From positions 7,538-71,537 of the forward strand of contig VGKY01000004.1 in the NCBI GenBank assembly GCA_016866875.1: 64,000 nucleotides of DNA, read 5' to 3'. A program made the translations under genes and the position numbers. Position 1 is the stretch's first letter, and the number at the start of each line of letters is the position of its first letter. The notes beneath the pieces were generated by a model. That model had not been told where the DNA came from and did no database searches. It worked only from the letters and a program-made list of their open reading frames with translations. Positions 1-64,000 of the stretch are shown here, piece after piece. The stretch is from Candidatus Peribacteria bacterium. GTDB lineage: Bacteria; Patescibacteriota; Gracilibacteria; Peribacterales; Peribacteraceae.

Positions 1-1
1 G

Positions 2-2275
2 CGCAAGAGGCTAGCTCCTGCCCTCGACTTAGAGCCATCGACCCGCCGGCATATCAGCGGCGCTTTGCAGATCGCTGCAGGCATCCTTCTCGTTCTCGTA
101 CTGAAAGGCGAGGCAGGGCTCTTCGGAGCTGCTCTCAGCAAAATCCTGACATTCTTCTTCGGAGCATACGCCGGCATCTTCGCGGGCCTCCTCATTACTT
201 CCGGGCTCCTCCATTGGCTCACCGTCGCAGAGCACTTCTCGGTGAAGCGCTCGGCGGGACTGAGTCTGTGTCTCGTAGCGTTTCTGGGAGTGGCGCACAT
301 GACGGCCCCCATGGAGGAACTTGCCGTACACAGAGATGATTTGGGCGGTGCTATCGGATTCATGGCCAGTTTTCCCTTCGTGCTCTTCGCAACACCTGCG
401 GTCGGATTCACCGTGCTCGGCGCTCTCTTCCTCGTCGGAATCTTCGTCGCATTTGAGCCCAATATTTCCGCTCTCGTGCGGCTCGTGTCCGAGCGTAAGC
501 GCAGCACTCGCAGTGCAAAACTCAGTGCCTCGCCCCGTGCAAAAACATCCCGTGAGGTGGACGAATCCGACGACGACCAGTGGGTAGATGAGGAGGAAGG
601 AAAAGAAGAAACGCCGGAGGATCTCGTAGAAGAGGACCGTGAACCTCCGGAGCTCAACATCGTGCGGCCGAGCTTTGTGCAAAGCGATATGAAGTCCGCA
701 AAAGCTACGCCGAAGCCGCTCAAAGTGAAGAAAGCCGCAAAGGACACGATCGAGATGACCGATAAGCGCTACGAGGAATGGACCTTCCCCGCATTCGACC
801 TGCTCGATGACAAGAGGAGTGAGCTCACCGTCGACGACGAAGAACTCAAAGTTCAGGCACGACGCATCGAGGAGAAACTCCGTGAGTTCAAGATCGACGT
901 GACGATGCGCGATGCGCACCCAGGACCAACGGTGACGCAGTTCACCCTCGAGCCGTCGGAGGGCGTGAAGCTCAGCAGCATCGGCACGCTCAAAGACGAC
1001 CTCGCGCTCGCGCTCGCAGCCGAGAGCCTGCGCATTGAGGCGCCGATTCCGGGAAAGAGCCTGGTCGGCATCGAGATGCCCAACCGGATCCGCACGACCG
1101 TGCATCTGCGGGAGATCCTCGAAAGCCCCGAGTTCACCCAGAGTGCATCCCCTCTCACCCTCCCCCTCGGCCGTGACGTCTCGGGAAAAGCCGTCGTCGC
1201 CGCGCTCGAGGACATGCCTCACCTGCTCATCGCGGGCGCGACAGGATCGGGAAAATCCGTCTGCATGAACACGTTCCTCACGGCCCTTCTCTTTCAGAAT
1301 GCCCCGGATCAGCTGAAGTTCATCCTCGTCGACCCGAAGAGAGTGGAGCTCATGCCCTTCGACGGCATTCCCCACCTGCTTACCCCCGTCATCACGGAGT
1401 CGGAAAAAGCTCTACAGGCCCTGCGCTGGGCTGTTGCTGAAATGGGCAGAAGACTCCACCGCTTCTCCGAAGTGGGGGCAAAGAATCTCGCAGAGTTCAA
1501 CGAGAAGCAGACGGAAGAGGGCGCAACACTCCCCCGCATCATCATCGTCATCGACGAGCTCGCTGACCTCATGATGCGCCAGTACCGCAGGGACACGGAA
1601 ACCATGATTGCCCGCATCGCTCAGATGGCACGCGCAACGGGGATGCACCTCGTCATCGCCACGCAGCGCCCGTCGGTGGATGTCATCACCGGACTCATCA
1701 AGGCCAACATCCCGACCCGCATCGCCTTCCGCGTGGTTTCGGCGGTCGACAGTCGCACGATCATCGACTCCATCGGGGCCGATGACCTCCTGGGGAAGGG
1801 GGACATGCTCTACATGACGGCATCGACGCCGAAGCCCGTGCGCATCCAGGGGATCTTCATCTCCACGAAGGAGACGGATCGGGTCATCAACGCCGTGAAG
1901 ATCGCCGGTGGGGGCAAGGTCACGGAGCACATCGGTCTCGGCGACGAAGAGGACGAAGCGGATGACGCAGGGGAAGAGGGTGCGGATGGGGTGAATCTCT
2001 CGCCAAACGATCCTGCTGCTTTGCTCTCTCAACCCTACGCGCAGATCGATCTCGAAGCCGACGATGACGGCGGCGACAGCATGTTCTTCGACGCGGTCGC
2101 TGTGGTACAGGAAACCGGCAAGGCCAGTGCTTCCCTGCTCCAGCGCCGCCTGAGTGTGGGGTACGCAAGAGCAGCGAAGCTCCTCGACATCATGGAGAAG
2201 AAGGGCCTCATCGGCCCCGTGCGCGGAGCAAAAGCCCGAGAGGTTTTCCTTGACCGCACGGGCACGCCCGCATAG
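2..2275 (+). CDS. ftsK: DNA translocase FtsK/SpoIIIE (5' end lies outside the window)
   Basis: N-terminal TM helices, Walker A GATGSGKS, Walker B IIVIDELADLM, ATQRPSVDVITG, gamma domain SASLLQRRLSVGYARAAKLLD; frame is open back to position 2. Confidence 0.97.
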   Translation, partial: RKRLAPALDLEPSTRRHISGALQIAAGILLVLVLKGEAGLFGAALSKILTFFFGAYAGIFAGLLITSGLLHWLTVAEHFSVKRSAGLSLCLVAFLGVAHMTAPMEELAVHRDDLGGAIGFMASFPFVLFATPAVGFTVLGALFLVGIFVAFEPNISALVRLVSERKRSTRSAKLSASPRAKTSREVDESDDDQWVDEEEGKEETPEDLVEEDREPPELNIVRPSFVQSDMKSAKATPKPLKVKKAAKDTIEMTDKRYEEWTFPAFDLLDDKRSELTVDDEELKVQARRIEEKLREFKIDVTMRDAHPGPTVTQFTLEPSEGVKLSSIGTLKDDLALALAAESLRIEAPIPGKSLVGIEMPNRIRTTVHLREILESPEFTQSASPLTLPLGRDVSGKAVVAALEDMPHLLIAGATGSGKSVCMNTFLTALLFQNAPDQLKFILVDPKRVELMPFDGIPHLLTPVITESEKALQALRWAVAEMGRRLHRFSEVGAKNLAEFNEKQTEEGATLPRIIIVIDELADLMMRQYRRDTETMIARIAQMARATGMHLVIATQRPSVDVITGLIKANIPTRIAFRVVSAVDSRTIIDSIGADDLLGKGDMLYMTASTPKPVRIQGIFISTKETDRVINAVKIAGGGKVTEHIGLGDEEDEADDAGEEGADGVNLSPNDPAALLSQPYAQIDLEADDDGGDSMFFDAVAVVQETGKASASLLQRRLSVGYARAAKLLDIMEKKGLIGPVRGAKAREVFLDRTGTPA

Positions 2276-2277
2276 CC

Positions 2278-2892
2278 ATGACGCTGCTGATCGGCACGAA
2301 AAATAAGGGCAAGATCATCGAGATAGCGGAAGCGCTTGCAGGACTCTCGATCCGATGCATCGGTGCGCACGAGGCGGGAATATCGGAAGATCCCGTCGAA
2401 GAAGGATCCACCTTCGCGGAAAACGCTTTGCAGAAGGCGAGATTCTATCGTGCGCGTGCGATGCTCCCCACGCTCGCCGACGACTCGGGGATCATCGTCG
2501 AGGCACTGAAGTCCGAGCTTGGGATCCACACGAGGCGATGGGGGGCGGGACCGGACGCAAGCGATGAGGAGTGGATTACGTATTTCCTCAGTCGCATGGA
2601 AAGGGAACCCAATCGTCGCGCGCAGTTTGTCTGTGTGCTTGCCTACATCGATGCAGACGGCATAGAACACCTCTTTGAAGGGACGTGCGACGGAGTGATC
2701 ACGGAGTCCCTCGAAGCTGACTATCTCCCGGGGTTACCCATCTCCGCATGCTTCAAACCTGATGGATATGATTGTGTTTACTCAGCGATGAAAGTTGAAC
2801 AAAAAAATTGTACAAGCCACCGGGGTCGTGCAGTCAATCAGCTTGCGGAGTTTCTGCGGCATCGGAAGAAAACGCACGCGGAAGTATCCTAA
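2278..2892 (+). CDS. rdgB: Non-canonical purine NTP pyrophosphatase (RdgB/HAM1)
   Basis: TKNKGK, TFAENALQKA, LADDSG and SHRGRA motifs. Confidence 0.93.
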   Translation: MTLLIGTKNKGKIIEIAEALAGLSIRCIGAHEAGISEDPVEEGSTFAENALQKARFYRARAMLPTLADDSGIIVEALKSELGIHTRRWGAGPDASDEEWITYFLSRMEREPNRRAQFVCVLAYIDADGIEHLFEGTCDGVITESLEADYLPGLPISACFKPDGYDCVYSAMKVEQKNCTSHRGRAVNQLAEFLRHRKKTHAEVS

Positions 2893-3313
2893 GTGCTGCG
2901 TACTCCACTCCCCGGTCACTCATCTGCTGGCGGATCAGGAGGTCTCCAGCCGCAAGATCGGAGAGATGATCTTCGATGTCGTAACCCATATCACAAATTT
3001 CACCCATTACCGCATTGCGTTTACGGACTTTCTCCCAGAGCTCCTCAGCAACTGCCATGCCACATACGCCAGCTGCGATCGCAGGCGACATCCAGTGCTT
3101 GTTACAAACCGCGGTCAAGATGGAGAACATTGCGAAGCTGTTAGCGAAAAACAATACCTGCTGCATACGGATGCGTACCTCCAACGATGCCCGTTTCACA
3201 GCTGATACCTTCTGTCCAAGATCGGCACAGAGCTTCTCGGATTGAGAATCGCCGCTATCTGCCCCGATTGCCGAAAGGATCTGTAGTCGCTTGATCTCCG
3301 GAGATTCATCCAT
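2834..3313 (-). CDS. Hypothetical membrane protein
   Basis: 159-aa ORF with two short hydrophobic segments, filling the gap downstream of the helicase; 3' end overlaps rdgB. Confidence 0.55.
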   Translation of the reverse strand: MDESPEIKRLQILSAIGADSGDSQSEKLCADLGQKVSAVKRASLEVRIRMQQVLFFANSFAMFSILTAVCNKHWMSPAIAAGVCGMAVAEELWEKVRKRNAVMGEICDMGYDIEDHLSDLAAGDLLIRQQMSDRGVEYAALRILPRAFSSDAAETPQAD

Positions 3314-3346
3314 GACTGCGATCCTAAAGAATGCCGGCGGGGAGCG

Positions 3347-6310
3347 CTACGGAGAAAGTGGCGTGAAATCGAGCGCTATGATCTTGGCCCATACATGGGA
3401 AATGAGCTTCCGCAGATCCTCCTTTTCCTGCTCTGTGATGACAAAAGGCCTCTGGATAGGCTCTTCACCCCGCTCACCGATGAATTCGAGGGCAAAGCTC
3501 TGCAAAACGAGCAGTGGTTCGGCCTTTTCCAGGAGCAGTGCGTAGAACACGAGCTGGCGGAAGTAGTCCCCCTCCTCTGTCCAAGACACCCGTCTGGGCT
3601 CGGCGCCCCCACGGATTTCCGCGGGAGTCTTCGGTCGTCCGGTTTTGTAATCGATGACGATGGCGTCTCCGGATGTCGCAGAGAGCGTATCGATCCGATC
3701 GATCTTCCCCTTGAGCGGGATATCACCGCAATGCGCACGCACATCGCGCTCCACGGCATAGACGTATGCCGTGGAGCTCTGAAGCCTCTGACCATAAAAC
3801 GCGGAGAGCGCATCGCGCCCGTGGCTGAGCAAATCCGCCCTCTGCTTCTTGGTGAGCACATTGCGCTCCTCTAAGTGCCAAGCAAATGCCTCGAGAAATG
3901 CCTTCTCCGTCATGGGCATCCCCTGCATCTTCGCCTCACCCCACTTCTTTAGCGCCCAGTGCGCGGCACTGCCGTAGGCGATGGCTCGAAGGGATTGCTC
4001 GGAAAATTCCTCGGGCTGACCGAGCAGATGCACGCGAAGGAATTCCTGGGGATCGCGTAAAAACGCGGAAAGCGAACTCGGTGACAGCGCAAAATCCTCG
4101 AGGCGTTCCCGGAGGTAGGCCTCCAGCGCTGCATCGCCAGAGATGCACGTAGGATGCAGAAGCAGAGCTGCCTGCTCGGGATTCTGTAGAGCTGTGTCTT
4201 CCTCAGACAGAGGCCCTGCCTCCGAGAAGAATGCCGAAGGGGCAACAGCGCGGGCGCGCTCGCCGACGGCGAACTCGCGGGGGCAGATCATGAGAAGCTC
4301 GCGCTTCGCGCGCGTCATCGCGACATACGCAAGACGACGTTCGTCCTGATGCTTCTCGAAACGCTTCTGCTCCGACTCCCACCCAAAGAGCAGGTCCTCC
4401 GGCACAGCCAACGAGGAGGGGCTTTTGCGCTGATCCCAGTGCCCCTCGCGAAACGCACTTAAGATGACCGTGTGAAACTCCAGACCCTTGCTGGCGTGCG
4501 CCGTCATCAACTGCACGCCACTTGTTACAAGGTGCGGAAGCTGATACGTGAGGCGCACTTGGGCAAATGTCTCGTCGGCATAGAGGGAAAGCTCTGCGAG
4601 GAAGGCATGGAGGGAGAGATCGGGATGATCGGTGCAGCGCTGCTTCACGTACCGGAAGAACTGCTCAACAACGGCAAGATCGATGGGATCCATCGCGTGC
4701 GCGCCTTCCGTGATCCCCGAAGTACGCAGGGCAGCCTCTACGGTCTGCAGCACCGTGCGCGAAGCGACTTTCTGGGAGAGATCGAGGAGAACGTCGCGGG
4801 CAACGAGCACGGAAGAGAGATCGGCGAAGCGCGCATCTGCCGAGAGGAGATCCAACATCATCGAGCTTAAGGGGGCCTTTGCATCGCGCGCAGCCCACGA
4901 CAGCCGGGCAAGATCCGCAGGATGGCAGCCGAAGCACGAGCACGCGAGGGCCTGCAGAAGGCGATCTGCACTCGCAGGATCCACGGCATACCGGAGCATC
5001 GTGAGGATCTCTGCGACGGTGGGGTGACTGAGCAGATCCGCCTTACCCGACAAGATCACGGGAATGGCACGGGCATGCAGAACATCGTAGAGCGGACGGA
5101 GCTCATCGTTCTTCTGCACGAGAATCGCAATCTCCTCCGGGGAAATACCTCCGGCAATGCGCTCCTCAACGAGATCCGCGATGAGCCAGGGCTCGGAGGC
5201 GTCCGAAGGTGTGCGCAGGAGCCTCGGCACCATCCCCTGCTCCTGCGTATTGGCCTTGAGATCTTTGGTGAGGCCTTCGATCTTCCCCACCAAGCGCTCT
5301 TCGTTACGGGCGATGAGTCTTCCGGCTGCATCGAGGATCGGCTGCGTGGAACGGTAATTGCTCGTGAGCACAATGACCGGAGCCTTCGGAAAGCGCTCAC
5401 GGAAAGCGAGCATGTGCTCCATATTCGCACCCTGGAAACGGTAGATCGCTTGGTCATCGTCGCCGACGAGGAAGAAGTTCGGCTCATGGGGAAGATGCGC
5501 GTAGGTGGTGAGGCGTTCGATCACCTTCCACTGCGCACCGTTGAGATCCTGCGCTTCATCGACGAGGATATACTGGTAGCACTCCTGCTGCTTTAAAAGA
5601 AGCTCCTGGTCCTCATCGAAAGCACGCAGCACCGTGAGGATCATGTCGTCGTAGTCGTAGGCTCCGAGAGCAGAAAGCTCCTCTTGGTAGCGCCTGAAAA
5701 TGCCGACGAAGTCCTGAAACTTCTCCGCCTGCAAGCGGTTTTTCTTATCCGCCTTGGTTCCGGCCTTGCTCTTAACCGCCATGAGCTCTTCGTACGCCTT
5801 GGCGACATCTTCCAGATCCTGAAGCGATTTCCCTTCGCGCTTGCAGTCGCCGATTCGACCGAGAATGCCGGGAATGCGGTCGTAAGGGTTTTTCGGATTG
5901 ACCAGAACGGAAGACCCACTCACCTCATCGATGATGCGCTGCAGGAGCCTCATGCGGTCCATGTCGGAAAGTGGTGTTCCTGCAGACCATTCCTCAAACA
6001 CTGCGGGGTGGCGCAAGATGAGCTTGTCACAAAATCCGTGGACGGTAGACACCGTGACGCCGTACGCATCCGCTCCGATCATGCGGCGCAGTCGCTCGCG
6101 CATGGCTACCGCTCCCGCCGTAGAAAATGTCAGGCACAGGATATTGCCAGGATTCGCCTGGGTCTTTCGGAGGATGTGCGCCGCGCGCACCGCAAGAACC
6201 TGCGTCTTGCCGGTACCGGGACCCGCGAGCACCATGATCGGCCCCTCGATGGCATCGACCGCTCGACGCTGCTCAGCATTCAGCCCTTCGTACGATGTAC
6301 GGTAATCCAC
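3347..6310 (-). CDS. UvrD/PcrA-family helicase fused to a C-terminal PD-(D/E)XK nuclease
   Basis: LNAEQ, AGPGTGKT, VDEAQD, VGDDDQAIYRFQGA, NYRS, TAHASKGLEF, ERRLAYVAMTRAK; C-terminal GKIDRID..IDYKTG..QLVFY. GTG start at 6310 chosen from the upstream TGCTACCAT/AGGAG. Confidence 0.93.
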   Translation of the reverse strand: MDYRTSYEGLNAEQRRAVDAIEGPIMVLAGPGTGKTQVLAVRAAHILRKTQANPGNILCLTFSTAGAVAMRERLRRMIGADAYGVTVSTVHGFCDKLILRHPAVFEEWSAGTPLSDMDRMRLLQRIIDEVSGSSVLVNPKNPYDRIPGILGRIGDCKREGKSLQDLEDVAKAYEELMAVKSKAGTKADKKNRLQAEKFQDFVGIFRRYQEELSALGAYDYDDMILTVLRAFDEDQELLLKQQECYQYILVDEAQDLNGAQWKVIERLTTYAHLPHEPNFFLVGDDDQAIYRFQGANMEHMLAFRERFPKAPVIVLTSNYRSTQPILDAAGRLIARNEERLVGKIEGLTKDLKANTQEQGMVPRLLRTPSDASEPWLIADLVEERIAGGISPEEIAILVQKNDELRPLYDVLHARAIPVILSGKADLLSHPTVAEILTMLRYAVDPASADRLLQALACSCFGCHPADLARLSWAARDAKAPLSSMMLDLLSADARFADLSSVLVARDVLLDLSQKVASRTVLQTVEAALRTSGITEGAHAMDPIDLAVVEQFFRYVKQRCTDHPDLSLHAFLAELSLYADETFAQVRLTYQLPHLVTSGVQLMTAHASKGLEFHTVILSAFREGHWDQRKSPSSLAVPEDLLFGWESEQKRFEKHQDERRLAYVAMTRAKRELLMICPREFAVGERARAVAPSAFFSEAGPLSEEDTALQNPEQAALLLHPTCISGDAALEAYLRERLEDFALSPSSLSAFLRDPQEFLRVHLLGQPEEFSEQSLRAIAYGSAAHWALKKWGEAKMQGMPMTEKAFLEAFAWHLEERNVLTKKQRADLLSHGRDALSAFYGQRLQSSTAYVYAVERDVRAHCGDIPLKGKIDRIDTLSATSGDAIVIDYKTGRPKTPAEIRGGAEPRRVSWTEEGDYFRQLVFYALLLEKAEPLLVLQSFALEFIGERGEEPIQRPFVITEQEKEDLRKLISHVWAKIIALDFTPLSP

Positions 6311-6443
6311 GACTCCTATGGTAGCAGTGCTTCCCGAAATTTTTATAGAACACAAAAAGTGTTCTTCTCAAGAGGAATTTGCTTGTGGGGCGGAAGAGAC
6401 TGTTATCATTACTGTACTTTAGTTCTACCTCTCCTCTTCCATT

Positions 6444-6686
6444 ATGGATTGCTCAACAGGCACATGCGGCACGGGCTACAGCGGACGCAAAGTCGCCCGC
6501 ATCTTGATCTATATCGGAGCCATCAACTGGGGGCTTATCGGCATCGGCGACTTCGTCGACCGGGAATTAAACATCGTCCAGATGCTTCTCGGCTCTATGC
6601 CGGTCGTCGAGTCGGTGGTCTACGTCCTCGTGGGTCTTGCCGCAGCATTGGAGCTCTGCAAGCCCTGTCCCTGCAACAAGAAGTAA
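6444..6686 (+). CDS. DUF378-family small membrane protein
   Basis: IGAINWGLIG and VYVLVGLAA signature; Cys-rich termini. Confidence 0.88.
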   Translation: MDCSTGTCGTGYSGRKVARILIYIGAINWGLIGIGDFVDRELNIVQMLLGSMPVVESVVYVLVGLAAALELCKPCPCNKK

Positions 6687-6704
6687 CCTTCCTCCGCGTT
6701 TGAC

Positions 6705-6739
6705 GAAAACGGCCTTCCGAAGAGCGGGGGTCGTTTTTC
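6705..6739. terminator. Bidirectional intrinsic terminator
   Basis: GAAAACGGCCTTCCG-AAGAG-CGGGGGTCGTTTTTC hairpin between the convergent DUF378 gene and rpoD. Confidence 0.8.
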
Positions 6740-6749
6740 ATGGTAGAGA

Positions 6750-8231
6750 TCAATACTTCGCCAACTCGTATGCACACCGATCACACTTCCTATAGGGTCG
6801 TCCTTCACGGATGAGATCGACGAGCGTTCCCTTCCTGCACTGGGGACAGAGCGTGCCCTTGAGAAAGGAATCCGCGGCATTAAACCCGACGCGCTTGCCC
6901 GTACCCCCGTGCTCACGGATGGAGAGTGACCGGGGATGGTCGCGCATCTTCTGGAGCACCTTGGCCTCGATCTGGCGAATACGCTCGCGCGTGACGCCGA
7001 ACTCCTTGCCGACCTCCTCGAGCGTGTGCCCGACGCCGTCTCTGAGACCGAAGCGCATCTCGATGATCTTGCGCTCGCGGGGTGTGAGGAATTCAAGCAT
7101 TGCGTGCACGTTTTCCTTTCTGAGCTGCCTGTTGGTTGCTTCAAACGGGTTCACAGCCTCCTCGTCCTCGATGAAGTCCCCGAGCTTGCTGTCTTCCTCA
7201 GAGCCCACCGGTGACTCGAGCGAGATGATGTCCTGGCTGATCTTCTGGATGTGGCGGACTTTCTTGATGTCCATGCCCATTTCCACGGAGAGCTCTTCCA
7301 CGGTTGGCTCGCGACCGAGCTCCTGCACCAACCTGCGCTGCGTGTGCGTAAGCTTGTTGATCGTCTCGACCATGTGCACGGGAATACGGATCGTGCGGGC
7401 CTGATCGGCGATGGCACGGGTGATGGCCTGACGGATCCACCATGTTGCGTACGTGGAGAACTTAAATCCCCTCTCCGGATCGAACTTTTCCACGGCGCGG
7501 AAGAGACCGATGTTTCCTTCCTGGATGAGATCAAGAAACGAGAGTCCACGCCCGATGTACTTCTTGGCAATGGAAACAACCAAGCGGAGATTGGCTTCCG
7601 CAAGCTGCTGCTTGGCTCCGGCATCGCCCTTGCGGATGCGTCGAGCGAGCTCGACTTCCTTACGTCCATCGATGAGTGGCACGCGACCGATCTCCGAGAG
7701 GTACATGCGTACGGAGTCGTTGCTGATCTCGAGGAGATCCACCTCGCGCTCGCGCTTCTTCTTCTGACGATCCTCGGGCGTCTCCTCCTTCTCATCCATG
7801 GCGATACCCGCGGTGGCAACCATCTGGAGCATGTCGTCGTCATCGTCATCGACTTTGCCGGCAACGGACTCTTCGGATTCCGATTCCTCCTCTCCTTCGG
7901 GGGCTTCCTCCTCCGCTTCATCCTCTTCTGTGGAATCTGCCGCAACGATCTCCGTGAGATCCTGCATCGGCTCGTCGGCACGACCTTTCTTCTCCCAGAT
8001 CAGCGCATCTTGGACGTCGATAACCTGGATGCCGAGATCCGTGAGCAACGTGTAGATCTCATCGAGGAGCTCGACGCTCTCTTCGGCGTTCGGCACCACA
8101 GACATGATCTCCTGATGGGTGACGTACCGCTGCTCACGCCCTTTCTTGATGAGATGTTTGACGGCTTCTGGAAAACGCTTGAGGTCGTCATCGGAGGGCT
8201 GTGCAATGAATTTACGCGGATGGGAGGCCAT
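6750..8231 (-). CDS. rpoD: Primary sigma factor RpoD with C-terminal Cys4 extension
   Basis: [84 protein letters not shown]. Confidence 0.98.
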
Positions 8232-8348
8232 AGCGTGGAAGACGGGATGAATCCCGGTAGCGATAGCCTACAACGCAAAAGCGGGGAACGAAAGTGAAAT
8301 TCAAGGAGATCCGACCGATTGTCGGGGATACACCGGTAGCCACCCCCC

Positions 8349-10073
8349 TCAGCCTGCCATCTTGCTCAGCTTCAAGACCTGCTGGAACTGCGTCTCGAGC
8401 TGGGCCGCTTCAGCGCTGCGCCCTTGCAATTGCGCTTCGCGAAGCTTCTCGGTGATCTCGCGCTGCTTACGCGCGATCATGGCGCGGTTTGCACGCTGGC
8501 AGTTGCGCCTGATTTCGCGCAAAGCAAGCGACTCGCCCCAATCCTGGAAGCCGTGCTGTTCGCAGAAAAGCAGAAGCACAGCAAGTCGCTCTTCATACTG
8601 CGTCTCGACGGTGACCTTCCCCTCTCCAGCCTGCCGAAGCGCTAAGAAGAGCGCGGCCGCAAAGGGCTCATCGGGCTCGATGAGCTCCGAGAGGATGCCT
8701 CGAGCAGCAGGATAGAGTGCAAAGAGTCCAAGGGTGACCTCCACGGGAGAGAAGAGCGACGTGCTCATGGGTGACTCCACCGGAGAGGAAATCGGCTGCC
8801 TCCGAAGAGTCGGATTGGCTTCTGCCATCTGCAGTCTCCGCGTGAAGCTGTCTCCGAAGATCTTGCTGAACTTTTCGCGGTACGCATCGCGCTCCACCCC
8901 CTCAGGGAGAGCGACGAGGAGTTGCAGTGCACGATCCTCAGCTCTGCGGCGAGACTCCGGGGTCGTGAGCGGATCACGCTGGAGGTCCCTGTACACCATA
9001 TCAAGGTAGGGAACGGCATCCTCACGGAGCATCCGGAGGAGCGCATCGGGGGCATCGCGCGCCACTTCATCCGGATCCTTTGCAGGAAGGCGGACGACGT
9101 AGACCGCCAACCCTTCCTTTGCACACAAACCAAACGCGCGCTCCGCGGCATCCTGCCCTGCGCGGTCCGCATCAAGGCAGAGTACGACAGAGTCGGCGAC
9201 CCGCTTGAGCAGTCGGGCATGCTCCTCGGTGAGTGCCGTCCCGCTCACGGCAACAGCGTTTGTTGCGCCAGCCCTGTGACATGCGACGACGTCGAAGTAC
9301 CCCTCAACCATAATGACTCTGCGTTCGCTGCGGATACCCTCTCGGGCGAGGTGCAAACCAAAGAGCACCGAGGCCTTACGGTAGAGCGGCCCCTCGGAGG
9401 AATTGATGTACTTGGCGTCATCATCCCCGATGGTGCGTCCTCCAAAAGCAATGATGCGGCCTTGGGCATCGCTGATCGGAAACGTGATACGGTTGCGGAA
9501 GCGATCGTAGATCCTCTCCTCCGAGAGATCTTTCTGAATCCCGAGCCCCGCACTCACGATCTCCTTGCGGCTGTATCCCTCCTTGAGCAGATGCTGATAG
9601 AGCGCACTGAACGAATCCGGCGCGTACCCGATGCCGAAGCGCTCGAGGAGATCTGGAGGAACTGCGCGCTTGGCCAGGTACTCCTGTGCGGGGGGAGAGG
9701 AGCGCAGTGAGGAGAGGAAGAACTTCTGCGCCGCATCCATGCAGCTACGCAGGCGCTCCTTCTCGTCTTTCTCGATGACGGGTGCGTTGCCGCGCTCGGG
9801 AAGTGCGACGCCCGTCCTCTCGGCAAGATCGCGGATGGCCAGGGGAAAGTCGACATTTTCGATCTTCTGGTAAAAGGAGAAGATATCGCCGCCGGAGTTG
9901 CAGGCGAAGCAGTAGGCAATGCCTTTGTCGGGGGAGACGAGGAAGCTCGGGTGCTTGTCGTTGTGAAACGGACAGAGCCCGATGAAGCTCCTGCCCTTGG
10001 GCTTCAGCTGAACGTATTGCGCCACGAGCTGCTCGATCGGGAGACGTGCCTTGATGTCTGCAACAGGATCCAT
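8349..10073 (-). CDS. dnaG: DNA primase
   Basis: CPFHNDKHPS..CFAC zinc finger, FGGR, KYINS, EGYFDV, DADRAG, KDPDE; directly upstream of rpoD. Confidence 0.97.
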   Translation of the reverse strand: MDPVADIKARLPIEQLVAQYVQLKPKGRSFIGLCPFHNDKHPSFLVSPDKGIAYCFACNSGGDIFSFYQKIENVDFPLAIRDLAERTGVALPERGNAPVIEKDEKERLRSCMDAAQKFFLSSLRSSPPAQEYLAKRAVPPDLLERFGIGYAPDSFSALYQHLLKEGYSRKEIVSAGLGIQKDLSEERIYDRFRNRITFPISDAQGRIIAFGGRTIGDDDAKYINSSEGPLYRKASVLFGLHLAREGIRSERRVIMVEGYFDVVACHRAGATNAVAVSGTALTEEHARLLKRVADSVVLCLDADRAGQDAAERAFGLCAKEGLAVYVVRLPAKDPDEVARDAPDALLRMLREDAVPYLDMVYRDLQRDPLTTPESRRRAEDRALQLLVALPEGVERDAYREKFSKIFGDSFTRRLQMAEANPTLRRQPISSPVESPMSTSLFSPVEVTLGLFALYPAARGILSELIEPDEPFAAALFLALRQAGEGKVTVETQYEERLAVLLLFCEQHGFQDWGESLALREIRRNCQRANRAMIARKQREITEKLREAQLQGRSAEAAQLETQFQQVLKLSKMAG

Positions 10074-10107
10074 GGAGGATGAGTATAGAGGCAGATCCAT
10101 CCTGGTT

Positions 10108-11607
10108 CTACGAACCCTTCAACTGGACAATCCACCGCGAAAGCCGGTTTTTCAGATTTCCCCCTCGCGCAAGCCCCCTTCCTATAGCCATACCGTTCCA
10201 GAGGATGATGATATCGCCATCGGCATCTTCTCGGCATTCGATGTTTTGGCCCTCGAGCAGTTCGTGGAGATCGTTATCGCCGACACTCAATATTCCCCGA
10301 GTGGCCATCGTCCCGCGCGCGATAGCGAGCTCATCGGTGATGCGGAATCTCCCGTCTTTCAGTCCCTTTGCGTACGGAATCCCCATGCTGTAGTCCACAA
10401 TAGGAAGGTGCAATGAGGCTGCTGCCTCGGTCGTGAGCAACACAAGATCCCCTCGGTGGACAAGCATCTCTCCCTCGTGCACGAAGTCGGTGCCATAGAT
10501 ATCTGCAATGCGCTTGCGGATCTCCATCTCCATCGTGCGCTGAAATCTCTCCTCGCGCCTGCGAAGAGATGCACCATGCTCGCGAGCTCTCGTCGGTGCA
10601 ATTTTGCGAAGAACAGCGCAGAAGAACCCTTCGGTGTCGTAGGTCTGGGGCCAGATCCGCAATAACGGGAATGCGGAATGAGGAATGAGGAATGAGGAAT
10701 TACCAGAAAGATGTTCTTGTACTCTGAGCGAATCCTGTACGGCAATTCCTAATTCATCATTCCCTGCCCCTCGAAGCCTTGGCGAAGTGGGGTTCATTCC
10801 TAATTTTCCTGGCTCTACCACCTCTAGTTGATCACAAAATTTGTTCAGTATTTGGAGCACCACGCCTTCGTTTTCCTCGGGTGTGAGCGTACAGGTGGAA
10901 TAGACGATTGTGCCGCCCACTTTTGCAGCGTGCACTGCGGCTTCGAGCACCTCCATCTGGAGCCTCGCCATCTTCGCGATGTTTTCGGGGCCGCAGAAAT
11001 TCAGGGCATCGCTGTCTTTCCGAACTGTGCCTTGTGCACTGCAAGGCGCATCGCAGAGCACGCGATCAAACTGCTCGGTCATCTGCTTTCCAAACCACTG
11101 CCCTACCTTTTTTGTGAGGATGACATTCGTCACGCCCGACCGCTGGCATGCCGTAGAGAGGGTCCACATCCGTTTCTCCTGGACTTCGTTGGCAACGACC
11201 ACTCCCCTGCCCTGCATCATGGCAGCAAGCTGCGTCGTCTTACTCCCCGGAGCCGCACACATATCGAGCACGGTCTCTCCAGGCTCGGGATCGAGAAGTA
11301 CGGGAGGCAGCATCGAGGAAGCCTCCTGGAGGTACACATGACCGAGGAGATGCAAAAGATCTTTGCCGAGCGCCTCGCTCCTATCCTCGCGGTCAATGAA
11401 AAACCCTTCAGGACACCACGGTATAGGATCGAGATTCCATCCGTGATCGGCCGCCCACTGCTTCACGCTCTCCACACTGGTCTTGAGCGTATTCACACGG
11501 ATGCACTTACGGAGCGGCCGCGCGCTCGCAGCTTTGAGCGCTGCAAGATCGGTAAACGGCGCGTAGCGATCGAGGGGGGTGAAGAAATCTTTGTGCATCG
11601 AAGACAT
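10108..11607 (-). CDS. RsmF/RsmB (NOL1/NOP2/Sun) rRNA m5C methyltransferase with internal repeat-derived insertion
   Basis: QEASSM, LDMCAAPGSKTT, DAPCSAQG, YSTCTL, EENEGVV, EGFFCA. Confidence 0.92.
   Translation of the reverse strand: MSSMHKDFFTPLDRYAPFTDLAALKAASARPLRKCIRVNTLKTSVESVKQWAADHGWNLDPIPWCPEGFFIDREDRSEALGKDLLHLLGHVYLQEASSMLPPVLLDPEPGETVLDMCAAPGSKTTQLAAMMQGRGVVVANEVQEKRMWTLSTACQRSGVTNVILTKKVGQWFGKQMTEQFDRVLCDAPCSAQGTVRKDSDALNFCGPENIAKMARLQMEVLEAAVHAAKVGGTIVYSTCTLTPEENEGVVLQILNKFCDQLEVVEPGKLGMNPTSPRLRGAGNDELGIAVQDSLRVQEHLSGNSSFLIPHSAFPLLRIWPQTYDTEGFFCAVLRKIAPTRAREHGASLRRREERFQRTMEMEIRKRIADIYGTDFVHEGEMLVHRGDLVLLTTEAAASLHLPIVDYSMGIPYAKGLKDGRFRITDELAIARGTMATRGILSVGDNDLHELLEGQNIECREDADGDIIILWNGMAIGRGLARGGNLKNRLSRWIVQLKGS
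10668..10807. repeat. Inverted heptamer arrays in frame inside the rsmF-like gene
   Basis: GGAATGC GGAATGA x3 GGAATTA (10668-10702) versus CAATTCC TAATTCA TCATTCC [30-bp insert 10764-10793] TCATTCC TAATTTT (10743-10807). Confidence 0.9.
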
Positions 11608-11647
11608 TCCCTAGACTAAGGCATACGCCATCTTTGCACATGGTATT

Positions 11648-12346
11648 TCATGCTGATTCTGCACCAGACATCTCACGAATCTTCTGCTGCCTAAACTCCA
11701 GAAATCGCACCATTGAACCAACTGTATGCAAATCCGACGCCAAAGCTAAATCGGGGTCTGCGGCAAACGCATCGACATTGAGGTGGGGCAATCTCTCCTT
11801 TAGTTCAGCGAGGCCTGCTTCAGTCACGTAGATCTTATTTTGAGATGGACCCCCAACTCTACGAAACGCATCATCCTCAAACACCACTCCGTTGATGGAA
11901 AACAATTCTCCACGGGGAATTTCGATGCCAAACTCCTTCTCCACGCGGAAGAGGATATCCAAATAATCGATAGACTCTGCGCCAAGATCCGCTTCAAGAC
12001 GAGCACCTTCTGTCAGCTCATCCTCGTCAACACCAAGTGCATCTACTAAAACATCTGTTATGCCTTTCACCAGCCTCTCACGGGTCCAACTGGAAAACTC
12101 TGTCTCAAAGATAGTAGGAGCTCGAGCATAAGGCTGATGAGCGTCAGCATATGATGGAGTTTGTTCGTCCGTCGTGCCGACCATCACGTCACGTTCCTGA
12201 GGAGCGAACAAAGCATGGAATTTTGGCTTGAGCAGCTTCACCAGTTCCGGCACCGAAACACTGGAGACGCCTGCCTGAAGCAAAGCATCAGCGATTTCGC
12301 GCTCGGGGTCAGCCTTGGGAGATGCGATGCTGGAGGGGGCTAGCAT
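11648..12346 (-). CDS. Acyl carrier protein with N-terminal extension
   Basis: VLVDALGVDEDEL..ADLGAESIDYLDILFRVEKEFGIEIP containing the phosphopantetheine Ser; true start uncertain. Confidence 0.85.
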   Translation of the reverse strand: MLAPSSIASPKADPEREIADALLQAGVSSVSVPELVKLLKPKFHALFAPQERDVMVGTTDEQTPSYADAHQPYARAPTIFETEFSSWTRERLVKGITDVLVDALGVDEDELTEGARLEADLGAESIDYLDILFRVEKEFGIEIPRGELFSINGVVFEDDAFRRVGGPSQNKIYVTEAGLAELKERLPHLNVDAFAADPDLALASDLHTVGSMVRFLEFRQQKIREMSGAESA

Positions 12347-12388
12347 GGGAAGCGGATGGTAGCTTTTCAGGAGAAGTACGCAAGGACA

Positions 12389-12946
12389 TTACTGCTCTTG
12401 CGCGGTTGGACTGGTCGCACGAAATTCTTCGAGTGCGCGCTGAGGGTCCCCGCGAGTACAGATTTCCTGGATGCGCTTCCACACAAGATCGCGTTGACAA
12501 TCCCCGTAGCGCAGAGCTTCAAGAACATCGGCAGCATCCTCTCCGAGGTACGAGCGAAAGCGCTCGAGTCGTTCCTGCTTTTCCCCATCGGGGAGACTCG
12601 TATCGGCGGGCCCGAGACCGACGTCGAGCATCCGATTGCGCAGCGAGGGCTTCTTGCGGAATCCCTCAAGGTTTGCATCTTCGATGAACCGCATAGGAAG
12701 ACCGCTACTTGCGAAAAGCGCCTGCATCCTGCGTTGCGTCCAGCCCTGCATTTGAAAGGAAATCTTTCCCTTCAAGCCAGTGACCCTCGAATGCTCGACG
12801 AGTGCCTGAAATCCTTCATCTGTGAAGGGAAGCTTGCCTTTCAGCATTTCCTGGATGCAGCCATAGGCCATGACCTCCACCACCGACCTTCCGAGAGCCG
12901 TTCGCGTGATCTCTGATTGCCGTTGCGCGCGTGGGGATTCCTCCAT
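12389..12946 (-). CDS. Hypothetical protein
   Basis: 185-aa ATG ORF co-oriented with the ACP gene; no recognisable motif. Confidence 0.55.
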   Translation of the reverse strand: MEESPRAQRQSEITRTALGRSVVEVMAYGCIQEMLKGKLPFTDEGFQALVEHSRVTGLKGKISFQMQGWTQRRMQALFASSGLPMRFIEDANLEGFRKKPSLRNRMLDVGLGPADTSLPDGEKQERLERFRSYLGEDAADVLEALRYGDCQRDLVWKRIQEICTRGDPQRALEEFRATSPTAQEQ

Positions 12947-12988
12947 AGATACTTGATCTCTCAGGATCCCAGACTATACTGCCATTCA

Positions 12989-13741
12989 ATGTCAAGAACC
13001 AGCACTTCATCGAAAATCGGGGACTTTCGCGTGGAGAGCTACGGATCGGGGGAGCCGACGATGATGGCCATCGGCGGCCTTGCCTATGCCCCTTCGGATT
13101 TCTCACGCATGGCGGATTATGTCGAAGGTACCTTGCACGTTATCGATCAACCAATCCACGTGGGATCTGTAAAGAGAATGGAAGGATGGCAGCGGTGGCT
13201 GCGCACCGAATACGCAAGGATATTCAGGACCCTCGGAGCGGAGTACCTCATCGGCCACTCGTGCGGCAGCTTTGACGGAGCCCATATCGCAAACAACCTC
13301 CCGTCGCTCAAAGGACTCGTCATGCTCACTCCTCCCTACGGAAAGGCGGGGATGTCGGATAGAAGTCGCTGTGAGGACTTCGGACTCCTTGATCGATGCC
13401 TCGCGAGTCTCTGCGACGACATGCCAGACGACCTCTACCGTTCCATGCTCGCAGAGCACGATGATGAATACGGCCTGCGGATCAAAGACATCTATCGGCA
13501 TGAGATCCCCAAAGGAGAATCTGTCGTAAGAGATGTGATACAGCTAATGCGAGAATCACGCTCCCCGATTCTTGTCCTGCTCGGATCTCAAGATCCGTGG
13601 AACAACGGTGCTGAACCGCCAGCTGAGGGCGAACATATATCTGTACAACGCATGACAAGCGGACATTACCCCCACGTCACACAACCAGAAGCCACAACGC
13701 AATATGTTCATAACTGGTTGCGCTCTCACACCACCCCCTGA
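12989..13741 (+). CDS. Alpha/beta hydrolase
   Basis: GHSCG nucleophile elbow, LGSQDPW acid, SGHYPH His; TATACT 8 nt before the ATG. Confidence 0.85.
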   Translation: MSRTSTSSKIGDFRVESYGSGEPTMMAIGGLAYAPSDFSRMADYVEGTLHVIDQPIHVGSVKRMEGWQRWLRTEYARIFRTLGAEYLIGHSCGSFDGAHIANNLPSLKGLVMLTPPYGKAGMSDRSRCEDFGLLDRCLASLCDDMPDDLYRSMLAEHDDEYGLRIKDIYRHEIPKGESVVRDVIQLMRESRSPILVLLGSQDPWNNGAEPPAEGEHISVQRMTSGHYPHVTQPEATTQYVHNWLRSHTTP

Positions 13742-14355
13742 CATCTCCTTCCTACGTCATGCAACAAATCGTCCATACGGCTATCGGGCAGAGGTGTGGT
13801 GGGGATGGTGGCTCCTCTTGTTGATACTCCCCACAGTTTCCTTCGCGCACGGAGCGTGACGAGAAGAGCGTGGTCCGTGATCGCTGACATCTCGAGTCGC
13901 TCACCTGGGGCCGGGTTTGCCATCACGGAGGTCTCGTTCTTGCGAATGACTCGCCACAGCAACGGATCGTGGGGTCGATGAATTTCATACATGACATCCC
14001 CATCGAGAGAAGAAGTCACCCACTGTCGATTATTGGGAAAGGAACACGCATCTGCTTGCTTCGTTCTTTCGTAGCGCTCAAGAAGGACCTCGTACTGTTT
14101 ATCGTAGTCGGTGGCAACAACGTCATGGACGGGCCTTCCCTTGTGCGCGATTCCCGTCCACTGAGCACTGCGCAGAAGGCCGCGGAGATGGCCATCCATG
14201 AGTACACGATAGCGCTGCAGAAGGGCATCTCGGACTCGGTCAATAGCCTCATCGCAGATAGGAGCATCCGTGAGGTCATCAACTGCATGGTCGATAGAGC
14301 GGTAATACCTTCCCTCGGTCGGAAATGCGTCTCGGAAGCGATGAGAAGGGAACAT
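13726..14355 (-). CDS. Hypothetical protein
   Basis: 209-aa ATG ORF immediately downstream of leuS. Confidence 0.55.
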   Translation of the reverse strand: MFPSHRFRDAFPTEGRYYRSIDHAVDDLTDAPICDEAIDRVRDALLQRYRVLMDGHLRGLLRSAQWTGIAHKGRPVHDVVATDYDKQYEVLLERYERTKQADACSFPNNRQWVTSSLDGDVMYEIHRPHDPLLWRVIRKNETSVMANPAPGERLEMSAITDHALLVTLRARRKLWGVSTRGATIPTTPLPDSRMDDLLHDVGRRCQGVV

Positions 14356-14381
14356 GCGATCGAAGGAGAGTTACAAAAACA

Positions 14382-16886
14382 TTATCCAACGACAAAGCTT
14401 ACAAGCTTACCCGGGACGTAAATCTGCTTAGCTATGGAAGTACCAGCGATGAACTTCGCGACGTTCTCCTGCTTGCTTGCAGTAGCAATGATGTCGTCCT
14501 TCGAACTATCGGACGGAACCTCGATACTCCCCCGAAGCTTGCCATTGACCTGTACAGCAATCGTCATCGTGTCTGATGTGAGGAGTGCCGGATCAAAGCT
14601 CGGCCAACGCTGATCAACGACGAATCCCTCCCCCCCGCACATCTCCCAGAGTTCGTCTGCCAGGTGCGGAGCGAGAGGTGCGAGGAGCTTGGCTACGGTC
14701 TGTAGAGTCGATCGATCGATTTCCTGCTCGCGCTCGAGGACATTGAGGAGCTCCATGAGCGCGCTGATTGCGGTGTTGAAGCGGAATGCAGGGATGTCTT
14801 CAGTGATTTTCTTGATCGCACGATGGAGTGCAGTCTGCGAAGATCCTTTAGATTGATCAATTTTTGTACTCGTGTTTTTTGTTTTTTGTGAGGGCTGATC
14901 CTGAATTATCTCAAAAAGCTTGAATAAACGAAGAGCAAAGCGATCAATCCCCTTGATCCCCGTATCACTCCAGTCCCCTCCTTCGGTGAAGGGTCCCATG
15001 AACATCAGGTACATACGAAACACATCGCTGCCGTGTCTGTCGACGAGAGCGTCTGGTGAAACCACATTGCCTTTGCTCTTGCTCATCTTCGCCCCCTTGT
15101 TGGTAATCACGCCTTGGTGAACTAATTTTTTGAACGGTTCACTATGCGATACGTAGCCAAAATCTTTGAGAGCCATCATCACAAAACGTGCATAGATCAG
15201 GTGCATACAGGCGTGCTCAGCACCTCCGATGTACATGTCGACGGGCATCCATTGCTTCTCTACTTCAGGATGAACCAGAGTCAGAGGTTGATTGTTCTTT
15301 TTTTGAGAAGCTGACAGCTGACAGCTTTCAGCTTTCATCGAAGCACCCTGCGTTTGCAGGTACATCAAATAGTAAAAGCTCGAGCATACGAACGTATCCA
15401 TCGTGTCATACTCCGGCGTCCAGCCCTTACCAAAGAGCTTCTCCGTACGCTCCTTAAATTCGTTCGAGTGCTTGAGCGGCGACTCCCCCGTCGGGTTGAA
15501 CTCGACATCTGTAGGCAGTGTCCACGGCAGATGCTCCTCGGGAACGGGATGCGGATTGCCTTTGGGATCGTAGACGATGGGAATGGGGGCGCCCCAGTAG
15601 CGCTGGCGCGATACACACCAGTCGCGAAGACGGTACTGAATCTTCCGCCTTCCCATGCCAGCTCTCTCAAGCTGATCAATGATCTTCTTGCGACCATCGA
15701 GAATCGCAATACCGCTGAACGCTCCAGAATCGATGATCGTTCCCAACACGGCATACTTGTCGATGTTATCGTACACGATGGATTCACCCTCAGGATTTTG
15801 GATGCTCTGAACAATGTCTAAACCGTATTTTTTTGCGAAATCCATATCACGCTGATCATGTGCAGGAACACCCATAACTACCCCAGTCCCGTAAGTCATC
15901 AGAACGTAATCGGCCACCCATAAGGGGATGCTCATTCCTGTAAAGGGATGCTTGAGGAACGCACCTGTGCATACGCCCGTCTTGTCCTTGTCACCAAACT
16001 GACGATCGAATTCTGATTTTGTAGAGGACTGAGCGATATAGGCATGCACTGCATCCCTCTGCTCCGGAGTAACGAGCGTAGGAAGTAAGGGATGATCGGG
16101 GGCAATGACCACAAATGTAACGCCGTAGATCGTATCCACGGTCGTGGTAAATGTTTCAAGACTCATATCGCAGCCGGTAACCGACCAGACCACATCGCAT
16201 CCCTCACTGCGACCAATCCAATTCCTCTGCATGATCTTCGTCTTCTCGGGCCAGTCGAGGGCATCCAAACCATCGAGAAGCTGCTGGGAGTACCGGGTGA
16301 TATTCCAGTACCACTGCTCCAATGGCTTGTGGATGACTGGAGTCCCACAGCGCTCGCAAGTACCGTCCTGCGCCTGCTCGTTTGCGAGAACCGTTTGGCA
16401 ACTAGGGCACCAGTTCACATTGCCAGCCTTTTTATAGGCCAATCCGTGCTTATGCATCTGCAAAAAGAGCCACTGGGTGAAGCGGTAGTACTCCGGCGTA
16501 GACGTATTGACCATCTTGCTCCAGTCGTACATACAACCGATGCGCTTGAGCTGGGTGATCATGGTCTCCACGTTCTTGCGCGTCGAGGTATCCGGATGCA
16601 CGCCTGTCTTTACGGCATAATTTTCGGCAGGAAGTCCGAAGGCATCAAACCCCATGGGGGAAAAGACCTTCTTTCCCTGCATCCGCATGAAGCGGGCGAA
16701 GCTATCGCTGGGGCCGTAGTTGTACCAATGCCCAATGTGAAGCTTGTCACCGCTCGGGTAGGGAAACATCACATGCGTGTAGTACTTGTCGCTTCCGTCG
16801 GAGAGATCTGCTGCATACAGACCGGCTTCCTCCCAGCGTTTCTGCCACTTGGCTTCCAGAGCCTTCGGATCGTACGTGCGCGACAT
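14382..16886 (-). CDS. leuS: Leucine--tRNA ligase
   Basis: MFPYPSGDKLHIGH, GFDAFGLPAEN, GTGVVMGVPAHDQRD, DWCVSRQRYWG, KMSKS, VQVNGKLRG. Confidence 0.98.
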   Translation of the reverse strand: MSRTYDPKALEAKWQKRWEEAGLYAADLSDGSDKYYTHVMFPYPSGDKLHIGHWYNYGPSDSFARFMRMQGKKVFSPMGFDAFGLPAENYAVKTGVHPDTSTRKNVETMITQLKRIGCMYDWSKMVNTSTPEYYRFTQWLFLQMHKHGLAYKKAGNVNWCPSCQTVLANEQAQDGTCERCGTPVIHKPLEQWYWNITRYSQQLLDGLDALDWPEKTKIMQRNWIGRSEGCDVVWSVTGCDMSLETFTTTVDTIYGVTFVVIAPDHPLLPTLVTPEQRDAVHAYIAQSSTKSEFDRQFGDKDKTGVCTGAFLKHPFTGMSIPLWVADYVLMTYGTGVVMGVPAHDQRDMDFAKKYGLDIVQSIQNPEGESIVYDNIDKYAVLGTIIDSGAFSGIAILDGRKKIIDQLERAGMGRRKIQYRLRDWCVSRQRYWGAPIPIVYDPKGNPHPVPEEHLPWTLPTDVEFNPTGESPLKHSNEFKERTEKLFGKGWTPEYDTMDTFVCSSFYYLMYLQTQGASMKAESCQLSASQKKNNQPLTLVHPEVEKQWMPVDMYIGGAEHACMHLIYARFVMMALKDFGYVSHSEPFKKLVHQGVITNKGAKMSKSKGNVVSPDALVDRHGSDVFRMYLMFMGPFTEGGDWSDTGIKGIDRFALRLFKLFEIIQDQPSQKTKNTSTKIDQSKGSSQTALHRAIKKITEDIPAFRFNTAISALMELLNVLEREQEIDRSTLQTVAKLLAPLAPHLADELWEMCGGEGFVVDQRWPSFDPALLTSDTMTIAVQVNGKLRGSIEVPSDSSKDDIIATASKQENVAKFIAGTSIAKQIYVPGKLVSFVVG
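14861..14889. repeat. Short T/G-rich approximately 7-nt repeat in frame in leuS
   Basis: TTTTGTA CTCGTGT TTTTTGT TTTTTGT, encoding part of SQKTKNTSTK. Confidence 0.5.
15309..15336. repeat. AGCT-core heptamer array in frame in leuS
   Basis: AGCTGAC AGCTGAC AGCTTTC AGCTTTC, encoding KAESCQLSA. Confidence 0.85.
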
Positions 16887-16948
16887 CCCCAGGATGATAG
16901 CAATTTCTGTGCATGCGAGGGAGAACTCTGCTACAGTTCCCGTTCGCA

Positions 16949-18313
16949 GTGGCACTCCCCTTAGTCGCCATCGTCGGCAGACCCAATACGGGCAAGTCCA
17001 CCATCTTCAACCGCATCCTCGGGAAGCGGATCGCGATCGTGAGCGACATTCCGGGAACGACACGCGACCACATCGCGGGAAAAGTCGAGTCTGAAGATGT
17101 GGACTACCTCCTCGTCGACACGGGTGGAATGGGCGGGGGCACCGAAGACACGGATTTCGAGGACGACGTGGAAGCGCAGTCTACCCTCGCCGTGGAGCAT
17201 GCCGACGTCATCGTACTGGTGCTCTCCGGCAGAGAAGAGCTGACGAGTTCTGATCACGCCGTCGCCGAGGTGCTCCGCAGGCGCAAGCGCAAGCATGTTC
17301 CGATCATCGTCATCGTCAACAAGATCGATAATCCTGCGAAGATCGAGGAGATCCTCCCGCAGTACTACGAGCTGGGGATTGGAGACGTGCTCATTCCCCT
17401 CAGTGCGGCGCACGGGTCGGGATTCGGCGCATTGGCAGACGCGATCCGCTCTGGTCTCAAGAAATTGCATTTCGCGAAAGCAACGGGATCCGACGAGGCC
17501 GCGGACGCTCCCCGCGTCGCCATCGTCGGCAAGCCAAATGTCGGCAAAAGCTCGATCGTCAACGCCCTCATGAGCGACCCGCAGCGTGCGGTTTCGCCGC
17601 GGATCGTCTCCGACATCCCCGGCACGACCCGAGACGCGGTCGACACCGCGATCCGTCACGATGGGAAAGACTTCATCTTCGTCGACACGGCGGGAATCAA
17701 GCGAAAGAAAGAAGCGAAACCCGGCCTCGAGACCCTCGCGTACTTTCGTTCGGTGCGAGCGATCGCCGAGGCCGACGTCGCGGTCCTTGTCCTCGACGGT
17801 TCCGGCCCCCTCACGCGCCAGGACAAACGCATCGCGCAGATCGCTCTCGAGGAGGGCAAGGGGCTGATCATCGCCGTCAATAAGAGCGATGTCATGATTC
17901 CCGAACAGCGGAAGAACGCTGCCAACGATGTGCTCACCGATCTCCCCTTCTGCAGATTTGCTCCCGTCATCGTCTGCTCAAGCAAGACGCGCGACGGTCT
18001 TGTGAAGCTCTTCGAGCTCATCGAGATGGTACAGAGGAACCGCAGGCGGAGAATCCCGACGCAAGAGCTGCATGAATGGTACGAGCAGAACATGCGCAGC
18101 CAGCCGATGGCGGAGCTCAAGGGGAGCAAGCACATCACCCAGGCGGACGAACCCGTTCCCACCTTCGTCATCTTCGTGAAGGAACCCAAGCGCGTGAAAG
18201 CGTCGGAGCTGCGCTTCTTGGAAAGCCGCCTGCGTTCGACCTTCGCGTTTGAGGGAACGCCAGTGCGATGGATAACAAAAGGGCCCAAGGAGAAAGGAGC
18301 AGGTAGCAAGTAG
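16949..18313 (+). CDS. der: Ribosome biogenesis GTPase Der (EngA)
   Basis: Two G domains (GRPNTGKS/DTGG/NKID and GKPNVGKS/DTAG/NKSD) plus KH-like C-terminus. Confidence 0.97.
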   Translation: MALPLVAIVGRPNTGKSTIFNRILGKRIAIVSDIPGTTRDHIAGKVESEDVDYLLVDTGGMGGGTEDTDFEDDVEAQSTLAVEHADVIVLVLSGREELTSSDHAVAEVLRRRKRKHVPIIVIVNKIDNPAKIEEILPQYYELGIGDVLIPLSAAHGSGFGALADAIRSGLKKLHFAKATGSDEAADAPRVAIVGKPNVGKSSIVNALMSDPQRAVSPRIVSDIPGTTRDAVDTAIRHDGKDFIFVDTAGIKRKKEAKPGLETLAYFRSVRAIAEADVAVLVLDGSGPLTRQDKRIAQIALEEGKGLIIAVNKSDVMIPEQRKNAANDVLTDLPFCRFAPVIVCSSKTRDGLVKLFELIEMVQRNRRRRIPTQELHEWYEQNMRSQPMAELKGSKHITQADEPVPTFVIFVKEPKRVKASELRFLESRLRSTFAFEGTPVRWITKGPKEKGAGSK

Positions 18314-18324
18314 CAGGTAGCAAG
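18289..18324. repeat. Left heptamer arm flanking the four-helix-bundle gene (contains the der stop codon)
   Basis: GGAGAAA GGAGCAG GTAGCAA GTAGCAG GTAGCAA. Confidence 0.92.
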
Positions 18325-18327
18325 TTT

Positions 18328-18696
18328 TCAAGGAGAGTCTTTCTGCCGTTTTTGTTTGATCGTTTTTGTTGCCTGGACGAGCATCGCTGCGATTTCATGA
18401 CAAAGATGAGCAAGATCATCCCATGCAACATCTTTTGTACAGTTCGATGCCTTGATGATCATGAGCCAATACTGCGTTTCGGATGCCTCTTTGAGTGCGA
18501 TGTGGAGTTTGGAAAGAAAATCCAAGGTACTTTGAGCATATTTTGCCTCTTCGCGATTGGCACCGATACTCGTGGTGGATTTGAGGAGTTGTCCACTCAG
18601 TACAAATGCTCTTTCCCTATCCAGTTCGCGACGAGCATGTACTGCAGCTATGGAAAGTTTCAGTGCCTTCGATCGCAGGGGATGTGCATGGATCAT
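18328..18696 (-). CDS. Four-helix-bundle protein (23S rRNA IVP / TIGR02436 family)
   Basis: QLLKSTTSIGANREEA, DFLSKLHIALKEASETQYWL family motifs; visibly more AT-rich than neighbours. Confidence 0.93.
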   Translation of the reverse strand: MIHAHPLRSKALKLSIAAVHARRELDRERAFVLSGQLLKSTTSIGANREEAKYAQSTLDFLSKLHIALKEASETQYWLMIIKASNCTKDVAWDDLAHLCHEIAAMLVQATKTIKQKRQKDSP

Positions 18697-18757
18697 ATCT
18701 TCTGATCATAGAGATTCTTCACAAAAATACAGGTGTACATTCATACAACCAATCACA

Positions 18758-18792
18758 CTGCTCCTTGCTCCTTGCTACCTGCTACCTGCTCC
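18758..18792. repeat. Right heptamer arm (inverted) flanking the four-helix-bundle gene
   Basis: CTGCTCC TTGCTCC TTGCTAC CTGCTAC CTGCTCC, reverse complement of the left-arm units; abuts the stop codon at 18794. Confidence 0.92.
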
Positions 18793-18793
18793 T

Positions 18794-19402
18794 TTACCCA
18801 CGCCCTTGTCGCATATCTTTCACCCTCCCGTCTTCATGAATCAGAAGCGGGAACGCCTTGATCGCAATTTCGAGCTTATCGAGGAGCTTCACCGGGTCAT
18901 CGTCAAAGACCATGTTCGGGGGGATTGTGCGCTTGCAGAGGTTCTCAATGATGTGGGGAATCGCATTGCTGATGCCGCCGGTATTTGTAAGGATGGCGAG
19001 CGGCCGGCCTTCATCGTAGGCAATGGTGAACTCATTCAATGTACCAATGCCGCCGCCAACGATTATGATGCCATCACTGCTTCGGATATTGATAATGTCG
19101 CGCTCCATAAACCCCTGTCCCGTATAGAGAATAATATCGTTGTCATGTGGTGAGAGATATTCATTGACGTGCTCATATTCCGAAAAGGCGGGCGATATAC
19201 CGATGGTAAGTCCCCCTGCCTCCTGAGCACCAAGCAGAGAATCATACGGCAAACCCGGGCAGGCGCCGTTGATGAATATATGGCCTCTTCGTGCGATTTC
19301 CTGGCCAAGCTTGCGTGCAACGCTTCGTGCATGCTGGCCCTCAGTTTGCGGCCCTGATGCCGATCCCATGACGCCGATCTTGAGTTTGTGATGGTAGGCC
19401 AC
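18794..19402 (-). CDS. LOG/SLOG-family nucleotide-binding protein (TIGR00725-like)
   Basis: IGVMGSA, NGACPG, TGQGFMERD, VGGGIGTLNE. Confidence 0.85.
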   Translation of the reverse strand: MAYHHKLKIGVMGSASGPQTEGQHARSVARKLGQEIARRGHIFINGACPGLPYDSLLGAQEAGGLTIGISPAFSEYEHVNEYLSPHDNDIILYTGQGFMERDIINIRSSDGIIIVGGGIGTLNEFTIAYDEGRPLAILTNTGGISNAIPHIIENLCKRTIPPNMVFDDDPVKLLDKLEIAIKAFPLLIHEDGRVKDMRQGRG

Positions 19403-19456
19403 GTTCTCTCTATTATAGCAAAAATTCGGGGAAAGTACACATTCGCTCAGAGCGCT

Positions 19457-20479
19457 TTATAAGGCGGGATGACCCTTTCCAAGATACGTGATCCTATTGA
19501 GATTGTGCTCCTCGTTCGTCTGGGCATAGTGAATGTTTCCCGCGCGATCATGTAGATAGTACCAATACTTGTGGGCTGCAGGCTTGAGGGCAGCAGAAAT
19601 ACTGGGAAGACCAGGACTGGCAATGGGCCCCGGAGGGAGTCCGCGGAATTTACGGGTGTTGTAGGGCGAATCGACATTGAGATCTCCTGCGGTAATCGTT
19701 CCTGTAGGCTTATCCAATATATACCGGACGGTAGCATCGACACCGAGTCCCATCTTCTGATCGTAGCGTTTCCAAAGTATTCCTGAGATCGCCGGCCGCT
19801 CCCCGTCGCCGACAGCCTCCTCTTCTATAAGGGAAGCCATGGTTATGATCTCATGGAGACTCCTTCCCGATGCTGCGACGGTATCCGCAGAAATATCGAT
19901 GACCCGCTCGCGAAAGGTCCGAAGCAATCTGCTCAGGAATGCCTCCGTGGAAAATTGTTCCACATTCACGAAATACGTATCGGGAAAAAGATATCCCTCC
20001 GTTTTTCCGCCCCGCGTTGCCAATCCCGCACTCGGAGGAAGGAAACCGAACGCGGAAAGATCGCACGACTGCGAGCAGCGCAGAAAAGCGCCCGTAGCGG
20101 AAAGTCCCTTCTTCGTGAGGAGAGCATCGATGTCCCTGACCGTAAATCCCTCTGGGATCGTGAGCGCAATCTCCTGGGCCTTGCCGTGAAGCATAGCCTC
20201 GATCACATCCGCTGCGCTCATCGATCTCGTGAGGATGAATGTGCCCGCCTGAAGCCTGCCTTCACTACGTTGCCACTTCGCAAGGATGCGCAATGCCAAA
20301 GGAGATCGAATGACGCCTTGGCCATGGAGAACATTGGCTATCTGCCGGGTGCTGCTACCCGCCTCTATACGCACGGTCACCCGGCTTTCGTCACGAGCAC
20401 TCACAGGCCTAAGGGACCACTGATACCAGCCAAATGCAGAAGCGAAAAACAATGCAGCCGCAGCAATACATTTCTTCAT
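19457..20479 (-). CDS. mltG: Endolytic transglycosylase MltG
   Basis: TIPEGF, EGYLFPDTY, ASLIEEE, DATVRY, SPYNT, GLPPGPIASPG. Confidence 0.95.
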   Translation of the reverse strand: MKKCIAAAALFFASAFGWYQWSLRPVSARDESRVTVRIEAGSSTRQIANVLHGQGVIRSPLALRILAKWQRSEGRLQAGTFILTRSMSAADVIEAMLHGKAQEIALTIPEGFTVRDIDALLTKKGLSATGAFLRCSQSCDLSAFGFLPPSAGLATRGGKTEGYLFPDTYFVNVEQFSTEAFLSRLLRTFRERVIDISADTVAASGRSLHEIITMASLIEEEAVGDGERPAISGILWKRYDQKMGLGVDATVRYILDKPTGTITAGDLNVDSPYNTRKFRGLPPGPIASPGLPSISAALKPAAHKYWYYLHDRAGNIHYAQTNEEHNLNRITYLGKGHPAL

Positions 20480-20483
20480 GGAG

Positions 20484-20539
20484 CTATTGTCCATGCTCAA
20501 TTGTTTATTTTCAATTCGTTATGCTTAATTTCCCATTCC
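20484..20539. repeat. Degenerate heptamer array at the ybaB/mltG junction
   Basis: CTATTGT CCATGCT CAATTGT TTATTTT CAATTCG TTATGCT TAATTTC CCATTCC; spans the ybaB stop. Confidence 0.7.
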
Positions 20540-20836
20540 GCGCATTCCCTGCTCTGTCGGCAGGCCCATTTCTTTGTACACACCCTGCATCTTCTCCGCG
20601 GAAACCACCTGCGCTTTCTTGAGGGCACGATTGAGTGCATCTTTCAGAGCGGCAGGGAGGCGTGAGCGGTCAGCAGTTTCCGCAATGGTGATGGAGAGAA
20701 TTTCCTGCTCGCCCGATACAACGACGGAAACCCCCTCCGCCTCGGCTTCGACCTGGATCTTCTGTAGCTCCTTCTTCACGCGCTTGGCTTCGCGCTGAAG
20801 GCGGAACATGTCTCGAGCTTGGGAGAGGGAAACCAT
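20525..20836 (-). CDS. YbaB/EbfC nucleoid-associated protein
   Basis: 103 aa; AKRVKKEL..VEAEAEGVSVVVSGEQEI..LKDALNRALKKAQ. Confidence 0.88.
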   Translation of the reverse strand: MVSLSQARDMFRLQREAKRVKKELQKIQVEAEAEGVSVVVSGEQEILSITIAETADRSRLPAALKDALNRALKKAQVVSAEKMQGVYKEMGLPTEQGMRGMGN

Positions 20837-20874
20837 AGCAACAGTCTTCCAGAATTCTCACGTACGAAAAAGTA

Positions 20875-20967
20875 TTTTTCTGGTTTGTTGGTTTTATCGT
20901 TTTGCTCCTTGTTCGAAGAAACGCACAAACGCGCAACCGCACAAGCCAAAAGAATGTACAAACCGGG
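20875..20967. repeat. Inverted octamer arrays in the divergent ybaB/DUF1622 spacer
   Basis: TTTTTCTG GTTTGTTG GTTTTATC GTTTTGCT CCTTGTTC / AAACGCAC AAACGCGC AACCGCAC AAGCCAAA..AAACCGGG. Confidence 0.72.
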
Positions 20968-21042
20968 AATGCCCATCTACCATGGAACCCCGAGATGACC
21001 TTCTCGGAACTCACGTCATCGGTGAGCCCCCCTCTTATGGGC

Positions 21043-21498
21043 ATGATGCACCTTCCCGAGGAATCGGAACGGGCAGTTTCTGCGTCCATCGTGGCTCTCG
21101 AAAGAAGCGGCTTTATAATAGGTCTCGATGCCGTGAGCATCATCGTCTCGACGCTCATTGGATACATCGGAGTCTTCATCATGGCCTATGGATGTTTGCG
21201 TGCGGTCTACGAATTTGCCATGGGTGGCAGAGGGCACGACCTCAGACTCCCCATGATCCGAGTGCACCTGGGAAAGCACCTTGCGTTGGGACTCGAGTTT
21301 CTCGTCGGTAAAGACATCATTGAAAGCGTTGTGCACCCAACCTGGGACGACCTCGGGAAGCTCGGCACCATCATCATCCTCCGCACGCTCGTCACGATCT
21401 TCCTCTCGAGGGAACTGAAAGAAGTAGAGGAAGAGTTCAAGCTAGAAAGCCGCAAGCTCTCCCTCGAGCAACGCAGGGCAAGACTGGGAAAGAAGTGA
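21043..21498 (+). CDS. DUF1622 membrane protein
   Basis: RVHLGKHLALGLEFLVGKDIIESV..PTWDDLGKLGTIIILRT..LSREL; start approximate. Confidence 0.88.
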   Translation: MMHLPEESERAVSASIVALERSGFIIGLDAVSIIVSTLIGYIGVFIMAYGCLRAVYEFAMGGRGHDLRLPMIRVHLGKHLALGLEFLVGKDIIESVVHPTWDDLGKLGTIIILRTLVTIFLSRELKEVEEEFKLESRKLSLEQRRARLGKK

Positions 21499-21543
21499 GC
21501 AGCACGCAATAACAAGGACACATTGTTCCCTGCGTGCAACCTC

Positions 21544-24147
21544 TCAATGCACAATACCAATGCGATCCTCAATTTCCTGATCGACAAACTCCCGCTTGCG
21601 CCCGTACTTCATGCGGCTGTACTCCTTGATGAGCGCGGCGAGCTTCTCATTTCTCGCGCTCTCGTCGTAGATCGTCTGCAGCGAAAATGCGCGTGAGGTC
21701 ACGTTGTTGATATTGAGCTTGCAGTAGCAGCTGAAGTTCGGGATGCCAATGACGTCTTGATCGGAGACGACCGGCGCCATTTCCTTCGCCATGTACTCCG
21801 CGTCTTCGGCGCCGATTTTGAAGCTCATGATCGTGCCGACGTTACCGAAGACCGCGTCACGCATCTTGCTACTGGCCTGCCCGTAGGCTTCGGTCTTTCC
21901 CACGAGTTGCCCAATGTACTGGTGCGCCATGATGAGGCCGAGTTCGTACTTGCGCGCCTCCGAGAGAATCGTGGCAAAGGCGTCGGTGACGAAGTTCTGG
22001 AACTCGTCAACGTAGAGGTAGAAGCGTCGGCGCTGCGGACGCGGAATATCTGCGCGACTCATCGCGGCCATGTTCACCTTGTTGACGAAGATGAGTCCCA
22101 GCAGCTGCGCGTTCACATCGCCGATCTTTCCTTTGCTCAAGTTCACGAGGAGCACCTTGCCGGTATCCATCACCTCGCGAATGTTGAAGGCGCTCTTCGG
22201 CTGCCCGATGATATTGCGCATCGTAGTGTTGGTAATGAAGGGGCCGAACTTCGAGGAGAAGTACGGGATCATCTCCTCTTTTTCCCGAGCGCCCGTCTTG
22301 GCGATTTCATGCTCCCAGAAACTGCGCACGACGGCATTCTTGCATTTGGAAACTTTGTACTTCTGAAACTCGTCGTCGACGAAGAGGCGTGGGACGTCGA
22401 TGAGCGTTGCTCCCTCCTCCTCATCGTCCATGAGCGTGAGACAACCGTTTCGGAAGTAGTGCTGGATCCTAGGACCGAAGATCTCGTTGCCGAAGAGCTT
22501 GATGAAAATCTCCATGGCATCGAGCGAGGCGCGATCCTTCTCTTCAGGCGTATTTGCCTCGAGGAGATTTAGTCCCATGGGACGCGCGTTGTCGGCCGGA
22601 TCGAAGAGGATGATGTCTTTGGCGCGCTCTTTGGGCGTGTGTGCCAGGGCATCCTCGATGAGGTCGCCGTGGGGATCGACGATGCAGAGTCCTTCGCCGT
22701 TTTTGATGTCCTGACGGCTCATCCAGCTGATGAGCGACGACTTACCACAACCGGATTTTCCGATGATGTAGTGATGGCGCGTGCGGTCGCCGCCGCGGAA
22801 CCGGATCTCTGTGTCTACGGCGCGGTAGCGGTTGATGCCCAGGAGGACCCCTTCGCTCGGCGCATCGGGAGGCGGCGGGAGCACCCGGTAGGCGATCCAC
22901 TGGATGATCGGGATCTTGTTGTAGCGGCTGTCGGGGAAGTGGAAGAGTCCCGCGAGCTCTTTTTCTACGAGCATGCACTCGCGATGCATGTACGTGCACA
23001 CTCTGTGCTTCCAGAGCCAGTGGATGATGGGACCGTTGATGATATGTGGGAGAAAGCCGATGATCATGCGCTTGTTCATCAGGACGTTACCGTAGAGGTC
23101 CTTGAACGCGTTGAACGCAACCTGGATGTTGTTGGTGAGATCGAGCGCGCGCTCCGGCTTTTTGGAGGAAGCCATGATACGAATCGCTGCATGATAGAAG
23201 CTCATGCCTCCCTTCTCGGCCATGCGCTTGTAGAGGTCTTCCTCCGGCTGGACCATACGCACGAACGAATCGCCGCCGCTCGCTCCGGGGGCATTGGTCT
23301 TCTTCCCCGTCGCGAACTCCGAAAATCCACTGAGAAAAAACCCGAGAACGGGAATGCTCGCAAACGTGCTATGCTTCTTGCCTTTGAACCCCGAAGAAGC
23401 GTTGCGCTTGGCGAGCGTATTGTACTTTTTGCGGATCGCGGGCGTGAGGACGATCTGTACCGCGGCCACTTCGTCCTTGTCCATTTTGGAGAGCACGTTG
23501 GAAATGCCGTTTAAGGGATCGTCCTGCATCAGATCATACGTACGCAGCGGATGCGAAAAGTGCTTCTGGAACTTGAGGTAGTACCCGACGAGCCTGTAGC
23601 CCTTCGGGCAAACTTCCGGCGTCCGCTCGAGCGTAACCTCGGCATCGGGATAGAATGCCGTAATCTGCTTCTCGGCGATCGAGACGAGCTTGGGATGCGT
23701 GACGACGTAGAACGTGAGCAACCCCTTCTCCACGTACATCTCAAAACTAATGCGGATGTCGCGGGTGATCCAGAAGTGAAGCATCTGCCAGAAGTCGAGA
23801 TTGCGCACTTCCCAGAGTGCGCGGTAGAGCTGTTCCATGATCGCGACCTTCTCCTTGAAATCCTTCTCCGTGCGCTTTTCCTGGTCGAGCTTGGTATCGG
23901 AACGTGGCAGAACGACTTTCATCGACACGAGCTTCCGGCTCCGCCAGGTCGCGTAGGTGAACCGTGCGGAGCGACGCAGAAACGTGAAGGCGAAGTACGC
24001 CGAGAGCAGGAAGATACTGCGAGCAACCGGGTCTGCGATGAACCAATCCCCGATGATAAACCAAATGTCCGATCGCACGAGCGTCGTTGATAAGGCCACC
24101 AGCAACCAGAGAACGGGCCAGAAGAGAACACGGAGGAAAACGAGCAT
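21544..24147 (-). CDS. TraD/VirD4/HerA-like membrane-anchored ATPase (paralogue 1)
   Basis: N-terminal TMs, RHHYIIGKSGCGKS, VDPHGDL, LYVDEFQNF, ILSEARKY, AHQYIGQL, FGNVGT. Confidence 0.9.
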   Translation of the reverse strand: MLVFLRVLFWPVLWLLVALSTTLVRSDIWFIIGDWFIADPVARSIFLLSAYFAFTFLRRSARFTYATWRSRKLVSMKVVLPRSDTKLDQEKRTEKDFKEKVAIMEQLYRALWEVRNLDFWQMLHFWITRDIRISFEMYVEKGLLTFYVVTHPKLVSIAEKQITAFYPDAEVTLERTPEVCPKGYRLVGYYLKFQKHFSHPLRTYDLMQDDPLNGISNVLSKMDKDEVAAVQIVLTPAIRKKYNTLAKRNASSGFKGKKHSTFASIPVLGFFLSGFSEFATGKKTNAPGASGGDSFVRMVQPEEDLYKRMAEKGGMSFYHAAIRIMASSKKPERALDLTNNIQVAFNAFKDLYGNVLMNKRMIIGFLPHIINGPIIHWLWKHRVCTYMHRECMLVEKELAGLFHFPDSRYNKIPIIQWIAYRVLPPPPDAPSEGVLLGINRYRAVDTEIRFRGGDRTRHHYIIGKSGCGKSSLISWMSRQDIKNGEGLCIVDPHGDLIEDALAHTPKERAKDIILFDPADNARPMGLNLLEANTPEEKDRASLDAMEIFIKLFGNEIFGPRIQHYFRNGCLTLMDDEEEGATLIDVPRLFVDDEFQKYKVSKCKNAVVRSFWEHEIAKTGAREKEEMIPYFSSKFGPFITNTTMRNIIGQPKSAFNIREVMDTGKVLLVNLSKGKIGDVNAQLLGLIFVNKVNMAAMSRADIPRPQRRRFYLYVDEFQNFVTDAFATILSEARKYELGLIMAHQYIGQLVGKTEAYGQASSKMRDAVFGNVGTIMSFKIGAEDAEYMAKEMAPVVSDQDVIGIPNFSCYCKLNINNVTSRAFSLQTIYDESARNEKLAALIKEYSRMKYGRKREFVDQEIEDRIGIVH

Positions 24148-24215
24148 TTCTCATGAGTATAGCAGAAAACAGCCATCGGCTCCAGTGCCCAAAGAAATGG
24201 CTAAGAACTCACGCT

Positions 24216-25259
24216 TCAACTCCCATCTCCGCACTCCACGGCATGCATGCGCATATCGCGGCGTCGACCCTCCTGTGTCGTGAAGAGGAACGTGTAGCGC
24301 CCGGGTACTGATGGCGTAAAGGAAAACGCTTCTTCAGGCGCCACCCAGTCCTGCATCCGCACGATCGTACCATCGGGGTATGTAATGCCACGCACGACGA
24401 ACCAGCGATTGGCTTTGAGGATCATCTGCTTTCCCGTCTTCCACTGATGCGGAATGCCGCGTTGGAAGCGAGCATCGCGGGTAAGCCGTTGCTGGAAACG
24501 CAGCCGGGCTCCGCAGCCCTCCACCAAGCTGACATCACCGAGTCGCTCGAAACGCGCCCGCAGCAACCCCTGCGACCGCGGAGCAATGGTGACAAACGAC
24601 GCAACGCTCAAGTCCATGTCTCGACCATCCACGTACGGACCTCGGTCATTGATGCGTACCGTGACGCTTTTGCCATTGTCGACATTGGTGACGACCACGA
24701 GGGTGTTATGGGGAAAACTGCGATGCGCTGCGGTGAGAGCGTGCATGTCAAAGCTCTCCCCAAACGCCGTGCCGTCTCCGTGAAACTCCTCACCGTACAT
24801 GCTCACCACATGCACCTCTTCTCGTAACTGGCGATCGAGTTTTGTCGCAAGGGAACGAAGATCCGCCTCAGATTGGACCAGCGATGCAAGATTGGCACCG
24901 GTATCGATGAGGGGGTAGCGCTGCATCAGAGCCGGAAGGTGCTCCTGCTGCATATCGGGAAGCTCAGCAACGTTCCGTGTGCGGTAGAGCCATAGCAGTG
25001 CATCCCCGAGCGTGAGCGAGTCATCGGGAGTGAATGTCGGAGCATCATCGATGATTCCCCTGTTCTTCGCGTAGGTAATCTCCGCAAAGCCGCGATCACC
25101 ATCGGGCACATCGGCAAACGGCTCCTCGCGGACATCATTCGCCGGGCGACGGATCCCCTCCCAGAGAAGCAAAAAGCCATCACGGCGCGTAAGAGCATCC
25201 GCCGCTAGCGCTTTCGGGGCCATGATCAACAACAAGAGTACTGTACAGAAACCTCTCAC
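24216..25259 (-). CDS. RlpA-family lytic transglycosylase with SLH-like N-terminus
   Basis: FADVP..AKNRGII; YGEEFHGDGTAFGESFDMHALTAAHRSFP, VRINDRGPYV, MDLS; start approximate. Confidence 0.88.
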   Translation of the reverse strand: MRGFCTVLLLLIMAPKALAADALTRRDGFLLLWEGIRRPANDVREEPFADVPDGDRGFAEITYAKNRGIIDDAPTFTPDDSLTLGDALLWLYRTRNVAELPDMQQEHLPALMQRYPLIDTGANLASLVQSEADLRSLATKLDRQLREEVHVVSMYGEEFHGDGTAFGESFDMHALTAAHRSFPHNTLVVVTNVDNGKSVTVRINDRGPYVDGRDMDLSVASFVTIAPRSQGLLRARFERLGDVSLVEGCGARLRFQQRLTRDARFQRGIPHQWKTGKQMILKANRWFVVRGITYPDGTIVRMQDWVAPEEAFSFTPSVPGRYTFLFTTQEGRRRDMRMHAVECGDGS

Positions 25260-25284
25260 AGAAGCATGTTCCCATTCCGTAGAA

Positions 25285-25319
25285 CAATTTTCCATTTTTC
25301 ATTTCTCATTTTTCATTTC
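25285..25319. repeat. Heptamer array abutting the stop of the 3D-domain gene
   Basis: CAATTTT CCATTTT TCATTTC TCATTTT TCATTTC. Confidence 0.85.
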
Positions 25320-26689
25320 TACAGTGCTTTCCACCCCTGTGCGCGCACGACACGGTATGCCTCACTGAGCTCCTCGCGCTGGAGTGTCCTCAGCGTCTCC
25401 GGTCCCACCGATCCTGCGCCAACATCCCCTGCGCCTCGCACAATTCCTCGAGCAATCTGATACTGCAAGACCGCCTGCTCCGTGAGAGCACCGAAGTTGC
25501 CGTTGATCTTCTCACCCGGAAAATATCCGCGCTCCACAAGCAGGTGCTGCAAGAGTCGCACACGTGGACCTGCGTGACCGACAGCAAGGAACGTGTCGAT
25601 CGCGGTGCCGCGCCTGTCCATGACCTTCTCCACCTCACGCACCGCGAGATATTTCTCAGCGCGCTGTGCGATAAGCGCTCGGTTCCACGATCGCTCAAGG
25701 GACGCCCTCGTGAGCGGCCCAATGCGTCCCGCACCGGGATCGAGAGCTGTTCCGACAAGACCGTGGTCTTGCTGGAAGCGGAGAATGGATTGCAGAAGCG
25801 CAAGCGAATAGGCGCCGTCCGTGCGACCATTGTAGTAGCCGAGGAATCGCAAAATTCTCTGCGCACTGCTCACGGATTGGCCCTCAGAGCCCTGTGCTAC
25901 ATCGCCGCGAATCGGCAAGTCCTCTCCGCGTCGCTTCGTAGCTGCAAGCAAGAATGCCGCGGTGCGCTCGGTGAGCCTATCGGAGGGCTCATCGATGCTG
26001 TAGTCCTGGAGAAATGCCGCAAGTGCCTCGCGCGTTTCTTGACCGAAGTGCCCGGAGGAATTGCGGGAGAAGTACCCTGCATTGCGCAGGTGATCTTGGA
26101 GGATCGAAGCCGAGAGCGTGCGATCACCGAGTGCGGGAGAGAGAGCAAGGAGATTTTCCGTCTGCACGCCAAAGGGCACGAGCCGCTGCTGCGGGGAAGG
26201 AAGGCGCGCGAGATCGAAATCGTTGTGCGGCTGCCTCGAACCAACGGGGTAGACACGACCCGTGACTCGCTGCACACCGAAGGCAAGGGCGCGCGCAAGT
26301 CCCTCTTCTCCCTCCCCTACCCAGATATCCAAACGATGAGCACCGCCATCGAGCTCCTGGATCGCACCGCCTCGGTCGTGGACCGTGAGTGTGCCGATAC
26401 CGGGAAGATTGACACGTGTACCGAAACCGTAGGCCGGGGGCGCCGCGAGCATGCCGGGATAAACGGCCGTGCCGTCGGCTGCGGTGTGGCCTTCGCCGTT
26501 GAGCACTTTGTCTGCAACAAGTCCGCCGCGGACGTAGCAACACTGACCGGGCTTCGGGGAGTAGTACGCTGTGACGACAAACTCCTGCGTACGCGGAGAT
26601 GTGGGATCCGTACCGACAACGTTGTACGGTGCAATCAGTGCCACGAGGGCAACGATGACACGGATGTGGAGGGGGGTTTTTGTGTGCAT
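25319..26689 (-). CDS. 3D-domain and peptidoglycan-binding-domain cell wall protein
   Basis: VTAYYS..TADG..LAAP..FGT..HDRGGAI..LDIW, followed by three PG_binding_1-like repeats. Confidence 0.87.
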   Translation of the reverse strand: MHTKTPLHIRVIVALVALIAPYNVVGTDPTSPRTQEFVVTAYYSPKPGQCCYVRGGLVADKVLNGEGHTAADGTAVYPGMLAAPPAYGFGTRVNLPGIGTLTVHDRGGAIQELDGGAHRLDIWVGEGEEGLARALAFGVQRVTGRVYPVGSRQPHNDFDLARLPSPQQRLVPFGVQTENLLALSPALGDRTLSASILQDHLRNAGYFSRNSSGHFGQETREALAAFLQDYSIDEPSDRLTERTAAFLLAATKRRGEDLPIRGDVAQGSEGQSVSSAQRILRFLGYYNGRTDGAYSLALLQSILRFQQDHGLVGTALDPGAGRIGPLTRASLERSWNRALIAQRAEKYLAVREVEKVMDRRGTAIDTFLAVGHAGPRVRLLQHLLVERGYFPGEKINGNFGALTEQAVLQYQIARGIVRGAGDVGAGSVGPETLRTLQREELSEAYRVVRAQGWKAL

Positions 26690-26760
26690 GTTTCCCCACA
26701 TTGTACCAAAGAGAAGGCATGCAGTCTGTAATGTTTATATGACATTTCACGGTGTTTCCC

Positions 26761-27759
26761 TCAAGCTCCGACAACGAGCTCTTCTTCGAGGCGCATGCCA
26801 AATCTCCCCGGAATATAGACTCCTGGCTCAATGGTGATGATCTCGTTTTTCAGGAGCTCCCGATCGGGAGCCTTGGTGGAAAGCGTGACACCCTCGTGGA
26901 TCTCGAGTCCCACTCCGTGACCGAGTGCATGGCAGAAGTACTGCTCCAAGCCGTACCCCTTGAGGACGTCACGCGCGATGCGGTCGATGCTTCGCGTGGA
27001 GGCTCCGGGCTTGACCGCTCCCATCGCTGCGTCTTTGGCCGCGCACACCGCTTCGTGGACTCTACGTTCCAGAGCCGTTGGCTGCGCCGTGAAAAAGACC
27101 GCACTCTGATCGGCGCAGTAGCCGCGGTACCGCGCTCCGCAGTCGACCTGGACGATGTGCCCCTTGCGAAGCATCCGGCTCGTCGGGTGGTGATGGGGAG
27201 AGCTGGAATGCGTTCCAAAGGCAACGATCGGGGGAAACGCCATGCCTTCGGCTCCAAGTTCACGCGCCCAGACCTCCAGCTGCCAGGCGAGATCGGTCTC
27301 GCGGATGGGGCGACGGATCGCCATGGGTACGCGACGCAAGATCTCACAGGTGATGCGCTGCGCCCGACGGAACGCCCGCAGTTCCTCGTCGTCCTTCGAT
27401 CGGCGGAACTGCTCGATGATTCCCGAAGTTCGAACAAATTTTGTGTTCTTGAATTTTGTCTTCCAGATAGCCAAACGCGAGAGCGTGACCGCATCTCCTT
27501 CGACTCCGCAGATGCGGACAGAGCGCAGGGCCAAAGCGAGTTCTTCCCCATCGCTCACACGAAATCTCCTGCCAGCATGTCTGCGAGCCACCTCCAGATA
27601 ACGGGCATCGGTGAAGAGTGTCATCCGCTCCTTCGTGAGGAGGACTAGGCCCGAAGATACGCTCAGTCCCGTCAGGTAACGGATGTTGACAAGATCGCTG
27701 ATGAGAAGTGCAGAAACATCTGCGCCTCGCAGGATCTTCCCTGGGGAAACTGGTGTCAT
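26761..27759 (-). CDS. Xaa-Pro aminopeptidase (M24B)
   Basis: NIRYLTG, TDARY, PHH, DCGA..YCAD, HALGHGVGLEIHE, TIEPGVY, GMRLEE. Confidence 0.93.
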   Translation of the reverse strand: MTPVSPGKILRGADVSALLISDLVNIRYLTGLSVSSGLVLLTKERMTLFTDARYLEVARRHAGRRFRVSDGEELALALRSVRICGVEGDAVTLSRLAIWKTKFKNTKFVRTSGIIEQFRRSKDDEELRAFRRAQRITCEILRRVPMAIRRPIRETDLAWQLEVWARELGAEGMAFPPIVAFGTHSSSPHHHPTSRMLRKGHIVQVDCGARYRGYCADQSAVFFTAQPTALERRVHEAVCAAKDAAMGAVKPGASTRSIDRIARDVLKGYGLEQYFCHALGHGVGLEIHEGVTLSTKAPDRELLKNEIITIEPGVYIPGRFGMRLEEELVVGA

Positions 27760-27805
27760 GGCGGCAGTATACCAATTGCCCAAAACCGTGTTTTCTGCTA
27801 TCATT

Positions 27806-28462
27806 ATGGGAATGCTTTTCCTCCTCCGCTCCATGCGCCGCACCCGCTCGTTCACCCGAAAATTTTCGCATATCGCTTCGTCCGCAGCGATCCTCGCAGG
27901 TCTCTGTACCCTCACCGTCGCGCACGCATCGTTTTACACCGGTGGCGGCATCGATGCGGGAATCACTGCAGCTAAGGACATCCTCGGCATTGGTTTTACT
28001 GCGCCGGATGTGACGATCAACATAATTATTAATCAAATGATCCTTTACGTAAATTTGATTGCGGTCGCCGTCATTGTCATCGCGGGATTTTATCTGATCC
28101 TCGGACTTGGAAGCGAACCCTCCAGGGATACGGCCAAGAAGATCATCCTCTACACAGCAATCGGCATCGCGATCATTGTGCTCGCAAGAGATATTGTGGA
28201 TTTGATGTATGGGCTGCCCAGGGGTACCGATGCACCGGGCATTCGCACGAGAATCACGGCTATCATCAACACAGCAACGACGTACCTCGCGCTCATCTTG
28301 GTCGTAGTCGTCGTGATCGCGGGCTTCACCTTGCTCCTCAGCGGCGGAGACGAGGGGCGAAGGGACACCGCGAAGAAGATCATCCTCTACGCGATAATCG
28401 GCACAATCATCATCGCCTTTACCAGGGCCATCGTGGTCTTTATCAATGACATTCTTTCATAA
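27806..28462 (+). CDS. Tandem VirB2/TrbC-like (T4SS pilin-like) protein
   Basis: Signal peptide (AHA) followed by two homologous units, each with ..IAGF..G.E..RDTAKKIILY..IG.. Confidence 0.78.
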   Translation: MGMLFLLRSMRRTRSFTRKFSHIASSAAILAGLCTLTVAHASFYTGGGIDAGITAAKDILGIGFTAPDVTINIIINQMILYVNLIAVAVIVIAGFYLILGLGSEPSRDTAKKIILYTAIGIAIIVLARDIVDLMYGLPRGTDAPGIRTRITAIINTATTYLALILVVVVVIAGFTLLLSGGDEGRRDTAKKIILYAIIGTIIIAFTRAIVVFINDILS

Positions 28463-28464
28463 TC

Positions 28465-30561
28465 GTGCACATACGATCTGCCATCCTTCGGCTCTGCGCG
28501 GTCGTTGCACTCGTAGCGGGAGTTGCCGCAAGCGAAACCGATGTAACGGCGCAGCAACTCCCTGCTGAAGACCTCCAGATCCCTCTCGGTGCGGTGCTCG
28601 AAATCCTCGCCCAGGCATCCGGAACAGATACGCGGTACGCGTGGACACTTTCCCTGGATGGAATCTTCCTCCAGGCCGATCGCAGCCGCAGCTTTCGCAC
28701 GCGCTTCTCGCAGCCCGGGAAGTACAGGCTCAACACGGAGATTTCCCGTCCAAGCGGAAGCCTGCGCAAGGCCTTCGTGATCAGCGTACGCGAGGATTCT
28801 GGGAGTATCCCTGAGCCCGCCGCCATTGCGACGTTCACTCCTCAAGATACCGAGCCCGCTTCGCTGACCCTTCCCGAGGGAAAAAGCCTCGTACTCATCA
28901 CACGCGACGGTGCGTCTGAAACGAGAGCTCTGCTCGATGCAGATACCTCCGTGGATGAAAACGGTGACGGGCACACAGGCAACGACGACAGTGCCGCCGA
29001 GACGTACTTCTCCTCCAATGGACTGCCGCTGTGGCTCTGGATCACCGAGGATCTCCCACGGTCATTTTCCGTCCTGGAGATCACCGAAGGCGAAACGCGC
29101 GCGAAGCAATTCACCGTGCTTGGCGGAGGATCTGCTGCATCCGCAAGTGCATCCTCGGTGATGCAGGCTTCCTTCTCTGCCGAAGATCGCGGGAAGGGAC
29201 TCGTGCGGTTTTCGTACGATCCAGCAAGTGCCGGAGCAGGAACCGTTGCGCTTGCATTGTGGGACTTCGGAGACGGAACTCAGAGCATGGAGGATGCTCC
29301 GCTCCACCGCTACAGCGCCTCTGGAACGTACTCGGTCCGTCTACAGATCACCGACCTACGCAACGGTACCGTGACGCACGATACGCGTCGGGATGTGACA
29401 GTGGTCGTGACGACAACGACAGTGACTGCACAGGGAGCATCTGCATCGTCGCAGGCAAGCAGTGACGCAACCATGAAAACGGAATCTAGGGCGAGAGCAG
29501 GAATGCTACAGAGAGCCCTTCCCGTGGTCCTCGGAGGCATCGGCGCGGTGATCGTAGGTATCCTCATCGTCGTACTCATAGCGTTCCTGCGCAAGAAACA
29601 CGGTTCCCTTCAGCAAACTCTGGAGAGAGCTGACCGCAAGATGGCGATCGACGCAAACGCAAAAACGAGTGCTGTTGCCGGAGAGACCGAGCCGCTTAGG
29701 ATCGCAGACGCGGATGAGCAAGATCCAGCCGAGGAAACATCCGTAGAGAAGGCGACGCCCGATACTCCCGAGGTACTCGGTCCCGCTCCTGCATGGCTGC
29801 AACCCGTTTCACAGCCAAGCGTTGCTGCGCCCCCAGCATCCGTGGCTCCTGCAATGACAGAGACCGCTCCACAAAAATCCCCTTCCGAAGCTCCCGTAGT
29901 TCCCCCTGTTGCGCCGCTGCCACCTTTCCCGGTCGGTCCTGAGCCTCAAGACGCACCGCCACTTGCTCCCGTAGCAACCGAGACATCTTCTCCAATAGCC
30001 CCTCCATCGCAAGCTCTGCCACCAGAGCCCGCTCTGATAAACCCTCCGAAACCGCCGGTGGAAATCCAGGGAGCCAAACCCGAAGTGGAAGCTCTACGCA
30101 GTGCTTCAGCTCCAGCGAGAGAAACGCCCGCGAATCAAGCGGAAGCAGCGGTGCCAAAACCCAAGGCCCCTGCGACACAAAGCAGTGCGGAGAATGGAGA
30201 TCTCCCCGAATGGCTCAAGCCCAAACCCACATCCACTCCTCCGAAGCACCCTGCACCAAGTATCGCAACTGCAAGCTCGCCAGGGACGCAGCAGCCTCCG
30301 TCTCCCGTAGTGCCAACACCACCCGCACTCAGTGACAAAGAGCGCGAACACAGACGCCTCAAGCGTCAGCGGTACCGACTAAATCGCAGGCAACGCGAGC
30401 AATCCAAGGGAGAAGCCAAGCCACAAGAACCAGCCGCAGCTCAGGTACCTGCACCGGAAGAAGCGATGCCAGCTGCCGATGCTCCGGTCGCATTCGTCCG
30501 CGCCGATGGACTTGCTCCGAAGCCCCAAAGCAATGGTACAGAGCAGCCCGCGGTGCAGTAG
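28465..30561 (+). CDS. PKD-domain membrane protein with Pro/Ala-rich tail
   Basis: Signal peptide, DENGDG Ca-binding loop, WDFGDGT..HRYSASGTYSVRL, single TM, long low-complexity C-terminus. Confidence 0.85.
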   Translation: MHIRSAILRLCAVVALVAGVAASETDVTAQQLPAEDLQIPLGAVLEILAQASGTDTRYAWTLSLDGIFLQADRSRSFRTRFSQPGKYRLNTEISRPSGSLRKAFVISVREDSGSIPEPAAIATFTPQDTEPASLTLPEGKSLVLITRDGASETRALLDADTSVDENGDGHTGNDDSAAETYFSSNGLPLWLWITEDLPRSFSVLEITEGETRAKQFTVLGGGSAASASASSVMQASFSAEDRGKGLVRFSYDPASAGAGTVALALWDFGDGTQSMEDAPLHRYSASGTYSVRLQITDLRNGTVTHDTRRDVTVVVTTTTVTAQGASASSQASSDATMKTESRARAGMLQRALPVVLGGIGAVIVGILIVVLIAFLRKKHGSLQQTLERADRKMAIDANAKTSAVAGETEPLRIADADEQDPAEETSVEKATPDTPEVLGPAPAWLQPVSQPSVAAPPASVAPAMTETAPQKSPSEAPVVPPVAPLPPFPVGPEPQDAPPLAPVATETSSPIAPPSQALPPEPALINPPKPPVEIQGAKPEVEALRSASAPARETPANQAEAAVPKPKAPATQSSAENGDLPEWLKPKPTSTPPKHPAPSIATASSPGTQQPPSPVVPTPPALSDKEREHRRLKRQRYRLNRRQREQSKGEAKPQEPAAAQVPAPEEAMPAADAPVAFVRADGLAPKPQSNGTEQPAVQ

Positions 30562-30598
30562 GATTTACTATGCGACGAAAACATAGTATAAATACGGT

Positions 30599-32244
<1,646 letters not shown>

Positions 32245-32260
32245 TCATATCAAGGAATCC

Positions 32261-33145
32261 TCACGTTCGATGAGTCGTCGCATCCACCCCATCGCGCGTT
32301 TTCCATCCGATGGGACGCATGGTTTTGAGTGGACTCTCCGTAGCAAGCGAATCTCCACCGTCGCGAATCCTGCCGATACGACGGAGCCGGTTCAACTTTC
32401 GCGGACCTCGTGATCCATCGGCACAGACATGAGACCGTGGATCTGCCAGGAAAGAAATGAAGGACGTTGCCGAAGCCTTCATGCGCAGTTGCATGCTTCG
32501 CATGCGGGTTTGGGATCGACTACCTTGTCGATCGCCTGCTCCGGCTGCTTCTCTGCGACGTTGGGCAGATGTGCGCCAGCGAATCCATCGATCGGAAATG
32601 CGCTCTCGCAAGCTTGTTACAGTGCCCGTGCTCGAAGAGGAAACAGTCTGAACATTCTTCTTCAAATGTGATGCCAGCGAACTCTTGCGAGGATCCGACG
32701 CGGCATCAGGGTCGTCGATACGGAAAGCTGAAGCATGGTTCGCTGGCTCAATTCCATAAGACTGCGCATGGGAAGTTCGCTCGCCCTTGCTCTGCGAAGA
32801 TCCTGAGAGCTGCACGCCGCGCTCAATCCGCTTGAGCGACTGCATGATCCGCGATTCCTCCTTGGGCGCTGAGGTGTCTTCTCCGCGATCACGCGTAAGA
32901 AACCAACGAATGGCGAAGAATACAGCGGTCAGCAGAGCACCAATGAGTGCGATCACAACGAGGATCGGCAGCAGCAATACCAGGCCCACGAGGAAAGCGA
33001 TGACGACGGGTAGAGCGAGCACCGCTCCGAGAAACGTCATATCGATTCCCGCATGTATGTCCTCAGATCCCGGATCTACGAGGAGAATCTAGATCGTTAA
33101 GAGCGCAGCGGATGCGAAAGCGATGGTTGAGAGAATCTGCGCCAA
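32261..33145 (-). pseudogene. Hypothetical membrane protein, probably interrupted by TAG at 33089-33091 (ORF 32261-33040 intact)
   Basis: In-frame upstream TTG reads LAQILSTIAFASAALLTI*ILLVDPG..MTFLG; TTGACT-17-CACAAT promoter at 33182-33154. Confidence 0.5.
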
Positions 33146-33248
33146 TATAGATAATTGTGCTATATAATTACTTTATAGTCAAATAAGCCGCGCTCGGGCT
33201 TTATGGTACGTCTTCCACGACAGGAGACAATCAGCTAGGCTGTTTTAC

Positions 33249-34610
33249 ATGGCCGAGCCACAGTTTCGCACACCCAAAGGCACGCACGATGTCCTCCCCG
33301 AGGATCACCAGTACATGACCTACATCAAAAAGGCAGTGCGTCACCGCTGTCGGCAGGCGGGCTACCGGCGCATCGATCCGCCGATCTTTGAGAATCGCGC
33401 GATCTTCGAGCGCAGCATTGGGGAGCATACGGACATCGTCGAGAAGGAGCTCTTCCTCGTTTCGGGGAAGGCCGCTGCTGGGCAGGACGCCGAGCAGGGC
33501 GTGGAGTACGCGCTAAGACCCGAGCTCACTGCAGGAATCTGCCGCAGCTACATCGAGCATGGCATGCAGCAGCTCCCCCAACCCGTTGAGCTCTATGCCA
33601 TCGGCCAGTGTTTCCGCTACGACCGACCCCAGAAAGGGCGCTACAGGCAGTTTCACCAGGTGGATCTCGAGGTGATCGGCCTCAAGGATCCGAGTCTCGA
33701 TGCCCAGCTCATCCACGTCTGCATGAAGATTCTGAAGGATCTGCAGATTGCTGATCGGCTCACGCTGCAACTCAATAACATCGGCTCAGCAGATAACCGC
33801 AGGGCGTTCACTGCGGCACTCAAGGACTACTTCATCGGCAAGGAGCGTCACCTTCCTGAGATCGATCGTAGACGGCTGCAGAGCAATCCCCTGCGCCTCC
33901 TCGATAGCAAGGAACATGACACGCAGATCCTCCTCAAGAGCACCCCGACACTCGACCAGTTCATCGACGACGCGTCGAAGCTGTACCACACGACGCTCGT
34001 CGAGTACCTCGAGGAGCTCCAGATCCCCTTCACATCCAATGCCGGTCTCGTGCGGGGACTCGACTACTACGGGCAGACGGTCTTTGAGATCTGGGATGGA
34101 TCGTCAGGCGCGCAGAATGCCGTAGGCGGTGGCGGGCGCTACGACGGACTCATCGAGCTTCTTGGAGGTTCTCCTACGCCGGGAGTCGGAGCCGCACTCG
34201 GGATCGAGCGCATGATCTGGCACATGAAACAGGCAGGCATCAAAGCGCCCAACAAGGATCAGGTCGACGTTTTTGTCGCTCAGCTCGGACCCGACGCGAA
34301 GAAAATGTGTCTGCAACTCATCTCGGAGCTCCGCGAGTACGGTGTGCACACGATCGGCGCGCTCGGCGAAGCGAGTCTCAAGAGCCAGATGCGGCTTGCC
34401 GACAAGTTCGGAGCGCGTTTCACGCTGCTCCTTGGCCAGATGGAGGTCAAGGAAGGCAAGATCATCCTCCGAGATATGGCTGCCGGAAGGCAGAAGTCCC
34501 TGAGCTTCGGTAAAGCCGTACCGGAGATCCTCAAGCTCCTCGGATCAGAACACCTCGACACCTATTCCATGACGGATCAGTTAGGGAATGTGGTAGATAG
34601 CGGGGATTAG
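33249..34610 (+). CDS. hisS: Histidine--tRNA ligase
   Basis: PKGTHD, LRPELTA, FRYDRPQKGRYRQFHQ, LVRGLDYY, GGGRYDGL, GIER. Confidence 0.98.
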   Translation: MAEPQFRTPKGTHDVLPEDHQYMTYIKKAVRHRCRQAGYRRIDPPIFENRAIFERSIGEHTDIVEKELFLVSGKAAAGQDAEQGVEYALRPELTAGICRSYIEHGMQQLPQPVELYAIGQCFRYDRPQKGRYRQFHQVDLEVIGLKDPSLDAQLIHVCMKILKDLQIADRLTLQLNNIGSADNRRAFTAALKDYFIGKERHLPEIDRRRLQSNPLRLLDSKEHDTQILLKSTPTLDQFIDDASKLYHTTLVEYLEELQIPFTSNAGLVRGLDYYGQTVFEIWDGSSGAQNAVGGGGRYDGLIELLGGSPTPGVGAALGIERMIWHMKQAGIKAPNKDQVDVFVAQLGPDAKKMCLQLISELREYGVHTIGALGEASLKSQMRLADKFGARFTLLLGQMEVKEGKIILRDMAAGRQKSLSFGKAVPEILKLLGSEHLDTYSMTDQLGNVVDSGD

Positions 34611-34709
34611 GTGGGCTTGGTGGGTGTGTTGATGGGGTTGATGGGGTTTCTAGGGTTTGTAGGAAGATGACCAAACCCTAAAACACTACGAACATCATGA
34701 AGCTCCACC
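34611..34709. repeat. Inverted nonamer arrays between convergent hisS and gyrB
   Basis: GTGGGCTTG GTGGGTGTG TTGATGGGG x2 TTTCTAGGG TTTGTAGGA / AAACCCTAA AACACTACG AACATCATG AAGCTCCAC. Confidence 0.8.
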
Positions 34710-34751
34710 GGCTCACGGCAGTGGTTTCCTGCAAAGGTGGATATACCCAAC

Positions 34752-36905
<2,154 letters not shown>

Positions 36906-37003
36906 CGCAGTGTAACTTCCACCAGCCAAGCCATGCACCATCTCTACTTTCCTGCATGAGCACCTTGCACTACAATCAATTAGTCCCTACGCTACCCCGG
37001 CAC

Positions 37004-37219
37004 ATGGCTATCCACGCCCACAAACGCGGCGAAGAGTCTAACGATTCCCTCATGCAACGCTTCAAGAAGCAGGTGCAGAAAGCGGGCATGGTCAAGGTGC
37101 TTAGGGAGCGCTCCGTCCGCACGAAAAAGCCGACGCGCCGGCTCATGCGTCTGCGCGCTCTCAAGCGCGAAGAGTTCCGCGCTGCCAAGAAGAAAACGCA
37201 GTTTTACAGCAACATGTAA
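37004..37219 (+). CDS. rpsU: 30S ribosomal protein S21
   Basis: 71-aa basic protein; ESNDSLMQRFKKQVQKAG..KKPTRR. Confidence 0.85.
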   Translation: MAIHAHKRGEESNDSLMQRFKKQVQKAGMVKVLRERSVRTKKPTRRLMRLRALKREEFRAAKKKTQFYSNM

Positions 37220-37221
37220 CA

Positions 37222-37318
37222 AACTTTCAGCTTGAAGCTGTCAGCTTTGAGCTTTTTGCTGATGCTGGAGGAACGGCCTTGTTAGAAGCTGAAAGCTGAT
37301 AGCTGAACCCTGACAGCT
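37222..37318. repeat. Inverted AGCT-core heptamer arrays between convergent rpsU and S41 peptidase
   Basis: AACTTTC AGCTTGA AGCTGTC AGCTTTG AGCTTTT / AGAAGCT GAAAGCT GATAGCT GAACCCT GACAGCT. Confidence 0.9.
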
Positions 37319-37323
37319 ATCTT

Positions 37324-38952
37324 CTATCTCCGCAACAGCTCCATCGCTTTGAGCATTTGCTCATCGCGCTCGGTGGAGTATGGCACGGTGACATCCGGCA
37401 CGATACCAACTCTGTCGATCACTCGACCTTTCGGCGTGAGCCACTGGGCAATGGTGATCTTGAGACTGCTCTGATCTGCAAACTGAAGCAGGGCCTGCAC
37501 CGTTCCCTTGCCGAAGGTTTTCTCCCCGACGATTGTCGCGCGGGCGAAATCCTGGAGGGCTCCCGCTACGATCTCCGAAGCGGAAGCGGACCCTCCGTTC
37601 ACCAGTACGATAAGCGGCATGGCCGGATCGATGGTGGGCTCGGCTTCGGTGCGGTGCTCTTCCGTAGAACCGCTGCTCTTGATGATGGAGAAGGGCGTGT
37701 TTTTGGGAACGAAGTTGCTTACAACGACCCCTGCGGCATGCTCGAGCCCCCCCGGATTGTTGCGCAGGTCCAAGACGATGCCGCGCGGCTTCTTTGCGGC
37801 CAACGCCTCAAGCTCGGAACGAAGCTTCGTATCGGCCCCGTGACCAAACTGCATGAGTTTCACGATGCCCACGCCATCCTGCATCCTCACATCGATCTCG
37901 GGTACGGAGACCACGTCGCGCTGGACGGAAACGTCGAACTCCGATCCCCCGCGGCGGATGCGTAAGCGTACGCTCGTCCCCTTAGGGCCCCGCACGCGCT
38001 CCACGGCTTCCAGAAAACCGATGCCCGTGAGGCTCACGCCGTCAGCGGAGAGGATTTCGTCTCCGGGAAGAAGTCCCGCGTGCTCCGCAGGAGAGCCTGT
38101 CAGCGGCGTCACGATGGTGAGGACACCCGATCGATCCTCGACCTGGGCACCAATTCCCGTGACCTCCCCCTTGATCTGACTGCGGAAGTTCTGGGCTTTG
38201 ACCGGGCGCAAGAACGTGGTGTAGGGATCACCGAGGCTCTGCACCATCCCCTCGATCGCGCCGTATGCCGCCTCCTCCTGCTTCACCTTATCCTGGTAGA
38301 GGAACTCATCGTTGATGATCTGCCATACCGACTGAAGGATGTCGTTTTTTGGAACGACAGCCGTTCCCTTAGACTTGGGAATCGTAATGCGGATCACCTG
38401 GCGGGTCTCCTCCGGGAAGTCCTTGCGTACCTGCCCAGCTCGGCCTCTGGCTTTCTTGAGCATGCGCTCGGCCTCGGAAGCCGTAATTGGCCTGTCGATC
38501 CCAAACTGCGTTGAGCGCAGCGGCACAAGCCATCCCTGCTCTACAGCTACACGAACCGCGCGGGCAATCGCCGAACCGGCACGCACGTCGCGGAAACTGG
38601 TCTTTCCGTCACCCGCACCGCTGAGGTTTGTGAGCTCCACAAGCACCTGAATCGCCTGCCCCCGCGTCACGGAGGAGGAGACGGCAAAATCCTTTCCGAA
38701 GACATCGAGGGCGCCGCGCTCATAGGCCGTGCGGATGTACGGAATGAGATTCTGGGGAACTCGGGCGTACGGGAGGGCATCGCCCTTGCTGAGTATGGGC
38801 AGATCAAGCGCCACCACTGCCGCACGGACGAATACGCCGTTCGTCACGTCCCCGGAATTCGGCAAACCCCACCCTCGTGCGTCAACCGGCAGAGGAGCGA
38901 GAAACAAGGAAAATGCACAAAGTCCCACGGAGATGCGCTGCAGCATAGACAT
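37324..38952 (-). CDS. S41 carboxy-terminal processing protease with SLH domains
   Basis: LGDPYT, GIGA PDZ, LDLRNNPGG, SASASEIVAGALQD, TFGKGTVQ; N-terminal SLH-like repeats. Confidence 0.93.
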   Translation of the reverse strand: MSMLQRISVGLCAFSLFLAPLPVDARGWGLPNSGDVTNGVFVRAAVVALDLPILSKGDALPYARVPQNLIPYIRTAYERGALDVFGKDFAVSSSVTRGQAIQVLVELTNLSGAGDGKTSFRDVRAGSAIARAVRVAVEQGWLVPLRSTQFGIDRPITASEAERMLKKARGRAGQVRKDFPEETRQVIRITIPKSKGTAVVPKNDILQSVWQIINDEFLYQDKVKQEEAAYGAIEGMVQSLGDPYTTFLRPVKAQNFRSQIKGEVTGIGAQVEDRSGVLTIVTPLTGSPAEHAGLLPGDEILSADGVSLTGIGFLEAVERVRGPKGTSVRLRIRRGGSEFDVSVQRDVVSVPEIDVRMQDGVGIVKLMQFGHGADTKLRSELEALAAKKPRGIVLDLRNNPGGLEHAAGVVVSNFVPKNTPFSIIKSSGSTEEHRTEAEPTIDPAMPLIVLVNGGSASASEIVAGALQDFARATIVGEKTFGKGTVQALLQFADQSSLKITIAQWLTPKGRVIDRVGIVPDVTVPYSTERDEQMLKAMELLRR

Positions 38953-39032
38953 GAAAAATAGGAAAGCGGAGATCACTATACCTGATGTCCCTCGAAGTAC
39001 CTAACGCAGAACGTTGGGAGCAACGACCTTCT

Positions 39033-39067
39033 CCCTACCCCTACCCCCTACTTCCTACTTCCTACTT
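39033..39067. repeat. CCTACTT-type heptamer array downstream of the prsW-like gene
   Basis: CCCTACC CCTACCC CCTACTT CCTACTT CCTACTT. Confidence 0.8.
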
Positions 39068-39077
39068 CTCCGGCCCC

Positions 39078-40739
39078 TCACGCCATCGCTTCCTCGCGGA
39101 CAAAAGCATCGTTCATCACAGGAAGCCCACGTTCCTTTGCACTCTCGCGCCTGGCGAAGAGCGACGTGAGCACCCAGAATCCTCCGACTAAATAGAAGAG
39201 GGAAGGAATCAGGAGGAAGGAGATGGAGTGCAGGAACGATCCCTCGGACGCAGAGAGCAGGTCACCGAGCGTGCGCGGGTGACTGGGAAGGAGGTCTGGG
39301 AGCGTCACGGTGAAGTTGAAGAGTCCATGAAGCACCGTCGCCAAGACGAGACCGGTGACTAGCATCTGGCCGCGGAAAACCGCTTTTTCCGAGAGGCGGA
39401 GCACCCGCGAGAGCGCGAAGGCGACGAGATACTCCCGGCCATCGCGTTCTACGTCGCTCACGACAGGACCGGCAAAGATCGCAAGTCCGAGGAAGTACCC
39501 CAACACGCCAGTCGAGAGGATATGCACCATGCTCGTGAGAATCGATCGGCCGACGACATTCCCGAGGAAGTCCCCCCACGCCGGCGATGAGGGGGTCAGC
39601 AGATACTGCTGCAGGAAGGCAAGAAAGTAGGTGGGATTGAGAATGTTCTCGGCGAACGCAAAGCCGATCGCGACAATTACGGAAAGTTGAAGCACGTCGT
39701 CAATGCTGCTCACCACCACTCTGGCACTGCGGCTTACCACCCACATCTTGCTCGCCTCCTCCATGAGACCGACGATCATGAAGGTAATGAGGGTCGAGAG
39801 GAGCGTGGTACGAATATCGGGCATGGGGGAAAGACTTCCCGTCACGAACACGGAGCTGCTGAGAGAAAAGCTCTCCGGCGTAATGGTAAAGAGGAAGAAC
39901 TGGAGCTTCGCTCCGCTGCGGACCACAGCGTCATAAAAAAGAATGGGTACCGTGGAAAGCATGCCCGCGAAGAACATCAAGAGCACTGTGCTCTTCTTCT
40001 GCTTATGCTCCTGTAAAAAGAGTGCGCACCATATACCCGCGGGAATGAGGGCTATGAGGATCGCAAGCAAGTGCGCCTTGAGCTGCTGGGGCTCCTCAGG
40101 CCACAGCATGTGCAGGGTCATGAGACCAATGAAGGTCCCAAGCACCGTGACTTTGATGTGCGCGGTCCAGGGCCCGAAGAGCATACGCCACAGGGCGCAC
40201 ACGCAGACGATACCAAGGGCCACAGCAAAGGGGTCTTTGCCGGCTTGGCCTGCAAAGACCGTGCGGGAAAATCCGAGGATGGCAAACGTGAGAAGTGAGC
40301 CGAGGCCAAACGCAAACGCGTACTCGCGCACCGGGCGCCACCTCCACTCAGCGATGCCGATTGCGAGTCCTGCAATTCCAAAAAAGATGAGCGCGCGGAG
40401 CATGCCTCCTTCTCCGGTAAACGGCGCGATAGCTCCGCCACCATGCGCCACAAAAGCGATGATTGCCAGGGTGGAGAGGACCGTGAATAGCACGGCGGAA
40501 AAGGGCGGATCACCCTGAGTCTTGCGTTCCTGACCGTGGAATTCGATCCAATGCACAGAGATGACACCGAGCCAGACTTTTGTGAGGAAGAGTCCGGCAA
40601 GGGCGATGCTCATCACCCCGAAGAGGAAAACCCCCCAATGCGTCGAAGCGCTCGCTGCCCCCACCTCCTGCGCGCACACAGCATCTGGCGCGAGCGCCAG
40701 CATCATCACCCCGAGGAATCCGATGTGTATATTTTTCAT
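39078..40739 (-). CDS. PrsW-family intramembrane metalloprotease with extra N-terminal TMs
   Basis: GLMEEASK, GFAFAEN, MVH, LHGLFN motifs. Confidence 0.88.
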   Translation of the reverse strand: MKNIHIGFLGVMMLALAPDAVCAQEVGAASASTHWGVFLFGVMSIALAGLFLTKVWLGVISVHWIEFHGQERKTQGDPPFSAVLFTVLSTLAIIAFVAHGGGAIAPFTGEGGMLRALIFFGIAGLAIGIAEWRWRPVREYAFAFGLGSLLTFAILGFSRTVFAGQAGKDPFAVALGIVCVCALWRMLFGPWTAHIKVTVLGTFIGLMTLHMLWPEEPQQLKAHLLAILIALIPAGIWCALFLQEHKQKKSTVLLMFFAGMLSTVPILFYDAVVRSGAKLQFFLFTITPESFSLSSSVFVTGSLSPMPDIRTTLLSTLITFMIVGLMEEASKMWVVSRSARVVVSSIDDVLQLSVIVAIGFAFAENILNPTYFLAFLQQYLLTPSSPAWGDFLGNVVGRSILTSMVHILSTGVLGYFLGLAIFAGPVVSDVERDGREYLVAFALSRVLRLSEKAVFRGQMLVTGLVLATVLHGLFNFTVTLPDLLPSHPRTLGDLLSASEGSFLHSISFLLIPSLFYLVGGFWVLTSLFARRESAKERGLPVMNDAFVREEAMA

Positions 40740-40819
40740 TTCTTATTAATATTCTAACATATTTTATTCTTTTATTAAATAGAGGATTCCCTGCGCAATA
40801 TTCCATTGTGGCCTCTCCG

Positions 40820-40861
40820 TAATTCTCAATTCTCAATTGTCCATTTTCAATTTACTATTTG
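40820..40861. repeat. Heptamer array immediately before the glyQS start
   Basis: TAATTCT CAATTCT CAATTGT CCATTTT CAATTTA CTATTTG. Confidence 0.85.
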
Positions 40862-40864
40862 CAC

Positions 40865-42283
40865 ATGCCCGCCACTTCCCTCGATCAAGTCGTCTCCCTC
40901 TGCAAACGTCGTGGATTCATCTTCCCGGGATCCGAGATCTACGGAGGGCTCGCCAATACGTGGGACTACGGGCCGCTGGGCGTCGAACTCAAAAACCGCA
41001 TCAAGCAGCTGTGGTGGAAGAACTTTGTGCACCGCAGATCCGATATGGTCGGGCAAGACGCTGCGATTCTGATGAACCCGAAAACGTGGGAAGCATCCGG
41101 ACACGTCAGCAATTTCAATGATCCGCTGATCGACTGCAAGAAATGCAAACAGCGGTATCGCGGAGACAAGCTCCTCGAAGAAAAGCTCGGCGTTGAGGCC
41201 GCCGCCGTCTTAAAGCTTGATCAGGTACAACCAATGCTAATGGCCGAAAAGATACACTGTCCGCACTGCGGAAATCTCGATTGGACGCCCGCAAAGAAGT
41301 TCAACCTGATGTTCAAGACGCAGCAAGGCGTCATTGAAGGGGAAGGCCAGGATATCTATCTTCGACCGGAAACGGCGCAAGGCATCTTCGTGAACTTCAA
41401 AAATATCGCACAGACGATGCGCCTGAGGCTTCCGTTCGGCATCGCTCAGGTCGGCAAGGCATTTCGCAATGAAATCACACCGGGAAACTTCACCTTCCGC
41501 ACCCGTGAATTCGAGCAGATGGAGATTGAATACTTCTTTGATCCGCAGAAAAAAGACTGGACGGAGGTCTTTGATGACTGGAAAAATGCAAGCTGGTCGT
41601 TCCTTGTCGATACCCTTGGAATCAAGGCTGATAACCTGCGCTTCCGTGATCACGAATCCGATGAACTGTCGCACTACTCCAAGGGGACCACGGATATCGA
41701 GTACAAATTTCCGTGGGGCTGGGGGGAGCTCTGTGCCGCGGCGGCCTACCGCACCGACTTCGATCTCGCACAGCACGAGAAGGTCTCCGGCGAAGATCTG
41801 CACTATACGGATCCCGATGATCCGACAAACAAAATTCTCCCTCACGTCATGGAACCATCCTTCGGTTCCGATCGCATTGCACTCGCTGTAATGCTCGATG
41901 CATACACGGAGGAATCTGTGAGCGACGATACACGAACCGTCATGAAGTTCGACCGCAGAGTTGCGCCGATCGACCTCGCTATTCTCCCACTCAGCAAGAA
42001 AGAAGCCCTCATTGCAAAGGCACAAGAGTTGTACAAAAAAATTATACAGGAAACCAACCTCGTCGTGGACTTCGACGTCACGGGGAGTATCGGCAAGCGC
42101 TACAGACGGCAAGACGAAATCGGCACGCCGCTCTGCGTCACCGTGGATTTTGGCACGCTCGGAGAGGACGCGGCACAGGGGGAGATGGATACGGTGACGA
42201 TCCGCGACCGCGATACCCTCAAGCAAGAACGTGTGGATATCGGGAAATTGCGGGAGAAGATTGCGGAGACGTGGAGGAGGTGA
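40865..42283 (+). CDS. glyQS: Glycine--tRNA ligase (alpha2 type)
   Basis: CKRRGF..EIYGG..DYGPLG, YLRPETAQGIF, GKAFRNEITP, FRTREFEQME, GSIGKRYRRQDEIGTP. Confidence 0.97.
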   Translation: MPATSLDQVVSLCKRRGFIFPGSEIYGGLANTWDYGPLGVELKNRIKQLWWKNFVHRRSDMVGQDAAILMNPKTWEASGHVSNFNDPLIDCKKCKQRYRGDKLLEEKLGVEAAAVLKLDQVQPMLMAEKIHCPHCGNLDWTPAKKFNLMFKTQQGVIEGEGQDIYLRPETAQGIFVNFKNIAQTMRLRLPFGIAQVGKAFRNEITPGNFTFRTREFEQMEIEYFFDPQKKDWTEVFDDWKNASWSFLVDTLGIKADNLRFRDHESDELSHYSKGTTDIEYKFPWGWGELCAAAAYRTDFDLAQHEKVSGEDLHYTDPDDPTNKILPHVMEPSFGSDRIALAVMLDAYTEESVSDDTRTVMKFDRRVAPIDLAILPLSKKEALIAKAQELYKKIIQETNLVVDFDVTGSIGKRYRRQDEIGTPLCVTVDFGTLGEDAAQGEMDTVTIRDRDTLKQERVDIGKLREKIAETWRR

Positions 42284-42387
42284 AAGGGTTTGTTGGGTTT
42301 GTGAAGTTCATGGAGTTCCTCGCTATCGGTGTAATGACTTAGGCACCCTATAAAGCCCACAAACCCCCGAAACCCCAGAAACCCGGA
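42283..42387. repeat. Inverted nonamer arrays starting at the glyQS stop
   Basis: AAAGGGTTT GTTGGGTTT GTGAAGTTC ATGGAGTTC / GCACCCTAT AAAGCCCAC AAACCCCCG AAACCCCAG AAACCCGGA. Confidence 0.88.
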
Positions 42388-42405
42388 AGAATGTCTCGGT
42401 GCACA

Positions 42406-42435
42406 TTGCCAATCGCACGCACCATCCTGTATAAC
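42406..42435 (+). promoter_or_regulatory. Putative sigma70 promoter for rpsB-tsf
   Basis: TTGCCA-18 nt-TATAAC. Confidence 0.5.
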
Positions 42436-42467
42436 TCCCCTGCACTATCGCTGATCGCTGCGGTCCT

Positions 42468-42493
42468 GTCCCTCGACTACGCTCGGGATGACA
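42468..42493. repeat. REP-like hairpin in the rpsB leader
   Basis: GTCCCTCGACTACGCTCGGGATGACA; imperfect palindrome resembling dispersed GTCATCC(C/T)GAGC..GA(A/G)GGA-type repeats; single copy here. Confidence 0.5.
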
Positions 42494-42645
42494 CCCGAGG
42501 TTGAGAAGGAATCCTCCGCACTCAGGCGAAATGACGCGATAGATCAAGAACCCAAGGACACTATCATCGCATGGACACGCAGCGCTTCCAGAGCGTCCAG
42601 CCTGATAACCTCCGCAAACCCCGCAAGCTTTTCTCCCACTCCCCC

Positions 42646-43353
42646 ATGTCCCCCGTCGCTGTTCCCACTGAAAAAGAGCTTCTCGCTGCCGCGTGCCACA
42701 TCGGTCACCGCAAGGAGAAGTGGAACCCGAAGATGGCGCCCTACCTCTACGGCGTGCACCGCGGAATCCACGTGTTTGACCTAACCCAGACGCGCTCGCA
42801 CCTCGAGCAAGTCTGTGCGGCTCTCCAGAAGCTCCAGGCTGAAGGAAAGACGCTGCTCTTGGTCTCCACGAAGCAGCAAACGATTCCGTTGATTGAGGAG
42901 CTCGGCCAAGTGCTGAAGCAGCCGACAGTGACCAAGAAGTGGATCCCGGGACTTCTCACCAACTGGGGCAACATGAAACGCAGACTCAAGTACTACCTCG
43001 ACCTGCAGCGCTCCTTCCAAACCGGTGAAGTCGAGAAGTACACGAAAAAGGAGCAGATGCAGCTCCGCAAGAAACTCGCCAAGCTCGATGCGGCCCTCTC
43101 AGGGGTGGCGCAGATGACGCAGCTTCCCGACGCCGTGGTCATCGTCGATGCCGTGCGCGATATCGTCGCCGTGCGCGAGGCCAAGAAACTTGGGATTCCG
43201 CTCTACGGAATATGCGACAGCAACGCTGATCCTTCCGACTTCACGCTCTGCATCCCCAGCAACGACGATGCGGTGAAAGCGGTCCTCATCGTGCTCGACA
43301 CGATCCGCAATGCCCTTGCCGATAGCAAGAAAAAGGAAGTATCGAAAGAATAA
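42646..43353 (+). CDS. rpsB: 30S ribosomal protein S2
   Basis: HIGHRKEKWNPKM, WIPGLLTN, AVREAKKLGIP, DSNADP, PSNDDA. Confidence 0.97.
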   Translation: MSPVAVPTEKELLAAACHIGHRKEKWNPKMAPYLYGVHRGIHVFDLTQTRSHLEQVCAALQKLQAEGKTLLLVSTKQQTIPLIEELGQVLKQPTVTKKWIPGLLTNWGNMKRRLKYYLDLQRSFQTGEVEKYTKKEQMQLRKKLAKLDAALSGVAQMTQLPDAVVIVDAVRDIVAVREAKKLGIPLYGICDSNADPSDFTLCIPSNDDAVKAVLIVLDTIRNALADSKKKEVSKE

Positions 43354-43376
43354 TGTTTCACTTTCCATCATCCATT

Positions 43377-44153
43377 ATGACCATCTCCGCAACCGCAGTC
43401 ATGCAGCTTCGCTCCCGCACGGGAGTATCGATCAACGAGTGCAAGAAAGCCCTCGAGGAAGCGCAAGGCAACGAAGAGAAAGCCATCGAAATCCTGCGCA
43501 AGCGGGGCATCGCGACGGCTGCGAAGAAAGCCGGACGCGACCAGCAGGAAGGCCTCGTCTTCATCGAGCAGTCTGGCAACAGGGCTGCCTCAGTCGTCCT
43601 GAAATGCGAAACGGACTTCGTTGCCCGTGACAGCAACTTCCAGAGCGTCGGCAAAGCGATCGCCGTGGCGCTGCTCTCCGACGGCAAGGACGCTGCGCAG
43701 AGTGTTGCGGACGAACAGATCCCGGCGGCAGTGCAGAAGCTCGGGGAGAACATTTCACTCGGAGAACTCAGTCTCGTTGAGGCTCCGGTCGTGGGCGTCT
43801 ATGTCCACAGCAACAGCAAAATCGGCGTGGTCGTCGGGCTCGAGGGCGGAACAGAGGTGATGGCTCGTGACGTCGCAATGCACGGCGCAGCCCTCAATCC
43901 CCTCTACGTTCGACCGGAAGATGTGGACACGTCCACGCTGGAGAAAGAGCGCGAGATCTGGCGCGAGCAACTGAAGAAGGAGGGCAAGCCTGAAGCCATC
44001 TGGGACAAGATCCTGATGGGCAAGGAGAAGAAGTTTCGGGAAGAAAATGCGTTGCTCACACAGCCCTTTGTCAAAGATCCGGGAAAGACCGTCCAGACCT
44101 TTCTGGGTAAGGCTGTCCTCCAATCCTACCTACGAGCCTCCGCGGGTAAGTGA
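43377..44153 (+). CDS. tsf: Elongation factor Ts
   Basis: LRSRTG..CKKAL, CETDFVA, KLGENI, DVAMH, LLTQPFVKD. Confidence 0.97.
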   Translation: MTISATAVMQLRSRTGVSINECKKALEEAQGNEEKAIEILRKRGIATAAKKAGRDQQEGLVFIEQSGNRAASVVLKCETDFVARDSNFQSVGKAIAVALLSDGKDAAQSVADEQIPAAVQKLGENISLGELSLVEAPVVGVYVHSNSKIGVVVGLEGGTEVMARDVAMHGAALNPLYVRPEDVDTSTLEKEREIWREQLKKEGKPEAIWDKILMGKEKKFREENALLTQPFVKDPGKTVQTFLGKAVLQSYLRASAGK

Positions 44154-44164
44154 TCGTCCGAAGA

Positions 44165-44523
44165 TCAGTCGAGCAGATCCTGCACTTTCGCGAGGAGCTG
44201 CTTTATCGTCTTCTCTCGCTTGACCAGGTATGCGTCGACGCCAAGAGCTTCCTCGCGCGCCGTGGTGTGTGTCACTGAAGCTTTTCAGCGCGATGACGCT
44301 AAACGTACGGCTCTCCTTGGGAAACTGCTTTAACACCTGAAAACCGTCCATCATGGGAATCTGGAAATCCAGAATCAGTTCTGCGGCGGGGTGCGCACGG
44401 ATAGCAGCCACTGCCTCCTCATCATTGCACACCGCACGCACAGGAAGGCCAGCGACAGCAAACTTCTTCAGATAGACCTGTCTGAGCACCAAGGCATCCT
44501 CGGCATCAGGATACCTATGGCAT
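44165..44523 (-). pseudogene. Frameshifted copy of the adjacent response regulator
   Basis: AEDALVLRQVYLKKF..ILDFQIPMMDGFQVL in one frame; EALGVDAYLVKREKTIKQLL..LLD* in another after GACACACAC; a second shift near the 5' end. Confidence 0.8.
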
Positions 44524-44545
44524 CTATACAGGGCAGTCTAGCACC

Positions 44546-44932
44546 TTACGTGCTCCACATCCTTTTGGCCTTGAGAAGCGTCTCGACCATAGTGAGGAGT
44601 GACTTGATGGTCATTTCACTCTTCACGAAGTAATCGTCTGCACCAAGCTCGTTACCGAGCTTCTTATTACTCTCTTCGTCATAGTTCGTAAGCATGATCA
44701 CCGGAAAGGAACGGCTGGCGCGCGGAAACTTCCTGAGTACACCGAATCCGTCGAGCACCGGCATGTGCACGTCGAGGATCGCAAAATCGGGGGCTTTCTG
44801 CGTGATGAGGGCTACAGCCTCCTCGCCGTTTTGGGCAATGCGAATGTCGTAGCCTGAAAGCGTGAACTTCTTCTGGTAGACCTCCCGAAGGACGGCGTCA
44901 TCTTCCGCGATGACGATATTGAACTTGTCCAT
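44546..44932 (-). CDS. Single-domain response regulator (CheY-like)
   Basis: IAEDD, ILDVHMPVLDG, MLTN, GADDYFVK. Confidence 0.93.
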   Translation of the reverse strand: MDKFNIVIAEDDAVLREVYQKKFTLSGYDIRIAQNGEEAVALITQKAPDFAILDVHMPVLDGFGVLRKFPRASRSFPVIMLTNYDEESNKKLGNELGADDYFVKSEMTIKSLLTMVETLLKAKRMWST

Positions 44933-44982
44933 TAATATACATTATACGCTATTTTCCGAATTTTTGCAATAGTCGCTTGTGC

Positions 44983-46023
44983 CTAAAGGCCCACGGAAGC
45001 GAGTATGCGCGTCAGCCAACGCAAACGCGGGGCACTGAGAATTGGGGTGCTGTGGAGCAAGTCTTCGCGAACGGTTTCACGGACACTGCGAAGAACTCGA
45101 GTATGCCTACCGGAAAGCAGTACATTCACCTCTCCCATACCATCGATAGAAGTAGTCATCAGATTTGCCGATCCGATAAACGCCCGCTCGCGGTCGACGA
45201 GGATCAGCTTTCCATGAAGCATGACAGGATAACGAAAGATCTGGATGCGTTCCGGGTCGCCATGTTTCAGGAGCTCCGCAATGGAAATGGCGTTGGCATT
45301 CTGAAACAGATCCGATTCGCCCGGCAGAATGATGCGGACATGCACACCACGTTTGCTCGCGTCGCAGAGCTGTCGGAGAACCGAAGAATCGGAAAGATAT
45401 GCCTGTTCTAGAATCAACTCGCGCTTTGCCGATCGCAAAAGCTCCGAAAGAACTGTGCGAATGGCATGCCCATGGGGACCGTTCACAACGAGACGCACGC
45501 GATCACTCGATGCACTATGTCGAGATCCGGAAAGATATTCTTCGATGAATCTCCTTCCGCGAAGTTCCACGAGAAAATCGTGCCACCGGTAGCGGTATAC
45601 ATCGGCAATATTCATGCCCCCAATGAGTATAGTCTCGTCATCAACGATAAAGACTTTGGCATGATTACGCTCTGGTGCGGTATCTACCGTAATGCGAGGG
45701 TGTGCCCAAAATCGCCGCCAAATACCGCGGACTTCGCTCTTCGTCGTCACAAAGTCCCTGTCGAGCTCAAAAAGATCTCCAGCAGTGTCCTTGGTGATAC
45801 GCACATGCACGCCGCGATCCGCGGCCTCGACGAGGCGCTCGGCGATTGCTCTTCCCGTCACGTCGTCGACCCAAATGAACATGTGGATAGCGATCGTATG
45901 GCGCGCCGATCGCAAGAGTTGTTCGATGCGCGCAAACGCCCGTTCGCCATCCACGTAGAAGCACGCCTCGCGCCTGCGCGCGACGGATCCGAACTGCGGA
46001 CGCGCATGGGTGAGAAGCATCAT
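44983..46023 (-). CDS. Phospholipase D / cardiolipin-synthase-like protein
   Basis: Two HKD motifs: HAKVFIVD..GGMN and HGKLILVD..GSAN; start approximate. Confidence 0.9.
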   Translation of the reverse strand: MMLLTHARPQFGSVARRREACFYVDGERAFARIEQLLRSARHTIAIHMFIWVDDVTGRAIAERLVEAADRGVHVRITKDTAGDLFELDRDFVTTKSEVRGIWRRFWAHPRITVDTAPERNHAKVFIVDDETILIGGMNIADVYRYRWHDFLVELRGRRFIEEYLSGSRHSASSDRVRLVVNGPHGHAIRTVLSELLRSAKRELILEQAYLSDSSVLRQLCDASKRGVHVRIILPGESDLFQNANAISIAELLKHGDPERIQIFRYPVMLHGKLILVDRERAFIGSANLMTTSIDGMGEVNVLLSGRHTRVLRSVRETVREDLLHSTPILSAPRLRWLTRILASVGL

Positions 46024-46273
46024 CCGCAATCCGTAGAAAATCCTCATGCCATGGATGGATTTGACCCGTGTGTGGCGGCGTCGGATATAGGCGCCCGCAC
46101 TGCGAAGGATGGAACGTCGGCCGCGGTAGGAGAGCAGCTTGCGCAGAAACACCCGCATACCGTATCGCGGTTCGGCCCCGGAAGCATCGGAAATCGCTCG
46201 TTGATCTCCGCAGATCGGCTCCAGATGGACGGGCAGTGAAGCCTGTTTTCTGGTATAATGGTACGATACGCCC

Positions 46274-48757
46274 ATGGAGAACCTCCTCCTCGCTCTGACG
46301 GCAGTGCTCGGTATCGGCGCGTGCAGTGCCATAGGGGTGCTGTGGCTACGTGCGATCGCCGATCGACGCAGGGAGCGCGAACTCGTTTTTCTTCAGGTGG
46401 TGATGCCGAAGAAGGAAAGCAAGGAGGACAAGGAACTTGAGTCTGAGCAGTTTTCCTCCGGGAGGGATTTCCGCGAGGTCATCGGCGTCATGGACCACCT
46501 CTTTCAATCCCTCAGCAGCATTTGCAGCACCAAGATCTCCAGTCTGTGGCGAGGACAGGAATTTTTCGCATTGGAGTACGCCGCGCTCGCAGGGGAAATC
46601 CTCTTCTACGTCGTCGTACCGCGGCGCATCGTGCACCTGGTCGAAAAGCAGATTACATCGTTTTACCCGGATGCCATCATCGACACGGTCGAGGACTACA
46701 ACATTTTCACCGACGCGTCCGTCGTCGCGGCGCAGCAGCTGATCGCGAATCAGCGCTTTTCCTCCTCCATCAAAACCTACCAGCAGCTTAAAAGTGACCC
46801 GCTCAATACGATCACCAACGCCTTCTCAAAATTCAAGGTCGACGAGGGGGCTGCCGTACAGATCGTTCTGCGTCCTGTGAAAACAGGATGGCAAAAGAAG
46901 CTGCAGAGGGAAGCGCAACGCATCATCAATCCGAAGAAGGGCGGCGGAGGATCACTCATCAATCCCCTCACATGGATCGCCGCCATTCTCGAAATGTTCA
47001 CCGGAAGCAAATCGGAGGAACTCGAGAAGGAGCATGCGACAGGCGAGCGCGTTTCGCAGATGGTGGAGGAGTACAGCAAATCCATCGACGAAAAAGCGGG
47101 AAACCCGGGTTTCGTTGCCGTCATCCGGATTCTGACATCCGCGGAAAACTCTACGCGCGCGCACCAGCTTCTCGACGGAATCACGGCTTCCTTCGGGCAA
47201 TTCACCCAAATGCAAGGCAATGGATTTCGCACCATGCGCATACCAAACCGACGGCAGATCATCGCGCGCTTCGTCCGCCGCACCCCTCGTCGCACACTCT
47301 CCGCCATGCTCACCAGCCCTAAGATGCTCCTGGGTACCGGTGAGCTCTCCAGCTTGTGGCACTTCCCAAATATCAAGTACAACAAAGTGGAAACGATCAA
47401 GTGGCAGAACTACAAGCTGGCTGCCGCACCAAAAGGCATACCGCAAGACGAAGGTCTCTTCCTCGGCATGAACGTCTACCGCGGCGAGAAGCGAAAGATT
47501 CATATGAAAAACGAGGATCGCTTCCGGCACTTCTACATCATCGGTCAAACCGGTACGGGAAAGTCATCGATCATCCAGCTAATGGCGCGCCAAGATTTTC
47601 ACAATGGCAAAGGCGTATGCATCGTCGACCCGCACGGATCGCTTATCGAAGATGTGATGCCCTACATCCCAAGAGAGCGCGCCAACGACGTGATCTACTT
47701 CAACCCGGCGGACATGGAACGGCCGATGGGCTTAAACCTCCTTGAGGGAAAAACGCCGGAGGAACGCGACCTCATCGCTCTCGACGCCATGAACATGATG
47801 GTGAAGATGTTCGGCGAGGAGATCTTCGGCCCGCGCATCCAAGACTACTTTAGAAACGGGTGCCTCACGCTCATGGAAGACGAAGAGGAAGGCGGTGCCA
47901 TCACGGATCTCGTCAAGCTCTTCACCGATGACGATTGGCAGAAGTACAAAGTGAGCAAGGTGAAAAATCCCATCGTGCGCTCGTTCTGGGAAAAGCAGAT
48001 GGCCATGACGGGACAGCGTGAGAAGCAGGAAATGATCCCCTACTTCGCCGCGAAGTTCGGTCAGTTCTACACCAACACCCTGATCCGCAACATCGTGGGA
48101 CAAACCAAGAGTGCGTTCGATATCGCCGACTGCATGAATACGGGAAAGATCTTGCTCATGAATCTCAGCAAAGGTCTTGTTGGAGACATCAACTCACAGC
48201 TCCTCGGTATGATCGTCGTCAATAAGATTCAGGTTGCCGCCATGCGCCGACAGCGCATGGAGAGCGCAGCGCGCCGCGACTACTTCCTCTACATCGACGA
48301 ATTCCAGAACTTCGTGACGCCGTCGATCGAATCCATCCTCTCCGAGGCTCGAAAGTACCGACTCGGTCTCATCCTCGCGCACCAGTACCTCGACCAGCTC
48401 GAGAAGGAAAGCAAACTCGCGGGCGCCGTGAGTCTCAAGGGCGCGATTTTCGGAAACGTCGGCACCATGATGTTTTACAAGATCGGTCCCCAGGACGCGG
48501 AAGTTTGCGCCAAAGAAATGGCGCCAGTGTTCTCCGAGCAAGACCTCGTCAACATGGATGCCTTCAAGGGCGCCATGAAGCTTTCAGTCGATGGACAACC
48601 CAGCCGCCCGTTCAGCATCGATGTCCCCCGCCCCTGGACAGAGACGACCTACCCAAAAGACGCGCAAGCTGCCGAGGCATTCAAGCAATTGAGTCGCCTG
48701 ACCTATGGTAGGCAAAGGGATTTCGTGAGCAGGGAGATTTTGAGGAGGATTGGATAG
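46274..48757 (+). CDS. TraD/VirD4/HerA-like membrane-anchored ATPase (paralogue 2)
   Basis: N-terminal TM, RHFYIIGQTGTGKS, VDPHGSL, LYIDEFQNF, ILSEARKY, FGNVGT. Confidence 0.9.
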   Translation: MENLLLALTAVLGIGACSAIGVLWLRAIADRRRERELVFLQVVMPKKESKEDKELESEQFSSGRDFREVIGVMDHLFQSLSSICSTKISSLWRGQEFFALEYAALAGEILFYVVVPRRIVHLVEKQITSFYPDAIIDTVEDYNIFTDASVVAAQQLIANQRFSSSIKTYQQLKSDPLNTITNAFSKFKVDEGAAVQIVLRPVKTGWQKKLQREAQRIINPKKGGGGSLINPLTWIAAILEMFTGSKSEELEKEHATGERVSQMVEEYSKSIDEKAGNPGFVAVIRILTSAENSTRAHQLLDGITASFGQFTQMQGNGFRTMRIPNRRQIIARFVRRTPRRTLSAMLTSPKMLLGTGELSSLWHFPNIKYNKVETIKWQNYKLAAAPKGIPQDEGLFLGMNVYRGEKRKIHMKNEDRFRHFYIIGQTGTGKSSIIQLMARQDFHNGKGVCIVDPHGSLIEDVMPYIPRERANDVIYFNPADMERPMGLNLLEGKTPEERDLIALDAMNMMVKMFGEEIFGPRIQDYFRNGCLTLMEDEEEGGAITDLVKLFTDDDWQKYKVSKVKNPIVRSFWEKQMAMTGQREKQEMIPYFAAKFGQFYTNTLIRNIVGQTKSAFDIADCMNTGKILLMNLSKGLVGDINSQLLGMIVVNKIQVAAMRRQRMESAARRDYFLYIDEFQNFVTPSIESILSEARKYRLGLILAHQYLDQLEKESKLAGAVSLKGAIFGNVGTMMFYKIGPQDAEVCAKEMAPVFSEQDLVNMDAFKGAMKLSVDGQPSRPFSIDVPRPWTETTYPKDAQAAEAFKQLSRLTYGRQRDFVSREILRRIG

Positions 48758-48786
48758 ATGGAATACGAAGATCTGGTGGGTTATCC

Positions 48787-48815
48787 GCAGAGACGTGCCG
48801 CCGGCACGTCTCTAC
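48787..48815 (-). repeat. GTAG-type REP
   Basis: GTAGAGACGTGCCGGCGGCACGTCTCTGC. Confidence 0.9.
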
Positions 48816-49103
48816 AGTATCCGTTTCAATGACCGGCAAGATTTCCATAATCATATGGACATGGTTTGGCATGACAACCCACACATCAACCAAAACATTA
48901 CCCCGCAACAATGATGTCCTTTGTATCTCGCCCTCCACCATCTTTCCAACAGCATTCAACACCATCCTTTCCTCCTGCACTTCCCCAAACCAATGCTTTA
49001 GTCCCCTGGTACACACCGTGACGAGGTACATTCCGGCCTCCGCATAATCTTTGCCACATAACCGCGCCGATGGAATACGGTCCGTCTTACGGAAGAGCCT
49101 CAT
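48787..49103 (-). pseudogene. Truncated REP-associated tyrosine transposase (RAYT/TnpA-REP)
   Basis: SARL..DY..G.YLVTVCT..FG..VMPNHVH (HUH); reading runs into a REP and lacks the C-terminal half. Confidence 0.85.
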
Positions 49104-49175
49104 CCCCTTATCATCAATACCTGGACACTCTCTGTCAGCTGTACATACGTACACCTAAAAATCCACTATGCATCG

Positions 49176-49204
49176 GTAGAGACGCGACGGCGTCGCGTCT
49201 CTCC
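49176..49204 (+). repeat. GTAG-type REP
   Basis: GTAGAGACGCGACGGCGTCGCGTCTCTCC. Confidence 0.9.
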
Positions 49205-49231
49205 TGGAAATCCAATGGTAGATACGTCCTA

Positions 49232-50410
49232 TCACCGCAAAGCAATTTTCTGTACCGGAACCGCATGTACGAGGTAGCGCTCAGAGATGCTATCGGGCGG
49301 CCAGCAGGTGTAAAGAATGAGCTCCTCGCCTTTACCGTCGTCATTGTAGCGCGAGGTATCTCCGGCTGGCACGGACTCTCCGTGGGTGACCTCGTACATA
49401 TGGAGCTTCCCGTCGTAAGTCACGTAGACCTTTTCACCGGTCTTCAGCTCGTTGATCCTACGAAAGATCTTCGTGTACTGCGACTTGTCCCAAGGATACC
49501 CCGAGCTATGCCCATAAATGAGGACCTTGCCCCCACCCCCCGGGAAGCTGAAGAGATGGCCGACCCCGTTTTGCAGAGGCTCCAGCACGCCCTGACTCGT
49601 GAAAGGATCCGAGGGATGGATGACGGCGAGATCGCTGATGCCGATACTCGGCATGGAGATGGCGAAGTACTTCTGCGATGCGTATTGCAGAGTCTGTACA
49701 GCAGCAACGGCAATCTGCGGGCGTGATGCAACAATCGCGGGAGGTGGGGAAGTCTCTGGTCCTGAGAATGCTGTCTGGCGTTTTGCTGTGAGGTCGTGCA
49801 TGCGGTACGCCATGGCGAAAAATGCACCGCGGGTGATGGGAGTGCCGAGCCTAAGGCGCGCTGCATGCATCACAATATTTTTTTCTATGGAAGCGTTCAC
49901 GTACGGGGTGAACCACTGGTTGTCACGGTTTTCGATCGAGGGAGAGAGTGTTGCACTCGCCCCCTGGGCCTTCTCTCCATAGGCTCTCAAAAGCATGGTG
50001 ACTGCCTCTTCGACTGTCACCGGGTTTGCCGGGCGGAACGTGCCGTCGGGGTACCCCGTGATGATCTTGCGCTCGAAGGCAGCCTCGACATACGGCGCGT
50101 ACCAGCTCTTCTGGTCGACATCGGAGAAGAGGGGCAGCGGAGGCATAGCGATACGAAGACGTTTGACGAGGGACCTATCTTCGCTGCGCATGCTGAGGAT
50201 CACCTTGAGGAGCTCTGCCCGGTTGATGCTGGCATAGGGTCGACCGGAGCCGTCTGCATACCCCGACACGATGCCTTCCTTCGAGAGGTACGCGTAGACC
50301 GTGGCGTAGGGGGTAGCCTGGACATCCAAAAACGTTGCAGCCTGCGCACTGATGGCAGTCGGCAACATCGCGAGAATGGCCGCGAATGCAAGAGCTCTGC
50401 GAGAAAGCAT
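49232..50410 (-). CDS. SLH-domain / sortase fusion
   Basis: Signal peptide, three SLH repeats (GYADGSGRP..INRAE; GYPDGTFRP..VTVEE), sortase YGHSS, LYTCWP, ERY. Confidence 0.9.
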   Translation of the reverse strand: MLSRRALAFAAILAMLPTAISAQAATFLDVQATPYATVYAYLSKEGIVSGYADGSGRPYASINRAELLKVILSMRSEDRSLVKRLRIAMPPLPLFSDVDQKSWYAPYVEAAFERKIITGYPDGTFRPANPVTVEEAVTMLLRAYGEKAQGASATLSPSIENRDNQWFTPYVNASIEKNIVMHAARLRLGTPITRGAFFAMAYRMHDLTAKRQTAFSGPETSPPPAIVASRPQIAVAAVQTLQYASQKYFAISMPSIGISDLAVIHPSDPFTSQGVLEPLQNGVGHLFSFPGGGGKVLIYGHSSGYPWDKSQYTKIFRRINELKTGEKVYVTYDGKLHMYEVTHGESVPAGDTSRYNDDGKGEELILYTCWPPDSISERYLVHAVPVQKIALR

Positions 50411-50418
50411 GGAATGCT

Positions 50419-50447
50419 ATTTTAAGTATTTATTGTTTTTATGTCAA
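50419..50447 (-). promoter_or_regulatory. sigma70 promoter of the sortase gene
   Basis: TTGACA-17 nt-TAAAAT, 8 nt before the ATG. Confidence 0.8.
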
Positions 50448-50607
50448 ATTCTTCGTATTGGCCAATGGTTTGCATTATTGCTGGAAATAAGGATGGTGTT
50501 CTCTTACAGTACCCCGGCATGGCATTCCAGATTGGAATTGTCTCCCTTCGTCCCACAGTAGCGGGACTACGGAGGGGCAAGTCGGCCTTCCACACCTCCC
50601 TATCATC

Positions 50608-51702
50608 ATGGCTTTAACGATTGGTATAGTAGGATTACCCAACGTCGGCAAATCAACGCTTTTCAATGCGCTCACGCGTACAAAGGCGGCGCAAGCGGCC
50701 AACTACCCTTTCTGCACGATTGAACCCAATATCGGCATTGTCGAAGTTCCCGATGAACGACTAAAAGTGCTCGCCGAAATGGTCAAACCCGAAAAGGTGA
50801 TCCCCGCCGCCGTGGAATTCGTCGACATCGCGGGACTCGTGAAAGGCGCAAGTACAGGAGAAGGACTCGGCAATGCTTTTCTCAGTCATATCCGCGAAGT
50901 GAACGCCATCTGTCATCTGGTACGCGGTTTTGAAGGAGGCGACGTCATCCACGTCGAGGGATCGGTGGACCCGAAGCGCGACCGCGAGATCATCGAAGCC
51001 GAGCTCGCATTGTCTGACCTTCAAACGGTAATCAAGAGGATCGATAAAGAGCAGGGACCTGCGCGCACAGGAAACAAGGACGCAAAACTTTCGCTGGCTC
51101 TTCTGGAAACAATCAAGCAAGGACTGGAGAAAGGCATTCTCGCTTCGGCAATGGAGCTCAGCGATGAAGAAAGGATCCAGCTGAAGAGCTTTCAGCTGCT
51201 CACCGGAAAGCCTATGGTCTACGGCGTCAACGTCGCAGAGTCAGAGCTTAGCGATGCAGAGCACGATACTTGGAAAGGCAAGCTCGGCCTCAGCGCCGCT
51301 ACCCCTCTCGTGGTGATCTCCGCCAAAATCGAGGAGGATCTCAGCGATCTCGGCCCCGAGGAGGCTCGGGAGTACCTCAGCTCGCTTGGCGTAACCTCTT
51401 CGGGTCTCGACCGCCTCATCGCCGCCGCCTACGACGCTCTTGGCTACATCACCTACTTCACGGCAGGCCCCAAAGAGGTGCGCGCGTGGACGATCACCAA
51501 GGGAATGACTGCGCCTGAAGCAGCGGGGGTGATCCATAGCGACTTCGAGAAGGGATTCATCCGCGCTGAGACCATATCGTATAAAGATTTTGTTCAATAT
51601 GAAGGTGAGCTGGGAGCCAAAAATGCTGGCAAGATGCGCGCGGAGGGAAAAACCTACATCGTCCAGGATGGCGATGTGATGCATTTCCGGTTCGCCAACT
51701 GA
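50608..51702 (+). CDS. ychF: Obg-family ATPase YchF
   Basis: [49 protein letters not shown]. Confidence 0.98.
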
Positions 51703-51705
51703 GCC

Positions 51706-52032
51706 ATGACCTTCATCGCCCGCCAGGAACCGTTTACGTGTGAGCACTGCAAAGCGGCCGTGCAGGAATTGGACAACGGCTCCTACCGCAACCACTGTCC
51801 GCTGTGCCTCTTCTCGAAACATGTCGACGAAGTGGGTCCAGGGGACCGGAATTCCACGTGCCTTGGTCTTATGGAACCTCTCCGCATAGACCAGCACCCC
51901 AAGAAAGGGTGGATGATCGTCCACCAGTGTCTGAAGTGCAGCAAAGAAATGCGTAACCGCACTGCTCCCGATGACGACGTTATTGGCTTTGCAGAGAGAC
52001 AGGTGAAGAAATTCTTTGCGAAGAATCCTTAA
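51706..52032 (+). CDS. RNHCP domain protein
   Basis: FTCEHC..YRNHCPLCLFSKHVD..PGDR..C..HQCLKC. Confidence 0.93.
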   Translation: MTFIARQEPFTCEHCKAAVQELDNGSYRNHCPLCLFSKHVDEVGPGDRNSTCLGLMEPLRIDQHPKKGWMIVHQCLKCSKEMRNRTAPDDDVIGFAERQVKKFFAKNP

Positions 52033-52228
52033 GGATGAAATAAAATTTTGTTCACATTCCAGCGCTCCTGCAAGGGCTAATTGTCTATGAACACTTGCGA
52101 ATGAACTTCTCGATAACATAGGATTGCGTTCTCATGCGCGTGCTGCTTCTCATCAGTATGTTCGGCTTGTTGTTCATTTCGGTGTGACTTTCGAGGGATC
52201 TCACCTTGCTCCATTGTATTTTTGCATA

Positions 52229-52424
52229 GGCGGAGGGATCCGCCGCCACGGGGCCTGCCTGCCGGCAGGCAGGGGTGAAGGGGGAGGCTCTGCTACGTCA
52301 TCGAGACGCAAATGCCGAAGCCTTGGTGGCATTTTCGGCGAGATACAGAGCCAAGTGGAGGGGCTTTGGCGGCGGTGCGCTTTTCTTTCCTCCTTTCTTT
52401 TGTCGGGTAGACAAAAGAAAGGAG
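52229..52424. other. Highly structured non-coding element (MITE-like or ncRNA)
   Basis: Nested stems 52240-48/52367-75 and 52286-92/52346-52, perfect 20-bp palindrome 52254-73, 15-bp hairpin 52390-52424. Confidence 0.65.
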
Positions 52425-52499
52425 AATGTTCACATCCAATCGATGCCACACGCATATAGATGCAGCTTTCTCCCAGCGCTGCTGGGATAAATTGTCATG

Positions 52500-52528
52500 A
52501 CGGAGACGTACCAACGCTACGTCTCTAC
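52500..52528 (-). repeat. GTAG-type REP supplying the stop codon of the upstream gene
   Basis: GTAGAGACGTAGCGTTGGTACGTCTCCGT. Confidence 0.85.
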
Positions 52529-52962
52529 ACGGACAATAATGATTGAATGTAGTGTTCGGATTGTGAGGGCTTCACCGGCATCCGATCCTGTACATTGCCT
52601 TCCGGAATCACGACCAGTGCATCTTCCTGCGTTTGAGGATGTGCTTCAACGTTTACCGTAAAATTGCCATTCTCCAATGCTCGTGTGGCATCTCCGGAGA
52701 TATCCCCTTCCAAAACCGCTTGCAATCCCCTCTGGTCGAGATCTTCCATTATGCGATGGTGCAGGCGTTCTGTAAACTCCGGTTCCGTCTCCATACGAAA
52801 CTTCACCTCCGCCATCTGCTCGGATTTTTTCATCTCGCGCTCCAGATCCTCCGGCCCTTTGACTTTGTCACGCAAGCGCTCGTATTCCTCGGGACTGCGA
52901 ATTCGCTTACGGATCTTTTCGCGTTCGTGACTCGGGAGATGGTCGAGGAAGGAATCGGACAA
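52525..52962 (-). CDS. Hypothetical protein
   Basis: 145-aa charged helical ORF directly downstream of nrdJ. Confidence 0.7.
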   Translation of the reverse strand: MSDSFLDHLPSHEREKIRKRIRSPEEYERLRDKVKGPEDLEREMKKSEQMAEVKFRMETEPEFTERLHHRIMEDLDQRGLQAVLEGDISGDATRALENGNFTVNVEAHPQTQEDALVVIPEGNVQDRMPVKPSQSEHYIQSLLSV

Positions 52963-53014
52963 AGGTAGAAAGTAGCAAGTAGAAGGGAGTAAATACTACT
53001 CCTACCTGCTACTG
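52963..53014. repeat. Short inverted GTAG/CTAC-core heptamer arrays after the nrdJ stop
   Basis: AGGTAGA AAGTAGC AAGTAGA AGGGAGT / TACTACT CCTACCT GCTACTG. Confidence 0.78.
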
Positions 53015-56000
53015 TTAACTACACCCACTCGTCGCCCCGCAGTCGAGACAGACCTCACACGAACCATTGCGCTTCATCTTGAAACTCCCGCAGCCCGAGC
53101 ACATTGATCCGGTGAACCCCTGCTGCTTGGCAAGGGCGATCTTCGTCGGGGCAATGGCCACATCGGCGACGGCTTTCTCCGTCTCCACGGCTGTCTTTTC
53201 CTGAACCTTCGCTGCTAACTGCTCGCTGCACGCTACTCCCTTCTCTGCATCAAACGGCAGCCGAACAGATGAAGCACCTTCATCCACAACCGGGAGTCGC
53301 ATGGCAAAGGCTTCTTTGCTCTTCGTTCCAGTTTCATACGCCATGTCGACGAGATCTGCGTTGTGGAAGCGCTTAGCCTTGTCTTTTGGCAGGAACTTGA
53401 GGGCCATCCAGCGCCCCATGTAGTCCATGAGACTCCGGACCATCGGGATCTCTTTGTTCATGGTCATGCCCGCTGGATCGAACTTCGCCCCCACGAGCTT
53501 CTCGCAGAGCACTTCAAGCGGGACTCCGTACTGCAGGTTCATGGAGAGGCTGAGTGCGAGCGTGTCCATGACGCCCGAGAGGGTGGACCCTTCCTTGCTC
53601 ATCTTGATGAAAATCTCCCCCGGAGCGCCGTCCTCGTAGAGACCCACGTGGATGTAGCCTTCGTGGCCCGCAACGGAGAACTTGTGCGTGAGACTGAGCC
53701 TTTCATCGGGAAGCTTCCTGCGTCGAGGCACTTCTTGAATGACGATCTTTTCGACGATGACTTCCTTGACATCCTTTTCGTCTTTTTCGTCTTTCGCCTT
53801 CGTATCAGACTTGTTACTGAGCGCCTGGCTCATCTTGCAGCCATCGCGATACAGCGCGTTGGCCTTCAGGCCGAGCTTCCAGCTGAGGAAGTACGCGTCT
53901 TTGATGTCCTCCACAGTCGCATCGCTCGGCAGGTTGATGGTCTTAGAGATCGCACCGGAAATGAAGGGCTGCGAAGCCGCCATCATGCGAATGTGCCCCT
54001 CGGCAGCGATATAGCGCTCCCCAATCTTGCCGCACTTGTTAGCACAGTCGAAAACCGGCAGATGCTCAGGCTTGAGGTGAGGAGCCCCCTCGACCGTCAT
54101 GTGCCCACAGATCCACAGGTTGGCCTCGTCGATCTGCTGCTGGGTGAACCCCAGCGCCGGCAGAACAGCGAAGTGGAAGTCCTGCATTTGGGTTTCCGAG
54201 AAGCCGAGACCCTTCATGGTGTCCTCCCCAAGCACCCAGCGATTGAAGGCAAATCCGATCTCGAAGACTTGGGGCAGGTTCTTCTCGATCTTGGCGATGT
54301 CCGCGTCCTCGAAACCCTTCTTTCGCAGTGTTTGGCGGTTGATGTGCGGGGCGCCCTCGAGTGTGAGACTACCCATGACGTACTGCATGATCTCCCGCAC
54401 TTCACGGTCGCTGTAATGCAGCGCGTGGAGCGCGGGCTTCACCGACTGGTTGGCGATCTTCATGTAGCCTCCGCCAGCGAGCTTTTTAAACTTCACCAAT
54501 GCGAAATCCGGCTCGACTCCGGTTGTATCACAATCCATGAGAAGACCGATCGTTCCCGTTGGGGCGATGACGGTCGTCTGTGCATTACGATACCCATGCT
54601 TCTCGCCCATGGAGATCGCCCTGTCCCAACACTCCTTGGAGGCCTCAAGGAGATCCGGCGGACACACACCTTGATCGATGCCGACAGGAGTCACGTGCAG
54701 GCCTTCGTACTCGCGTGCAGGGGCATCGTACGCAGCACGACGGTGATTGCGAATGACTCTGAGCATGTGTTCGGCATTGGCGCTGTACTCCGGAAATGCG
54801 CCTAGCGCCTTGGCCATCTCTGCGGATGCGGCGTAGGACTCTCCTGTGAGGATCGCGGTGAGCGCTGCACAGATCGAACGCGCCTTTGGGGAATCGTAGG
54901 GAATGCCCATGCGCATGAGCATCGCGCCGAGGTTGGCGTAGCCAAGGCCGAGGGTGCGGTACTTGTAGCTTAAGTCCGCAATCTCTCGACTCGGAAACTG
55001 CGCCATGAGGACGGAAATCTCGAGAACGATGGTCCAGAGGCGCGCGGCGTGCCGATACTTTACGGTGTCGATGCATCCGCGGGATTCGTCGACGAACTTC
55101 AGAAGGTTCAGGGATGCGAGATTGCAGGCGGTGTTGTCGAGAAACATATACTCGCTGCAGGGATTACTTGCATTGATCCGCCCTCCGACCGGGCACGTGT
55201 GCCAATCATTGATTGTGGTGTCGTACTGCACACCGGGATCCGCGCACGCCCACGCGGCGTAGCCGATCTTGTCCCAGAGATCGCGAGCCTTGAGAGTCTT
55301 GCAGGGCTTCGCTGTCCTGCCTTCGGCAATCGCCTTCTTGCGCTCGGTGCGCCAGACCAGATCCCAAGAGCTGTCGCACTCCACAGCCTCGAAGAAGGCA
55401 TGGGGTACACGAACGGAGTTATTGGAGTTCTGGCCAGAAACGGTCTGGTAGGCCTCGCCATTGAAATCCGTGTCGTAACCAGCCTCGGCAAGCGCCGCCA
55501 CTTTCTTCTCCTCATTCACCTTCCAATCAATGAATGTCTCGATATCGGGGTGATCGAGATCCAGACAGACCATCTTTGCCGCTCTGCGTGTAGTCCCGCC
55601 AGACTTGATCGCGGCGGCCGCGCGGTCGCCGATCTTGAGGAAGCTCATGAGGCCCGAGCTCCGGCCTCCACCCGAGAGGGGCTCCCCGTCACCGCGGAGA
55701 TTGCTGAAGTTGGTACCAGTACCCGACCCGAACTTAAACAGGCGCGCCTCACGAACCCACAGATCCATGATTCCCCCCTCATTGACCATATCGTCATCCA
55801 CAGACTGGATGAAGCAGGCGTGAGGCTGCGGGTGGGTATAGGCATCGGTGCTCCGCTTCACCTCTCCTGTTGCCGGCTCGCAGTAGTAGTGCCCTTGTGC
55901 CGGTCCCGTGATGTTGTAGGCATAATGCAGACCCGTATTGAACCATTGGGGGCTGTTGGGCGCAGCCATCTGGTGCACGAGCATGTAGGAAAGCTCGTCT

Positions 56001-56443
56001 TCAAACGCCTGGGCATCCTGTGTGGTATCGAAGTATCCATGCTGCTGACCCCAGTGACGCCAGCAACCGGCGAGACGGCGCACAACCTGCTTCACCGAAC
56101 GCTCGGGACCCGTCACGACATTGCCCTGAGCGTCGTGGATGACACTGCCAGCGTCATCCACCTGCGGCACGCCCGCCTTGCGATAGTACTTGCTCACGAC
56201 GATGTCCGTGGCAACCTGCGACCAGCCTGCGGGTACCTCGGCCCCCTCCATCTCAAAGACCACCGATCCGTCCGTGTTTTTGATCCTGCTCACGCGCTTT
56301 TCGTAGACCACGTCCTCAAGCGGATCCCTCCCGGCACTCGTGAACACCCGATCAATCGTCAATGCCCCGTGACGCGCAGACGCGTTCTCTTGGGGAATGT
56401 CACGGACCCGGGGAATAGCGGAAGAGGAGGTGGCGGGATTCAT
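53015..56443 (-). CDS. nrdJ: Class II (B12-dependent) ribonucleotide reductase
   Basis: PNSPQWFN, ACFI, SNPCSE, ACNLASLN, IAPTGTI, C-terminal TSCPD-like domain and CxxC..CxxC..GCS. Confidence 0.96.
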   Translation of the reverse strand: MNPATSSSAIPRVRDIPQENASARHGALTIDRVFTSAGRDPLEDVVYEKRVSRIKNTDGSVVFEMEGAEVPAGWSQVATDIVVSKYYRKAGVPQVDDAGSVIHDAQGNVVTGPERSVKQVVRRLAGCWRHWGQQHGYFDTTQDAQAFEDELSYMLVHQMAAPNSPQWFNTGLHYAYNITGPAQGHYYCEPATGEVKRSTDAYTHPQPHACFIQSVDDDMVNEGGIMDLWVREARLFKFGSGTGTNFSNLRGDGEPLSGGGRSSGLMSFLKIGDRAAAAIKSGGTTRRAAKMVCLDLDHPDIETFIDWKVNEEKKVAALAEAGYDTDFNGEAYQTVSGQNSNNSVRVPHAFFEAVECDSSWDLVWRTERKKAIAEGRTAKPCKTLKARDLWDKIGYAAWACADPGVQYDTTINDWHTCPVGGRINASNPCSEYMFLDNTACNLASLNLLKFVDESRGCIDTVKYRHAARLWTIVLEISVLMAQFPSREIADLSYKYRTLGLGYANLGAMLMRMGIPYDSPKARSICAALTAILTGESYAASAEMAKALGAFPEYSANAEHMLRVIRNHRRAAYDAPAREYEGLHVTPVGIDQGVCPPDLLEASKECWDRAISMGEKHGYRNAQTTVIAPTGTIGLLMDCDTTGVEPDFALVKFKKLAGGGYMKIANQSVKPALHALHYSDREVREIMQYVMGSLTLEGAPHINRQTLRKKGFEDADIAKIEKNLPQVFEIGFAFNRWVLGEDTMKGLGFSETQMQDFHFAVLPALGFTQQQIDEANLWICGHMTVEGAPHLKPEHLPVFDCANKCGKIGERYIAAEGHIRMMAASQPFISGAISKTINLPSDATVEDIKDAYFLSWKLGLKANALYRDGCKMSQALSNKSDTKAKDEKDEKDVKEVIVEKIVIQEVPRRRKLPDERLSLTHKFSVAGHEGYIHVGLYEDGAPGEIFIKMSKEGSTLSGVMDTLALSLSMNLQYGVPLEVLCEKLVGAKFDPAGMTMNKEIPMVRSLMDYMGRWMALKFLPKDKAKRFHNADLVDMAYETGTKSKEAFAMRLPVVDEGASSVRLPFDAEKGVACSEQLAAKVQEKTAVETEKAVADVAIAPTKIALAKQQGFTGSMCSGCGSFKMKRNGSCEVCLDCGATSGCS

Positions 56444-56462
56444 AGGAGAGAAAATGTTAAGA

Positions 56463-56528
56463 ACACCAGATGTTGTGGTTCGATCCCCACGACTCCACAA
56501 GATATTGTGCCAGTGCGCCCCCCGTCAA
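56463..56528 (-). promoter_or_regulatory. Two NrdR boxes overlapping the nrdJ promoter
   Basis: ACACCAGATGTTGTGG (56463-78) and CCACAAGATATTGTGC (56495-510), 32 bp apart; TTGACG-18-TATCTT. Confidence 0.85.
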
Positions 56529-56764
56529 CTTCTCGCATCCTCAGACATCGACGATGAAACGCTTTGCGAAAATGACGGTCCGTAAGGAGATTCTCTGCAG
56601 GGAACACATCGCGGCGCCGAAAGCAAATGCTAGTACAGCGACACAGTATCGGCGCTCCGCAAAGGAAATTCGCGTGACACATCGCGGTCGTAGATGGGTA
56701 CCTCTACACGTCCGTCATCCGAATTCTCCTCGACGTTGCATTGCGGCGGAATTATCCTTGGGAC

Positions 56765-57445
56765 GTGCGCATCCTCGCGCTCGTCGCAGGCACGAATGTC
56801 CCCAGTAACGCGGAGCTCCTCTGCGATGCATTCCTCGATGGTATACGTCTTGAGTGTGCGGACGTCGCAATATCCAAACTCGCCCTTCGTGAGCTCTCGA
56901 TTGAGCACTTCAAGATCATATACTACCATCCGCAATGCCCATCGGAGGATGATTTCTGCGCATTGCAGTCCCTCGTTGAAGAGGCAGACGGCATCGTCAT
57001 CGCATCGCCCGTCTGGAACTTCTCGGTGCCGGCGCACCTCAAAAACGTCATCGATCGCATGGGGGCTTTCTGCCTCGACGAGGCGACGCGCACGCGGGGA
57101 AAGCTCAAGGGAACGCCCGCATACTTCCTCTTTACGGGCGGCTCACCCAACGCTGCATGGAAGGGTCTGATGCGCTTCACCACGAGCCATGTCCATGAGT
57201 CCCTACGCTACTACGGGGCATCGATCATCGGGAGAATCTACGAAGGCCGCTGCACCCCGAAAAAGGGCGAATTTGGTCTGGTGCTCGATACGCGGCCGCT
57301 CGCACTCGAGCGTGCGAGAAGGGCTGGACGCAGCTACGGGGTGATTGTGAGGAACTTTGCGAAGCATCGCCTGCTGCCGCTTCGACACCGCATCATGCAA
57401 AAACTCTACCGAGGGGCGCAGCGTTTCGTCGCCAAGTTCCTCTAA
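56765..57445 (+). CDS. Flavodoxin-like NAD(P)H-dependent oxidoreductase
   Basis: ADGIVIASPVWNFSVPAHLKNVIDR, TGG. Confidence 0.88.
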   Translation: MRILALVAGTNVPSNAELLCDAFLDGIRLECADVAISKLALRELSIEHFKIIYYHPQCPSEDDFCALQSLVEEADGIVIASPVWNFSVPAHLKNVIDRMGAFCLDEATRTRGKLKGTPAYFLFTGGSPNAAWKGLMRFTTSHVHESLRYYGASIIGRIYEGRCTPKKGEFGLVLDTRPLALERARRAGRSYGVIVRNFAKHRLLPLRHRIMQKLYRGAQRFVAKFL

Positions 57446-58320
57446 GCTACCCCCTCGCTCAATGCCGCGATATACGAGGCAAAGTGCCGATGGAGCAAGT
57501 GTGCTGCGACGGCGCCAAGACCGGCGATGGTGCCAGACACATTGACCGTGAGACAGGCGGAGGCAAAGTGCAAACGGATGTTTGCCCAGGGTATCTTAAA
57601 CCAAGCGGGAGGGCTCTCGATCCAATTCAAGATGAGCTCCTTGTTGCGCTGGGCATTTGATTGACGCAACTCCACGTGACGGCGGTGAATCGTTCTCCCG
57701 AGGTTCTCCAGAGTCTTTGCCGCCTCACTTGGAGAGAGGGAGTGCAGGGCTTCGACCGTCGGCAAACCTGCAGAAAGTTCCACAGCCTCTTCGCGCTCAC
57801 GATCCCACGTGTGCTGCTCTAAAGCGACAATGACCGCGATGAGAGATTCGCGGGCGCCGGTCATCTTGCCGTCCTCGTCATCGTACTCCCCTGCCTGATC
57901 GTGGAGATCGACGACGGTATGCAGATGGTCGAGATCGCGGATCGCCAGCGAAGAGAGGAAAACAGCGGCAGTCTCATCTTGGGAAAATCCCGCATCAATC
58001 TGGGATCCCGTCCAGTGTCGCTTGCTCTGGAGGATACCTTCGATCGCATGGCACAATCCCCGATCCTCGCGCCCGGCTTGAGAGAGCCAATCCTGCCGCC
58101 GCTTCTCCATTGCTCGTACGTAGGCCAGGTACGCATCGAGTGATCCGAGAGCTGCAGATAGCTCAGCATGCTCTGCGGCGAGCAACTCGTGCAGAGACTG
58201 GAGATGCGCATCGGAGAGCTGATCGATGAGCTGCATCCATGCAGCGATCTCTCCATCCTTCATGAGCTTGAGGGAGAGGGTCACTCTCAGGACATCCCGA
58301 AGGGAGAAGATGGGCTCCAT
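57442..58320 (-). CDS. Hypothetical protein with hydrophobic C-terminus
   Basis: About 290-aa ORF preceded by an AT-rich promoter-like tract. Confidence 0.65.
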   Translation of the reverse strand: MEPIFSLRDVLRVTLSLKLMKDGEIAAWMQLIDQLSDAHLQSLHELLAAEHAELSAALGSLDAYLAYVRAMEKRRQDWLSQAGREDRGLCHAIEGILQSKRHWTGSQIDAGFSQDETAAVFLSSLAIRDLDHLHTVVDLHDQAGEYDDEDGKMTGARESLIAVIVALEQHTWDREREEAVELSAGLPTVEALHSLSPSEAAKTLENLGRTIHRRHVELRQSNAQRNKELILNWIESPPAWFKIPWANIRLHFASACLTVNVSGTIAGLGAVAAHLLHRHFASYIAALSEGVA

Positions 58321-58363
58321 AGCATTTGCTCTGTATGAATGAATTTTATCATAAATAGCCATT

Positions 58364-59419
58364 TTAAGCCATATCTGACTTCCCTGCGCCAATCAGGGTG
58401 ATATCAGCATCCAGGAGCCTTGCCGCAGAAAAAGCATCCCATGTCCTCTGTCCACCTTCAACGAGCACGCTGGTGATGCCATGGAAATCCTGCGTGGGGG
58501 TGGTGAGAATTTGCAAGAGCACCGGAAGATCAAACTCCCTCTTTGCATCGAGCGGAACACCAAGAATGCGAACACCGCGTTCCTGAAGGATCCGTATCTT
58601 TTCCTCGGAATCTTCGGACTGCCTGGACTCCTTGAAATCATGCATCACCACCATCGTCCCCTTCGCCATCTCCCCACTCACAATCTTCGCAGCCAACGGA
58701 ATCCGCAAATCCGGATCAAGAATGATGCGCAGTGGTTGATAATTCTTCAACCCTGCCCGTCCGGCAGGCGGGCCTAATTTTTCATTCTTCATTCTCTGCG
58801 TCAGCATCGGATCATCGGTCACCACAGTGCCCACGCCAACGAGGATGGCATCGTGCATCGCACGCAGGTGCCGATGTGACCAGGCGTCCTGCTCGCTATC
58901 CGTAATCTTGAGCATGGAGCCATCGGGCCGCGCGATAGCTCCGGAGAGTGTGCAGGCGCGCTTGAGGGTAATCCACGGGCGCCCCCGAGTCATGAGAGAG
59001 ACAAATCCCCGATTGAGCCACTCGCACTGCGCACGCTCCACGGGACCAAAGACAGTGATGCCGGCTGTACGCAACCGGGCAACGCCTTTCCCCGAAACGA
59101 GAGGATTGGGATCGAGCATCCCAAAGACCACCGTACGAATGCCGCTTGCGATAATCGCCTCGGTGCATGGAGGCGTCTTTTTTTCCGTATGACAGCACGG
59201 CTCGAGATTGACATAGAGCACATCCTCTTCACGTACTTTTTGATCAAATTTTTTGATCAATAAGACTTCCGCATGCGGTCCTCCAAACTGCTCATGGAAA
59301 GCTTCTGCAATGATGTTTCCCCCACCAACGAGCACCGCACCGACCATCGGGTTGATGCCGGTATGCCTATGTCCCATCTTCGCAAGCTCGAGACACCGAT
59401 GCATGAAGGCAGAATGCAT
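58364..59419 (-). CDS. ribD: Riboflavin biosynthesis deaminase/reductase RibD
   Basis: NPMVGA, HAE, LEPCCH..PPC, DPNP, AILVGVGTV..DDP, VLVEGG. Confidence 0.95.
   Translation of the reverse strand: MHSAFMHRCLELAKMGHRHTGINPMVGAVLVGGGNIIAEAFHEQFGGPHAEVLLIKKFDQKVREEDVLYVNLEPCCHTEKKTPPCTEAIIASGIRTVVFGMLDPNPLVSGKGVARLRTAGITVFGPVERAQCEWLNRGFVSLMTRGRPWITLKRACTLSGAIARPDGSMLKITDSEQDAWSHRHLRAMHDAILVGVGTVVTDDPMLTQRMKNEKLGPPAGRAGLKNYQPLRIILDPDLRIPLAAKIVSGEMAKGTMVVMHDFKESRQSEDSEEKIRILQERGVRILGVPLDAKREFDLPVLLQILTTPTQDFHGITSVLVEGGQRTWDAFSAARLLDADITLIGAGKSDMA
58740..58795. repeat. Heptamer array with nested 21-bp hairpin, in frame in ribD
   Basis: TAATTCT TCAAC[CCTGCCCGTCCGGCAGGCGGG]CC TAATTTT TCATTCT TCATTCT. 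Confidence 0.85.
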
Positions 59420-59466
59420 GGCCAAAGTATTGCACAGAGGCAAAGCAAAGGGGATGATCACCCTCC

Positions 59467-59820
59467 ATGGATAGTATGGAACTAGAACCGGCACCTGACG
59501 CTTCTGAAAAGCTCAATGACGTAGTAGAGGAGCGTCTGCGCGACATGATTGAACTGTGCCACCTCCTCTTTGAGGTAATACCGGAATTGCGTGACAACAT
59601 CGTCGACCGCATGCTCGAAATTGAGGCAGTGTTTCTTGCTGGGTCAACTCAGAGGCTCACTATGCCGATCTCGGAGCCTGCTTCTGGTCCCAATAATGGG
59701 GAAGATCGGGAGGAGACCATCCGCAGCCTGATGGGCAAGCTTGGCGTGGGATACGAGTCCTTCACGCGCGAGGGCATGCTGGTGGCCTATATCAGACATG
59801 CACCAGAAAATCATGGTTAA
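59467..59820 (+). CDS. Hypothetical protein
   Basis: 117-aa acidic ORF, tightly coupled to the next ORF. Confidence 0.6.
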   Translation: MDSMELEPAPDASEKLNDVVEERLRDMIELCHLLFEVIPELRDNIVDRMLEIEAVFLAGSTQRLTMPISEPASGPNNGEDREETIRSLMGKLGVGYESFTREGMLVAYIRHAPENHG

Positions 59821-60338
59821 GATGGAGCACTACCACTTCCGGCCTTCAGAGCTCCCTAAGCCAATTCGAGATCATCTGCTTCGGACTGAGGATTTCAGGT
59901 TCTCTTTTCCAAATCACCAGGACGAGATGTTCACTGTTGGCATCGTGGACCCAAGCGCAAACTCAGCTGTCCCCAACTTTACGGGAATGCCCGATGGTCA
60001 GAATCTCTACATCTCAGAAGAAGCCCTCTCTGTGCCCTCGTTACAAGAAGCAACCCTGAGGCATGAAATCCTCTGTTGTAGAAACTTAGCAGGAGTGGAA
60101 GGGCACAGCTGCACGGAGATCGAGAATGCAGTTCTCGCGGAGTACACCCCATTCCCCGATGTACTCGAAGGACTCATTGCCGCACGCCTCAGGATGTTCC
60201 GTGCGCTTGTAGCCTTTATGGGCATCGATCCCGATCGCCCCAAAGACTCAGTGGAGACGGGAATTCTCGCTACCCGACGGTATCTGGAGAACCTTGCGAC
60301 TGGAAAGGGAATCATCGTTCCGAAGTGGGCACCAAAGC

Positions 60339-62441
<2,103 letters not shown>

Positions 62442-62711
62442 GATGAAGGTGGGCAGAGAGGGTGCAGGGAGTAGAAAAAAGGCACCCTAGGAGGATGCCG
62501 AGGCATCCAAAAGTCCAAGAGAATATACGGAATCGTGGCAAAGGATGCAATGGCGCTTCCCGGAGAAATCAGCGGGAAACGAGACCCGTATGGCGCATTA
62601 AACGGGTGATACGCAGATCGTGCTCTGTGAAACGATGCGCATTGACCGATGTACGGTCACGGAATGCACCGCGGCATGATCCAGTGCTTCGGCGACAAGA
62701 TCAAGCAGTAC

Positions 62712-63164
62712 TTATTTTGCCAAGTGCGCAAACGCCTTGTTGGCCTGCGCCATCTTGATCACGTCCTGCTTCTTCTTGAAGGCTGCTCCCTGGTCTGTAG
62801 ATGCATCGAGGAGCTCGAGTGCGAGGCGATGAGCCATCGGGATGCCCTTGCGGCTGCGAGCGGCATCGAGAATCCAACGGACGGAAAGCGCTACCTGGCG
62901 CTTGGGAGTTACCTCCACCGGCACCTGGTACACGGCGCCTGCTACGCGCTTCGGGCGGACCTCGACCAACGGTGTGACATTGAGAAGAGCCTTCTGAAAG
63001 ACCTCCAGCGGGGGATCCTTGGTGCGGGTCTTGATGATATCGAGAGCGTCCTGAAAGACGGTGCGAGCAACGGACTTCTTGCCATCGCGCATGAGGCAGC
63101 AGATGAACTTCTCGATCTGGAGATCGGAACCTTCCGGGATATATGCTTTGACGGGCTTGGACAT
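62712..63164 (-). CDS. rpsG: 30S ribosomal protein S7
   Basis: MRDGKKSVA, EVRPKRVAGAVYQVP, MAQANKAFAH. Confidence 0.98.
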   Translation of the reverse strand: MSKPVKAYIPEGSDLQIEKFICCLMRDGKKSVARTVFQDALDIIKTRTKDPPLEVFQKALLNVTPLVEVRPKRVAGAVYQVPVEVTPKRQVALSVRWILDAARSRKGIPMAHRLALELLDASTDQGAAFKKKQDVIKMAQANKAFAHLAK

Positions 63165-63169
63165 ACGGA

Positions 63170-63294
63170 GGAATTATGAAGGAAGAATGAGGAATGAGGA
63201 ATGGATTTCTTCTGGAAAAAATGGATGCGAGTGGATGGCAGAGAACTGCCGAATATTCGTAATTCTTAATTCGTAATTCATAATTCTTAATTCT
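63170..63294. repeat. Inverted heptamer arrays between rpsL and rpsG
   Basis: GGAATTA TGAAGGA AGAATGA GGAATGA GGAATGG / ATATTCG TAATTCT TAATTCG TAATTCA TAATTCT TAATTCT; includes the rpsL stop. Confidence 0.92.
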
Positions 63295-63709
63295 TCTTAG
63301 GCTTCTTCGCACCATAGCGTGAGCGACCCTGCTTCCTGTCGCGCACACCCTCGGTGTCGAGGATGCCCCGCACGATGTGGTAGCGAACACCTGGAAGGTC
63401 CTTCACGCGTCCGCCACGGATGAGGACAACAGAGTGCTCCTGGAGGTTATGACCCTCACCCATGATATAGGCCTTCACTTCGTGACCATTGGTCAGGCGC
63501 ACACGGGCGATCTTTCGGAGAGCAGAGTTCGGCTTCTTGGGCGTCATCGTGGTGACCTTCACGCAAACACCGCGCTTGAAGGGCGAGCCCTTGGGAAGCG
63601 GAACGGCACGCATGTTGAGCGCATTCCAGGTGTACTGCAGGGCGGGTGCCTTGCTCTTGCGACGCTTCTGACTGCGGCCACGGCGGATGAGCTGGTTAAC
63701 GGTAGGCAT
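63287..63709 (-). CDS. rpsL: 30S ribosomal protein S12
   Basis: [40 protein letters not shown]. Confidence 0.99.
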
Positions 63710-63766
63710 TGCGGACGGAGGGTAGGGAGATTCGGGAAAAGAGTAAAGGAAAAAGGGCTACATTGG

Positions 63767-64000
<234 letters not shown>

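Follow-up and report, generated by a model that had tools for sequence, protein, structure and literature searches.

What makes tandem repeats with a period of 7, 8 or 9 nucleotides at so many gene boundaries of a Candidatus Peribacteria genome, and do they serve the genes beside them? In the stretch of 64,000 nucleotides analysed here (the window), an earlier note had listed such arrays at 16 places and attributed them to a dedicated process (element footprints or templated synthesis), to a role as protein-bound terminators or RNA-processing sites, or to both. The arrays are probably foldback inserts of the intervening-sequence (IVS) type together with gene-less derivatives of these, changing by slippage of whole units. 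In our view, they are for the most part selfish or neutral DNA and do not act as terminators.

Short-period arrays are in excess genome-wide

Rows reported by Tandem Repeats Finder for the whole 1.12-Mb genome were compared with those from three order-3 Markov simulations. Period-7 rows numbered 249, against 26, 23 and 28 in the simulations, and at a score of at least 40 there were 105 against 0, 0 and 0. Period-9 rows (168 against 31, 25 and 23) and period-14 rows (42 against 5, 7 and 7) showed the same excess; at periods 10 and 11, the counts for the whole genome stood at simulated levels. Together with rows at or adjoining 14 of the 16 listed places, this excess shows that the short-period arrays are real; the array listed at 14861 is weak (2.4 copies), and the one at 20484 has no row at a score of at least 30.

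The units comprise 83 canonical heptamers of which few are dominant: AGCT-core (34 and 19), GAAT-core (18) and AATT-core (12). Arrays with the AGCT core occur at 49 loci whose flanks are unrelated, and GTAG repeated at period 7 over three units has 28 occurrences, where the reversed word has 0. Unit classes therefore recur at distant loci, as had been claimed, and the contrary outcome of locus-specific classes was not seen. All arrays are inverted arm pairs, which form long hairpins when folded, or single arms; an inverted partner lies within 1.3 kb for 47 of 250 merged arrays, and the modal arm length in the genome is 4–5 units, which bears out the 4–6 units first described.

Arrays at gene junctions

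In the window, the following arrays lie between genes.

20484-20530, minus strand: degenerate AATTG-type period-7 stretch, recognised by eye, spanning the 24-nt gap of two minus-strand genes
20880-20944, plus strand: period-8 stretch at a divergent junction, TGGTTTGT-type followed by AAACGCAC x3.2 (Tandem Repeats Finder row 20919-20944, period 8)
25287-25320, minus strand: single arm of ATTTTTC/ATTTCTC units, spanning the 23-nt gap of two minus-strand genes
34611-34712, no strand assigned: period-9 hairpin of GTTGATGGG-type units at a convergent junction, immediately 3' of the stop at 34610 (row 34628-34663, period 9 or 18)
36870-36907, plus strand: single period-9 arm, GGTTGCGAA-type
37224-37318, no strand assigned: AGCT-core hairpin immediately 3' of the stop at 37219 (arms 37224-37255 and 37286-37318 by Tandem Repeats Finder, period 7)
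39033-39068, minus strand: single GTAG-class arm of CCTACTT/CCCTACC units, with a minus-strand gene on either side
40821-40852, plus strand: single arm of AATTCTC units, just 5' of the start of gene 40859-42283
42286-42384, no strand assigned: period-9 hairpin of GGGTTTGTT / AAACCCCAG units, immediately 3' of the stop at 42283 (row 42352-42384, period 9 or 18)
52963-53012, no strand assigned: GTAG-class hairpin spanning the 52-nt gap of two minus-strand genes (row 52965-52984, period 7)
63168-63295, minus strand: GAAT-class hairpin, GAGGAAT x5 / ATTCTTA x6, with a 52-nt loop, in the S12-S7 gap (arms 63168-63203 and 63255-63295 by Tandem Repeats Finder)

Folding was better than that of shuffles at five of the six paired loci of the window (z –3.1 to –5.9). 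The hairpin at 34611-34712 folds at –38.7 kcal/mol (z –3.4, with 0 of 200 shuffles equal), that at 37224-37318 at –43.2 kcal/mol (z –5.5), that at 52963-53012 at –22.5 kcal/mol (z –5.9), and that in the S12-S7 gap has z –3.1 (0 of 200 shuffles); the fold at 42286-42384 is weaker (z –1.4). The single arms at 25287-25320 and 39033-39068 are unstructured as RNA (z +0.5 and –0.7).

Across the genome, 40% of the 250 merged arrays are intergenic, against 15% of random places; for 45%, a called gene end is no more than 30 nt away, against 12%. The enrichment persists within the same spacers, where 61 of 97 arrays have a gene end at most 10 nt away and random placement gives 38.5 ± 3.5. Gene calls came from a crude in-house ORF caller, so that distances to start codons are soft; stop codon positions are unambiguous and served as the firmer reference, and 33% of arrays lie within 5 nt of one, against 18% expected. 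Thus, the proposed enrichment at gene ends over shuffled positions was found, but the arrays are not "locked" to gene boundaries, because 113 of 216 array loci, or about half, fall inside open frames as drawn by the crude caller.

The same junctions in congeners carry other arrays or none. At 20484-20530, they have different arrays or none; at 20880-20944, the genomes G001, G003 and G006 have period-9 or period-7 hairpins of their own; at 34611-34712, G006 has a TGACCAA-class hairpin; and at 52963-53012, G001 likewise has a GTAG-class hairpin. The arrays at 40821-40852 and 42286-42384 are missing from G006. The spacer that separates the ribosomal protein genes for S12 and S7 measures 122 nt here with its hairpin, and 33–36 nt without a hairpin in four of five congeners.

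Arrays inside protein-coding frames

Four of the 16 arrays in the window lie inside open frames: one in the RsmF gene, two in LeuRS and one in gene 58364-59494.

10668-10812, minus strand: in-frame hairpin in the RsmF-type methyltransferase gene (10108-11607)
14873-14889, minus strand: weak T-rich period-7 run of 2.4 copies in a variable LeuRS linker
15309-15337, minus strand: AGCT-core palindromic array of AGCTGAC/AGCTTTC units, loopless and in frame in LeuRS (14382-16955)
58740-58795, minus strand: ATTCTTC units flanking a GC-rich palindrome (58755-58773), within frame 58364-59494 (Tandem Repeats Finder row 58777-58795)

In the RsmF hairpin (–48.8 kcal/mol, z –3.4), the pairing partners of GGAATGA x4.7 (10668-10700) are the ATTCC-type units of 10745-10763 and 10795-10812, and a GC-rich palindrome (10763-10793) is nested within the hairpin. 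The Pfam RsmB-F match of this gene covers 232 residues across 199 profile positions, and the linker at this site derives from repeats in all four congeners compared. LeuRS has a period-7 array at exactly the place of 15309-15337 in all four congeners compared; in G006 this is a GAAT-class hairpin of 4+4 units instead of the AGCT-core array. The site of both arrays is thus fixed across four to five congeners, and the units have diverged one by one.

Are the arrays cis-elements selected in place, as RNase III sites that uncouple cistrons, protein sites that tune translation or protein-dependent terminators? Their adjoining of stops and starts beyond random placement in the same spacers speaks for this, as do the strong folding of the paired forms in a genome that encodes RNase III, and the occupation of the same junctions by different units in several species. 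Leaders are G-poor and have no Shine-Dalgarno peak, which echoes the translational idea put forward for another heptamer repeat (PMC4679880, as far as its available text goes). Classical terminator-like sites do not rise above shuffles in bases 1-60000 (15 against 15.5, 26 against 16.2 ± 4.7, and 25 against 18.6 ± 4.1), so the genome may need a 3'-end signal of another kind. Against these points, IVP-less relatives (those lacking the PF05635 gene family described below) run the same operons array-free with spacers of 7–36 nt; orthologous sites do not conserve the unit sequence; and the sense strand folds no better than the antisense strand (21 versus 38 loci, by a crude measure). Arrays stand in frame in LeuRS and RsmF, a hairpin sits within the S12-S7 junction, and convergent junctions are not enriched (15 of 101 intergenic array loci, against 191 of 890 junctions). 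The proposal of protein-bound terminators is disfavoured by these in-frame arrays in essential genes, by the S12-S7 hairpin and the convergent junctions, and by the relatives that keep the operons without arrays; selection in place as cis-elements altogether appears quite improbable. The paired forms may serve as RNA-processing sites. Intrinsic (Rho-independent) terminators, with a GC-rich stem and then a T-run at an operon's 3' end, were rejected, given totals near shuffles over bases 1-60000 and arrays within genes and operons; the sole terminator-like scores among the arrays are at 37229-37253, 37298-37321, 52986-53002 and 58755-58773.

An IVP gene between inverted arms

Among the arrays listed in the window, one pair encloses a PF05635 gene; the 15 others have none.

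18294-18325, no strand assigned: left arm, AGCAGGT/AGCAAGT units, period 7
18328-18696, minus strand: passenger gene for a 122-aa PF05635 protein (23S_rRNA_IVP, four-helix bundle; Pfam E 3.5e-19)
18759-18794, no strand assigned: right arm, period 7

The protein matches PDB 2RLD (E 7.8e-19), one entry with five chains. The arms are complementary over 32 nt at 91% and separated by 439 nt; the Der/EngA gene (16913-18313, plus strand) has its stop codon in the left one, and the right one adjoins the stop codon of an SLOG/LOG-like gene (18794-19402, minus strand). The congener G006 has an IVP gene, 56% identical, at the same Der–LOG junction on the opposite strand. This junction holds a cassette of 480–491 nt here and in G006, and measures 22 nt in G001 and 36 nt in G005. 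An Rfam scan of the window matched a single tRNA and nothing else.

A near-identical strain, X6, differs from the window by about 48 substitutions in 20 kb (depth about 45) and by two indels only, namely a gain of 7 nt, i.e., one extra unit, after 18309 and a loss of 7 nt at 18759. Both are in the arms of the IVP cassette.

IVP genes and arrays in relatives and other phyla

Inverted short-period arms flank all three IVP genes here and, in the genus, all 15 testable IVP loci of 17 (two are cut by contig ends). Such arms are also present at 65 of the 78 testable loci from other phyla, the best lag being 7 in nearly all; arms of 4–5 units were found at 49 of these 65, and polarity is modest, with the G-rich arm first in 42 against 19.

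Two core patterns were present in 25 of 30 IVP-bearing relatives and in one of 11 IVP-less ones. Unit-independent Tandem Repeats Finder counts over 48–100 kb per genome gave 1–5 period-7 rows per 100 kb in all six IVP-less genomes, equal to their own simulations, and 8–63 in six IVP-bearing genomes of the same GC range. Exceptions are G022, which has six pattern hits and no IVP match, and G012, which has four IVP hits and only 8 rows per 100 kb. After phylogenetic correction, the co-occurrence is weak: only four independent contrasts are available, of which about three go the same way, none the opposite way and about one is equal (sign test p 0.25).

The AGCT-core pattern has 66 hits here; three congeners have 16, 8 and 3, three others have none, and the reversed-word control has 0. 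In G006, the IVP cassette at C36:3440-4135 has an arm that TGACCAA-class hairpins at four places match over 33–68 nt at 83–91%, and gene-less hairpins have 54–68 nt in common with this arm, irregular non-repeat parts included. In this genome, similarity between array copies is limited to the repeat units; the class of the 36870-36907 arm is also that of IVP cassette arms on its contig C14 and in G001:C16. For the most abundant class, AGCT-core, no IVP cassette found here has matching arms, and similarity does not go beyond the units, so its descent from a cassette is one that we infer. No target-site duplication was visible between filled and empty orthologous junctions, and a reading of the ORFs showed no transposase or known mobility function; long-loop pairs enclose ordinary genes. 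To our knowledge, IVP is not a known transposase.

Foldback inserts or plain slippage

The arrays may alternatively be plain slippage repeats: heptamer units would arise and spread locally by replication slippage, eased by the replication and repair of the lineage, inverted pairs would come from template switching in quasi-palindromes, and IVP cassettes would share the habit or the permissive spots. Slippage at 7 nt has been proposed before, in a 2007 survey to which the available portions of PMC4679880 and PMC4692102 attribute it. Whole units are the sole indels between the two strains, AGCT arrays are alike in units only, and a search of the family's 25 genomes turned up no canonical MutS. 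In LeuRS and RsmF, the arrays drift at fixed sites, so that slippage and drift alone explain much of the variety. This account is confronted, however, with array densities that run from background (G007, G013, G019 and G021) to 20–60 per 100 kb within the same MutS-less family, in step with IVP genes. It must also accommodate one unit class at 49 unrelated loci, the G006 hairpins that share irregular parts with a cassette arm, and entire hairpins present or absent at orthologous junctions. We regard slippage as the whole explanation as unlikely.

An origin in foldback inserts agrees with the dedicated process, or element footprints, of the earlier note, which is supported by recurring classes without flank similarity, expansions in single species, the G006 cassette-arm matches and an array excess only in IVP-carrying relatives. 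Whole-unit slippage acts alongside, so both operate. The arrays would then be paired or orphaned arms of foldback inserts made of tandem 7-nt units, more rarely of 8–9 nt. The cassette at 18294-18794, in which the IVP gene stands between inverted arms of 4–5 units, would be the full form, and most other arrays would be gene-less versions, i.e., short-loop hairpins, zero-loop palindromes and single arms. They would survive where a compact genome tolerates inserts, at gene junctions and in floppy protein linkers. Gene-less arrays may descend from IVP cassettes or move by the same means; a pentameric IVP protein might recognise a run of about five units; and transcribed paired arms may be cut by RNase III (gene at C27:5334-5720), as in rRNA intervening sequences.

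Comparison with known systems

The heptamer repeat class itself is already published. In Xanthomonas, the heptameric repeat GGGAATC forms 70–75 convergent pairs per genome, and Nostoc has heptamers also (PMC4692102, in the part available). The arrays here share with these the over-represented 7-nt units with an intergenic preference, many inverted stem-loop pairs, and length and sequence that vary in close relatives. Unlike Xanthomonas with its one G-rich unit, this genome has no single dominant unit but several classes, 83 canonical heptamers as well as 8- and 9-nt units, and about half of the loci lie in open frames. There is also a link to IVP genes here, which does not appear in that part of the source.

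TAACTGA repeats, described from marine Beggiatoaceae, Cyanobacteria and Bacteroidetes (PMC4679880, in part), are similar in being short heptamer arrays (2–6 units there) near start codons, with few Shine-Dalgarno sites, and in being patchy across phyla. They differ in that one unit is dominant and nearly all are direct (a single case is inverted); the role proposed for them is translational, and the portion of the paper available gives no passenger-gene link. TAACTGA-type units form the arms of IVP cassettes in the cyanobacterial loci L031, L052, L058 and L067.

Aligned with four congeners, the LeuRS (15309-15337) and RsmF (10668-10812) arrays behave as in-frame palindromic elements, and resemble those of Rickettsia in giving essential proteins short loops. 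The Rickettsia elements have a fixed consensus of 100–150 nt, whereas the arrays here are tandem heptamers whose units turn over in place. As in MITEs, gene-less copies in G006 have inverted ends in common with the gene-carrying copy, and bursts are species-specific; unlike in MITEs, target-site duplication and transposase were not seen, and copies in this genome are alike at the unit level only.

The IVP cassette of the window also resembles ORF-bearing 23S rRNA IVSs (Coxiella burnetii S23p; Leptospira), in which terminal inverted repeats enclose a small ORF of the PF05635 family. The Coxiella IVS has a 28-bp terminal stem with tandem GACAGAT heptamers in strain-variable number and is cut there by RNase III, and the S23p homologue forms a homopentamer; the family forms pentamers of four-helix bundles, and the element is viewed as selfish (PMC4990558, from the sections available). 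We found no IVP–array link beyond Coxiella in the published literature. The cassette at 18294-18794 likewise has a PF05635 ORF inside long-stem terminal inverted repeats (about 28 bp in Coxiella) with arm heptamers that vary in number between strains. Unlike the rRNA IVSs, it sits between genes for Der and a LOG-like protein, not in an rRNA gene; both of its arms are whole arrays of 4–5 units; and about 215 other array loci in the genome share its build but carry no gene, some of them being translated in frame.

Short-period arrays exceed chance expectation and share unit classes

The window (C4:7538-71537) belongs to an assembly of 1.12 Mb in 36 contigs with ~56% GC. Genes (926, with 85% of the sequence coding) were placed by a crude ORF caller, so that stop positions can be relied on more than start positions. 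The earlier note had listed short-period arrays at 16 places, and these arrays do exist: Tandem Repeats Finder gave rows at or beside 14 of them; the array at 14861 is weak, and that at 20484 was seen by eye only. Across the whole genome, 249 rows of period 7 were detected relative to 26, 23 and 28 in three order-3 Markov simulations, and 105 rows of period 7 had a score of at least 40, compared to none in the simulations. Period 9 (168 rows vs 23-31 simulated) and period 14 (42 vs 5-7) were also in excess genome-wide, while the whole-genome counts for periods 10 and 11 showed no excess over simulated levels. The commonest arm length was 4-5 units. Recurrence of unit classes at distant loci, as claimed previously, was borne out, with the AGCT-core class present at 49 loci with unrelated flanks. 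The GAAT core is another recurring class, three-unit matches to the GTAG core numbered 28 vs 0 for the reversed word, and a 9-nt GGTTGCGAA class also recurs. In this genome, the 9-nt TTGCG class forms two long direct (same-strand) arrays 1.4 kb apart (C13:25435-25500 and 26866-26940).

Arrays lie close to gene ends

Merged period-7 arrays (n=250) were intergenic in 40% of cases vs 15% of random places, and 45% vs 12% lay within 30 nt of a gene end. Against random re-placement within the same spacers, 61/97 arrays lay within 10 nt of a gene end (38.5 ± 3.5 expected), and 33% of arrays lay within 5 nt of a stop codon, compared to 18% expected. The proposed nearness to gene boundaries is therefore real, but "locked" is too strong a word, since 113/216 array loci lie within called frames. 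Part of the closeness to stop codons arises because the repeat units themselves carry stop codons. The stop codon of the Der gene is a TAG at 18311-18313, within the left arm of the cassette described below, and such a TAG is kept in the near-identical strain X6 after gain of a unit.

Inverted arrays flank genes for PF05635 proteins

To our knowledge, no function has been assigned to PF05635 proteins (IVP, "23S rRNA intervening-sequence protein") since their discovery in rRNA intervening sequences (IVS). The window holds one such gene, with the following features:

18294-18325 / 18759-18794, arms of the IVP cassette, 32 nt, 91% complementary, enclosing a 122-aa PF05635 gene (18328-18696, reverse strand)
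18700-18758, word ACGTTTGTACAC(C/T); also in the compared loci L001 (~267), L002, and L185, L186, L195, L199 (~340)

Among solved structures, PDB 2RLD (a single entry of five chains) is the closest relative of the window protein. All three IVP genes in the genome, whose mutual identity is just 16-22%, are flanked by inverted short-period arms (7, 9 and ~8-9 nt). From the genus, 17 IVP loci were fetched, two of them cut by contig ends, and arms of period 7, 8 or 9 were present in 15/15 testable loci. A wider set comprised 80 loci (78 testable) from Acidobacteriota, Bacteroidota, Cyanobacteria, Firmicutes, Nitrospirota, Planctomycetota and CPR; in 65/78 the inverted arms exceeded the range given by shuffles, and the best lag was 7 in nearly all of these. 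Among these 65 armed loci, the arm length was 4-5 units in 49, and the G-rich arm came first in 42 vs 19. Arrays of TAACTGA, the unit described in PMC4679880, form some IVP arms.

At 7/20 genus loci the word ACGTTTGTACAC(C/T) precedes the IVP coding region by ~40-60 nt, in register; GTACAC was found upstream of IVP starts at 9/20, seven of them in register, and 17 nt of the upstream word are identical between cassettes of this genome and the relative G006. The word may be a cassette promoter or processing site. As a general feature of IVP loci the ACGTTTGTACAC motif was rejected in favor of a genus-level one, TGTACA being present in only 1/78 loci of other phyla. Passenger selfish genes in other long-loop pairs were also rejected, as the enclosed genes or gene parts were ordinary (glycosyltransferase-like, NrdR-like, by eye).

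Arrays and IVP genes co-occur across genomes

Four-unit matches to the AGCT core numbered 66 in this genome; three congeners had 16, 8 and 3, and another three had none. GAAT-core matches were present in 6/6 congeners, the highest count being 77 (G010). PF05635 was found in 30/41 genomes. By far the most matches, 24, were in G015 (genome of ~1.1 Mb, 85% complete). At least one of the two core patterns was present in 25/30 IVP-bearing and 1/11 IVP-less genomes (Fisher 2.5e-5, uncorrected). Unit-independent counts of period-7 rows, made over 48-100 kb per genome, gave 1-5 rows per 100 kb in six IVP-less genomes, equal to their simulations, and 8-63 in six IVP-bearing genomes; the values for this genome and G006 were 22 and 46. 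With relatedness allowed for there were only four independent contrasts, ~3 of them in the same direction and none opposite (p 0.25), so that a link between IVP genes and arrays is consistent with the data but not proven.

Loss of mismatch repair was rejected as the cause of the arrays. Canonical MutS (PF00488) gave no match in 25/25 genomes of the family (f1, including G001-G024), and G001 and G003 gave weak MutS matches only, in a 1200-aa frame. Since MutS was not found in array-free members of the family either, repair loss alone does not explain the difference in arrays.

Folding of the arrays and their possible role as RNA or protein sites

Arrays take two forms, paired inverted arrays that make long hairpins, and single arms. 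When six window loci were folded as RNA, five had z scores from –3.1 to –5.9, with 0-2/200 shuffles equally good, and the sixth, 42284-42386, had z –1.4. The single arms 25287-25320 and 39033-39068 are unstructured as RNA. AGCT-core arrays are frequently zero-loop palindromes, because the AGCT core is self-complementary. Strand skew is strong in arrays (median |GC skew| 0.5 vs 0.2 in random segments), and in short-loop hairpins the G-rich arm came first in 14 vs 3. Energy per base failed as a hairpin filter, with random GC-rich segments at –0.23 and the AT-richer arrays at –0.18 kcal/mol per nt, and hairpin stability was judged instead by shuffles of single loci.

Stable folds and proximity to gene ends are features that selected RNA or protein sites might also have, and the earlier note had suggested protein-bound terminators. 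This identity was not supported: arrays show no preference for convergent junctions (15/101 intergenic array loci vs 191/890 junctions), they lie within essential genes and in the junction of the ribosomal protein genes S12 and S7, and relatives do without them. Terminator-like sites over bases 1-60000 were not above shuffles, and an Rfam search of the window matched no known RNA family on the arrays, its sole match being a tRNA gene at 32164-32237. The sense strand was the more stable at 21 loci, the antisense strand at 38, with 15 equal (G-U asymmetry). Selection on sense RNA is unsupported by this comparison, to which we give little weight because its loci came from the failed energy filter. 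We consider selected sites the least probable of the explanations, and an improbable one.

Across the genome, the 40 nt preceding called starts are poor in G (0.14-0.21 in the last 20 nt; starts crude), with no Shine-Dalgarno-like G peak in that interval. This composition suggests that initiation may be largely independent of Shine-Dalgarno sites.

GC-rich palindromes at 10763-10793 and 58755-58773 are nested within heptamer arrays. The former has ~30-nt matches at 94-100% on several contigs of four congeners, which makes it a separate, dispersed small palindrome with an apparent tendency to land in arrays. Comparable nesting was seen in S12-S7 spacers of relatives (L086 and L097). A pair of 39-nt arms, 48777-48815 / 49176-49214 (77% complementary, 360 nt apart, each on a GC-rich palindrome), lies between genes 46274-48757 and 49232-50410 and is not heptamer-built.

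Arrays turn over at orthologous sites and between strains

The S12-S7 spacer was compared across 29 genomes. In this genome it has a length of 122 nt and contains a hairpin; in 4/5 congeners it is 33-36 nt without arrays and in the fifth 74 nt, and other genera have arrays or hairpins of their own with quite different units. In G001 and G005, the convergent junction of Der and the LOG-like gene, which holds the cassette in the window, is 22 and 36 nt long, respectively. In G006 it holds an IVP cassette on the opposite strand with GGAATTA-type arms, whose protein is 56% identical to that of the window while neighboring genes are 75-85% identical. Since the same junction in G003 (contig C3, L119) carries an unrelated 1.4-kb insert that contains a single long open frame, the gap looks like a repeated landing site. 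At ten further junctions, the same gaps tend to hold hairpins of different classes in several species. LeuRS and RsmF each have an in-frame array at a site shared by all five congeners, with units diverged array by array, and at the LeuRS site G006 has a GAAT-class hairpin in place of the AGCT-type array. Gene-less TGACCAA-class hairpins of G006 match an arm of its second IVP cassette (33-68 nt, 83-91%), which is the best indication that forms with and without the gene belong to one family.

Strain X6, from a run of another year (depth ~45), was compared over window positions 10001-30000. In these 20 kb there were ~48 substitutions and just two indels, both in the cassette arms: an extra 7-nt unit following 18309, and a 7-nt deletion at 18759. 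Plain slippage-prone repeats would change in this way too, but as a full account of the arrays they are unlikely in our estimate, since classes recur at distant loci and the locus-specific classes expected from independent slippage were not seen. We favor as the probable explanation that the arrays are foldback elements of the IVS type, together with derivatives of these that lack the gene, and that slippage by whole units has shaped them.

Implications and relation to known systems

A broader and more speculative proposal is that the PF05635 protein might be the trans-acting factor of prokaryote-wide selfish foldback elements. Its pentamer would read ~5 tandem heptamers, one per subunit, and would drive or protect array copying, with or without the gene. 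If so, the bacterial heptanucleotide excess (Xanthomonas GGGAATC, Beggiatoa and cyanobacterial TAACTGA, cyanobacterial heptamer repeats) would be a footprint of PF05635 and not a property of DNA polymerase, and insertion into rRNA, as intervening sequences, would be a special case. Should heptamer arrays and PF05635 be connected, a single binding assay and a single mobility assay would put both the repeats and the protein within reach of testing. In genome annotation, arrays cause errors in start and stop calls, put translated linkers into essential enzymes and differ by whole units between strains, and they therefore matter for gene calling, strain typing and the assembly of small uncultured genomes.

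In many bacteria, heptanucleotide repeats are reportedly the most frequent type of long simple repeat. Repeats of this class are already known from PMC4692102 and PMC4679880, the former stating that no detailed study of heptanucleotide repeats exists. Our search of the open literature, without supplements, returned no paper that ties heptamer arrays to PF05635 genes located outside rRNA or reports genome-level co-occurrence, and none that describes repeats of this kind in Peribacteria; heptamers beside S23p were mentioned in the Coxiella IVS paper only (PMC4990558), so that for Coxiella this arrangement is already known. According to that paper, the number of GACAGAT units in the Coxiella IVS is two or three, depending on the strain, and in this variation of heptamer number between strains it is like the window cassette.
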